A stretch of 46,363 nucleotides of DNA, taken from the IMG/VR virus record IMGVR_UViG_3300032257_000022, positions 1-46,363 of that record. The stretch is one strand, 5' to 3'. The position numbers were made by a program, and so were the translations under genes. This document shows positions 1 through 46,363 of this stretch, in pieces. Under the pieces are notes generated by a model that was given only the letters and a program-made list of their open reading frames with translations, was not told the DNA's origin and did not search any database. Position 1 is the first letter of the stretch; each line of letters opens with the position of its first letter. This DNA comes from a virus. Its lineage: Duplodnaviria; Caudoviricetes.

Positions 1-374
1 AGGACATTTGTTGTATTACTAGCAATCCTTATACATTCGTCTGATGATCCGTTGCCTGTAAGCTTTATTTCTATATTTTCAACACGAGTATAGTTAACGT
101 CTACTACAACTAAAGCAGAAGGAGGGTCGCCCTCTATTCTTGCGTGTGATGTGCCTGCAACACCCGAATGTTCATTGCCTGATGTGGCAGTCAACCAAAC
201 ATAGTTAGAAGCTGTTGGAACACCAGTAACACCAGATATAGTGACTGCGCCATAGGCAGCGGTGTCTTTTAGTTCGCCTTTCCAGAATCCTGTACTTACA
301 TCACTGGCATTTTCCCAGCCTTGAATCGTGGTATAAGTTTCACCTGTACCAATTTGGAATGTTTGGTCAGCCAT
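1..374 (-). CDS. Tailspike/beta-helix-like virion protein, N-terminal part (truncated by window start)
   Basis: Not in the ORF track. ATG at 374 overlaps the stop of the 374-814 ORF (TAATG). It reads MADQTFQIGTGETYTTIQGWENASDVSTGFWKGELKD... open to position 1. The 'G..YTTIQ.W' start is typical of pectin-lyase-like beta-helix proteins. Confidence 0.6.
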   Translation of the reverse strand, partial: MADQTFQIGTGETYTTIQGWENASDVSTGFWKGELKDTAAYGAVTISGVTGVPTASNYVWLTATSGNEHSGVAGTSHARIEGDPPSALVVVDVNYTRVENIEIKLTGNGSSDECIRIASNTTNV

Positions 375-814
375 TACGTGATTACTTCTTCTGTACGTCT
401 ATGGCGAAAATAAGGGCGTATTTCTTCCAATGTTACCTCAAGATAGCCGATGTTATTTAGTGCGCTTTTCCATGCAGCGGGCATTTCTGCAAAACGAACA
501 CGCCAACGCTTGCGGGCTAATTGGACAACCCTATCCGCTTCGTCAGGTGCGGTAAATTCAGGCTCTGCAATATTGGCTGGCCTTGTGTCTGCACCCATTA
601 GTGCATTAGCTCTTGCCACTGACATGCCGATAATTTTTATTAATACAGTGTCATCCGGCCAATTATCTGTATTACCATATAAAGCCAAATGAGCGCGTTT
701 ATCTTCACCAGAACCCCAGACGTGGTTATTTCTTCTGGCCACAATAGGGTCGCCTCTGCGATGATATTGAGAGCCTTCTCCTTTATGGGTAAACCTGAAT
801 AATACAGCAGCCAT
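374..814 (-). CDS. Hypothetical protein, tail cassette A
   Basis: 146 aa ORF, co-oriented and tightly packed in the virion arm. Confidence 0.7.
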   Translation of the reverse strand: MAAVLFRFTHKGEGSQYHRRGDPIVARRNNHVWGSGEDKRAHLALYGNTDNWPDDTVLIKIIGMSVARANALMGADTRPANIAEPEFTAPDEADRVVQLARKRWRVRFAEMPAAWKSALNNIGYLEVTLEEIRPYFRHRRTEEVIT

Positions 815-823
815 CTCTATTCC

Positions 824-1258
824 TTAGGCGATAGTGAACAGACCAGAGGCGTTCCAAGTGACCGTTAAATCACCTGCAGTCATATCTACTGGGCCACCTA
901 GATCAATAAAACACAGGGCATCTTTACCTGCATCTGTAAAGTTATAGACTAGTGCCCAGTAAGCATCTACATCATTAGACGCATCCTGTGCCCATGTTGG
1001 ATTAGTTCCACTATCAAAGGTCATTGTGCCTGCAGCCTCTGATACGAGAGTAGACAAGGCCCCTAGGGATGTCCCGTTAGCTACATAAGTACCTGCAGCA
1101 CCTACCTCTGTAAAGTCCCCGAATACTGGAGTAGCTGTCCCCGCTGCTGGTGTTGTTGTGTTGTCACAGATTGCACAATAAAAGACATCAGTACTTGCCC
1201 AGTCTCCTGCAATCATCTTAGCTTTCGCTTCGTCAAATACTACTAAATCGCCTTGCAT
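824..1258 (-). CDS. Conserved virion/tail-fibre-associated protein (copy 1)
   Basis: 144 aa, GAGGA RBS upstream. Ends DLTVTWNASGLFTIA, a C-terminus seen in phage tail-associated proteins. A second allele lies at 46071-46363. Confidence 0.7.
   Translation of the reverse strand: MQGDLVVFDEAKAKMIAGDWASTDVFYCAICDNTTTPAAGTATPVFGDFTEVGAAGTYVANGTSLGALSTLVSEAAGTMTFDSGTNPTWAQDASNDVDAYWALVYNFTDAGKDALCFIDLGGPVDMTAGDLTVTWNASGLFTIA
990..1116. repeat. 127-bp exact repeat of the last 127 bases of the window (46237-46363)
   Basis: Direct comparison shows identity. The homology extends, with 14 mismatches, over 824-989 versus 46071-46236. Confidence 0.95.
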
Positions 1259-1269
1259 TGTCTTTCCTC

Positions 1270-1869
1270 TTACGCTGTTTCTATGGTTATGTTATTAGAG
1301 CTGGCGTTACCAGACTCGTCATTAATCACTATTAAATGTGTTGAGGGTATATTAGCAGGTATTGTGATAGTCACAGCCCCTGCATAATTCACCCCGTATA
1401 TGTTATGTCCTACTAATAAATCTCGAGCTAGCACAGTGTATGTTGCTGCTGTAACCTGTGTGTACTTAACAGGGGCTTCAAGTGTTCCGCCACCTACAAA
1501 GCCTATACCTTGTGAGCCTTGGACGTTAACCAGCTTACCCCATGTACCATCAGGGTTCTTAAACTGGAGGCTCTCGCCTTTCCATCTATGCTCAGGTACT
1601 ACACCATCAGCACCGGCTGTGCCCGGTAAGCCCCCCGGGCCGGGCAAGCCTTGCTCACCTTTTGCCCCCGGGATACCTTGTAGTCCTCTTTCCCCACGAT
1701 CTCCTTTCTCACCTCTATCTCCCTTATCTCCTTTAGGGCCAACTATTCCTTGTGGGCCATTCAGCCCTTGCTTACCTTCTACACCTTCCTCACCCTTCCT
1801 GCCCTTAAGAACAGAAAGGGGGACGCTAGAAAGCTTCCTAACCGTAGCATCTTTTAATGCCTTAGCCAT
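1270..1869 (-). CDS. Collagen-like (Gly-X-Y) fibre protein
   Basis: About 22 consecutive G-X-Y triplets (GRKGEEGVEGKQG...GADG) followed by a short beta-rich C-terminus. Confidence 0.8.
   Translation of the reverse strand: MAKALKDATVRKLSSVPLSVLKGRKGEEGVEGKQGLNGPQGIVGPKGDKGDRGEKGDRGERGLQGIPGAKGEQGLPGPGGLPGTAGADGVVPEHRWKGESLQFKNPDGTWGKLVNVQGSQGIGFVGGGTLEAPVKYTQVTAATYTVLARDLLVGHNIYGVNYAGAVTITIPANIPSTHLIVINDESGNASSNNITIETA
1800..1813. repeat. Dispersed 14-bp palindrome YGHYCYTARGRDCR (first of 22 copies; all positions listed in findings)
   Basis: TGCCCTTAAGAACA here. 22 copies found by eye between 1800 and 44195. Confidence 0.9.
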
Positions 1870-3791
1870 TAAGCAATCTCTTCCAGCAACCCATCTTTAT
1901 TGATGGATACGATAGTACCGTTAATTTCATATACACCGGGCTCTAGTTTAGAAGTAGTGTCAGCCTTAGGCTCACTAGTAATAGTTTGTTTCTCTTTGCC
2001 TAATGCTTTATCTAATGTCCGCTCTATGCCATCAATAACTCCTGAACGCTTAGAAGGAACTATGCGACTCTCTCCCTCTCCTTGTGGAGATAGATCTTTC
2101 CTAGGCACCTCAGTAGGCTCTGGTGTAGCTTGTAAAGCTTCAAAGATCTTCTCACCGAACTGCTCATACCGTGTACTGTTCTGGATGTGCGCTAAGGCTC
2201 TGCCTGAAGCATTCAAAGTGTCTAAAGAGTTATTGATATTAGCAACCATCTTAATGGTGTTAGCATCACTAGTAGTGGCTGTCATAAAGACGCCACCATC
2301 CTCACGCAAGCCTAGCTCCATAGTCTTAGGATCGTAAGCTTTCTGCACAGCCCCTACAATAGACGAGATACCGTTCTTAACAGTTGAGGTAGCGTTAGCT
2401 ACAACAGAAGCTGGCGCATACTTATGTAAGTACTCTTTAGATTCAGGTTTGGATAACCAATCGTTGACCAACTTAGTGTACATACCTCTGGAATCGGGTG
2501 ATGTGTTGATGCCAGTTAGCATAGTCTCTATTGACTTGTTAATAGGCTCAATGTCCTTTTTAGCAGCTCCTTGTTCCACTGCTTGACTAGTCCACTCATT
2601 CATTACAGTAGGCATGTTTACATTTTCAGTGTAGGAGCCGTCCACACTACCTGCTACTGCGTCCATAGCATCACTAATAAAGTCTACACCTATTGATGAT
2701 TTCAAGACTAATGCTGTGATAGTCTCGCCAGTTATCTGAGACATAGCAGCGACAGTAGCAATAGACTTGTGCTGTAGTAACTTGTTCTTAGATGTCTCAG
2801 TAAGAATGTTGTTTCTATTCTTAGCTTCGTCAGCTGTAATCTGACCATTGTTGGTAGCGATAGCAGTCTTAAGCATGCGGTCACCTGAGGCTATATAGCT
2901 CTCAATGACGTTGCTACCTTTACCTGCTGGGTACTCATTAGCATACTCAGCTTTAAATAACCCGTAAGCTTCGTTGAGTAGCACTTCCTTCTCAGCGGCA
3001 TTCTTATCAGACATGCGGCCAATGTCCCGAATAGTGCTAGATAAGTTATTCAACCTAGCAACACCAGTATCCTGATACTCAGGGCTGGCTAATTGCACTT
3101 CAGATATAGTAGCTTGTACAGCCTTCTTTCTTTCCCAGTCCATTCTACGTTCTTCTAGGGACAGTTTCTCTTGTACTTGTGGATACCATTGCTCAAAGTT
3201 CCCTACTGGATCAACACCATACTTAAAGGCTTGTGTTCTAGCTTGTTTAATAAATGCGTCTTGTTGCTTAGTTGCTGCAGTGCGTGACTTCTCAATAATA
3301 TCAATTGTTGCTGAGTAATCCCCTAGCACTGAATCACGCATACTACGGAACTCAGCTGCTAATGCAGGAGCCCGGTTAATGTATTGGCGTGTAAGAGTCT
3401 CTACACGGGCCTTTAAGCCCAGTTCTGAGGTAGCCCCTTGGGCTAGGAAGTCTGACAGTTTTGCATACTCCTTATCTGCTTGAGATAAAGTGATGCTAGC
3501 GCCTTCTTCAAACTCGGCTAAAGCTTCTTGGGCAGTAAGATCTTCACCTTCCATCTCTGCTGAAACATCTGTTTGATCTTGTAGGAACTCTTGCTCGTAA
3601 CCCTTAATCTCATTGGTCAGACCTTCTCGTAACTTATCAGACTGAGATTCTTTATGTAGGTCTAAAGCAAGAGAGCCTGCTGTCTTTATAGCCCCGGATA
3701 AGTCAGGTACGGCAGAAGGCGTTGCTGGCCCTACTGCTGTTGGTGTGGTGAGTACTGGGGCATCTATGACACCTTGCGTAAAATTAGCCAT
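1869..3791 (-). CDS. Putative internal virion (ejection) protein
   Basis: 640 aa, predicted helical, last of three genes after tail tube B, as in podovirus core protein clusters. Confidence 0.6.
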   Translation of the reverse strand: MANFTQGVIDAPVLTTPTAVGPATPSAVPDLSGAIKTAGSLALDLHKESQSDKLREGLTNEIKGYEQEFLQDQTDVSAEMEGEDLTAQEALAEFEEGASITLSQADKEYAKLSDFLAQGATSELGLKARVETLTRQYINRAPALAAEFRSMRDSVLGDYSATIDIIEKSRTAATKQQDAFIKQARTQAFKYGVDPVGNFEQWYPQVQEKLSLEERRMDWERKKAVQATISEVQLASPEYQDTGVARLNNLSSTIRDIGRMSDKNAAEKEVLLNEAYGLFKAEYANEYPAGKGSNVIESYIASGDRMLKTAIATNNGQITADEAKNRNNILTETSKNKLLQHKSIATVAAMSQITGETITALVLKSSIGVDFISDAMDAVAGSVDGSYTENVNMPTVMNEWTSQAVEQGAAKKDIEPINKSIETMLTGINTSPDSRGMYTKLVNDWLSKPESKEYLHKYAPASVVANATSTVKNGISSIVGAVQKAYDPKTMELGLREDGGVFMTATTSDANTIKMVANINNSLDTLNASGRALAHIQNSTRYEQFGEKIFEALQATPEPTEVPRKDLSPQGEGESRIVPSKRSGVIDGIERTLDKALGKEKQTITSEPKADTTSKLEPGVYEINGTIVSINKDGLLEEIA

Positions 3792-6700
3792 TATTCAGCT
3801 CCCGTAAATATCTGTTCGCCTAGGCCATGGTCTAGTAAGGCTCGTAGTTTCTCTTTCTGTTCTTCGTTGATAGACACTGTACCATTAATAGCCGCTAAAA
3901 TCTCTGACCTGATTTCTGGCCCTGCAGTAGCGTACTGTATCATGCTAGTTATCACACTGTCTCCAATGTCTTGTAAGCTGCGTCTATCTAACTTGATAAA
4001 CTCTTCTCGATAAATCTCTTGTTCTGAAGGATTAAGTCCAGCAATCAAAGCTTGGTGGGCTTTTAACTGTGGTAAGTACTCGTTTCTGTTCTCATACTTC
4101 AGATTAATCCTGCGGATAGATTCATGCGCTAACTTAGCAGAGTTCTGTATAGCTTTCTTATCATCTCTAAAACGACCTAATAGCTTATACACCTCGTCTT
4201 CAGAATAAGTGCTGAAGCCAAATAGTTTAGCTAATGCTGTAGAAGCTGTGGCCCGTAAGTTAGCACTGCCTTTTCCAGATACAATCTGCCCCATCTTAAT
4301 GGCATACCGATACTTTAAGTAATCATCCGCACCTGACGCAATAGAAGACACAGACATTAAAGAATCAGTTATTTTATCAGTAGTGCTTAAGTCTGGCGCA
4401 TTGTATAGATGCTGTATGTCAGTAAGAACCCTGCCAAATCGCCCCTCTTTGAAATGTAGAAGGTTATAAGAAGGGCCTAATGCTACTTTAAAGACTTCGC
4501 CTTTAGCCAAGTTGCTAAACACGTCAAAGAATGGGATGCCCATCTGTTCTGCGAAAGGGGCAAATGATTTACTGAACTGTATCTCAGGCTGTTTCTCCTC
4601 ACCCATAACCGTTTGGATCATTGTGTTCATGCCTAAGTCCACTAATCCGCCCTTAAGGGCAAGAAGCGTCTTAGGATCAATCTCGAACCCAGCCTCTTCC
4701 TGTAGCTTTTCGAAAGCAGCATTGAGGCCTATGGCATAACCACCAAATAATGTCATGTTAGCAGATAATACTTTGGCCTTATCGGCTCCTGAAAGTACTT
4801 TACTGCCTCCCCATGACGAGGGAAGAACCGATAGCATTGCTTTATGAGGCACCGCTATGAACTGTAGTGGCAACGAAAGTATGCCTTTTTGATATTTGAA
4901 TGTCCCCGGTAAGGTCATTGCATAGCTTAATTCTCTTGCTGTAGCGGCAATCTGATCAGCATACTGCTTCTCCATCCACTTGCCTGCTAGCTTAGGGTTC
5001 TGATCCATCCAACGCTTACGCGCCATTAACCATGAGCCTGTCAAGTTAATAAACTCTCCTGCATCAAAGCCCACCATTCTTGATACTTCTAGCCCTTTCT
5101 TAACAGGGCCTGTGACGGAATCATAAACTCTGCCTACCTTGGAACCAATGTGATCTTTATGAATATCTTTAACCAAACCTTCTACAAAGGCGTGAGAATC
5201 CACACTGAAAGGTAGTCCAGATTTAGTAACATAGGTATCCACTAGAACTTTAAATTCATCCTCGGGCATACCTGCCATCTTAGCTCCGTAACTAAGGCCC
5301 CAAGCCTCTCTTCCAGCCTGCTTAGATTTGTAAGTGGCGCGTGCAATAGATAACCCTGCTAATTCCCTTGAGAAGCTGGTAGCTAAGTATTTAGGGTCAA
5401 GGAAGCTGAACTGCATTAACTGCCCTGCCTGTATGGGCAACTGTCTTAACGGGCGTAATGAGATGTAAGCAATAGAACTCAACTGCCTAGCTGTCCTAAT
5501 AGGATTAAAATCTAATCCCTTCTCTCTAATCAATCTAGTGAAAGGTGCTGCGTAAGGTTCCAATGTCTCAGACAAATTAAACACCATGCTCTTCCAAGCC
5601 TGTGATGTCTTAGTGGGTATACGTTCCATGTTCTGTACTAAATCAAAGATGGCTTTAGCATCTGTGAGCTCTTCTGCAGTAACCCGGGCACGACTAACTT
5701 GGCTCCACTCGGTAGGGAAAGATTGTAAATCAAGTTTACTTCCCCAAGTATTCATCCAACGATTCTTCGTAGAAGTTAATACATCCTCCATAGCGTACCG
5801 GTTAGATACAGTACGGGCTGTTCTGAACAAAGATTCTACTGGGTCTTCAATACGAGCTTGGCCACCATCTACAGCGCCATGTAATCTCTCACCCCGATGT
5901 TTGGTAGTGCGTAACCCAGAACTGTACACATCGTAGTCTGTAACCATCTGCTTACCAAAATCCATCTCTTTAGCTGATCTAATAGCATAAGTACTGCCAC
6001 CTTCTAACACATCTGCGTTAGCTCTAGCAGCCGCTTCTAAAGCAGCTTTACGAGTACTGAAGCCAGCAACAGTTTCACCATGCCTAGCCAGTACATTCTT
6101 ATCTGTAATAGCTACGCCATCTAGTGTCATCTTAGTAGGCACCAAATCAACGAAGTAAGATTCTTTATAGGTACGCTGATAATAGCCTTCTATGTAGGGC
6201 AGTACATGATCTGGAACAGCCTTAGCTGTGGTATCAATGCCGTCCACAATAGCGTAGGTGGTCTTGTCAGTCCCGATCTTAGCGGCCTTATCTAGCTTAT
6301 AAATATCCCCACCCTCTTTCTCTAAACGAGTGATGAGTCTTGCATCTACTGGGACAATAGCTCCCGTAGTGGGATCAATAGCTGTTTTAATACTGCCCCA
6401 AGTTTCTGGCTCAACTGCCTTACCGTAGAATGAGGAGTCTCCACCAATACGCTGTATGTGCTGGTTACCTGAATTAACGATGCGGCTACGTTCTATCTCA
6501 TTAGTCATTCGCCAAAGAACATCATTCACCTTGCGGTATTTATAATAAGCACTAACCTCTTTCTCATTAAGGCCTTTCAACTTCAGGTCTGTAGGCGACC
6601 AAATCTTAGCCTCTTGGGCGCCTTCTTCTAAAACCTTGAAGAGCTTGATTCGACTCTTGTTGCCTAGCTTTCCTAAGTCAGTCCTAACGATGTCAATCAA

Positions 6701-8413
6701 ATGCTTCTCGTAATTAGACCCCTTATCTGCAGCACTTAGGAAGGCTTGTGATATATTTCTATCAAATCGGGCTACAATGTCCTGTAAGTACCCAGTCTTG
6801 AAAATGCCAAACAAGCCTTTAGACACAGAATCAGAGCCGTACACAGTGGCGTCTGTAGCGTCGTAAGCTTTGTTAAATTTATAGCCTAAGAAATAACTGC
6901 CCCGCTTACCGCCAGCCTCTTCTAAAGTAGTGGCTACCAGTTCCTTGGTCTTGGGATTCTTCTTGTATAGGACGACATCTCCCAGTTTAAGTATGTCTTC
7001 TGGGAAGGCCTCCTTAGCCATATCAAGCGCATCTTCTGCGTAACCAAATCCCGTCTTCTTCTTGCCGTAGATAACCTCACCTGCATAGCGTTCCCCATCA
7101 TCAACAAAGTCTCTGGTTGCTTTGACAGACAAGGTAGTGACATCTGTCAGTGCGTCGTCTATTTTGTTCTTAAGGGCAGTTTTCTCTTGCTCATAATAGT
7201 TAATACCATGAGTGTCGGAATCTTTCAGGACTTGATTAATGACCTGATCCATCTGCTCTAATTCATCAACTACATTAGTTGGTAGGTCTGTAAAGGTTTC
7301 CCCAGCTGCCTTAGGCATAACATAGTCTTGAATGATCTCGTCTTTAGTAGTACCTAGAACTTTAGCAGCCTCGCCTGAAGGCTCTGCTACAGCGTCTGCT
7401 GCCATTTTACCGGCTACTTCTGCATCTGCTGTGGCGGTCTTAGCTAATGGTGATGCTGTGTGCACCATGCCTTTCACTGTTCGCACTAGTGGCTTAACAG
7501 CCCCGGCTACGAACATTGTATCTAGTACACCCACGAAGTCGTCAATGGCTCTAAACGCTATGTGTGGATCATCGGCATCTAATAGATCTACCATTGGATA
7601 TAGCTTAACGAAATCAGATACAACATAGGGCAAGTCTTCGATTGCCTTAATGGCTCTGCGTGCTGCAGCCACCCGTTGGGGTGCTGGCATCTTAGCCATG
7701 GCATCACGGAAATCTACTTTAGCTTCGCCTGCAAATATTAAATGGTATATAGATTCGCCTAGAGACTGCTCACCTATTGCGGCCTCCCGGGCTTGGTTAA
7801 TAATGTAGCCTTCAATGAAGGGAACCATTACTTGTAGGAACCCACCAAAAGCAACTACAGAGCTCTTATTGAACTGAGCTATAGAAGCATTCATATCTTT
7901 CTCAATCACTTTCTGAGCATCAGTGTACTCATCCAGAAACTCTAAATCTAAATTGTGATTGATCTCTTGTGTCTTAGTAGCTGGCTGTCTTTTATTAGCA
8001 ACAGACCGCACATACTCGTCAGCTAAGTTGACATCTTCACCACGTTGTAACAGGTATTGCGATAGCAGAAAGTCGGCTTCATCAACTGTTGTTTCTGGCT
8101 TGGATAACTCTAGGTTTAATTTATCCCTACGGGCAGCGTCTGTATCTGTAGCAAGTAGTTTTTCTATATCGTTAACTTCTTGGCTAGTGCCGGTAGTTTG
8201 TAGCTCCTGCTTCATCTGAGCATACTTAGCAGCCACCCCTTTAGGAGAATCGTAACCACCCATAGCAGAACCAAAGAAGGCTCTATTAGAAGCCTCTTTT
8301 TCTGGAAGACCTTTACGAATTTCCCCTTCAGGATTTTCAGGAATGTAAGTCCATGCCGCCAATTCTTCCTCAACAGACTCATTCTCATTCGGTGCTGTTA
8401 TATCCCATTCCAT
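3791..8413 (-). CDS. Large putative internal virion (ejection) protein
   Basis: 1540 aa; size and position match podovirus core proteins. No RNA polymerase motif recognised. Confidence 0.65.
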   Translation of the reverse strand: MEWDITAPNENESVEEELAAWTYIPENPEGEIRKGLPEKEASNRAFFGSAMGGYDSPKGVAAKYAQMKQELQTTGTSQEVNDIEKLLATDTDAARRDKLNLELSKPETTVDEADFLLSQYLLQRGEDVNLADEYVRSVANKRQPATKTQEINHNLDLEFLDEYTDAQKVIEKDMNASIAQFNKSSVVAFGGFLQVMVPFIEGYIINQAREAAIGEQSLGESIYHLIFAGEAKVDFRDAMAKMPAPQRVAAARRAIKAIEDLPYVVSDFVKLYPMVDLLDADDPHIAFRAIDDFVGVLDTMFVAGAVKPLVRTVKGMVHTASPLAKTATADAEVAGKMAADAVAEPSGEAAKVLGTTKDEIIQDYVMPKAAGETFTDLPTNVVDELEQMDQVINQVLKDSDTHGINYYEQEKTALKNKIDDALTDVTTLSVKATRDFVDDGERYAGEVIYGKKKTGFGYAEDALDMAKEAFPEDILKLGDVVLYKKNPKTKELVATTLEEAGGKRGSYFLGYKFNKAYDATDATVYGSDSVSKGLFGIFKTGYLQDIVARFDRNISQAFLSAADKGSNYEKHLIDIVRTDLGKLGNKSRIKLFKVLEEGAQEAKIWSPTDLKLKGLNEKEVSAYYKYRKVNDVLWRMTNEIERSRIVNSGNQHIQRIGGDSSFYGKAVEPETWGSIKTAIDPTTGAIVPVDARLITRLEKEGGDIYKLDKAAKIGTDKTTYAIVDGIDTTAKAVPDHVLPYIEGYYQRTYKESYFVDLVPTKMTLDGVAITDKNVLARHGETVAGFSTRKAALEAAARANADVLEGGSTYAIRSAKEMDFGKQMVTDYDVYSSGLRTTKHRGERLHGAVDGGQARIEDPVESLFRTARTVSNRYAMEDVLTSTKNRWMNTWGSKLDLQSFPTEWSQVSRARVTAEELTDAKAIFDLVQNMERIPTKTSQAWKSMVFNLSETLEPYAAPFTRLIREKGLDFNPIRTARQLSSIAYISLRPLRQLPIQAGQLMQFSFLDPKYLATSFSRELAGLSIARATYKSKQAGREAWGLSYGAKMAGMPEDEFKVLVDTYVTKSGLPFSVDSHAFVEGLVKDIHKDHIGSKVGRVYDSVTGPVKKGLEVSRMVGFDAGEFINLTGSWLMARKRWMDQNPKLAGKWMEKQYADQIAATARELSYAMTLPGTFKYQKGILSLPLQFIAVPHKAMLSVLPSSWGGSKVLSGADKAKVLSANMTLFGGYAIGLNAAFEKLQEEAGFEIDPKTLLALKGGLVDLGMNTMIQTVMGEEKQPEIQFSKSFAPFAEQMGIPFFDVFSNLAKGEVFKVALGPSYNLLHFKEGRFGRVLTDIQHLYNAPDLSTTDKITDSLMSVSSIASGADDYLKYRYAIKMGQIVSGKGSANLRATASTALAKLFGFSTYSEDEVYKLLGRFRDDKKAIQNSAKLAHESIRRINLKYENRNEYLPQLKAHQALIAGLNPSEQEIYREEFIKLDRRSLQDIGDSVITSMIQYATAGPEIRSEILAAINGTVSINEEQKEKLRALLDHGLGEQIFTGAE

Positions 8414-8808
8414 TATGTATTCCTAAAAGCAATGGCTGTCTGCGCCCCAGCTCCAAATATATTGGCGTAGGCACCTGCAGTAGCAGCTCTGGTTTGCGCT
8501 CTGTTAGCTGCATTACCTAAGGCTTGCGTCTGATCTAAGAAGCTGACATTGGATGCTGTAGTCTGAGCAATGCCTGCTAACTGTCCAGATAGCCCTGAGG
8601 TTTGTCCTGTACCACTTGATATAGCAGATTGCTCTGCTTGTGCTCTGGCAACCCGCTGTTGTCTTAATAATTGAGCACGCTCACGTCTCGCTTTGATAGA
8701 AGCAATGCGTCTCTGTAATCTTGCAGCTCTGCGCTGCTCTTGTGTAGATTCTACTGTAGCGGCTACAGATAAGCCGGTTAACACTGACGCTGTAATTAAT
8801 GCTGGCAT
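8413..8808 (-). CDS. Small internal virion protein (T7 gp14-like position)
   Basis: 131 aa, Ala/Gln/Gly-rich with a hydrophobic N-terminus, first of the core protein trio. Confidence 0.6.
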   Translation of the reverse strand: MPALITASVLTGLSVAATVESTQEQRRAARLQRRIASIKARRERAQLLRQQRVARAQAEQSAISSGTGQTSGLSGQLAGIAQTTASNVSFLDQTQALGNAANRAQTRAATAGAYANIFGAGAQTAIAFRNT

Positions 8809-8809
8809 A

Positions 8810-9319
8810 TTATGTCTCCACTATCAGCTGAGAAATTAACTGCGCCCCACCCAAACTTGGGTACAAGGAATTAGTTTCTATTTTCATGCGTTGTAAGTTC
8901 TCTGCTCGTAGTTTATCCATAGGCGTGCCTATACAAGTTTGCCAAATCAATTCTAGGTTGTCGTCTATCTCATCAAAGTTTATGTGTATCCCATCAACCT
9001 TATCTAGCTTTCTCTGACACTTCTCAAGTATAGGCCTAAACTCATAACTGCCTATAGTGTGTAACAAAGACTCATTCACAACATTCAAATCTCTATGAAT
9101 GACTACTTTAGGGCAAGTAAACTCTTTCTCTATTAGCATACTCGCTGTCTCAGCTGTCCCCACTTTGGCATAGGGAAGCTCAAATTTGTTCCTATATTCA
9201 TCCAGAGACGACACATCTCCTAGCAGCTCATGGTAGCAAAAACACTCTCTACCGTTAGTGAGGAAGTTAGATAGCCACTGTGTTCTACTTCTAGGGAGGC
9301 CCATGACCATGAAATCCAT
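8810..9319 (-). CDS. Sulfotransferase-like P-loop protein
   Basis: N-terminal FMVMGLPRSRTQWL resembles the 5'-PSB loop (G.PRSGT); followed by a YHE motif and VVIHRD. Confidence 0.55.
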   Translation of the reverse strand: MDFMVMGLPRSRTQWLSNFLTNGRECFCYHELLGDVSSLDEYRNKFELPYAKVGTAETASMLIEKEFTCPKVVIHRDLNVVNESLLHTIGSYEFRPILEKCQRKLDKVDGIHINFDEIDDNLELIWQTCIGTPMDKLRAENLQRMKIETNSLYPSLGGAQLISQLIVET

Positions 9320-9320
9320 A

Positions 9321-11654
9321 CTACACCCTTGTTGTTCCTGTGTAGGAGATTGCCCATCCTAGCACGTACATATCTTTACCGGCTTCAGAGGAAAGCTTAA
9401 ATGACAATGCTTTGCCTTTACCTCGAATCTTATTCTTAGTCGTAATAACTTCTTGTCCATAATCAAACGCAGTGCCTATAGCACCGGGGATGAAAGGACG
9501 CACAAATCTATAGGCTTGGAAAGTGTTTCCCCAACGGCCTGCAGAACTATCCGACCATTCCCAACGTGTTTGTAAATTACAAGAACTCGGGAAATCAAAC
9601 TCTGAATTGCCACTTCCATCGTCTACCCAATTGTTTTCTGTTCTACCAAAGTGCATAGTCAAGTAACGACCTTGCTTGTCTCGTGCTGAATCCCCTAGTA
9701 GCTCATGCCCAGTAACGATATAACTTTCATAACTAATTCCATCCTCTGTTTCGCCAGCATTCTCCCAATCTAGGAAGCTCGTCTTAGTAAACTCACCTAA
9801 AGTGTATTGGTAATCAGTAGTGCCAGAATTAGGTTTAATCACTAGGTACTTCCTATCAGTTACTGCGGCTGTCCTAGCAGTGTCTGGAACAGTTACTGGG
9901 TTAGCGCCAGCACCCTCTGTAACAGCCACACCAGCTACCGTCACAGGGTCTAAAAACTCAGTGAGTGTATAATTAGCCAATGGCATATAGCCAGCTAAAT
10001 ATGGAGACTCCGTATCGTTAGCTCTGTCATTAATAGTGGACGTATAGAAGGCGCCTAGAACAGTGTCGAATATCAGTTCTCTATTGAACATCTGACGATT
10101 GGTGATGCCATCATAAGCACTTGTGTCATTGTATAGCCAAGCCACTTTCTTAGTAGCTTCATCGTAATCACCAACAGCATGCTCTCTGCCCGGGCTAGAA
10201 ATCTCAGAATAAAAAGTTTGTATTGTCGTCTCAGTTAAGTTCTGAGCTACCAATCGGCCTGTTTGATCATTAGGAGTTAGCACATATATACCACCAGAAG
10301 ACCAATAAAACCCAACCCCTTCGGCTGAAACAATGCTTCGCGCACTAGTGGCACCGACGCTGCTAACCTTAGTGATTTCATAATTAGTAGCTTTGAATCC
10401 TTCGGCACCAGATACTTGCCACACACCGTTCTCAGCAACTACTACTAAGCTGTTACCTATAGGAAGTAACTTTAATATGTTGCCTGATTCTGGTATGACA
10501 ATTGTTCCGCCATCCGTATCAACGATGTCAGCAATAATCTCTGCAGTAGGGTCAGCCTCTTGGTAGCACTTGCCTGCATCGTCATTTTTAGATAAGTTGG
10601 CTTGGCTAAATAAAACAACCCCAGTAGAAGTTGGGGCGTAGTATCGTAGTGTTGGATCAAATGTGTCTGGGACACTTGACTGCAATCCAGCATAAAAAAT
10701 ACGCCCTGCATAAGCGGCTACAGTAGCAAACCTACCTTCCTCAGTCTCGCCACCTATACTGCCATACGCAGTGCCATATAGCTCATTAATCCATGCAGTC
10801 CTGTCTGCATCACGATCAAAGAAAGACATGATGTTTCTGCCCTTAGGGGCGAATGTCGTACCAAAATCTTGCTTTCTTAATAGCGATGGTGAGAATACAT
10901 CACTGGAGTTCTTGCCGTATGTCCAAATCATGGTGTCATTAGGGTAATACCCAGAATACCCGGAGGCACAAGTTCCCGGGTAAGCTGCATAGTAAGTAAT
11001 GATGTGGGCTTTCGTCCAGCCTTGATTATGCAGATTGTATATGTGATTTAAGCCAGTATTACTATTAGGATCAATGCAGATAGTTAAGCTATCTACTTCC
11101 TGCTCAGAGTCTGTTCCCCAAATATCTCGCACTTCTAACTCTATCAGAGTGCTAGTGAAAACATCAGATGTTGAGTTGTACTTAATGCGATATGGTTGCA
11201 TGTCAGTGCAAGTAATGACGACTTCACCATTAATGGTTGCATAGTCTAATACAGTATTGCCCGAGGTCTCTGGAATAGTCATGTAGACAGGAGAACTGCC
11301 TTGGTTCAACTGACTAGCTGCTGCTGATGGAGAACTTTTAGTTAGATCAATAAACCATAAGAACTGCCCAGTCTGGATAATTCCTATAGTTAATGATGGA
11401 TCGCCATCTACATTGTCCCACTTGTAAGTGGATAGTGAGGCATTGGGGACTGTGCTGGCATTTAAACCGAAAGACTGCTTAAAGGCAGACTGTTCATAAG
11501 TCATGCCTTTACGTCTACGCCTTGAGCCGTCTCGATTAAGGATGAAATTATCTTCATCTACTGAAGCATTTTCTGGAAACGTGAGGGGGCTTGCCTCAGT
11601 AATTAGCCCCTGTACGAATGTTAAATACTCTTTATGCTGTTCAGCTTGCGGCAT
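9321..11654 (-). CDS. Tail tubular protein B / nozzle (stabilisation protein)
   Basis: 777 aa beta-rich, starts FVQGLITEASPLTFPENASVDEDNF; follows tail tube A. Confidence 0.8.
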   Translation of the reverse strand: MPQAEQHKEYLTFVQGLITEASPLTFPENASVDEDNFILNRDGSRRRRKGMTYEQSAFKQSFGLNASTVPNASLSTYKWDNVDGDPSLTIGIIQTGQFLWFIDLTKSSPSAAASQLNQGSSPVYMTIPETSGNTVLDYATINGEVVITCTDMQPYRIKYNSTSDVFTSTLIELEVRDIWGTDSEQEVDSLTICIDPNSNTGLNHIYNLHNQGWTKAHIITYYAAYPGTCASGYSGYYPNDTMIWTYGKNSSDVFSPSLLRKQDFGTTFAPKGRNIMSFFDRDADRTAWINELYGTAYGSIGGETEEGRFATVAAYAGRIFYAGLQSSVPDTFDPTLRYYAPTSTGVVLFSQANLSKNDDAGKCYQEADPTAEIIADIVDTDGGTIVIPESGNILKLLPIGNSLVVVAENGVWQVSGAEGFKATNYEITKVSSVGATSARSIVSAEGVGFYWSSGGIYVLTPNDQTGRLVAQNLTETTIQTFYSEISSPGREHAVGDYDEATKKVAWLYNDTSAYDGITNRQMFNRELIFDTVLGAFYTSTINDRANDTESPYLAGYMPLANYTLTEFLDPVTVAGVAVTEGAGANPVTVPDTARTAAVTDRKYLVIKPNSGTTDYQYTLGEFTKTSFLDWENAGETEDGISYESYIVTGHELLGDSARDKQGRYLTMHFGRTENNWVDDGSGNSEFDFPSSCNLQTRWEWSDSSAGRWGNTFQAYRFVRPFIPGAIGTAFDYGQEVITTKNKIRGKGKALSFKLSSEAGKDMYVLGWAISYTGTTRV

Positions 11655-11871
11655 TCTTCTTTGTTCCAGCTTTAGCCATAGTCTTCAATCTAGGCATGCC
11701 TAAGTACTTATTGATTTCTCTAGCAGCGGTAGATTCTGACGTGAATAAGCCAGACAACATAGTAGGGATGCAACCACCACTACCAAAATTGATTTCGTAC
11801 ATATTAGTACCGGCTTTCTTCACGATATTAATAACTTTACCTTTAGGTGTTTCAAATTGTGCTGGCATCAT
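11641..11871 (-). CDS. Small hypothetical protein between tail tube A and B
   Basis: 76 aa, overlaps both neighbours. Confidence 0.65.
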   Translation of the reverse strand: MMPAQFETPKGKVINIVKKAGTNMYEINFGSGGCIPTMLSGLFTSESTAAREINKYLGMPRLKTMAKAGTKKNAAS

Positions 11872-12614
11872 TTGCGTCCGTAGTTGTTGGTTTTAATTCC
11901 CCCCGCAGCTCTGCGAGAGTTTCTTGAGATGTACACAGATTGTCTGCGTACTCGTTGTTCTTCTTTAGGATTGGGGAATTGCTTGAGGGCATTGAATGCC
12001 ACTGACTTACATTCAGCGAGAAACAAAGAGAAAAACTTAGAGGGTAAATCAGGAACATGTGTATCCACCTTACTGAATGTAGGTTCTAAATTAGCTTCTA
12101 CTAGTGTCTTACTTTGTTGCATAAATGTGTCTACAGCTGAATCGTAGGAATCAAATACGATGTATTCGTCATCCACTGTTGTCCAATACGTAGGAGCCAC
12201 GTCATTCTTAATAAGAATATCTGCTCCTCCCGGGACAGTAATAGTCTCTATATTGCTAGCTGAAGAATCTCTGGTCATCACGTAATTAATAAATGACTCA
12301 GGCTCTTGATAAATAATTGTGTCGTAATCTTTCTTAGTAGCACCTGTCTTCTGACGGTCGTACTTAATCCACAATAGTTCTTGTACTGCATCTGGGATCT
12401 GCATGTGGGTAGGACGTGCTGAAGTAGCAGCGTTAAGCTGAATGAGTTGGCGTAAATGCGGCCAGTCTCTATTACTCATCAACTCGAAGTAAGTAGTCTC
12501 AACAATATTAGCTACCTGTAAAGATTCTTCCGTATCCGTAATGCTGTTAACAGCATCACTATCCATATCGGACATAATATCTTGCACTATTTGTAGGACA
12601 GTTGCTTGTGCCAT
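11868..12614 (-). CDS. Tail tubular protein A / adaptor (T7 gp11-like)
   Basis: 248 aa, starts TVLQIVQDIMSDMDSDAVNSI..EESLQVA, typical of the family; position after capsid genes. Confidence 0.8.
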   Translation of the reverse strand: MAQATVLQIVQDIMSDMDSDAVNSITDTEESLQVANIVETTYFELMSNRDWPHLRQLIQLNAATSARPTHMQIPDAVQELLWIKYDRQKTGATKKDYDTIIYQEPESFINYVMTRDSSASNIETITVPGGADILIKNDVAPTYWTTVDDEYIVFDSYDSAVDTFMQQSKTLVEANLEPTFSKVDTHVPDLPSKFFSLFLAECKSVAFNALKQFPNPKEEQRVRRQSVYISRNSRRAAGGIKTNNYGRK

Positions 12615-12615
12615 A

Positions 12616-13200
12616 TTAAGAGGCCTTAGTTAAATGTGCATTAAAAATGCAGTTTTCTACAGTAACTGTGTCCCCAGCAACACCACCCTCACCCGTCAAG
12701 AACGTTATACCAAGTTGGATATAATTGGCTGCCGCCAACCCATGCAGATGCGCGTGAATAGCGATTGCTCCCACATCAGAGCCTGTGCCTATTTTGCGTC
12801 GTATCCTACCACCAGTGGCAACCCCGTCTACAAGGAAACTAAAACAAACAACAGCTGTGCTTCTTGAGGAGATTATGCTAATGGAGGCGTCTGCATCGTA
12901 ATCCCCAGCAGTAGCCACATTTAGTCTTCCAGTAGCTACTGTTGTAGTCATGCCTTCCGCATCCTCCTCATTGAAAGTTCCTGCAGCTGGGTAGTAGGTG
13001 TCCAGAACCGTGATGGTTGTCGCGGAGGTGTTATTGGCAGTCTTGCCTAAAGTGATACTAGCACTCTGGGAAGATGCTGAGGGCAAAGACCAAGAACCAC
13101 TACCGGCCCCGTCTGCGTGATACGTGGTGCCAGCAGCTGCACCAGCCACTCCTTTAGGTTCATGCAATTCTGCATCTGGTATCGCTTTATGATCTGTCAT
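12616..13200 (-). CDS. Virion structural protein (possible head fibre)
   Basis: 194 aa, N-terminal LHEPKG...YHADGAGSGSW motif seen in this phage group; beta-rich C-terminus. Confidence 0.55.
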   Translation of the reverse strand: MTDHKAIPDAELHEPKGVAGAAAGTTYHADGAGSGSWSLPSASSQSASITLGKTANNTSATTITVLDTYYPAAGTFNEEDAEGMTTTVATGRLNVATAGDYDADASISIISSRSTAVVCFSFLVDGVATGGRIRRKIGTGSDVGAIAIHAHLHGLAAANYIQLGITFLTGEGGVAGDTVTVENCIFNAHLTKAS

Positions 13201-13218
13201 ATTATTGCCCTTAAGGTC

Positions 13219-13246
13219 AAAAATCAGGAGGCCTTTCGGCCCCCAT
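13219..13246 (-). terminator. Rho-independent terminator after the capsid genes
   Basis: Minus strand GGGGGCC-GAAA-GGCCTCC then TGATTTTT. Confidence 0.75.
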
Positions 13247-13250
13247 CATT

Positions 13251-13736
13251 TTAGATAACGTACTCTAAGATGAACTCACATTCACCAGCAGTAAACGTAC
13301 CAGTAGCCGCAACTACTAGGTAACCATCTACAGCAAGACGTTGGCCACATAACACACCTGAGTTAGTACCAGCGTGTTCAGCAGCGGTTAAGCTACCAAC
13401 AACAGAGGCATCGATACTAGCAAGAACAAGTGCATCGAACAGACCATCTGCATCAATTGCAGTGGAGCCGTCAGACTGTTCCAGACCAATATCGTAACTC
13501 GTACCACCAGCAAAGGCAGTAGTAGTGTTAAAGAATGCATTAGTTACCATTGCTCCAGCAGGAACAAAGGCAGTTAGTGCATCTGAAGCACCTCCGGGTA
13601 AATCGCTATAAGACCACTTATAAACGATTTGTTGAGTGCGAGATCCAGTGGTAACTTTGCCACCACGTTTCTCATCAGTGTCTCGTGCACCGTATTGAAC
13701 TAATACGCCACGAGTGCTTGCAGTTTCTAAACTCAT
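13251..13736 (-). CDS. Minor capsid/decoration protein
   Basis: 161 aa directly after the major capsid gene and before the terminator; GGAGG RBS. Confidence 0.6.
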   Translation of the reverse strand: MSLETASTRGVLVQYGARDTDEKRGGKVTTGSRTQQIVYKWSYSDLPGGASDALTAFVPAGAMVTNAFFNTTTAFAGGTSYDIGLEQSDGSTAIDADGLFDALVLASIDASVVGSLTAAEHAGTNSGVLCGQRLAVDGYLVVAATGTFTAGECEFILEYVI

Positions 13737-13747
13737 GTCACGCCTCC

Positions 13748-14728
13748 TTAGTATGCGCTAGGGCTAGTTACGATTGTGCCAAGCGTATCAGTACGCTGTG
13801 CACCAAAACCGAAACGAGCTGTGTTTTGGAAACGATCTTCACGTTCTTCTGAAGCTCTCCAACCTTCTACCATTGGCATACGACGCCATGCACGCATCAT
13901 AGGACGACTATTGTCATCTGCTACGCTCATAAACGTATTAACCACATCACCAACTTGAGCAGTTTCAGAAGTCAGGCCATAGCTTGACGCATCAATAGCT
14001 TCTGTAGCAGCGAGTGTAGGTAGACGATTAGATGTATACACATCAAAACCGTAAACGTTCTTAACGAACTGATGGTCTCTTGCGAAACCTTCATTAACAA
14101 TACCCTCAAAGTGTGGGTTATTGCTGACGTTCACTAAGTTAGTCAGACTGTTAAGTGTCGCTTCAACAATCGGATCAACGATTGCAATACGACCACCTGC
14201 AGCAACATTAGCTTTATCAAAAGATAGCTTCATAGCAATGAAGTCATCTACAGTGATAACTCGAGTGTTAGATGCAGCAGAGCCTACCCAGCGATGCGGG
14301 CGACCATTAACCAAGTTAAGGTTAGCACCTGTCTGTGCAGCATTACATGCAATTAAGAACTTAGTTTCTACGTTCTCTTGAATTGCACGAGTTGCTTCTG
14401 TAGCACGCATACCAGAAAGAACTTCAATCTGGTTACCATCTTCACGAAGCTTGTCTGAAACAGCCCACGCATCACCAACATAATCAGTGATAGTCAGCGT
14501 CACAGTACCTGTGTCGATAGCGTTGTAAGTTAATGGCACGCCTTCTTCAACATCTTGCAGTGTGCTAGAACCTACAGTTTTGATGTTTAAAGTTGTACCG
14601 TGTCCGAAATCTGAGACATCACGCGAGAACCCATCAGGCAGCATGCCATCTTCTAAGTTCTGAATGATAAATTCAGAGTATTGCTGCGCTTCAATAAACG
14701 CAGTGGTGTTACTAGTATCATGAGCCAT
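13748..14728 (-). CDS. Major capsid protein
   Basis: 326 aa, NTTAFIEAQQYSEFI..NL.DG.LP start as in VpV262/SIO1-like capsids; follows the scaffold gene; AGGAG RBS. Confidence 0.9.
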   Translation of the reverse strand: MAHDTSNTTAFIEAQQYSEFIIQNLEDGMLPDGFSRDVSDFGHGTTLNIKTVGSSTLQDVEEGVPLTYNAIDTGTVTLTITDYVGDAWAVSDKLREDGNQIEVLSGMRATEATRAIQENVETKFLIACNAAQTGANLNLVNGRPHRWVGSAASNTRVITVDDFIAMKLSFDKANVAAGGRIAIVDPIVEATLNSLTNLVNVSNNPHFEGIVNEGFARDHQFVKNVYGFDVYTSNRLPTLAATEAIDASSYGLTSETAQVGDVVNTFMSVADDNSRPMMRAWRRMPMVEGWRASEEREDRFQNTARFGFGAQRTDTLGTIVTSPSAY

Positions 14729-14731
14729 GTG

Positions 14732-15445
14732 TTAACTCCTTTGGACTTTAGTCCCGGCAGCTCTCCAAGCATTCGTTGTATCTGCAGTCGTTGCATTTTT
14801 CGGCAATCGGGCAGATACGTCCTGCTCAGTATTATGACTAAAAGATTCAGTATTGACTGAACTAGTCGTTTTAGTAGGCGGAGTTTGGACTGGCTTGCTA
14901 CTAAGGAGATTTAATACTGCTTGCGGAGAAGTAGAAGCTAGATTATTCAAAGCTTCTACAGTCAAGCCATTATTACTGGCTATCTCTAAGTAGGCATCTC
15001 GTGCCTTCTCTCCATAAATCTCAGTCAGCTTTTGCGTGACAGTCGTCTGATTCGCCTGTTGAGTTGCTGCTATATCCTTAGCATCTAGTACTTGCGCTAT
15101 GCGAGTCTCTAGGTCATTGGAGTTCACTTCGGCAGAGATAGGGGTGGTCTCTGTTTTTGGTGTACTGTCGATCTTATCAAGTACAGAATCTAATGTTGTG
15201 GCTGCAGCTAACTTAGTTCTATATTCCTCATGCTCAGTCTCTAATTTCTCAATATGAGTTTGTGCGTGTGGGATAGAGTTAAGTGCATCCTCTATAGTTT
15301 TGTACTTGCGTCCTTCACCTATCAGTTCAGCTACCGAGTCAGGTACTTGAATTGCAGTAGATGGATCAGGGGGTACTACAGGCTCTGTGGTAGCAGGTTC
15401 TGTAGTAGTTGTGTTGTTAAAGATTGTAGTGTCTTGGTCTGACAT
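14732..15445 (-). CDS. Capsid scaffolding protein
   Basis: 237 aa, acidic Thr-rich coiled coil with GEGRKY.T.EDAL..I.HAQ.HI motif; between portal and capsid. Confidence 0.75.
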   Translation of the reverse strand: MSDQDTTIFNNTTTTEPATTEPVVPPDPSTAIQVPDSVAELIGEGRKYKTIEDALNSIPHAQTHIEKLETEHEEYRTKLAAATTLDSVLDKIDSTPKTETTPISAEVNSNDLETRIAQVLDAKDIAATQQANQTTVTQKLTEIYGEKARDAYLEIASNNGLTVEALNNLASTSPQAVLNLLSSKPVQTPPTKTTSSVNTESFSHNTEQDVSARLPKNATTADTTNAWRAAGTKVQRS

Positions 15446-15684
15446 TATTCCACCTTAAATATGTTGGATAAATTAGTTAGTTCCCTACTGGCACCTAGCT
15501 TGTCGGCTATGTATTCGCTCCATGCGGGTTTTTCGTAAGTTTCCTCACTATGGATTTTCTTAGCCAAAGCGAGTAAATTCTCTTCAATAATTGTGTTAAC
15601 AACCTCAAAGATTAAAGCATTAGCTCTAATCTCTTCAGGCTTGAGGTGTTTTGTGAGGCGTTTGCTTAAGACCTTCTTACTCAT
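15445..15684 (-). CDS. Small hypothetical protein after the portal
   Basis: 79 aa with P.WSEY.AD..G motif; overlaps both neighbours. Confidence 0.65.
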   Translation of the reverse strand: MSKKVLSKRLTKHLKPEEIRANALIFEVVNTIIEENLLALAKKIHSEETYEKPAWSEYIADKLGASRELTNLSNIFKVE

Positions 15685-17474
15685 TGCCCTTGCACCTCAT
15701 CAGGCAGCTCTTCATCAGAACCGTCTGTAGCTGTCATAGCTTCCATCTCAACCTGATCACTCAAAGAGTTAACCAGTTGCTGTGTCTCAGCCTGCTCTTC
15801 AATTCCAATGTTATCTCGAACAAGATCAAAACGTTCCCAGCCCATAGCTTCTTCTACAAGTTTAGCTAAAGCTTTTGCACTTACATGTGGGGTAATCATT
15901 TGGCCAATAGAGCTGTTGAATGTGCCTGTTAGATTCTGAACTAGTTGGGCTCTTGCTGAGAAGTGTCGTGCTCCAACAGGGCGTAGTTTGCCAGAGGCTG
16001 TTATGTCAGCCTTGGTGATGGTGATGAAGTCTTGGACACCTAAATCATCGTCCATTACACGTACCACGTCAGAACCCTCGATATGTCTTACGGCAGATTC
16101 TAACATGATATTCAAGATAGGCTCAATAAATTCAATTTCAAACTGCTCAATCTTAGCTTGAAAGATGCGTCCCGCAGCATTTTGTAAGCTCTGTACTTCG
16201 AAAGCAGTCTTCTCTCCCGGGCTACGGACACCCATTGCTTCTCTAGGGGCACCAGCCATTTCTTCCATCTGTTGTTGTAACAAGATGATCTCATTATTAA
16301 CTTGAAAGGCTGCTGGATTGGGGGGCATAGGAATAACATCCCCAGCTCCCATCTCATTAATTTGTATCTCTTCTAACGGGCCGTAAGTAAACTCACCTAC
16401 GTCACCAATGACTTTTAATGGTGGATGAATCGTTAAATCCAAAGCATCAGCTTTTAGATTCTCTAGATGATCTAACCGGTACTGCATACCTACTAAATTA
16501 TCTAGTGGGCCCATGGCGTACAGGTTATCTGGGCGTTTTCTCCAACCAGAGTGCGCTCTACCTGCGTGGCCTAACCAAGATGGGTTCTGTTGTTTACGTA
16601 ATAAGTAAGCACGATCTATGACAGTAATGACATGATCTTTGAGGAATGTCCCGTCTTCATCATGGATATCTCCTTCGAACTCTAATATCTCTACGTATCC
16701 TGATTGGTAGTAATCGTACATGCTACCGAAACCGTCTACAGTAAAGCCCAAAGCTTTTGTGTAATCCTCAACAGAGTAAGACCCCATCCGGTTACGCATC
16801 TCTTCTGCTTTAGAGATAGCCACTTCTAAGTAGTTTAAATCAGGACGATTTTCTAAGTCTGCTCGCAATTCACCAATAGTTTTCACATAACGAGTTATCT
16901 TAGGAGAAGATTCAAAATCTACTGCTGTTGGATCAAACACTAGGTCGTATGGAGATGTGCGAAGTAATTTAGGCCCTATGTATCCCGGGATCTTTTCTTG
17001 TGTCTCTACGTCTACTCGCTTATCTGCTACCCAAACAACTTCACCAAATGCATTACCGTAATCGATATAATCGTACAAGCATTTAGAGACGGTTTCTCTG
17101 AAACCACCTTCGCGTAACTTGTTGGACATGTACGCAGTTATGGCAGTCTTTTTGTCCTTAAGGGCGGAATCTTTTGTATAGGCTTCCCACTTCAACCAGT
17201 TGTCGTTGGGGAATAATGCTGACATATAATTAGCATGCAGGTTATCTCTAATCTGTGTCAGCTTAGGTAATGTCGTACTATTCTTCCAGTCTGTGTTATC
17301 ACCTACTGAGGTAGTTCTGGTTGATGTTGCAAATAAGAAATTGCGTAACTCTTTCTTATCTTCTAACCAAGTACTTCGCTTAGTGTTCAGGCGGGTGTAG
17401 ACATCAGTAAGCTGGATAGCCAGCTGATCTGGATCTCGTAGACTCTGTATCTCTAAAACTTTATTAGTGCTCAA
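15681..17474 (-). CDS. Portal (head-tail connector) protein
   Basis: 597 aa after the terminase; PDNLYAMGPLDNLVGMQY and MG.R.PGEKTAFEVQ motifs; acidic tail. Confidence 0.9.
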   Translation of the reverse strand: MSTNKVLEIQSLRDPDQLAIQLTDVYTRLNTKRSTWLEDKKELRNFLFATSTRTTSVGDNTDWKNSTTLPKLTQIRDNLHANYMSALFPNDNWLKWEAYTKDSALKDKKTAITAYMSNKLREGGFRETVSKCLYDYIDYGNAFGEVVWVADKRVDVETQEKIPGYIGPKLLRTSPYDLVFDPTAVDFESSPKITRYVKTIGELRADLENRPDLNYLEVAISKAEEMRNRMGSYSVEDYTKALGFTVDGFGSMYDYYQSGYVEILEFEGDIHDEDGTFLKDHVITVIDRAYLLRKQQNPSWLGHAGRAHSGWRKRPDNLYAMGPLDNLVGMQYRLDHLENLKADALDLTIHPPLKVIGDVGEFTYGPLEEIQINEMGAGDVIPMPPNPAAFQVNNEIILLQQQMEEMAGAPREAMGVRSPGEKTAFEVQSLQNAAGRIFQAKIEQFEIEFIEPILNIMLESAVRHIEGSDVVRVMDDDLGVQDFITITKADITASGKLRPVGARHFSARAQLVQNLTGTFNSSIGQMITPHVSAKALAKLVEEAMGWERFDLVRDNIGIEEQAETQQLVNSLSDQVEMEAMTATDGSDEELPDEVQGQ

Positions 17475-19021
17475 TTGTATGCAACTCCGCCAAATCTGTT
17501 GTTGATGTTGATGACTCTAGCACCAGCTTGTTTTCTTCTGTGCATCCTCAAACTAGGAGGGGTTGCTATCTTTATAGCACAAGACAGACTATCTTTGATG
17601 TCATCATGTGGTGGATGCGCCAACACTAGTTCTTCTTCCAGTGTCTGGCAATGCCCACCACGGTAATGCCACATAGCCAAGTTATCGTACTTAGGCTCTA
17701 GCACAGCTGCCATCCTTTCTTGTTTAGTTCCACCATGCCTATCAGGACGATGTGGGTCTACCTTAAGAAGTATGCCTGCTTTCTTGATGTATTCTGTACG
17801 TAGTTCATCAACGATAGAGTCTTGCGCCACGTTAACTTCTGCTGCTATGCGGCCAAATCCCCATTTAGTATGAAGAGTCATGATGTGCTCAAAGTACTCT
17901 TTGATACTTCTTGTCTTGAATCTGTCTATTTCTAGTACATAAATGTTGCCTTCATTGTCTAAGCCTATCACCGCTATAGCAGTGTAGTCTGCTTTCTTAG
18001 AGGTAGAGAAGGCAAAGTCAATGGCAGCAAAGACGGACAGGCCTTTATCTTTTATAAACCAAGTGCCGCCCTCTTGTGTTAAGAACTTCCGATCATAATA
18101 CTGGAAGTGTTTATCACTGATTGCGGCCCCGGTTGGGTCATTTGGATTGTTGTAGTACTGAGCATAATACTGAGATTTATCAATATACTTAGCACGCTTC
18201 TTAGCAAGTACTTGAATGTTAAAACCAAACCACTTGCCATCTGGACGCTGTTGACGAGGCCATAAGAACTCTCCTGTGCCATCACCATTATCTTCTACTT
18301 CAAACTGCTTAATATCATAAACTAGTGTAGAGCCAATCAAGTCTCCGTGCTCATCATAGCTATCTTCTTCTATCTCTACGAGAGTCGAGTACAGATCTTT
18401 GGGATGATAACGAGTACCAACCACCCACTCCCTAGCGTTAGCAGACTCAATAGAAGCAAGTAGAGAATACTGATCAGCGACCTTAGTACGGCCCTCATTA
18501 GTATAAGCATTTTCTTTAATAACAACATCATCTAGTACCGCCACGTCGAAGTGAAGTCCTGTAATCGTCGTTGTTAATCCTGCGGTGAAGATGGAAGGAT
18601 CTCGAACACCCTCAGCTTTACGTAGAGGATGATCTACGATAATCTCCCGCTCTGTCCATTTCTCTCTACGACCTTCCATTGGGTTAATCATGTCTGGCCA
18701 GTAATGCTGATACTTCTTAGACTCCATCACTGTCTTGATAAAGTATAGCTGCTTCTCTGCTAGTGTTGATGTAGCTGAGATGTATAGGAAAGTCATCGTA
18801 GGATTACGGGTTAGTTCCCATAGTACTCTGTAAGCTACCATGGCACTCTTGCCATGATCTCGTGGCATCAGTAGTAATTGATGGTCGTTGGCGTCTTCAT
18901 TAGTCCACCAATGAATAACATCTTTATGTATAGCGCCTAAGACACGATAAGGCGCAACAAGATTGATGAACTTAATCAAATCCCCTTCTGCTGCCTCTCT
19001 TATTTCGTCTTTGGTTGCCAT
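17471..19021 (-). CDS. terL: Terminase large subunit
   Basis: Walker A LMPRDHGKS, Walker B AVLDD, VVGTRYH, nuclease AAIDFA and HDDIKD. Confidence 0.93.
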   Translation of the reverse strand: MATKDEIREAAEGDLIKFINLVAPYRVLGAIHKDVIHWWTNEDANDHQLLLMPRDHGKSAMVAYRVLWELTRNPTMTFLYISATSTLAEKQLYFIKTVMESKKYQHYWPDMINPMEGRREKWTEREIIVDHPLRKAEGVRDPSIFTAGLTTTITGLHFDVAVLDDVVIKENAYTNEGRTKVADQYSLLASIESANAREWVVGTRYHPKDLYSTLVEIEEDSYDEHGDLIGSTLVYDIKQFEVEDNGDGTGEFLWPRQQRPDGKWFGFNIQVLAKKRAKYIDKSQYYAQYYNNPNDPTGAAISDKHFQYYDRKFLTQEGGTWFIKDKGLSVFAAIDFAFSTSKKADYTAIAVIGLDNEGNIYVLEIDRFKTRSIKEYFEHIMTLHTKWGFGRIAAEVNVAQDSIVDELRTEYIKKAGILLKVDPHRPDRHGGTKQERMAAVLEPKYDNLAMWHYRGGHCQTLEEELVLAHPPHDDIKDSLSCAIKIATPPSLRMHRRKQAGARVININNRFGGVAYN

Positions 19022-19049
19022 ATATTATTCACTAATAAATTATTAGGTA

Positions 19050-20978
19050 CTATATCTCCATTTCACCATGAATCCAGAAATTACCGCTATCGTTCACTAG
19101 ATATTTCGGGTTCACAATTACACCGTGCCGATGAAAGCCTACTACACCAACATCTGGAATAGGCATTCTGACCCGATTTGTTTCAAAATAAAATTGCATG
19201 TCGTCATCTGCTGCACCGCCAGAGCCAGTTTCACGCGGATCAACCACTACACCTGTGCCTGCATCTTGAATCACTATCCGTACTATTCCAGCACCTAAAC
19301 TAAGAATGCTATAGATATACGGGCCATTACCTGCCGCAGCATAAATTGCGGATACATTACAGCTTGCAAAAGTTTCACCAATGTCAGAAGAATAGTCTAA
19401 CTGTAAATACGTGCTGAATGCCGTTACTGTTGGCGATGCTACAGTCGGGTACTCTGTTGTTATTGTCCATGATCCACTAGCATGAACCACCTTACTTTCC
19501 AGTTTGTCGTGGAAAGATATAGTAAAGTTGTCATTAGTAGTATCATTAAATTTATATAATTTAGGGATAAAATCGTAAGAAGTAATCGCCGATCCAGTTT
19601 GAGCGGTTGACATAGATATAACAGGAGCTTCTTGCTTACCGCTGCTATTGTGGGTAATTGTTAATGTGCCATCACCATTATCGACAGCTATAGGTCGTGG
19701 GCCATAAAATTCAGGTGTATGCACTTGCTCTGGATCAACAGCTAAATCTATATAACCAATTAGATCTTGATATACATAATAAGTTGCGGATGTAGTGCCG
19801 ACACTTGCCCCTATCATTACATTATCTTGAATATATACCTCGTCTTGCGTTGCAACAAGACTAGATACCTTACTAGCTGTGAAATTATAATCTAATACCA
19901 ACGCTCTCGGTGGCGTACCTGTAACAGATATTGTATTGAATCCGTTAGGAGCGTGGGTTGCGTCGTCAATGTAATCCCAACCAGCAATAGATTTAACTGC
20001 GCCATTGCTTGCACCAGCAGTGAATGCAGTTCCATTGATATTACTACCATCTTCGTCAGTTAGTTCAAAAGTCGTGCTAGTAACATTCGCCACAACATAG
20101 TAGTTCTCGCTTATTTGTGTCATGCCGGATGTAATACCAGAAATATAAACAACAGCTCCGTTAGAAAAACCATGCGCTGCTGCTGTAGTCACTACCACAG
20201 GGTTTGCCGCTGTCGCGCTCGACAAGTTTACGGAATCAACATTAAATGAATTTCTAATTACACAACTAAGATTTCTAGTTGTCTTATCTGTGTCGCCACT
20301 TTCTAGACTTATGAATTTATTGTTAGGAGTGAAACTAGTAGTTTGAAATTCTGCTGTGCCTATATAATTGACTTGTGTTGCTCTGTCAGAGATAAACACA
20401 CCGCCGTCTGCACTAATAACCGTTCCTGCTGCGGCTGCTGCAGTTATAGCGGCGTCTATCTCAGTGGTGTAGTCTGTAGTCCCTACTACTGCCCCGAACC
20501 ATTTTATATCGACCGGCCCACTGTAAAGCCTAACCCATCTACCTGTGGTGACAGCCGTGACCTTGATGATTGTTCCACCATTGTCAGATGCAGTGCTTGC
20601 GCTATCCCAATAGAAATCTCCTTCACCCCCATCACCTTCTGTGGAGTGTCCAGACAAAAACACATTTTGTTCTTGTGTTGGATCTGATAGTCGTAGACTA
20701 GCAATAGAGGTATATACAGTTCGTCCTATTGCAATAGAGCCCGTGCCCGTCACATCTTGCAACCTTGCAGCAGAGGTAGGATTCTGTGGGGCACCTAAGT
20801 TAGCTATAGGATTGCTGTTCATGTCTAACTCATTCTGCATTATATTGGGCTCCCCGTCTGGGTTATCCCGATACAGAACCTTATCATTCAGGTGCTCTGC
20901 AATTTCCTCAAACTCTGCATTCAAGGCTGCCTGACTGGCAAATCCTGATACTACGTTAAGTGCTGTCTTCTTTGCCAT
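19050..20978 (-). CDS. Tail fibre/tailspike
   Basis: 642 aa. Podovirus anchor N-terminus (LDMNSN.I.NL.AP), spike head-binding motif GDGGEG.FYWD...DNGGT...GRW.R....DIKWFGA, and a TAANPVVVT..AHG module. Confidence 0.8.
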   Translation of the reverse strand: MAKKTALNVVSGFASQAALNAEFEEIAEHLNDKVLYRDNPDGEPNIMQNELDMNSNPIANLGAPQNPTSAARLQDVTGTGSIAIGRTVYTSIASLRLSDPTQEQNVFLSGHSTEGDGGEGDFYWDSASTASDNGGTIIKVTAVTTGRWVRLYSGPVDIKWFGAVVGTTDYTTEIDAAITAAAAAGTVISADGGVFISDRATQVNYIGTAEFQTTSFTPNNKFISLESGDTDKTTRNLSCVIRNSFNVDSVNLSSATAANPVVVTTAAAHGFSNGAVVYISGITSGMTQISENYYVVANVTSTTFELTDEDGSNINGTAFTAGASNGAVKSIAGWDYIDDATHAPNGFNTISVTGTPPRALVLDYNFTASKVSSLVATQDEVYIQDNVMIGASVGTTSATYYVYQDLIGYIDLAVDPEQVHTPEFYGPRPIAVDNGDGTLTITHNSSGKQEAPVISMSTAQTGSAITSYDFIPKLYKFNDTTNDNFTISFHDKLESKVVHASGSWTITTEYPTVASPTVTAFSTYLQLDYSSDIGETFASCNVSAIYAAAGNGPYIYSILSLGAGIVRIVIQDAGTGVVVDPRETGSGGAADDDMQFYFETNRVRMPIPDVGVVGFHRHGVIVNPKYLVNDSGNFWIHGEMEI

Positions 20979-21466
20979 TAGTATGCATACCCCAGTTGGT
21001 CTATGTCAGCTTGATAATATTTGGTAACAGCTTCCACAGTACACCCATCGTAAAACTCTTTGTATTTCATCGGTGGGCTTGGATTCTTGTGTAAAAGATC
21101 TTTGCCTGTTAAGGCCTTAAAATCTTCTTCAATATGTTCAAATCTAAGTATATGGTCTATTACGCTGAAGTCTTCAACATAAGTAACAGCTGGGTCGGCC
21201 AGCTTGGCCCCATACTTGTTGATAATAGGACTAGGCAATCCTTCGATTACCCAGTGTTGAAAGCCTTGGGGTGTTGCCATGTCGCGTGCCAAGTGCCAGT
21301 AAATATCCACTGCCCGGTCAAATGGATTGCGGGCAATGGTTAATGTTTCTTCTAGAGCTTCGTCATAATCCTTCAAACGTTTATGCGGTACGTTGGCAGG
21401 GCCACACAAAATGTCCCTTACTGAAGTACCGGCTGTCTTAGGAATATGTATAAAGACCATGCTCAT
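20978..21466 (-). CDS. Sulfotransferase family protein (Sulfotransfer_2-like)
   Basis: FIHIPKTAGTSV (5'-PSB), RNPFDRAV..Y (3'-PB), RFE.IEEDF, Y..D...LGY. Confidence 0.85.
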   Translation of the reverse strand: MSMVFIHIPKTAGTSVRDILCGPANVPHKRLKDYDEALEETLTIARNPFDRAVDIYWHLARDMATPQGFQHWVIEGLPSPIINKYGAKLADPAVTYVEDFSVIDHILRFEHIEEDFKALTGKDLLHKNPSPPMKYKEFYDGCTVEAVTKYYQADIDQLGYAY

Positions 21467-21729
21467 TTCTTCTTGGTTGTTTTACGTTTAGCTTTCTTAG
21501 TTCTTGGGATACTTCTATTCTTAGAAGCGGATTGAACAAACGTGGCACCACGGGCCCCTGCTTTCTTATGGGCAATGTCCTTGCCATCCCCCTTCTTAAC
21601 TTTACCTTCTTTAAGGGCTTTCTGTCTTGCAGCATTATTCCTAGCCCTCTGCTTCTTAGCCTTCTTAGACTTGCCTTGCTTCTTATACTCAGCGTCGTAG
21701 TCGCGTTTGTACCCTTTAGACGAAGGCAT
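21463..21729 (-). CDS. Small basic HNH-like protein
   Basis: 88 aa, very Lys/Arg-rich; RDY..EY...RA.NN.AR...KGDGKDIAHKK...S.NRS pattern. Confidence 0.55.
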   Translation of the reverse strand: MPSSKGYKRDYDAEYKKQGKSKKAKKQRARNNAARQKALKEGKVKKGDGKDIAHKKAGARGATFVQSASKNRSIPRTKKAKRKTTKKK

Positions 21730-21772
21730 CAGCGTGTCCTCTTAACCGATTTATCTTGTCGGTTAGTTTTCA

Positions 21773-22189
21773 TTAGCCTAAATATTCAGCGTGTACGGAA
21801 CAGGTGACTGTTGGTGTCGCTGATCCGCCTACCGTACCTACAATGCGGTAAGCGTGACTAATCACGTCACTCACACTGACGTTAGCTGTTTCTGCCACAC
21901 CCGGGTAAACAATTAAGTGCTGACTTGATGCTGCAGTAGCCTGTGCAAAGGCTGCGCCTGCCATGTCTTGGTAAGTATCGCTTAACTGATCATACACCTG
22001 TACCTTCACGTCAAGTGTGGGGCTGGTGCCGCTAACTGCGGTTACGTCCAAATACAAACGTACCCCTTTAGCGCCTATGGCTAAAAACTTAGAGCTATTG
22101 TTAGCGCCTGAGGATAATACTTGTGATGCAAGGACTGTATCGCTTAGTTGCTTTAGGCCTTTGTTACTTTGGATGTCGTTAATACTCAT
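21773..22189 (-). CDS. Hypothetical beta-rich protein, possibly virion
   Basis: 138 aa ORF in the late arm with AGGA RBS. Confidence 0.6.
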   Translation of the reverse strand: MSINDIQSNKGLKQLSDTVLASQVLSSGANNSSKFLAIGAKGVRLYLDVTAVSGTSPTLDVKVQVYDQLSDTYQDMAGAAFAQATAASSQHLIVYPGVAETANVSVSDVISHAYRIVGTVGGSATPTVTCSVHAEYLG

Positions 22190-22198
22190 AGGTCGTTC

Positions 22199-22759
22199 CT
22201 AATGTTTGGTAGTAAGGCCAAGTCTCTCGGCATCGTCTTCTAATTCATGGTGGATACTTTTGTCTATCTTGGCCTTGCGGGCTTTCTCAGCTTTGCTGGG
22301 TGCGCCTGCTGGGCGCTTGTCCCAACCACGGTCTGCTAAGAACTTGGCGGCTGTCTGGCCACGGCCTTCACTCAAAGTACTGTTAGTCATGATCTGTTTA
22401 ATCGCGCCACTACGTAACTTAACCTCAAGCTCTTCCCGCCACTTGGTTACTTCTTTGTCAAAGAACTGTGCGCCACAAAGGCGCTGCCAATGCTGCCAAC
22501 TACCAAAGCATAATCTTGCGAACTCATACTCTGTTGGATCTGCTAGCTCCATGTAGATCAAGTACAGGCTGATGTAAGTTACACCCTTCACTTCGTGGTT
22601 GTAATCTTTGATGGTGTACACGGCAGGTAAGGAACTAACGTTCTCTTCAAAGAATAAGCTCATTGTTCGCTTACGACCTTTTCCATCACGCATAATGTCA
22701 TGGTCTGGTAGTTCATCGAACAAAGGGGTTAGTTTTCTTGGTAGGGCTTTCTTGGACAT
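22199..22759 (-). CDS. Putative terminase small subunit / DNA-binding protein
   Basis: Start refined to MSKKALP at 22759. DPTEYEFA...GSWQHW..L and WREELEVK...AAKFLAD.GW motifs; near the start of the packaging arm. Function is inferred. Confidence 0.5.
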   Translation of the reverse strand: MSKKALPRKLTPLFDELPDHDIMRDGKGRKRTMSLFFEENVSSLPAVYTIKDYNHEVKGVTYISLYLIYMELADPTEYEFARLCFGSWQHWQRLCGAQFFDKEVTKWREELEVKLRSGAIKQIMTNSTLSEGRGQTAAKFLADRGWDKRPAGAPSKAEKARKAKIDKSIHHELEDDAERLGLTTKH

Positions 22760-22772
22760 AGGGCTGGTCTTC

Positions 22773-22946
22773 CTATTTGTTTTCTTTGGATGGGGGTTTA
22801 GTAATAGCAGGGCGCTTCTTGCCAATATCTTCTGCTGCTTTTAATCTGTCTTGCTTCTCTTTCACTTCCACAGCTTTGCCTAGCAAACCACCAAAGAAGT
22901 CACTGAATGGGGATGCTTTAGGTTTCTTTTCTTTATCGGTGGGCAT
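22773..22946 (-). CDS. Small hypothetical protein
   Basis: MPTDKEKKP..., 57 aa. Likely start at 22946 with AAGGT RBS, within the longer track ORF. Confidence 0.5.
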   Translation of the reverse strand: MPTDKEKKPKASPFSDFFGGLLGKAVEVKEKQDRLKAAEDIGKKRPAITKPPSKENK

Positions 22947-23109
22947 AGTAGCTAATACCTTGTCGGGGGTCTTGGGTACAGAATGTACCACCGTGGTTTT
23001 ATAAACACAAGTGCGCCCGCGCAATTGACGCTGGTTTTTAACCTTGGGGTAACAAAAGTGGGCGGTCTTGTGTGTACAAGATCGGCCATGTGTTTTTGTT
23101 CTTAAGGAC

Positions 23110-23323
23110 AAATATGTATTTATATATATAAATAATAATATAAATAATACTACTACTCCCTAAGGGGAGGTAGTAGTAAATAATAATTAATGATTATTAA
23201 ATATAGATTTTATTAATTATTAATATGTAAGTATTAATTATTAATAATAGATATATTTAATAAGAGTTAATTATTATGTTTATTTATATTATATATATTA
23301 TTAATTAATAATGGGGGGGGGGG
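23110..23323. other. Extreme AT island 1 with internal hairpin and G11 tract
   Basis: Almost pure A/T. Inverted repeat TACTACTACTCCC-TAAG-GGGAGGTAGTAGTA at 23148-23178; G11 at 23313-23323. Confidence 0.9.
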
Positions 23324-23345
23324 TATTTATACATCTCTTAAGTTC

Positions 23346-23375
23346 TTTATATATAAAATCTATAACCCTTGTCAA
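23346..23375 (-). promoter_or_regulatory. Candidate sigma70 promoter facing the morphogenesis arm
   Basis: Minus strand TTGACA (23375-23370), 18 nt, TATAAA (23351-23346), with an AT-rich tract upstream. Confidence 0.5.
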
Positions 23376-23494
23376 GCTTTTTATTTTATAAATCAGACAA
23401 ACGGTTAGGGGCAATAATTCTTACGAGAAATTCTCAGTGTGTAATGCAACTACAATGAACAACCCCCCGACCCCCCTTGGGGCACCATGAATAT

Positions 23495-23526
23495 ATGTTC
23501 CACGCAGCTGCAATGCATGTTCCACG
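23495..23526 (+). repeat. Two ATGTTCCACG direct repeats, 22-bp period
   Basis: At 23495-23504 and 23517-23526; matches half of the parS palindrome TGTTCCACGTGGAACA. Confidence 0.7.
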
Positions 23527-23594
23527 GCATCACGTGGGGGCAATATGATAGTAGTTAGCTGTAAAGCAGAATAACAATCATTCCCATCCCCACA

Positions 23595-23612
23595 TTTCTA
23601 ACCACTTAGAAC
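23595..23612. promoter_or_regulatory. 18-bp operator-like palindrome GTTCTAA-N4-TTAGAAC (first of 8 perfect-core copies)
   Basis: Copies at 23595, 24826, 25262, 25943, 27470, 28244, 29673 and 33786; near matches at 24711 and 31355. Confidence 0.8.
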
Positions 23613-23888
23613 ACTCAGACGACCGTCTTATAAGGGTAAACCCCTAGTACATCATAGAACGCTCTGTATGCCTCTCTAATCAACGATAACATTCATTGAT
23701 ACCTAACCATAGGTCGACCGTAGATCGTGGCGTACAGAGCAAATAAACTCATTCTATGGCCATTCATTAACTTAGTTTATTACTTTATGGTTACCATAAG
23801 TTAAATCTATAGGTGATTGGTTATATCTATAGTCTGCCCTTAGGGGCAAATAAGTAGACACATTTCAGATGCGAAGCACCCTAAGCTA

Positions 23889-23998
23889 TGTAGGACAATT
23901 CCTACAACGTGTAGGATATTTCCTACAGAGATTTGGGATTAGTCCTACAAACATTTCAGATTAATCCTACATCAAAATAGTTGACACGTTCTTATAAT
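23889..23998 (+). promoter_or_regulatory. Array of four 18-bp boxes (TGTAGGA-N4-TCCTACA) followed by TATAAT
   Basis: Boxes at 23889, 23910, 23932 and 23954 (21-22 bp period); TATAAT at 23993-23998. Confidence 0.7.
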
Positions 23999-24065
23999 GG
24001 TACTCAGAAACACACACGATCCATTAACGCCCTTCTAAGGGCTTAGACTTAATAGGTAATACATT

Positions 24066-24563
24066 ATGAATGCTCAAACTAAAACTGAAACACGTCCACA
24101 ATCTGAAATTAACATAGACATGGCCAATGCTATGCTGACTAGTCCTATTGCTATCTTATGGTTCAGCCATGAAGCTGATAAAGCTGGCCTCATGTCCATC
24201 ATCGAACAACGACTGGCTGACAACTTTCACACTGACTTAGCAGAAGCTTATGGGGACTTGTTCGATACCTTTGGCAAACGTCGCAAGGTAGAAGGTAAAT
24301 TCACTGAAAGCACACCAGCTGATTCGTTTAACAGCATGTTATATCAGACAGCTAAAAAAGTATTAGGGTATGCAATGAAACCGACCTTTGATAAAGAGGC
24401 GGGTACTTGGTCACTTATCAAAGTCATTCCACGGGCTAAAGTTAAAGGTCAGGGCATGAGTGAATTTGCCAAGCTTGCACTTAAGTTTGATAAAAACCCA
24501 TCACGCGATATGGCAATCGAATTGCATGCTATTGCATTATCTATGGTAGCAGCTGCCAAGTAG
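24066..24563 (+). CDS. First early gene, hypothetical
   Basis: 165 aa, TAGGT RBS, isolated between regulatory repeats and a hairpin. Confidence 0.8.
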   Translation: MNAQTKTETRPQSEINIDMANAMLTSPIAILWFSHEADKAGLMSIIEQRLADNFHTDLAEAYGDLFDTFGKRRKVEGKFTESTPADSFNSMLYQTAKKVLGYAMKPTFDKEAGTWSLIKVIPRAKVKGQGMSEFAKLALKFDKNPSRDMAIELHAIALSMVAAAK

Positions 24564-24573
24564 CAGGATACTA

Positions 24574-24609
24574 CATTGAACGAGAGGCTTAAAAAGCCCT
24601 CGTTTGATG
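24574..24609 (+). terminator. Hairpin after the first early gene (terminator or processing site)
   Basis: CATTGAACGAGAGGCTT-AAA-AAGCCCTCGTTTGATG; the U tract is short. Confidence 0.45.
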
Positions 24610-24629
24610 ATAGTAGTGGTTAGGTATAG

Positions 24630-25096
24630 ACCTGTATGCTTTCTCTCCTTAGAAGAGCATACAAGTCCATATAAGACTATGTTCTTTTACAACTAGGAAG
24701 TCTTGCCTTTGTTCTAAGTACTTAGACTGTACTTAGGTGACAAACAAGGGTAAGCATGCCGACAAATATCATGGGGTAATGTATCTGTGCTCTGGTGCTA
24801 TGGTCTGTCGCTTAACTTTAGATTCGTTCTAAGTAATTAGAACCGATTTATAGTTGACAGGATGTCATAAGGTTAATAGCTGACAGGTGACCACGTACCA
24901 TAATGGAATTGTACACAGAACAGTAAACTCTAGGTTAGCAGGCTTAAAAGCAGCTACGGGCATAAAGTATCTAATACAGATTAAGTAACGATAAGTAAAC
25001 ACAAGCAAATGTCCCTAAGGGCAAACATGCAAATGCATACACAAGAGGCTTGATGTTCTTAAATCGTTACTTATGCAGTTCTGTATTAGTGCTTAT
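24630..25096 (+). ncRNA. Candidate structured non-coding RNA or leader
   Basis: No ORF of 60 aa or more; at least three long stems (see findings). Strand assumed from context. Confidence 0.35.
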
Positions 25097-25260
25097 ATAT
25101 ATTATATATATTTATATAACTATTATTATATTAATAATCTATTAATTAATATTAATTATATATAACTATTATTAATAATATATATAAGTATTATTGATTA
25201 GATATAAGTTATATATAAATATAATATATATAGTTATATAAGGTAATAATATTTATAACA
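25094..25260. other. Extreme AT island 2
   Basis: About 165 nt of nearly pure A/T with recurring TATTATTA/TAATAATA words. Confidence 0.9.
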
Positions 25261-25311
25261 TGTTCTAAGTGATTAGAACGTTTCTTAACTATAAGACTGT
25301 GGGTAACCATT

Positions 25312-25659
25312 ATGGAAAATAATGTTAATGCCATCACTCAAAGACTAGCTGAGTTACACAAATCATCTGGTAGTTTGATGGAGCAATTAAAAACAAGTTG
25401 TTGCATAAAAGACATTTGGCCTGATGCTTATAAGTATGGCTCTTGTTATGTTGGCGGGCGTAGTAGATGGGACGACAGGGTTAAACGTAGTCCTCAAGGA
25501 AGTATCATGCCTCATGGCCAGCGTATGTACTGCTGCTACATAAAAGATGGCAAGGGCAACAAAAAGTATTTAACTCGCGAACAAACTTTATTAATTAAAC
25601 CTGAAGCTGCGGACGATTTACATTCTGAGTTCACAAGCTCGCCTGAAGAATGGGAGTAG
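25312..25659 (+). CDS. Hypothetical early protein
   Basis: 115 aa ORF. Confidence 0.7.
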   Translation: MENNVNAITQRLAELHKSSGSLMEQLKTSCCIKDIWPDAYKYGSCYVGGRSRWDDRVKRSPQGSIMPHGQRMYCCYIKDGKGNKKYLTREQTLLIKPEAADDLHSEFTSSPEEWE

Positions 25660-25662
25660 GCT

Positions 25663-25905
25663 ATGAATATCAAAGCTATTGCTAACAATCAGTTAGTGAT
25701 GACAACAGCTAACAAGCAACTATTTGTTAGTTATGAATCCGTCATTGTACTGATTGATGAGACAGGGACTTATCTTGACATGTATAAGTGGGATTACTCG
25801 CGTACTACTGCCAAGTATCGTAATAAGTTCTTGAATGAAACAACCAAAGAAATTGCTGCTAAATTACGTGATGGTGTGTATAAGCTTATCGATCTTAATA
25901 AGTAA
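25663..25905 (+). CDS. Conserved phage early protein
   Basis: 80 aa with F.SY.S.I and WDYSRTT.KYRNKFL pattern common in phage early genes; GGAG RBS. Confidence 0.75.
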   Translation: MNIKAIANNQLVMTTANKQLFVSYESVIVLIDETGTYLDMYKWDYSRTTAKYRNKFLNETTKEIAAKLRDGVYKLIDLNK

Positions 25906-25980
25906 TAACACTACTATCAACATTCTGGCACACGCCACCCACGTTCTAACTACTTAGAACACTAAGACTAGGAAAATACT

Positions 25981-26124
25981 ATGAACCTTTTTATTATTAA
26001 GTTTGTTAACGAAGTGTACGTTGAGGCTACCTACCATTGTTGGGCTAAGACTTCACAAAGTGCCTTACGTAAGTTTGGTAACGCACACCCTGCTTGTTTA
26101 GTGTTGGATTACGACATAGCTTAA
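25981..26124 (+). CDS. Small hypothetical protein (47 aa, not in track)
   Basis: MNLFIIKFVNEVYVEATYHCWAK...; AGGA RBS; fills the gap between neighbours. Confidence 0.6.
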   Translation: MNLFIIKFVNEVYVEATYHCWAKTSQSALRKFGNAHPACLVLDYDIA

Positions 26125-26133
26125 GGGGGCGGT

Positions 26134-26391
26134 ATGCCAATAAAGATAATAAAACGAGCTGTTAAATTTAGAGCTACTTGCAAGGCACAATATGACCACC
26201 TAGTTAAAGCTCTTATAAAGGAGGGCTGCAGAAGGGTTAACGGGCCAGTAGCACATTTGTATGTGCGTACTGACGGAGCTGTTACTTGGTCAGACCTAGA
26301 AGACCACGAGTACTTTGATGCACATCCAAACCTAGAGCTGCCTACTGATGAGTTCATAAGAATGGTAGGGGAGGACGAACATGGAGATTAA
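26134..26391 (+). CDS. Hypothetical protein, tandem paralog 1
   Basis: 85 aa, similar to the next two ORFs. Confidence 0.75.
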   Translation: MPIKIIKRAVKFRATCKAQYDHLVKALIKEGCRRVNGPVAHLYVRTDGAVTWSDLEDHEYFDAHPNLELPTDEFIRMVGEDEHGD

Positions 26392-26650
26392 ACGAGCCAT
26401 AAAAATAAAAGCCCCTAGCCACCCAAAAGTACACAAAGAAGTTTTTGACTTGCTGGTGAGAATTGGGTTCGTGTGGCGTGGAGACGCCGAAGGGCATAAG
26501 CCTGAGGTTACCCATTACTTTATTAGCGAAATTGGAGAAATGACACAGATAGATGATGGGGATACCCTTTTCTTCCGTGGAAACCCCGCACTAGAACTAA
26601 ACTACTTAGATATAGTGGCAGCATTAGGGGAGGGCACTGACGATGCGTAA
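26381..26650 (+). CDS. Hypothetical protein, tandem paralog 2
   Basis: 89 aa, GGAGG RBS. Confidence 0.75.
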   Translation: MEIKRAIKIKAPSHPKVHKEVFDLLVRIGFVWRGDAEGHKPEVTHYFISEIGEMTQIDDGDTLFFRGNPALELNYLDIVAALGEGTDDA

Positions 26651-26921
26651 ATACCCTACATTTAAAAGGCATGTAGTTGTTACTCCAGCCAATACGCAAG
26701 AAAGCATTGAGTTCCAAGAAGCTGCTTTTGCTGCTGGTTTTGTTTGGGGGGAGGGCGATACCAACTCACAATACACACACAAACCACAGCTATGCTTATG
26801 GAAGGATAACGGTACGATTTGTTATTCTGACGACACTAACATTGATCCTGAGGACGACGTGTTACTGAACATCGAAGACGTAATAGCAGCATTGAAGGAG
26901 ATGGCTAATGAGTACAAGTAA
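26643..26921 (+). CDS. Hypothetical protein, tandem paralog 3
   Basis: 92 aa, GGAGG RBS, GFVWG motif. Confidence 0.75.
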   Translation: MRKYPTFKRHVVVTPANTQESIEFQEAAFAAGFVWGEGDTNSQYTHKPQLCLWKDNGTICYSDDTNIDPEDDVLLNIEDVIAALKEMANEYK

Positions 26922-27267
26922 ATTAAAATATGCAGACAGCCCTTGGCGTATTGAGGGCGAAGATTATGGTAGTCAGGACGACGGGGTTTCTGTTGGTATA
27001 GAAGACAAAGACGGGGGCGCTGTGGTATGGCATTCACAAAGAGATATAGAAGGCTTCAACGACAGCGTAGACTATGCTGGTAACGTAGCCTTAGTTACCA
27101 AAGCCCCTGTTTTATGGGAGTTACTTGAAGTTATGGGTGACGAGTTAAGCCTTTCTTTAGAAGACGGTCACTGGGATGCCTTTAAGTACAAAGCATTTAC
27201 CAACGTGATCAACAACATTAAACAGGAGATGATTGATGACCAAGAACGACTACGTAAAGATAGCTGA
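26908..27267 (+). CDS. Hypothetical protein
   Basis: 119 aa, PW...N..L...AP.L.E.L pattern common in phage proteins; AGGAG RBS. Confidence 0.75.
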   Translation: MSTSKLKYADSPWRIEGEDYGSQDDGVSVGIEDKDGGAVVWHSQRDIEGFNDSVDYAGNVALVTKAPVLWELLEVMGDELSLSLEDGHWDAFKYKAFTNVINNIKQEMIDDQERLRKDS

Positions 27268-27439
27268 TGCCTTTCATGCTATCAAACCAACGACACCTGA
27301 TGAAGCACGTATGTTTCTAAAGTGTGTTGATGGTGTATCACTCGCAATGAAACGCGATAACCCAAAGTTTCAACGTAACATCTTCTTACATGCTGTTGGT
27401 GTAGACGATGTAATTATAACTGTGCCTAAGCAAGCTTAA
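27233..27439 (+). CDS. Conserved small phage protein
   Basis: MTK.DY..IA...DNPKF....F..A pattern; AGGAG RBS. Confidence 0.75.
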   Translation: MMTKNDYVKIADAFHAIKPTTPDEARMFLKCVDGVSLAMKRDNPKFQRNIFLHAVGVDDVIITVPKQA

Positions 27440-27496
27440 GCCAGCTAACGCTGCCCCTAAGGGCAGTTAATTCTAACTACTTAGAAGGAAATTATT

Positions 27497-27733
27497 ATGG
27501 ATATTATAGGTACTATATGCGCTGTGGTGTTTATTTTTTTGCTATTCACAGGCAACCCATTTGCTTGGGATGACAGCGACGACAAGGTGAACAACAAGCG
27601 TAGCGGCATGGTTGTATACACAGACCATCTAACAGGCTGCCAGTATTTATCTGGTTCTGGGTTAGGACAAGCCTTAACCCCACGTCTTGATAGAGAAGGT
27701 AGTCACATTTGTATAACTAAGCAGGAGAAATAA
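27497..27733 (+). CDS. Small membrane-anchored protein (DUF6440-like)
   Basis: N-terminal transmembrane segment; D..TGCQYL....LTPRLD..G motif. Confidence 0.65.
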   Translation: MDIIGTICAVVFIFLLFTGNPFAWDDSDDKVNNKRSGMVVYTDHLTGCQYLSGSGLGQALTPRLDREGSHICITKQEK

Positions 27734-27734
27734 G

Positions 27735-28250
27735 ATGTCTACACAAAAGACAATCATTGAGCAGTACGCAGTATCAGAAGCAACTAGCAGTAACGGGTGG
27801 AATGCACTCACCACTATGGTAGCTGAGAATCACATACATGAACGCACTAGCTTTGAGCTACAGCTTGAATCAGGTGAGATTGAGTTCATGGAACAGCACT
27901 ATGGTGATGATCCAGATGCTAAGTTCACTGGTGGTGTTAAGAAAGGTACGTGGAAGTTTCGTAGCTACCTACCTAAAGCTTACACCAGTGCTAAGGGCAC
28001 ACTCGCAAAGGCTATGGAAGTAGGTGTTGATATGCTGGATGGTAATGGCATGCCGTTAGGCAAGAGCGCTTTGCAGAAAGCTATTAACAGTGTGCCTGTA
28101 CCATCAATTACTACTGATGCATGGGATGTAGCTGTGAAAGAACTCGTTAAAGTGTTCAATGACACCATACCTGCCTTACCTGAGCGCAAACAACAAACCT
28201 TAATTGAGTGGACGAGAGATAAACTTAAGGCTGACTACTCACGCTTCTAA
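27735..28250 (+). CDS. Hypothetical protein
   Basis: 171 aa, AGGAG RBS. Confidence 0.8.
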   Translation: MSTQKTIIEQYAVSEATSSNGWNALTTMVAENHIHERTSFELQLESGEIEFMEQHYGDDPDAKFTGGVKKGTWKFRSYLPKAYTSAKGTLAKAMEVGVDMLDGNGMPLGKSALQKAINSVPVPSITTDAWDVAVKELVKVFNDTIPALPERKQQTLIEWTRDKLKADYSRF

Positions 28251-28282
28251 GTAATTAGAACCTTTTAACTAACAGGAGAACA

Positions 28283-29992
28283 ATGATGATCCTCAATTTC
28301 TATACCGTACTCAAGAGGGTGCGGGCACTGGTAGGCAGTGCAAACATGAGGCTACAGTTTGAGAAGCTAGATCAACCTCGCACTGATGGCAAAACTATTT
28401 ATGTGCCTTACCCTAGCTCTGAATGGTCTGAAAAGGAGATGACCCGCTGGGAGTATTCTGTGTACCACGAGATAGGACATTGTGTAGCACCTAACAATGA
28501 ATGCTTTGATGTATTGAAAACCTCAGGCATTAATCCTCAATCCTTTATGGGTAGGTTATGGAATGTCGTAGAAGATGTACGGCAGGAGCATAACCAATAC
28601 GGGGAGTATGCAGGACGGGATGCCACCATGCAGAAAGGGCGCTGTGCTTTCTTGGATAGCCAACTTGAGAGTGGTAACTATGGCTCTGGGCCTGAGGAAG
28701 ACGACAAGCAAAATGCTTTTGAAGCAGCACTCACTTGGATGTCACCTATGATGGAGGACGACTACCCGCTATTAGCAGGCTACGCTGAGAAGTTTGAAGA
28801 GCAGATGCATGACGCGGGGAAAGACTACTATCATAAATTGCTGGACTCCGGTGACCGCTTTGACCCTAAGGGCAAATCAGCAAGGGAGATGATACCACTC
28901 ATCAAGGAGATGATGGACTATCTAGGTTTTGATGCTGAGAAGGAAGAAGAAGAAGCCAAGAAAGAGGAAGGCGAGACTGTTGATGGTGGTGAGAAGCTGA
29001 TGGACGACCACGGTGAGTCTATGATCAGGGAAGGGGAAGAAGGTGCGCCCAGTGATGAGGCTGGCGAGGAACGACCTGATGGTGAGGAAACGTCAGCACG
29101 TAAGCGAGTCTGGAAAGCAGCTACCGGTGAGTATATCCCTTACCTGCCTAGTGAAGTAATGAAAACCACAGAGTTTGATGGGCGTCTCCCTGAGGGCTTT
29201 GGTCATTATGGGGCAGAGCATGTCAAAAGCCATTTAGAATCTTCTGATGTAGGCAAAGGACTTGCTAACACGGTGCGTAAATTGTTACAGGTTTATACAG
29301 CTACCCGCTGGGAGCATGGGCAGAAAAAGGGCAAGCTAGGTAAAGGCTTGCATCGTGTAGTGACTGGACGTGGCGATTACCAGCGAAAAATATTCAAGAA
29401 AAAAGCTGAGAAGCTGGACTTGGATGTTGCTGTGACATTGCTAGTGGACTGTAGTGGCTCTATGAATGGTGAGAAGTACAACCAAGCTGCTGAAGCTGCC
29501 TTGTTGCTTAATGATGCCATAGCGACTACATTACGCATCCCGTTACAGGTGACTGGCTTCACTGAAACTAGAGAAGAGCGAGGAGAAGACAGGTTTTTAC
29601 TGCATCACCTCATCTTTAAAGCTTTCGATGCAGCCGTGCCTAGAACTAAGTTGATTCATCGCTTTGCTCAGGCTTCTAAGTGCTTAGAACAAAACGCTGA
29701 TGGGGATTCCATCCTGTTAGTCCACAATGAACTATTGACCCGCAAGGAGAAACGAAAGGTTTTGATTGTACTTAGTGATGGCTCACCTGCAGCTTATAGA
29801 CCCGGAGGTGTGTCGGACTTCACTAAGAAAGTGGTTCGAGATATAGAGAAGTCTAGCCCTGTAGAGATTTACGCTATAGGTATCGAGACTGAATCTGTAC
29901 GGCATTTTTACAAAGACTATACGATTCTTAACAACGCAGAAGAATTAGATAGTTGCTTATTAAACTTAATCAAACGCAAAATCATTTGCTAG
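28283..29992 (+). CDS. CobT-like protein: N-terminal HExxH domain plus C-terminal vWA domain
   Basis: HEIGH, WNVVEDVR, acidic linker, MIDAS DCSGS, VLIVLSDGSP, AIGI. Confidence 0.85.
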   Translation: MMILNFYTVLKRVRALVGSANMRLQFEKLDQPRTDGKTIYVPYPSSEWSEKEMTRWEYSVYHEIGHCVAPNNECFDVLKTSGINPQSFMGRLWNVVEDVRQEHNQYGEYAGRDATMQKGRCAFLDSQLESGNYGSGPEEDDKQNAFEAALTWMSPMMEDDYPLLAGYAEKFEEQMHDAGKDYYHKLLDSGDRFDPKGKSAREMIPLIKEMMDYLGFDAEKEEEEAKKEEGETVDGGEKLMDDHGESMIREGEEGAPSDEAGEERPDGEETSARKRVWKAATGEYIPYLPSEVMKTTEFDGRLPEGFGHYGAEHVKSHLESSDVGKGLANTVRKLLQVYTATRWEHGQKKGKLGKGLHRVVTGRGDYQRKIFKKKAEKLDLDVAVTLLVDCSGSMNGEKYNQAAEAALLLNDAIATTLRIPLQVTGFTETREERGEDRFLLHHLIFKAFDAAVPRTKLIHRFAQASKCLEQNADGDSILLVHNELLTRKEKRKVLIVLSDGSPAAYRPGGVSDFTKKVVRDIEKSSPVEIYAIGIETESVRHFYKDYTILNNAEELDSCLLNLIKRKIIC

Positions 29993-30002
29993 GAGAAATA
30001 CA

Positions 30003-31097
30003 ATGACTACAAGTACTATTGATGCACTTATCGACAAAGAACTGGAAGAGCTACGTGGTGGTGAGAAGGTAACTAAGAAAGCTGCCAAGAAACGTGCACC
30101 CAAGAAAGAAGAGCCTTTGTTCAGCAAGAAAAAAGAGCCTTCTGGTGATGCCCCTAAGGGCACAAAGAAGTACAGCGAGTTATTCGGTGCTGTACCTCCA
30201 ACCGGTACTGACTGGGATGTGCCTGTCTATGCTCGTGAAGACTGGGGGGAGAATGAAGAGTTCATTCCTGCAGTCAATGATGACTACGTGTTCGACCATT
30301 CAACACTGGAACCTCTTATCATTTCCTACATTAAGAATCTTAAGACTCTGACGGTAGGGCCAACTGGTTGTGGTAAGACTTCTGTTGTAGAACAGATAGC
30401 AGCAAGGATTAACCAGCCTTACTTGCGGATCAATGGCCGTGCTGACATGGACAGTGATACGTTACTAGGCAGACCGTGGGTAACTGACGGTAGCATGGAC
30501 TTCATGCTAGGTGAGATGCCTAAGGCAGCACAGGCAGGCTTCTTGATTGCCTTTGATGAGCCATGGAAGACTCCTTCTGGTATTCAAATGGCACTGCAAC
30601 GTTTCTATGAGCGTGATGGCGCCTTCCAGCTGGACGACATGCCCGGAGATTTAGCGGATAAGATTATCCACTCTGACCCACGCTGTCGCATGTTCTTATC
30701 AGATAACGTAGTAGGTACAGGTGATGGTGCAGCCCAGTATGGTGCGACATTAATACAGGATGGTTCAACCCTGAACCGTATGGATGTTGTTATCAAGATG
30801 GGTTACTTGAGTGCTAAGGATGAAGCACTGCTTATCAAAAAGGCACACCCAACATTGACAGATGCGTTAGCTAGTCGTATGGTTAAAACCTTCAACCTAA
30901 TACGAACCAATGTAGATCAAGGGGAACTGTCGGCTGCTGTTAGCCCTCGTAACCTTCTTACATGGGCAGACCTCGCCATCGAATTAGGCGACGAAAAGAT
31001 TGCCTTTATCTGGTCTGTACTAGGACGCTATTCGTTACCGGAAGAGTTAGGTACTGTTAAAGAACATTACCGTACTGTCTTCGGAGCGTCTTTGTAA
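30003..31097 (+). CDS. CobS/MoxR-like AAA+ ATPase
   Basis: Walker A GPTGCGKT, Walker B IAFDE, LNRM arginine finger, SPR sensor; adjacent to the vWA gene. Confidence 0.88.
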   Translation: MTTSTIDALIDKELEELRGGEKVTKKAAKKRAPKKEEPLFSKKKEPSGDAPKGTKKYSELFGAVPPTGTDWDVPVYAREDWGENEEFIPAVNDDYVFDHSTLEPLIISYIKNLKTLTVGPTGCGKTSVVEQIAARINQPYLRINGRADMDSDTLLGRPWVTDGSMDFMLGEMPKAAQAGFLIAFDEPWKTPSGIQMALQRFYERDGAFQLDDMPGDLADKIIHSDPRCRMFLSDNVVGTGDGAAQYGATLIQDGSTLNRMDVVIKMGYLSAKDEALLIKKAHPTLTDALASRMVKTFNLIRTNVDQGELSAAVSPRNLLTWADLAIELGDEKIAFIWSVLGRYSLPEELGTVKEHYRTVFGASL

Positions 31098-31104
31098 TAT
31101 AACT

Positions 31105-31129
31105 GAAGCCCCTTAATTGGGGCTTCTTT
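31105..31129 (+). terminator. Rho-independent terminator
   Basis: GAAGCCCC-TTAATT-GGGGCTTC-TTT. Confidence 0.75.
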
Positions 31130-31146
31130 ACCTACGGAGTGCGACC

Positions 31147-31956
31147 ATGCGCTTAAGTCAGTCAGAAGTAAATGGAATTGTCCTTGGGAACAAATTGGAA
31201 GTAGGCCAAACGATACGCATAAATCATAATAACTCACACTGCTCAGGCAGTAGCCCATCACTAAAAGTAGAAAGAACCTCATCAACAACAACAAAATTAA
31301 AATGCTTTAGATGTGGTGGATACGGAACTTATAATACCGGACACTACGAAGCACCTACTAAGTACTTAGAACCACACAGATTACCAGTCAACCTGCCAGT
31401 AGATAGCGATAACAATATAAGTAACTGGCCACCCCAAGCTAAGGTTTGGATTAACAAAGCTTCATTAACAAAAGCAGAAATAAATAAATTAGGATTAGTC
31501 TATAGCAAGTCGATGCGAAGAGTCCTTACCCCGATATATTCAAATCATAAGTTCGATGGGTATGTAGCACGTAAATTATTCGATGATGATCCAGCCCCTA
31601 AATATTTTATAAGAACTAAATCAAGACAACCCCAACCACAGCATTATGAACACGGCACTGATGTAGTGGTACTCGTAGAGGACGTGCTGAGTGGGACTAA
31701 GATCAGTAGGCATGCTTCCTGCATATCTTTACTAGGGACTAATTTTTCTGAAACAGCATTGGATAAGATACTGACAGGAGACTATAGCAAGGCAGTGATT
31801 TGGCTAGATGATGACAACCCTTTAGTACAAGCCAAACAACGTGCCCTTAAGAACAAATTAGAATTGTACATGGATGTGGAATTAATAACCGGCCTCGGCA
31901 AAGACCCAAAGGAATGTAGTGATGCTGAGATTAAATCAATAATATTTGGAGAATGA
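31147..31956 (+). CDS. DNA primase (zinc-binding domain plus Toprim)
   Basis: H...C and CFRC zinc ligands; VVLVED, LLGT, IWLDDD, KDPKE. Start refined to ATG 31147 with GGAG RBS. Confidence 0.85.
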   Translation: MRLSQSEVNGIVLGNKLEVGQTIRINHNNSHCSGSSPSLKVERTSSTTTKLKCFRCGGYGTYNTGHYEAPTKYLEPHRLPVNLPVDSDNNISNWPPQAKVWINKASLTKAEINKLGLVYSKSMRRVLTPIYSNHKFDGYVARKLFDDDPAPKYFIRTKSRQPQPQHYEHGTDVVVLVEDVLSGTKISRHASCISLLGTNFSETALDKILTGDYSKAVIWLDDDNPLVQAKQRALKNKLELYMDVELITGLGKDPKECSDAEIKSIIFGE

Positions 31957-32204
31957 TTATGTTGTATTTTAAATTATATTTGTTATCAGTATTTGTCACG
32001 GCAGGACTTGGATTATTAATTGGTAGGGTGTACGACCAAGAGGCTCCAGAAGATTTGGAGAGCGATGACTGGATAGCGTTCGCTATCCTGTCTGTGCTAT
32101 CGCCTATTGGAATACTCTTTATTTTTTCATACGTGCTTCACAAGCATTCCATAAGTCTGTGGAGATTTCTTATTAAAACACGCACTTTTAAAAGAGGAGA
32201 ATAA
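31953..32204 (+). CDS. Small membrane protein
   Basis: 83 aa with two hydrophobic segments. Confidence 0.65.
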   Translation: MIMLYFKLYLLSVFVTAGLGLLIGRVYDQEAPEDLESDDWIAFAILSVLSPIGILFIFSYVLHKHSISLWRFLIKTRTFKRGE

Positions 32205-32205
32205 A

Positions 32206-32478
32206 ATGAGCAAAGCTAGTGACGACAAACGTGAAGATGGAGTTATATCTACAAAACGTATTATTAACCTTAAGCAGAACACTGCTGTAAAGCTAGAAGA
32301 CTTTAAAGATGACATGCAGTACTGGCATGAGTTCTTTGTTGCCCGTGCTGATTTGTCTGAACCGTATCGGTTAGCAGTTATCAACGAACTAGGTAAGCTA
32401 GTTACAGTTACCAATGAAGAGCAGAAGGTTATTGATGCACTGGTAACCCAACTTAAAACTACATTAGTAGGGGAATGA
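32206..32478 (+). CDS. Hypothetical protein
   Basis: 90 aa, AGGAG RBS. Confidence 0.75.
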   Translation: MSKASDDKREDGVISTKRIINLKQNTAVKLEDFKDDMQYWHEFFVARADLSEPYRLAVINELGKLVTVTNEEQKVIDALVTQLKTTLVGE

Positions 32479-32684
32479 TTATGAGTTTTGATTACATACT
32501 GGAATATGCATTGGTAGGTATGGCTCTATGCCTACTGTTTTCAATTAAGGTAGAGTTGTCTGTTATCCGCAAAGGTGTGCACAAAGCTATCCACATAGCT
32601 GAAGTACACATGCTAATAGATCAGGGCCTCATTAAACCTGAGGATGTTATGGAAGTAGAAATACGTCACCGCGAGGAGGCGTAG
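32475..32684 (+). CDS. Small membrane-anchored protein
   Basis: 69 aa, one hydrophobic segment. Confidence 0.65.
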   Translation: MIMSFDYILEYALVGMALCLLFSIKVELSVIRKGVHKAIHIAEVHMLIDQGLIKPEDVMEVEIRHREEA

Positions 32685-32686
32685 GC

Positions 32687-33934
32687 ATGGAGTTAGCGAT
32701 ACTTAAACTACTATCATGCAAAGACAAGCACACCCGCTTCATGCCACTCATCAAGAAGAAGTTTGTTACCAAGGAAACTTGGACAGTGCTGGAAGCTTAC
32801 ACGCATTACTTTGAGTTTATGGATGAGATTACTTGGGCACCTTTTGTGTCTTGGTTCTTTACCACTAAGCATACTGGTATGTCTGATGTAGCCGTGAAAG
32901 CTTACCGTATTATCTTCAATCGCATTGAAGCTTATGAAGTGGATGTGCTAGATGAGAACATTCTCAATAGTCTTATCGAAAGGGATTCAGCTACTAAGAT
33001 TATGGAGGTCGCTAGAAGCATAGCTGAAACAGAAGGCACCCATGGCATGGAAGAGATCATGGAGCTATATGACAAGTATGAAACTGAGTCTGGTAAGGCA
33101 GGTGAACTGGATAAGCACTTCATTGATGACGACTATGAAGCACTCTATGACCACATATACTCTGAGAAGGACTGTGTGGCTTGGAGACTGCCTGAATTGA
33201 ATGCGGCTACCGGAGGCCTTAGGCAAGGTAATTTTATCGTTGTAGGGGCTTGTCCTGACTCTGGTAAGACTACGCTGATGTGTAATGAACTGACACACAT
33301 AGCACTGCAAGTGCCTGAAGCTAAATACGTGCATTACTTCTGTAACGAAGAGCATGGTAGAAACATTAAGCACAGGATACTTCAATCAGCATTAGCTAAG
33401 ACACATAGCTGGTTAAAAGCTAATTGGTCTACAGCAGTAGAAGACTATAAGAAATATTTTATCCACGAACCTAACATTAAAGTTTTCCATAACACCAGTA
33501 TCAGTACCCATGATGTTGAGACAGTGCTTAAGAAATACCCACCAGCACTGATCATCTTCGACCAGCTAAGAAAGTTCAGAGGGTTTGAGAAGGTTAGTAA
33601 GGGGGAGGTAGACAGGCAAGCACTTATATTCGCTTGGGCTAGGGGTATTGCTGCTATGGCACCTACGATTGCCGTACATCAAGCAGGAGGCGATGCTTAC
33701 GGTCAGATGTATATTGGCATGGAACAACTGTATAACAGCCGTATAGGGATACAGGGGGAGGCTGACGCCATTATCACACTAGGTCGTTCTAATGACTTAG
33801 AACTTCCACCGAATATGCGGGGATTGTATGTCCCTAAGAACAAATTAATAGGATTAGACCCAAAGGCTAGCAATGGTCGTTGGAATATTGAAATACAACC
33901 TGAGATAGCTAGGTTTAAGAGCTGTAAGGAATAA
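32687..33934 (+). CDS. DnaB-like (SF4) replicative helicase
   Basis: Walker A GACPDSGKT, NEE, IIFDQL, HQA, GEADAII, PKNKL. Confidence 0.9.
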   Translation: MELAILKLLSCKDKHTRFMPLIKKKFVTKETWTVLEAYTHYFEFMDEITWAPFVSWFFTTKHTGMSDVAVKAYRIIFNRIEAYEVDVLDENILNSLIERDSATKIMEVARSIAETEGTHGMEEIMELYDKYETESGKAGELDKHFIDDDYEALYDHIYSEKDCVAWRLPELNAATGGLRQGNFIVVGACPDSGKTTLMCNELTHIALQVPEAKYVHYFCNEEHGRNIKHRILQSALAKTHSWLKANWSTAVEDYKKYFIHEPNIKVFHNTSISTHDVETVLKKYPPALIIFDQLRKFRGFEKVSKGEVDRQALIFAWARGIAAMAPTIAVHQAGGDAYGQMYIGMEQLYNSRIGIQGEADAIITLGRSNDLELPPNMRGLYVPKNKLIGLDPKASNGRWNIEIQPEIARFKSCKE

Positions 33935-33938
33935 TAGG

Positions 33939-34175
33939 ATGGGCACTAAAATACCTAATGATGTAGTGCGATACATAGAGACACCTGTAAAGAAACTGAG
34001 CCAGTCAATATCTGGCTGTAACATAGTGACTGAGACGATAGGGTGTGACGGGCATGCCTGTGAAGACTGCATATTTGACAACTCAGACAAACTTACAGGT
34101 GAAGCGCTAGCTAAATACAAAGCTGTGACGCGGCTGGCACTCAAAGCTATGCTTAAGGAGTTTGGTGATGAGTAA
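33939..34175 (+). CDS. Cys-rich mini-protein (CX8CX4CX2C), upstream of polymerase part 1
   Basis: CNIVTETIGCDGHACEDCIF. Confidence 0.7.
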   Translation: MGTKIPNDVVRYIETPVKKLSQSISGCNIVTETIGCDGHACEDCIFDNSDKLTGEALAKYKAVTRLALKAMLKEFGDE

Positions 34176-35379
34176 AGTCCTAACAATAGATTTAGAAACC
34201 ACTATTAGAAACCATAAGGACTTAAGCGAGTTCCCTATTGGTAAAGATAAGGCTAGTCCCCATTTTCCTGATAATGAGATTGTTATGGCAGGGCACAAGA
34301 CGGGAGCAGCCTACACACATACAGCTATGCATACTAGAAGTCTCATATCTTGGTTAGCCCCTGTAGCCTATGAAGAGGGGGATGAGATCATATCATTCTT
34401 GATAGGTCAGAATATTAAGTTTGATTTGCTTTACCTAATGAAAGAACACTACGACGAGATGACTGAATACCTGTTAGAGAACTACGTCTGGGACATACAG
34501 CTAGCCGAGTACATCTTAACAGGGCAGGATGCTAAGTACGCCAGCCTAGACGGCATGGCTAAGAAGTATGGCCTGCCACTTAAAGATGACAAGATCAAAG
34601 AGTATTGGGAAGCAGGTATTGATACGACAGACATACCTGACGAGGAGCTTAAAAAGTATCTAATCAATGATGTTGATGTTACCTATGCAGTATTCGTAGA
34701 GCAGTTTAAACAAGCTAAGGAATTAGATTTACTACCTCTTATGTGGGATCAGATGGCAGCACTAGTAGCCACTACTGAAATGGAATACAACGGCATGTAT
34801 TTCAATACGCATAAGGCAGAAGATCTAGCCGACGATGTTAGGGAAGAGATAGCTGATTATGAAATAAGTGCACAATTGTTTATGAAACATTGTGGAATAG
34901 TTATGCCTAACCCAGCTTCTAACAAACATGTGGGGCTAGCTTTGTTTGGTGGCACTTATGAGTACACTAAGAAAGTAGAAGCAACTGATGAGTTCGGTAA
35001 TGTTATCCACTACAAGAGTGGTATGCGTAAAGGGGAAGTAAAGCTCAAGAATGAAAAAATTGCAGAAAATATTGAGGGCGTTGCAGCAGGGCTAGGAACC
35101 AAGACTACTAAGGGAGCCTTTAAGACAGACACAACTACCCTGAAAGAATTATCCGAGTCTCCAACAGTACTACCGATTGTTCAAGAGTTTATTGCTACCA
35201 TTTTGACCCTAAGAACATTAAACAAAGATCTATCAACTTACTACGAAGGGTACAGTGATCTAGTCTTTCCTGATGGTTGCATACACGGCAAGTTAAGCCA
35301 TGTAGGCACAGGTACAGGGCGACTCAGCTCACAATCGCCCAATCTGCAAAACACATCACACTCAACAGGAGAAGAATGA
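34168..35379 (+). CDS. Family A DNA polymerase part 1 (3'-5' exonuclease plus thumb)
   Basis: Exo I DLET, Exo II NIKFD, Exo III YLIND, EYNG; ends TGRLSSQSPNLQN. Start at ATG 34168 with AAGGAG RBS. Confidence 0.9.
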   Translation: MSKVLTIDLETTIRNHKDLSEFPIGKDKASPHFPDNEIVMAGHKTGAAYTHTAMHTRSLISWLAPVAYEEGDEIISFLIGQNIKFDLLYLMKEHYDEMTEYLLENYVWDIQLAEYILTGQDAKYASLDGMAKKYGLPLKDDKIKEYWEAGIDTTDIPDEELKKYLINDVDVTYAVFVEQFKQAKELDLLPLMWDQMAALVATTEMEYNGMYFNTHKAEDLADDVREEIADYEISAQLFMKHCGIVMPNPASNKHVGLALFGGTYEYTKKVEATDEFGNVIHYKSGMRKGEVKLKNEKIAENIEGVAAGLGTKTTKGAFKTDTTTLKELSESPTVLPIVQEFIATILTLRTLNKDLSTYYEGYSDLVFPDGCIHGKLSHVGTGTGRLSSQSPNLQNTSHSTGEE

Positions 35380-35597
35380 TGGCATTACAAATACCAATAC
35401 CCCTTAAAGATAGGCCAGAGGACTTACTGCAGACTGTTAGAGATGCTTTATGCATACAAATGGCAGCCGTAGGTGGATGTGCTGAAATCAAGTGTAGCGA
35501 ATGTGTGCTAGGTGAGACAGCTATGGAAGAACAACCCCATTACTTTAAGGCTGTACTCAATGCTATTAGTAAGCAAGTAATGGAGGCACCCGAGTAA
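35376..35597 (+). CDS. Cys-rich mini-protein (CX8CX4CX2C) between the polymerase halves
   Basis: 73 aa from ATG 35376 (AGGAG RBS, ATGA overlap); CIQMAAVGGCAEIKCSECVL. Confidence 0.75.
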   Translation: MMALQIPIPLKDRPEDLLQTVRDALCIQMAAVGGCAEIKCSECVLGETAMEEQPHYFKAVLNAISKQVMEAPE

Positions 35598-36472
35598 TGA
35601 GTAAAATACGGCAGTGCTTTGAATCAAGATGGTCTGACGGCTTCTTAATGGAGGTTGATTACAGCCAGCTAGAAATTATAGCCTTAGCTTTCTTATCACA
35701 AGATCCTGTATTGATGGAGGATGTAGCTACTAGGGACATGCATTGTGTATCAGCTAGCCTAGTAACAGGCACAGCCTATGAAGTCATTAAGGCAGCTTAT
35801 GATAAAGGTGATGCCTATTGGACTAAGGTGCGTAAGGCAGCAAAGGTTCCTTCCTTCCAATTACAGTATGGTGCAGGCGCTAAAGCACTAGCTAAATGTT
35901 TTGATGGTGATGTGAAGAGGGCTAAAGCTTACATAGAAGCTTATTACAATCGTTACCAAGTAGTTAGAGAATGGCAGCAACGTGTAGCACAAGAGGTAAA
36001 TGATTCCAGACGCCCTTCTGACAGGCACACACAGACAGGCCTGCCTTCTGATAAGGGTAGCTATAGAAGTATTACTGGACGTGAATATGTGTTCTATTCC
36101 TTTGATGCACCTAGCTGGGCAAGCTTTCCTACTAGCTTCTCACCTACACAACTTAAAAATTATCCTGTACAGGGGTTTGCAACTGGTGATATAGTGCCTA
36201 TGGTCTTAGGTAAGCTGTATAAAGCCTTTAAGTCACACCCTATATTGAAGAGTGAGGCGTTACTAATCAACACAGTGCATGACTCTATCCTGTTTGACGT
36301 TAGGAGCTATGCGGTATTACATAAAGCTGCAGAATTAGCTAAAGAGGTTATGGAATTAGCACCACAGTATTTAGAAGAATCTTATGGCATTGAGTTCGAT
36401 TTAGAACTTAATGTTGGTATTGATGTAGGTAAATCTTGGTTCAATATGGAACCATACAAACTTAAGTCCTGA
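35597..36472 (+). CDS. Family A DNA polymerase part 2 (palm and fingers)
   Basis: Motif A DYSQLE, motif B RKAAKVPSFQLQYG, NYPVQG, motif C VHDS. Confidence 0.92.
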   Translation: MSKIRQCFESRWSDGFLMEVDYSQLEIIALAFLSQDPVLMEDVATRDMHCVSASLVTGTAYEVIKAAYDKGDAYWTKVRKAAKVPSFQLQYGAGAKALAKCFDGDVKRAKAYIEAYYNRYQVVREWQQRVAQEVNDSRRPSDRHTQTGLPSDKGSYRSITGREYVFYSFDAPSWASFPTSFSPTQLKNYPVQGFATGDIVPMVLGKLYKAFKSHPILKSEALLINTVHDSILFDVRSYAVLHKAAELAKEVMELAPQYLEESYGIEFDLELNVGIDVGKSWFNMEPYKLKS

Positions 36473-36483
36473 GGAGGATTATT

Positions 36484-37005
36484 ATGGGTACAGTAACAGG
36501 TGTAGTAGAAGCAAAGACTGGGTTAGGTAAGTACGGTACTTACGGTTTGCTAGTAAATGGTAAATGGCATAACAGTAAGTTTGAAATTAAATGCAACAAA
36601 GGCGATGAGGTTCAATTCGAAGATGGAGATAAAAACTATGTTAACAAGCTTAAAGTTGTTTCTTCAGGAGGAGGGGCTTCCGTTGCTGGTAGCGGCAGCG
36701 GTACTAGTGCTCCTGTCAGGGCTACTGGCGCTCGTGGCGGCTTCCCTATAGGGCCACTAGATGGGCAGCGTTCTATTATCAGACAGAATGCAGTAACAAA
36801 TGCTAATAACATGCTGGCTACAGCACTACAGCATAACGAACTCATTGCTAAGAAGTTTGCCAAGGTTCCTAATGTAGCTACGGTAGCTGAATCTTTAATC
36901 GAAGCAGCTAAGATGATTGAGGCATACACCACTGGTGATGCTGATACAGCAGAGGCAGAAGCTAAGGTTAAAGATGCTAAGGCTGAGTTAGAAGACAGTA
37001 TGTAA
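36484..37005 (+). CDS. Probable single-stranded DNA-binding protein
   Basis: OB-like N-terminus, Gly/Ser linker, acidic C-terminus, strong GAGGAGG RBS, position after the polymerase. Confidence 0.5.
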   Translation: MGTVTGVVEAKTGLGKYGTYGLLVNGKWHNSKFEIKCNKGDEVQFEDGDKNYVNKLKVVSSGGGASVAGSGSGTSAPVRATGARGGFPIGPLDGQRSIIRQNAVTNANNMLATALQHNELIAKKFAKVPNVATVAESLIEAAKMIEAYTTGDADTAEAEAKVKDAKAELEDSM

Positions 37006-37057
37006 CTGTTCCTAGGAACATAACGCACAAGGATGTGCTTAATTTAGGAGAATAGCT

Positions 37058-37327
37058 ATGAGTGACATTGGAGAAACATTCAAGATATTGAAAGAGATAG
37101 GGAGAGCTAAGAAAGCTTACAACCTAACTGAATCAACAGCACTATTAGACCAACTTGGTATTGAGTACACATCTAAGAATGACGGAATACATCTGATTAT
37201 CACTAGTAAGGATGGTTTCATAGATTTCTGGCCTAGTACTGGTAAGTACTATGATCGAATGAATGAGAAGCATGGGCGTGGTGTGTTCAGATTATTAAAA
37301 CTAATTGGCATAACTTTGGAGAAATAA
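37058..37327 (+). CDS. Conserved hypothetical phage protein
   Basis: N.G.HLI...IDFWPSTGK...GRG pattern. Confidence 0.75.
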   Translation: MSDIGETFKILKEIGRAKKAYNLTESTALLDQLGIEYTSKNDGIHLIITSKDGFIDFWPSTGKYYDRMNEKHGRGVFRLLKLIGITLEK

Positions 37328-38188
37328 ATGAAAAAGATTGAGACATTAGTAGAAGACATCTACGACTTATTTAATAACGGCCACCAATGCCATCCTGATA
37401 ACGTAGCGCACTTTGCTACTAACTTAGCAACCATGGTAGCTGATAGGCTGCAGGCTTACCAAGCACACGAAGAGCGTGCACCTACATTACGTGCTTCTAA
37501 TATTGGTAGGCCTTGTGTACGTCAAACCTTTTATGACCTTAAGGGCAGTGATAAGGAAGAGTTACTTCCACACACTAAGATTAAGTTTATGTTTGGTGAC
37601 ATCATTGAAGAACTCTTGTTATTCCTAGCCACTGAAGCAGGACATGAGGTGACTGATGAACAGAAAGAGTGTCACTTAGAAGGCATCACGGGCCACATAG
37701 ATGCTGTCATTGATGGTGTACTGGTTGACGTTAAGAGCGCTTCTAGTTACAGCTTCAAGAAGTTTCGTGATGGTGAACTCAAACATGGGGACACAGACCC
37801 CTTCGGTTATATAGGACAGATGAGTACCTATACCGAAGCCCTAGAGTTTGATCGTGGTGCCTTCCTAGTGATGGATAAGCAGAATGGAACCTTGTGCTTA
37901 CATGAGCCTGAAGAGTTAATAGATGCTAAGGCTAGGATATGTGAACTAAAGGATGCTACAGAGGGCACAGAGACCCCTGTAAGGCATTATGCACCTATAC
38001 CTGATGGTAAGAGTGGCAACATGAAGTTAGCAGTAGGCTGTCAATACTGTGGGCATAAGATTACATGCTGGGCTGATGCCAATGATGGCGAAGGCTTACG
38101 TGCTTATTCTTATTCAAATGGCCCACGTTTCTTAACATGGGTAGGCAAGGAACCTAACGTACCGGAGATACCACTGGAGGATCTATGA
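37328..38188 (+). CDS. PD-(D/E)XK exonuclease, Cas4-like
   Basis: RASNIGRPC, GHID...DVKS, Q..TY, C-terminal CQYC.HK..C. Confidence 0.85.
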   Translation: MKKIETLVEDIYDLFNNGHQCHPDNVAHFATNLATMVADRLQAYQAHEERAPTLRASNIGRPCVRQTFYDLKGSDKEELLPHTKIKFMFGDIIEELLLFLATEAGHEVTDEQKECHLEGITGHIDAVIDGVLVDVKSASSYSFKKFRDGELKHGDTDPFGYIGQMSTYTEALEFDRGAFLVMDKQNGTLCLHEPEELIDAKARICELKDATEGTETPVRHYAPIPDGKSGNMKLAVGCQYCGHKITCWADANDGEGLRAYSYSNGPRFLTWVGKEPNVPEIPLEDL

Positions 38189-38346
38189 GCAAAGTGGTTG
38201 TCCTACAATGTGATTGTGGTTGCCAGACCTTCTACATACATCAAACTGGCTTAATAGAATGTTCTGAGTGCAGTGAGATTAAACGTAATGTGCTGGCTAC
38301 TGAAGGCACTGTCATTGAGCAAGGTGAAGATGATGTCATACATTAA
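38185..38346 (+). CDS. Small zinc-ribbon protein (53 aa, not in track)
   Basis: MSKVVVLQCDCGCQTF...ECSEC; GGAGG RBS; overlaps both neighbours. Confidence 0.7.
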   Translation: MSKVVVLQCDCGCQTFYIHQTGLIECSECSEIKRNVLATEGTVIEQGEDDVIH

Positions 38347-38887
38347 GATACTGGGTGTTGATCCTTCGTTTAGAAACTTTGGCTATGCGCCAATGCTTTA
38401 TGACCCGGCTACAAAAGAGCTAAAGCTTGTTGAATTAGATTTGATACAGACTAAGCCTAACAAAGATAAAGATGTTCGTAAGAACAGTGCTGATTTGGCT
38501 TGTGCTAAGATTCTAATTGAAGAGTACAAGCTGCGGTGTGCTTGGTCTGATGTAGTTGTTGCTGAAGTACCAGTAGGTACACAATCAGCTAGGGCAGCAT
38601 GGTCGTTAGGAATCGCCCTGTGTGTCCTTGCGACAACAAATAAGCCTTTGGTACAGGTTACCCCTAAGCAGGTAAAAGAATGCAGTGTAGGAGATCCTAA
38701 GGCCTCTAAGCAGGACATGATTGACTGGGCTACAACAGCACACCCCCATAGTGATTGGTTAACCCGTAAAGTTAAAGGTAAGGTAGTGTTAACTAATGCT
38801 AACGAACATTTAGCTGATGCAGTAGCTGCAGTGTACGCAGGTATAGAAACAGATCAATTCAAAGGCATGCTAGCTTTACGCCCTTAA
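38333..38887 (+). CDS. RuvC-like Holliday junction resolvase
   Basis: ILGVDPS, VVAE, P..VK....G...ASK..MI, HLADA. Start refined. Confidence 0.85.
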   Translation: MSYIKILGVDPSFRNFGYAPMLYDPATKELKLVELDLIQTKPNKDKDVRKNSADLACAKILIEEYKLRCAWSDVVVAEVPVGTQSARAAWSLGIALCVLATTNKPLVQVTPKQVKECSVGDPKASKQDMIDWATTAHPHSDWLTRKVKGKVVLTNANEHLADAVAAVYAGIETDQFKGMLALRP

Positions 38888-38909
38888 GGGCAATTAATAG
38901 GAGAATATT

Positions 38910-39389
38910 ATGGGTAAGAAATATAAACACAAACCTAAATCATTAGACACAGCTACTAGAATATCCGAGGCTGCTGAAAAAACTTTTAGTTCTTCTGACT
39001 TCACGACTATATGGACTGACACTATTATGGATGCAGCTGATGTCAGTATATCCCCTGTAGGTGTCTCTAGCCGCTACGGTAGTACTGATATGCAGGTTCA
39101 ACATATTATGAATATGCTAAGAGATTCCCGTAACCATATAACCACTGTTACGCGCACACAGGACGCTGTTATCGTAGCAGGGCATGAGGATTATGTAGAT
39201 GATGGGATCATTACTGGAGTGCTTACAGGATTGAGGAATAAGCTGCTCAACTCTCTTGATACATTAGTAACAGATGAGCAGAAGATTATTACGAGACAGG
39301 AGACCGAACATATAAGCGAAGTCTATCTATATACCAGTAAAGAGCTGCAAGCTATGCTTACCGTATTAATTAAACACATGAAGGGGTAG
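38910..39389 (+). CDS. Hypothetical protein
   Basis: 159 aa, AGGAG RBS. Confidence 0.7.
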   Translation: MGKKYKHKPKSLDTATRISEAAEKTFSSSDFTTIWTDTIMDAADVSISPVGVSSRYGSTDMQVQHIMNMLRDSRNHITTVTRTQDAVIVAGHEDYVDDGIITGVLTGLRNKLLNSLDTLVTDEQKIITRQETEHISEVYLYTSKELQAMLTVLIKHMKG

Positions 39390-39394
39390 TTACC

Positions 39395-39631
39395 ATGCAA
39401 GAACGATTACTGGAATATGCTATCAAGTTAGTAATAACAGCAGCAATACTGTCTTTGTTCTTATGGAAGAGTAACTACAACTTTAATATAGCAACTAACC
39501 ACGCTGCAGAGCTGTGTATTGATGATGTTAAGATTGAGATGACTAGCAGTATCATCACTAAATCAATCACATTAACTTGCACGATACCTAAAGAACATTG
39601 GCTAGGAGAACATGAACATGATGGCAGCTAA
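39395..39631 (+). CDS. Small membrane-anchored protein
   Basis: 78 aa, N-terminal transmembrane segment. Confidence 0.65.
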   Translation: MQERLLEYAIKLVITAAILSLFLWKSNYNFNIATNHAAELCIDDVKIEMTSSIITKSITLTCTIPKEHWLGEHEHDGS

Positions 39632-39797
39632 ATATTTAGGACTAGTAGTCTTACTGCTAGCTTGGCATGTAGAAGGCTATGCATTAGACCTAGACATAGA
39701 ACCTAATCGATATTACACAGAAGATGATTGTTACGTAGATGAACCTAATGACCCCTCAATAGACCGGAGATGGCGCAATGAGCAACAAGACGATTGA
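39612..39797 (+). CDS. Small exported or membrane protein
   Basis: 61 aa, signal-peptide-like N-terminus, AGGAG RBS. Confidence 0.6.
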   Translation: MNMMAAKYLGLVVLLLAWHVEGYALDLDIEPNRYYTEDDCYVDEPNDPSIDRRWRNEQQDD

Positions 39798-40215
39798 CTT
39801 ACTAAAGAAGCACGAAGGGTTAGAACTTTACCCCTACAAGGATACAGTAGATAAGTTAACCATTGGCTACGGCCATAACCTAGACGACATGGGTATATCA
39901 GAACAGATGGCAGAACTGCTATTAGTTTCTGATTTGCATTCTACACAAATAGAATTAGCTGCTACATTTAACTGGTATCAAAGTACCCACCCTTGGCCTG
40001 TAGAGCTGGACGAGGTACGTAAATCAGTCATTGATAACATGGCTTTTAATATGGGTGTACCAAGACTCAAAGGCTTTAAGAAGATGCTAGCCGCTATGGA
40101 AGATAAAGATTACGAGCGTGCTGCTGATGAAATGCTGGATAGTCGTTGGGCAGATCAAGTAAAAGGCAGGGCTATTGAATTAGCAGACATGATGAGGACA
40201 GGCAAATGGGTATGA
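39778..40215 (+). CDS. Endolysin, GH24 phage lysozyme
   Basis: HEG......Y.D.....TIGYGHNL catalytic E-D-T triad; FNMG, F.KM, SRWA.QV..RA. Confidence 0.9.
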   Translation: MSNKTIDLLKKHEGLELYPYKDTVDKLTIGYGHNLDDMGISEQMAELLLVSDLHSTQIELAATFNWYQSTHPWPVELDEVRKSVIDNMAFNMGVPRLKGFKKMLAAMEDKDYERAADEMLDSRWADQVKGRAIELADMMRTGKWV

Positions 40216-40511
40216 ATAATGCTAAATGCAAAGTTTTTATTTCTGTACAACACAAGCAGGGGGCTCTTACTGTGCAGTCCTACGAGGTCAATAATAAAGC
40301 TAAGGACTTAACACTTACTGGCATGAAGGTTGGCGATAAGGTAATGGAAATCAAAGCTGTGTTACTTGGTGCAGAGGGGAAAGCAATGCTAGAGCTGTGT
40401 GGCTCTGCAGTTGCTGACTTAACCCCATCTGATTACACACCAGCAGAGTACTTTGATGGTGGTGGGATAACGATCCATTTTAATAGGGCAGGGTTATTCT
40501 CAATAACATAG
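40206..40511 (+). CDS. Hypothetical protein with C-terminus resembling the 824-1258 product
   Basis: Ends GGGITIHFNRAGLFSIT. Confidence 0.6.
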   Translation: MGMNNAKCKVFISVQHKQGALTVQSYEVNNKAKDLTLTGMKVGDKVMEIKAVLLGAEGKAMLELCGSAVADLTPSDYTPAEYFDGGGITIHFNRAGLFSIT

Positions 40512-40520
40512 GAGTCTAGT

Positions 40521-40868
40521 ATGAACACTCACAGTACACAGCCTAAGCCTGCTTATTACCAAGATAAATTACGTGGGATGATCAATGGCAAGGTAGTGAT
40601 TAGAACGTATGAATCATGGGCAGATTACATCAGTACTACCCAGCGTAAGAACATAGCCCCACATAAAATACAACATAGGATTGAACAAGGTTGGGATGAA
40701 ATAGAAGCAACCACTAGGAAGTTTGGTGAAAGCCATAATGATTACCTAGAAAGGATTAAAACTAATGGGGGTACCGATACCCCTAAGATTGAAGAAGAAG
40801 ATAACAAGTTAGAAGAGCAGCAAGCTGTTATTAATAACTGGTTATACAGTGCAGGCGCAACACTTTAA
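40521..40868 (+). CDS. Putative DNA-binding protein
   Basis: I.HRI..GW...EA.T motif, as in small HNH-associated DNA-binding modules; AGGAG RBS. Confidence 0.5.
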   Translation: MNTHSTQPKPAYYQDKLRGMINGKVVIRTYESWADYISTTQRKNIAPHKIQHRIEQGWDEIEATTRKFGESHNDYLERIKTNGGTDTPKIEEEDNKLEEQQAVINNWLYSAGATL

Positions 40869-40883
40869 ACGTAGCGCCAAGTT

Positions 40884-40912
40884 GTGGGGGAGTCTTCCTC
40901 CCCTACTTTTTT
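40884..40912 (+). terminator. Rho-independent terminator
   Basis: GTGGGGGAG-TCTTC-CTCCCCTAC-TTTTTT. Confidence 0.8.
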
Positions 40913-40942
40913 AATTTGTTCCTAAGAACAAAGGAGTAGGAT

Positions 40943-41146
40943 ATGAGTGAGGATAAAGATTTAACAGAAGAAGAGTTGGATGAGTGTGTAGTAGAAGACA
41001 TGTCTGCTATAGCCAGTATGATTACTAAAGCTACAGAGTATAACTTGCTGACTGAAGTAGTGTACTCATACGGTGAAGCTAGAACAGCCTTACGTGGTGT
41101 TTCAGTAGCAACTATGACAGCCTTGAGCGAGTGGGACTTACTATGA
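40943..41146 (+). CDS. Hypothetical acidic protein
   Basis: 67 aa, AAGGAG RBS. Confidence 0.7.
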   Translation: MSEDKDLTEEELDECVVEDMSAIASMITKATEYNLLTEVVYSYGEARTALRGVSVATMTALSEWDLL

Positions 41147-41325
41147 ATGACAAGACTAAAGAAGTGTTGCAAGAAGCTTTAGAAGAGGCCTTAGAGCATT
41201 GTGTAGAAGCTGCTAGGGGTGACGTACCACAAGGTGTACTAGGTGATTGTGACTTGTGTGGTGAAGAAGGTGAACTAATAAATGGAGCCTGTGAAGGATG
41301 CAGGCAACAATATAACTTGGAGTGA
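41143..41325 (+). CDS. Small zinc-finger protein (TraR/DksA-like finger)
   Basis: CDLCG...CEGCR; likely ATG start overlapping the previous stop. Confidence 0.6.
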   Translation: MNDKTKEVLQEALEEALEHCVEAARGDVPQGVLGDCDLCGEEGELINGACEGCRQQYNLE

Positions 41326-41328
41326 AAC

Positions 41329-41520
41329 GTGAGTAGTGTATTTGAAATAGATTGGGAAATAAGTGTAGTTAGGGTAATAGACACAACGACAGGGAAACCT
41401 TCTAGTGTCTTTACCTTCAACTTTCTGGATAACATTGAAGACTATTGCCCAGATTATGAAACAGTGCCTGTTGTATATAACGCATGGCAATGGTACTTAA
41501 ACCAAGAGAGGATAGAATGA
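41329..41520 (+). CDS. Hypothetical protein
   Basis: 63 aa, GGAG RBS. Confidence 0.55.
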   Translation: MSSVFEIDWEISVVRVIDTTTGKPSSVFTFNFLDNIEDYCPDYETVPVVYNAWQWYLNQERIE

Positions 41521-41873
41521 TGAACCTCGACCTGACAAACAACGAACTAGACCGGCTGTGTGCAGAGGCGCAGGGCTGGGAACGTATCGGACAACTAAAC
41601 ACTGGCGAATGGGTTGGCGAGAAAGTAGCCTCCGGTCTTGCTTGGGACGAGCTGTGTGAAATACCCAATTTCACAACAGACAAAGCACAGGCTACGACGC
41701 TGCTGACTAAGCTGCAAGAAAAACATGACGTTTTATTAGAGCATTATAACGATATGCACTATGTTGAGTGTACCAATAAAGCATACGAGAATGTGTTTGA
41801 AGGCAAAGACAGTGTTTTTATTGTTGCAATAGTAAAGGCTTTTATACTTTCAAAACAGGAGGCGGGATTGTGA
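41517..41873 (+). CDS. Phage ABA-sandwich-like protein
   Basis: ELD...AE..GW...P.FTTD...A..L pattern. Start refined. Confidence 0.6.
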   Translation: MMNLDLTNNELDRLCAEAQGWERIGQLNTGEWVGEKVASGLAWDELCEIPNFTTDKAQATTLLTKLQEKHDVLLEHYNDMHYVECTNKAYENVFEGKDSVFIVAIVKAFILSKQEAGL

Positions 41874-42127
41874 GAAAAATATCTGACTTTAGAAAGGATA
41901 CACAAACAACGTGTACTTGTTGTGATTTAAAAATTAAACCTTGTCCTCGATGTGGTGAAGATGGGGTAATAATTAGAGGTTACGAAAGTACAGTTTACTG
42001 TGACAGTGGTGATTGCGAAATAAACATGGACTTTGGACACTGGTGCGGTACTCAGGATGACAAAGACGCCATACATTTTGTAATTGAAAACTGGAATGAG
42101 CGACCACAAAAGCCAGAGGTGTCGTGA
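41870..42127 (+). CDS. Lar-like (restriction alleviation family) zinc-finger protein
   Basis: KPCPRCG...C...C...IE.WNER. Confidence 0.65.
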   Translation: MRKISDFRKDTQTTCTCCDLKIKPCPRCGEDGVIIRGYESTVYCDSGDCEINMDFGHWCGTQDDKDAIHFVIENWNERPQKPEVS

Positions 42128-42333
42128 TGAGTGAATTAAAGCCGTGTCCGTTTTGTGGGTTCATACCTGATATTGAAGATGATGATTGCATATACCCAGT
42201 GACACGCGAACGAGACTTGTGGGAGATTCACTGTTACGAGACAGGTGGCGGCTGCAATGCAAGCATCTTAGCCAGAACACCTGAGCTATGTATTGAAAAG
42301 TGGAACACACGCACAGACAAAGAGGGTGGGTAA
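42124..42333 (+). CDS. Lar-like (restriction alleviation family) zinc-finger protein
   Basis: ELKPCPFCG...C.....GC.A...IEKWNTR. Confidence 0.75.
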   Translation: MMSELKPCPFCGFIPDIEDDDCIYPVTRERDLWEIHCYETGGGCNASILARTPELCIEKWNTRTDKEGG

Positions 42334-42586
42334 CGTGCAGCAAGTTATGGTAATTGAATACCAAGGATATTATATTAAACTTCTATCTACTTACGGTTAT
42401 AGTATCCATGATGATAGAAATTCTAATAGTCCTGTAACCACTATTATCTTTAAAACAAATGAAAAAGCTAAGAAATATATTGATTATCTTAAGGGTAGTA
42501 CCCCTGCCCTTAGGAACAAATTTAAAGCCTGCACGGGCTGCCTGACGCCCTGTGATGAGTGTGTTAAGGCCCAGAGTAAGGAGTAA
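42293..42586 (+). CDS. Hypothetical protein with C-terminal CxxC..CxxC
   Basis: True start probably near 42335-42347. Confidence 0.55.
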   Translation: MKSGTHAQTKRVGNVQQVMVIEYQGYYIKLLSTYGYSIHDDRNSNSPVTTIIFKTNEKAKKYIDYLKGSTPALRNKFKACTGCLTPCDECVKAQSKE

Positions 42587-42589
42587 TGT

Positions 42590-43066
42590 ATGAGTGATGC
42601 GACAAAGGTACCAATGACAGCAACAGAAATAGCAGCGAAGTGGTCTAAAGTTGCGACCAAATTTACTTCTCTTACACTAGAAGACTTTAAAGATATGACT
42701 GTCAGTCTAGATGCAGCTGACATGACACCGTCTGTAGAAGCACGGAAAGCAGAGGCTAAAGCCTTACTGCACATTAATAAACTTAAGTGTTTATTAGAAG
42801 GATTGGGTGTGACTGATATAGAAGAAGCTATGAAGTTAGATGCAGAGACACTTAAGCGTGTGGGTGAAGCAATGAAACAAGAGTCCGAGGCTCCACAGGT
42901 ACGGATTAAAGCTGCTCAGGTATGGATTAAAGCTGATCCTGCAACATCATTCGAATTCGATGACCTTGCTAGTAAAACTTTTAAGTCTGCATGGACTACA
43001 GAATGGTCAGATAGTGTTTCTACAGCTTTTGCTGGCTCACTTGATAAAACAAAACTAATTAAGTAG
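42590..43066 (+). CDS. Hypothetical protein, last gene of the plus arm
   Basis: 158 aa, AAGGAG RBS. Confidence 0.75.
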   Translation: MSDATKVPMTATEIAAKWSKVATKFTSLTLEDFKDMTVSLDAADMTPSVEARKAEAKALLHINKLKCLLEGLGVTDIEEAMKLDAETLKRVGEAMKQESEAPQVRIKAAQVWIKADPATSFEFDDLASKTFKSAWTTEWSDSVSTAFAGSLDKTKLIK

Positions 43067-43220
43067 GGGGCACCCTGATCCTAGCAGCCTACTGGTGGTG
43101 GCTGTGCACAAGGCTATGATGCTTAACTACTTGTTGCCCCTTTGAACATCGGCAAGTAGACATGAGTCAGTTGGGGTGGGTGTGGTAACAATATTCCCCT
43201 AAATTGTAGCAAACCAGTAT

Positions 43221-43586
43221 TTAATAATACTCTTCAAATGTTTGAACGCACTCTTCTAACTGCGCTTCATACTTCATACTGTCTATGAAGTTATCCCAAA
43301 AGGCTTTGTAGTCCCCTGCAGATAAACATATATGGTCACCTACAATAATAGGCTTAGGCCTAGTAAAGGCTTGTGGGTAATTGACAATAGTACAGCTAAT
43401 CTTTGGCTTTTCCTCGACCTTTAAAATCTCTACGTCTGGCTTCGATTTCAGAAAACAAGACGTCTGTGCTGTTATAAGCAACACTAGCAGCACGTTTAGG
43501 GTCAGTCCTAATAAGCTTCTCCATCCCTTTAAGATCAAATCGTTTCTTCTGTTCATTAGCTTTCTTCTCGCTCTTAATGAAGTCAT
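43221..43586 (-). CDS. Probable o-spanin (Rz1-like lipoprotein)
   Basis: Overlaps the i-spanin in another frame; hydrophobic stretch LLVLLITAQTSC ending in Cys. True start likely downstream of 43586. Confidence 0.55.
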   Translation of the reverse strand: MTSLRARRKLMNRRNDLILKGWRSLLGLTLNVLLVLLITAQTSCFLKSKPDVEILKVEEKPKISCTIVNYPQAFTRPKPIIVGDHICLSAGDYKAFWDNFIDSMKYEAQLEECVQTFEEYY

Positions 43587-43767
43587 CTCTCATGTGGGTC
43601 ATGGCAGTTGTCATGTGCTCTATTCCTGCCCTTAAGGACATAATAGTGTCTGTCTGAACTTGGTTCTTTACTTCTAATGCTGCTTTCTCAGCAATCACAT
43701 TATAAATAAAATACCCACCAGTACCCAACATGGTTAGTATGACCACGAATATGGCTGCCCTAATCAT
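43396..43767 (-). CDS. Probable i-spanin (Rz-like)
   Basis: N-terminal transmembrane segment then coiled coil. Confidence 0.65.
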   Translation of the reverse strand: MIRAAIFVVILTMLGTGGYFIYNVIAEKAALEVKNQVQTDTIMSLRAGIEHMTTAMTHMRDDFIKSEKKANEQKKRFDLKGMEKLIRTDPKRAASVAYNSTDVLFSEIEARRRDFKGRGKAKD

Positions 43768-43937
43768 TCGTTTGCCCCGTCCAGCTTACCCTGTACGTAA
43801 GAATACCCACCACCTAATACAGCTATTGCTGTGCCTACCGTAGGGGTTAATAGTTCTAAAGCAGCTAAGGCAAACACCCCAGTCATACCATACATAGTCA
43901 CTACAAACTTTCTTGATCCATACTTGTTATCCATCAT
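43764..43937 (-). CDS. Probable holin (57 aa, not in track)
   Basis: MMDNKYGSRKFVVTMYGMTGVFALAALELLTPTVGTAIAVLGGGYSYVQG...; SRKF motif, two hydrophobic segments, GAGG RBS, directly before the spanins. Confidence 0.6.
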   Translation of the reverse strand: MMDNKYGSRKFVVTMYGMTGVFALAALELLTPTVGTAIAVLGGGYSYVQGKLDGANE

Positions 43938-43955
43938 GCCTCTCTTATAGGGGTG

Positions 43956-44162
43956 CTATCCTCCTATAAACTTATTGAAGGCACTGGATACGGATACCCC
44001 TATGCCACTAGATATTAATATGATGCCTAATAGTATACCCTTTCCACGGACTATCTGCGTCTTAAGGCTATCCACTTCAGCCTTCAGCTCTTTGACTTCC
44101 GTTGTTAGTAACTCTACAGCTGCAACTAACTTGCCTGCTTCTAAATCATTCATTGAGGACAT
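43956..44162 (-). CDS. Coiled-coil plus transmembrane protein (XhlA/holin-accessory-like)
   Basis: 68 aa, heptad repeat then C-terminal transmembrane segment. Confidence 0.55.
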   Translation of the reverse strand: MSSMNDLEAGKLVAAVELLTTEVKELKAEVDSLKTQIVRGKGILLGIILISSGIGVSVSSAFNKFIGG

Positions 44163-44198
44163 GTTGGGGACTCCACATTATTGTTCTTAAGGACAGTT

Positions 44199-44768
44199 TC
44201 ATATTGTGAAGTATCCTTCACCGTTAAAATACATTGTAGCAGAGCCATAGTCAGCGCTGATAACTTTAGTACTGGCCCCATCTATTTGTACACCAACCTC
44301 TAAGCCCGCTGTAGCGGCATAGGTGGTAACAGTGAGCACATCTGTTGTGGTTGTTACATTGATGGCTGCATTAACTACTGCAGAATTCTCAGTCAATGTT
44401 AATGCATCAGTGGTCGCTGTTATGCCAGAAACTGCTAGCGTTACTGTCGCTGCATTCTCTGTAATAACTAGAGCATCTGTAGTGGCATTAGCATTAACTT
44501 CAGCATTAACAGAAGCCGCTTGTTCTGTGAGTGTTAAAACGTCTGTAGAAGCATTTACACCAACACCTAAAGAAACAGTAGCAGCGTTCTCTGTTAGGGC
44601 CAGAACATCTGTAGTAGCGTTAGCATTGGTCTCTGCATTTACTGTAGCAGCGTATTCAGTAAGTACTAAGGCATCAGTAGTTGCATTGACATTAGTATCA
44701 CCACCAGCGTCAGCTACTGCCGAATCACCATAGGGCAAATCACCATAGGGAGCGTCACCGTATAGCAT
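44199..44768 (-). CDS. Repeat-containing fibre-like virion protein
   Basis: YGD.PYGD.PYGD N-terminus and six ~22-aa repeats (NATTDAL.LTE.AATV). Confidence 0.7.
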   Translation of the reverse strand: MLYGDAPYGDLPYGDSAVADAGGDTNVNATTDALVLTEYAATVNAETNANATTDVLALTENAATVSLGVGVNASTDVLTLTEQAASVNAEVNANATTDALVITENAATVTLAVSGITATTDALTLTENSAVVNAAINVTTTTDVLTVTTYAATAGLEVGVQIDGASTKVISADYGSATMYFNGEGYFTI

Positions 44769-45236
44769 TTAGACAGGCCAAGTCGGTGTATTGACTACAT
44801 CATAAGCTTGAATCTCTGGAATAGTTGCCAGTGCGTTAATGGCTTGTCTCGCTGTCCGTCTTGCTGCTCTGATGTCCATAACATTTTGCCAATCAGTGGT
44901 TGGAGAACGAGAACTTCCTATAACACTCCTGAACACATCGAAAGACATATCCACTACAAAATCAATAATATCTTCTTCCAGTAAATCAGCATCAGGATAA
45001 ACAACCACCAGCCTTCTGACATATTCGGCCTTTAGCTCTTTACGCTTTAATCTCTTTTCGTAATTAATCAAGCTGAAATTATCAATGATAGCCTGAATTG
45101 CTAACTCGTCTGTGACATCATCGACGCGCCCTGATTGCTGATGTTCCCAGTGAATCACGCCATCTACATTAACCGTTAAATATCCAGCTTTTCTAATTTC
45201 CCACTTAACGCCTTTCTTATCTAAATTAGTCAGCAT
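44769..45236 (-). CDS. Tail fibre assembly chaperone-like protein
   Basis: Follows a fibre gene; C-terminal INAL.TI.EIQAYDV....WP. Confidence 0.55.
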   Translation of the reverse strand: MLTNLDKKGVKWEIRKAGYLTVNVDGVIHWEHQQSGRVDDVTDELAIQAIIDNFSLINYEKRLKRKELKAEYVRRLVVVYPDADLLEEDIIDFVVDMSFDVFRSVIGSSRSPTTDWQNVMDIRAARRTARQAINALATIPEIQAYDVVNTPTWPV

Positions 45237-46060
45237 TACCCCTGCCTCAATGTGATTACCGGAATCGAATCTGATGTTCTAACTTCATTTGTTAAGTTGG
45301 CTGGATTAGGCATCGCTGCATACGTGTAGTCACCGTAGATTGCACCAAAGTTCTGAACTTGCGATCCTGTAAAATTAAGACCTAAGCATGTGCCACCTAT
45401 AGAATCATTCGGCATACCTTCAAATACGGGTGCGCCATCCGTTGTAATACCAATAAAGTATTCAGTCTTAGTTAAATCCGCTGAACCTCCATCGAAGGTA
45501 AATACCTGAAGTCCTGCAACCCCTACTGCTGTAGAGGTGTCGTGCACCTCCAATAGGTTATGTGGCAAACCGTCCTTAACGTCATATAAACCTAATCGAA
45601 CATTTCCTGATTGAGTATCAACATCTAAGACAAACGCATCATGAGGGCCGGGATACTCAACCTTGTGTGCTATGTACCAGATTTCTCCATTATCTACCGA
45701 GCTTGCTGAACCTGCCGCTTGCTCTGAGTGATACGGGTGCAGGAAGTAAGCACCAGCAAACCCCTGAACGGTCTCTTCTGCTTCCATAGATGAAGAGCCA
45801 ACCCATACCTCTGCTGACGTTGTGACGGTTAAAGCCGAGCCTGTAGAGCTGTCGTGGAAAGTCTCGCGCACAAAAGTGGACGCTGCAGATAGGTATGCTT
45901 TCCCTGTTTCCCATGCTGCGCCATCTCGGATAACGTAAGGAAATCGAATGTCGACAGCGATCTTGCTGTTAATAGTCCCGTAATTAGTAACCGCGCCCCC
46001 AAGAGTTAAATTACTAGCCCCGCCAACCGAAACGGATTCTTTTAAGAAATCAGCTATCAT
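45236..46060 (-). CDS. Tail fibre / receptor-binding protein, tail cassette B
   Basis: N-terminal AD..KE....G...LTL.GA...WETG...RET...SS anchor domain followed by a beta-rich domain. Confidence 0.65.
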   Translation of the reverse strand: MIADFLKESVSVGGASNLTLGGAVTNYGTINSKIAVDIRFPYVIRDGAAWETGKAYLSAASTFVRETFHDSSTGSALTVTTSAEVWVGSSSMEAEETVQGFAGAYFLHPYHSEQAAGSASSVDNGEIWYIAHKVEYPGPHDAFVLDVDTQSGNVRLGLYDVKDGLPHNLLEVHDTSTAVGVAGLQVFTFDGGSADLTKTEYFIGITTDGAPVFEGMPNDSIGGTCLGLNFTGSQVQNFGAIYGDYTYAAMPNPANLTNEVRTSDSIPVITLRQG

Positions 46061-46070
46061 ATAACACCTA

Positions 46071-46363
46071 TTAAGCTATTGTGAATAAACCTGAGGCATT
46101 CCAAGTGACGGTTAGATCACCTGCAGTCATGTCTACTGGGCCACCTAGATCAATAAAACACAGGGCATCTTTACCTGCATCTGTAAAGTTATAGACTATT
46201 GCCCAGTAAGCATCCACATCATTGGACGCATCCTGCGCCCATGTTGGATTAGTTCCACTATCAAAGGTCATTGTGCCTGCAGCCTCTGATACGAGAGTAG
46301 ACAAGGCCCCTAGGGATGTCCCGTTAGCTACATAAGTACCTGCAGCACCTACCTCTGTAAAGT
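46071..46363 (-). CDS. Second allele of the 824-1258 gene (5' part beyond the window end)
   Basis: Protein identical over the visible part except L to I (WALVY versus WAIVY). Confidence 0.9.
   Translation of the reverse strand, partial: FTEVGAAGTYVANGTSLGALSTLVSEAAGTMTFDSGTNPTWAQDASNDVDAYWAIVYNFTDAGKDALCFIDLGGPVDMTAGDLTVTWNASGLFTIA

Follow-up and report, generated by a model that had tools for sequence, protein, structure and literature searches.

Selected 14-bp palindromes along the genomes of Zobellviridae-like podophages and a candidate phage protein that may read them

The window and its palindromic sites

The window, that is, the whole stretch of 46,363 nt that was analysed, is a 46.4-kb virus contig with genes for a portal, a terminase, a major head protein, a tail appendage, a primase and a DnaB-like helicase, together with a Cas4-domain exonuclease, a RuvC-like gene, a CobT/CobS-like pair and a family A polymerase split over two main ORFs. 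Pfam and PHROG scans of its 71 ORFs found no RNA polymerase, integrase, repressor or HTH family. The terminase is 52–63 % identical to those of the Zobellviridae members P12053L, SIO1 and ICP2, and terminase, portal and gene order match those of classified members, which on sequence grounds identifies the window as a Zobellviridae-like podophage. The two-arm gene layout is common to the window and to members of this family (ICP2, PA11, CW02, SIO1, P12053L, ICBM1/2); unlike the window, the cultured members tested lack both the lattice of sites described below and the gene situated at 27735–28250. At the DNA level, no relative of positions 1–8000 of the window was found in the phage collection, and a scan with a helicase pattern likewise found no relatives.

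A 14-bp dyad, YGHYCYTARGRDCR, matches the window 22 times, with starts identical to those reported in the first-pass annotation of this DNA, and 14 of the 22 sites have the exact form TGYYCYTARGRRCA. A symmetric matrix trained on the sites ranks all of them first, the weakest scoring 17.2 bits and the next-best match 12.7 bits. Two other sequences, TGTCCTTGGGAACA (31179..31192) and TGTTCGTAAGAACA (38473..38486), are possible degenerate sites, both weak. Markov models of orders 2–5 (60 runs each) predict 0.07–0.25 copies per genome, and synonymous-codon shuffles within genes (300 runs), a check proposed by that annotation together with the matrix, gave 0.34 coding sites on average and never more than 3, versus the 12 observed. 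The site pattern was defined post hoc, from sites already seen, which is offset by the recovery of the same site family in other genomes (see below). The palindrome is real and its excess over chance is confirmed.

As previously claimed, more than half of the sites are inside ORFs: 12 are wholly coding, nine are intergenic and one, at 38879..38892, lies across the stop codon of the RuvC-like gene. The coding copies are located in the collagen-repeat tail fibre gene 1270–1869 (1800..1813), the internal virion protein gene 3791–8413 (4648..4661 and 7165..7178), the tail appendage (nozzle) gene 9321–11654 (10838..10851), the portal/head-tail connector gene 15681–17474 (17153..17166), the genes for the CobT-like (28861..28874) and CobS-like (30149..30162) proteins, primase (31842..31855) and helicase (33829..33842), the N-terminal ORF of the DNA polymerase gene (35204..35217), the Cas4-domain exonuclease gene (37534..37547) and ORF 42293–42586 (42505..42518). 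Eleven of these 12 copies are in a single shared codon frame, because a TAR stop would fall in another frame. The intergenic copies are at 13206..13219, 25010..25023, 27452..27465, 37007..37020, 40917..40930 and 44182..44195, at 23097..23110 and 23835..23848 in the non-coding DNA between the arms, and at 43627..43640, this last one being intergenic for the ORF set used and within the alternative ORF 43396–43767. Non-coding DNA, while holding nine sites, makes up only 8 % of the window.

Gaps between sites measure 527–5944 bp, in agreement with the ranges noted before. The even spacing that had also been claimed holds modestly in the window (CV 0.63, P=0.015; smallest gap 527 bp, P=0.003), and less uniformly across nine genomes, with P(CV) from 0.01 to 0.25.

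Site family and conservation in other phages

Site-rich records were reached through exact-word scans of viral contigs. Related phage records contain 18–37 copies, among them G031 (28), G049 (33), G051 (28), G044 (29) and G046 (18), and the partial records G058 and G032 contain 25 copies in 30 kb and 14 in 26 kb, respectively; the GC content of site-rich records ranges from 41 to 56 %. The core of the site family is GTT[AC][CT]TA[AG][GT]AAC, a form carried by a separate lineage, and the version of the window is shifted to GCCC halves. A family-wide matrix identified 19–37 sites in nine near-complete site-bearing genomes, versus 0–2 in reversed sequence and 0–3 in 19 comparison genomes (including ICP2, PA11, CW02, SIO1, P12053L, CRP-4, ICBM2 and MEP401), and strict site matches occurred in only five of 79 other portal-selected loci. 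The sites of the relatives are mostly intragenic, and the largest gap across nine genomes is 3.6–6.2 kb. In nine of nine genomes, site density is greater in the CobT-bearing (early/replication) arm, the contrast going from barely apparent (5.8 vs. 5.6 per 10 kb; barely in G067) up to 2.5-fold. An otherwise distant record of 66 kb, G057 (63 % complete), with CobT/CobS and a RuvC-like gene, contains 43–44 core copies within 11.5 kb, most of which lie between genes, in close pairs. The site could be used as a metagenome signature for this phage group.

The first-pass annotation suggested looking for synonymous-site conservation in relatives. In the CobT, CobS, primase and helicase genes of 80 loci selected by the 27735 gene, fourfold third positions differed in 6206 of 36864 comparisons inside sites (17 %) versus 943052 of 1874420 outside (50 %), the pairs not being independent. 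This indicates that the sites are selected at the DNA level within genes. Some site positions are old and others are lineage-specific. The helicase copy (33829..33842), encoding V-P-K-N-K, shows the deepest conservation of all: of the 69 helicase genes aligned, 66 carry a site there. The same position scores more than 20 bits in 9 of 13 site-bearing phages, being lost in G067, and the Pro before KNK is present in 13 of 13 site-bearing phages versus none of eight site-free ones. In the same alignment columns as the window copies there is also a site of L473 in the CobT-like gene, and sites of L474 and G046 in the primase gene.

Half-sites are lineage-specific (GCCC, GTCC, GTTA) around a fixed YTAR centre, combine independently and show no orientation bias. 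The number of perfect palindromes was 4, 5, 18 and 6, versus 4.4, 8.0, 15.8 and 6.3 expected from independent halves, and mismatches in the sense-strand stem (23 G.U, 30 A.C and 53 other) revealed no preference for G.U. Although palindromic sites might act without any protein, as RNA hairpins or DNA cruciforms, the independence of the halves and the lack of a G.U preference on the transcribed strand argue against this explanation, which we consider hardly plausible, and fit a protein with two-fold symmetry. The earlier proposal of a genome-wide site of the dimer type, rather than a classical operator, thus agrees with the independent halves, with the absence of orientation or RNA-stem bias and with the conservation of the DNA within genes; the binding itself we infer. 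Sigma-70-like matches in the region 22.8–34.2 kb amounted to 15, versus 28 in shuffles, and gave no link to promoters.

The gene at 27735–28250 and other possible partners of the site

The gene at 27735..28250 (+ strand), situated 270 bp downstream of the intergenic site at 27452..27465, codes for a helical protein of 171 aa, whose family has no name. Autoregulation was discarded, since the position of a site upstream of this gene is not fixed. The family comprises 688 clusters at 50 % identity, with "hypothetical" as the only name among the 120 homologues listed; sequence searches of Pfam, PHROG and PDB gave no match for the protein, and tblastn identified no cultured phage with the family. 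A weak match to phage PPpW-3 was a dead end, with 0 sites in that genome. The AlphaFold2 model is all-helical (pLDDT 84.5 for the full length and 92.7 for residues 1–120), and the conserved residues are concentrated in a P-x-x-W/Y-R-S-A-K-S helix (R-x-x-K-S) and in a G-x-x-x-G-K turn, E48, K87 and K110 being almost invariant and G105 conserved. Fold searches returned no clear match, nor was any known fold or motif for DNA binding recognised: the best VIA match, for residues 1–98, was the CarH helical bundle (8c31; Z 5.6, rmsd 3.6, 78 aligned), under the stated noise range, and the viral fold matches were uncharacterised phage proteins. The protein of the window is acidic overall, with a pI of 5.7 versus a family median of 8.4, and the gene is present twice in both G049 and G051. 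The conserved Arg is replaced in the window and in L473, alongside shifted half-sites (TGCCCT, TGTCCT), and also in G046, where the half-site is unshifted; changes in the conserved helix follow half-site shifts in G000 and L473 and not in G046.

Profile searches against all ORFs recovered the family from each of the 11 site-bearing genomes (six of which were reached via the site and four via the gene) and from none of 19 site-free ones. It was the only real family with this pattern, as other rows without site-free matches were apparent opposite-strand shadow ORFs of the same region, with no member in the window. The site-bearing fragments G032, G040, G043, G048, G058 and L474, which end before or near the gene region and gave no family match, were excluded. 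Starting from the gene alone, 79 of 80 loci reach at least three loose sites per 10 kb, with 792 loose matches in 1.08 Mb (7.35 per 10 kb) versus 96 for the reversed pattern, the loose pattern having been broadened after G034 had been seen. Control loci have about one loose match per 10 kb and were positive in 5 of 80 cases when selected by the nuclease and in 5 of 79 when selected by the portal. The 80 gene-selected loci apparently belong mostly to one lineage, 40–50 % identical to the query and of similar GC, and two changes are needed in each of the portal tree (20 rows) and a quick helicase tree (21 rows). In the former, the window groups with the site-free, gene-free MEP401, G012, G023 and MW202697 (100/99); in the latter, the site-free, gene-free ICP2 and VP41s3 are beside the site-bearing G000, G046, L473 and L474 (99), with ICP2 inside the helicase group of the window. 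To a limited extent, these comparisons suggest that the gene accompanies the sites on separate branches, with few independent contrasts because of the one main lineage among the 80 loci and the two changes per tree.

Among the binders put forward in the first-pass annotation, the products of 24066, 40521 and 42590 lack homologues among the relatives that were compared, and that of 22199 is present in site-free phages too. The gene at 27735–28250, absent from those candidates, appears to be the best candidate for a reader of the site, and it is reasonably likely that its product fulfils this function, probably as a dimer, to judge solely from the symmetry of the site.

Immediately after the candidate gene there is a gene for a CobT-like VWA-domain protein (28283..29992, + strand), followed by that for a CobS-like AAA+ ATPase (30003..31097, + strand), with an AAA_5 and a weak CbbQ_C match, which we take to be of the MoxR type. 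The candidate gene directly precedes CobT, within 150 bp, in the 80 gene-selected loci and in the window, and it is more than 2 kb away from CobT in G031 and G044. All 11 site-bearing genomes, as well as G057, contain the CobT/CobS pair, versus 2 of 19 site-free genomes; no member of the 27735 family was detectable in G057 (63 % complete) by profile search. This distribution, and the small number of independent contrasts, would also be expected if the 27735 gene were a lineage marker or an accessory gene and the site were read by the CobT/CobS-like pair or by another, undetected protein. Nevertheless, ICP2 and T5S1 possess CobT/CobS and lack both the sites and the 27735 gene, and VWA and AAA_5 domains are not known to act as sequence readers, which makes this alternative unlikely.

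A role of the sites as targets or stop signals of the Cas4-domain exonuclease of the phage was suggested by a first comparison, in which 9 of 12 site-bearing versus 0 of 11 site-free records were positive. However, only 3 of 80 nuclease-selected loci were site-rich, five site-bearing genomes lack the nuclease, and SIO1, P12053L, ICBM1, CRP-4 and HTVC104P contain the nuclease and only 0–3 matches. The exonuclease was consequently rejected as the partner of the site; this explanation is largely refuted and we give it next to no credence.

We also examined bacterial genomes. One exact word was found in around 360 scattered stretches in 596 Gb of prokaryote genomes and, among the matches listed (80 of 120), all were single, from unrelated taxa and none labelled as Verrucomicrobia. 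Of 151 genomes sampled from a single class (that of a Pseudoalteromonas genome), 22 contained the window consensus, with a maximum of two copies each. There was thus no enrichment of the site in the bacterial genomes searched (596 Gb for one word and 151 genomes of one class), and this scarcity makes a host-wide organiser site unlikely in the searched groups. The earlier idea that the sites titrate a host factor is therefore unsupported; a scan of bacterial chromosomes for the motif, suggested earlier for candidate hosts, found no enrichment in the collections searched. The LexA box of Verrucomicrobia, TGTTC-N4-GAACA, is similar in shape to the commonest variant of the site, and the word occurs in G057, where the phage gene was not detected, as could happen if the sites bound a host protein such as LexA, either as decoys or as SOS-coupled operators. 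This is very unlikely in view of the fixed YTAR centre with lineage-specific halves, of the tight association of the sites with a phage gene, and of the lack of a Verrucomicrobia label among the matches listed. A search for papers on the dashed LexA-type motif, outside which were subscription journals and supplements, found none.

Possible roles and known systems

We see an even chance for the reading that these selected, genome-wide sites are likely bound by the phage's own 27735 protein and organise the phage chromosome or mark it as self. The protein, which would be made early to judge from the position of its gene, would bind the palindromes, probably as a dimer, and coat the phage chromosome every 1–4 kb, and this coating would organise the DNA or mark self during infection. 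What counts seems to be coverage more than position, because the sites are mostly intragenic and unoriented, new positions arise, and gaps stay below about 6 kb; this is as in bacterial chromosome-organising sites, and inclines us towards organisation or self-marking rather than a transcriptional roadblock. Supposing that the 27735 protein is the reader, chromosome organisation or self-marking has a slight balance of probability on its side, and a roadblock or timer of transcription would be the less probable function, though a considerable one.

Pairs of VWA and MoxR-type AAA+ proteins remodel a dedicated client protein, so the CobT/CobS-like neighbours may remodel the 27735 protein at the expense of ATP, loading or stripping it. 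Only tentatively do we propose a complete three-gene system, in which a reader with a new fold and a lattice of palindromes, maintained despite its amino-acid cost, would be served by a VWA–AAA+ machine for loading or removal. If the pair does serve the 27735 protein, the phage "cobalamin auxiliary metabolic genes" would have to be reinterpreted; this is how CobT/CobS genes are treated in phage papers (e.g., PMC11705849).

With the same reader, the lattice could instead be a removable, stoperator-like roadblock that damps early/replication genes and times the late switch. The higher density of sites in the early/replication arm in all nine genomes fits such a role in transcription equally, as does the location of nine window sites in the scarce non-coding DNA, and stoperators are a described precedent (PMC9283540). 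Nonetheless, this reading appears rather unlikely, since the sites are symmetric, unoriented, mostly intragenic in relatives and also present in virion genes, there is no fixed distance between a site and the start of the candidate gene, and neither an integrase nor a repressor family was found among the 71 ORFs.

Organisation or self-marking by coverage, the reading that we prefer, has a parallel in matS/MatP, NBS/Noc, SBS/SlmA, parS/ParB and ram/RacA, whose sites are dispersed palindromes in coding DNA that seem to act by density rather than by promoter position. The lattice resembles them in being formed by dispersed palindromes kept inside coding DNA. However, these are host systems, with sites that are multicopy on the host, whereas the bacterial genomes that were searched show no enrichment of the present site, and the candidate matches none of their families or folds; in particular, the Pfam and PHROG scans of the 71 ORFs gave no ParB family match, and the candidate had no clear fold match.

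Among phages, the stoperators of Cluster A, read by the L5 repressor, also number more than 20 along the genome and have a phage protein as reader, as is putatively the case here. According to the source, though, they are asymmetric 13-mers, intergenic, oriented with transcription and read by a monomeric HTH repressor of a temperate phage (PMC9283540), whereas the sites described here are symmetric and lie mostly within genes, and no HTH match was obtained for the candidate. Cluster O mycobacteriophages carry a 17-bp dyad, TGTTCGGNNNCCGAACA, of two 7-bp arms and a 3-bp spacer, in more than 30 copies, around one third of them intragenic, with no meaningful orientation and a function given as unknown in the text available (PMC4351075). 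Both dyads are dispersed genome-wide, partly intragenic and unoriented, and the outer half-site TGTTC is common to the Cluster O repeat and the commonest variant of our site. They differ in that the former has invariant arms (TGTTCGG-N3-CCGAACA) and belongs to mycobacterial siphoviruses, with no reader named in that text, whereas the latter has 14 bp, a YTAR centre and degenerate halves, and belongs to Zobellviridae-like podophages. Searches for phage papers on the motif words, and for palindromes in Zobellviridae, with subscription journals and supplements outside their scope, found no papers. The lattice therefore resembles the Cluster O dyads and, in its logic, the stoperators, and is separated from both by the structure of its site. 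Palindromes of unknown function dispersed through phage genomes were already known, for the most part with no reader assigned. In the present large group of uncultured, aquatic-type phages, a single protein family accompanies the site, which narrows the question to one 171-residue protein and a 14-bp site.

Affinities of the two genome arms

Judged by sequence affinity, the window genome is a mosaic, in which the virion genes (13748–17474) and the replication arm (27735–38188) differ in their relationships. The virion genes are nearest to phages without the 14-bp palindrome lattice (major head protein, 65–68 % versus 35–38 %), whereas the replication arm groups with site-bearing phages. Nevertheless, 14-bp sites are present inside the virion genes, despite their nearest kin there being site-free.

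Additional dyads and the site cluster of G057

The window contains a second dyad family, (G/C)TTCTAA-N4-TTAGAAC, separate from the 14-bp palindrome and restricted to the early/replication arm (span 23595–33803). Its 10 copies are situated at 23597, 24034, 24713, 24828, 25264, 25945, 27472, 28246, 29675, and 33788, with a weaker copy at 31355; one of them overlaps the stop codon of ORF 27735, the candidate reader of the 14-bp site. Each of the other genomes compared has 0–2 copies, and the dyad looks like an operator whose regulator is private to the window phage. Other dyads occur in the site-free relatives L481 and L071, namely TTAGT-N3-ACTAA (four copies) and GTGACA-N5-TGTCAC (three copies).

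The 66 kb record of G057 (L304), a phage sharing the 14-bp site core, contains 43–44 copies of TGTTCCTAGGAAC[AG] within 11.5 kb (302–11768), most of them in pairs, at 27–60 bp spacing, that lie between small ORFs. This record is distant from the window, apart from CobT/CobS and a RuvC-like gene common to both.

Genome ends, non-coding tracts and split polymerase

The final 127 bases of the window (46237–46363) exactly repeat positions 990–1116, probably an assembly overlap; circular permutation of the genome, with a tail-gene end that varies, is likely. Between the divergent arms lie two non-coding tracts of very high AT content (23110–23320 and 25090–25260), possibly origin or genome-end elements. 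Two Lar-like restriction-alleviation genes lie in tandem at 41870–42333. DNA polymerase A (34162–36472) is split into two main ORFs separated by a 106-aa ORF; in ICP2, a site-free member of the Zobellviridae, the annotation joins the polymerase across an HNH gene.
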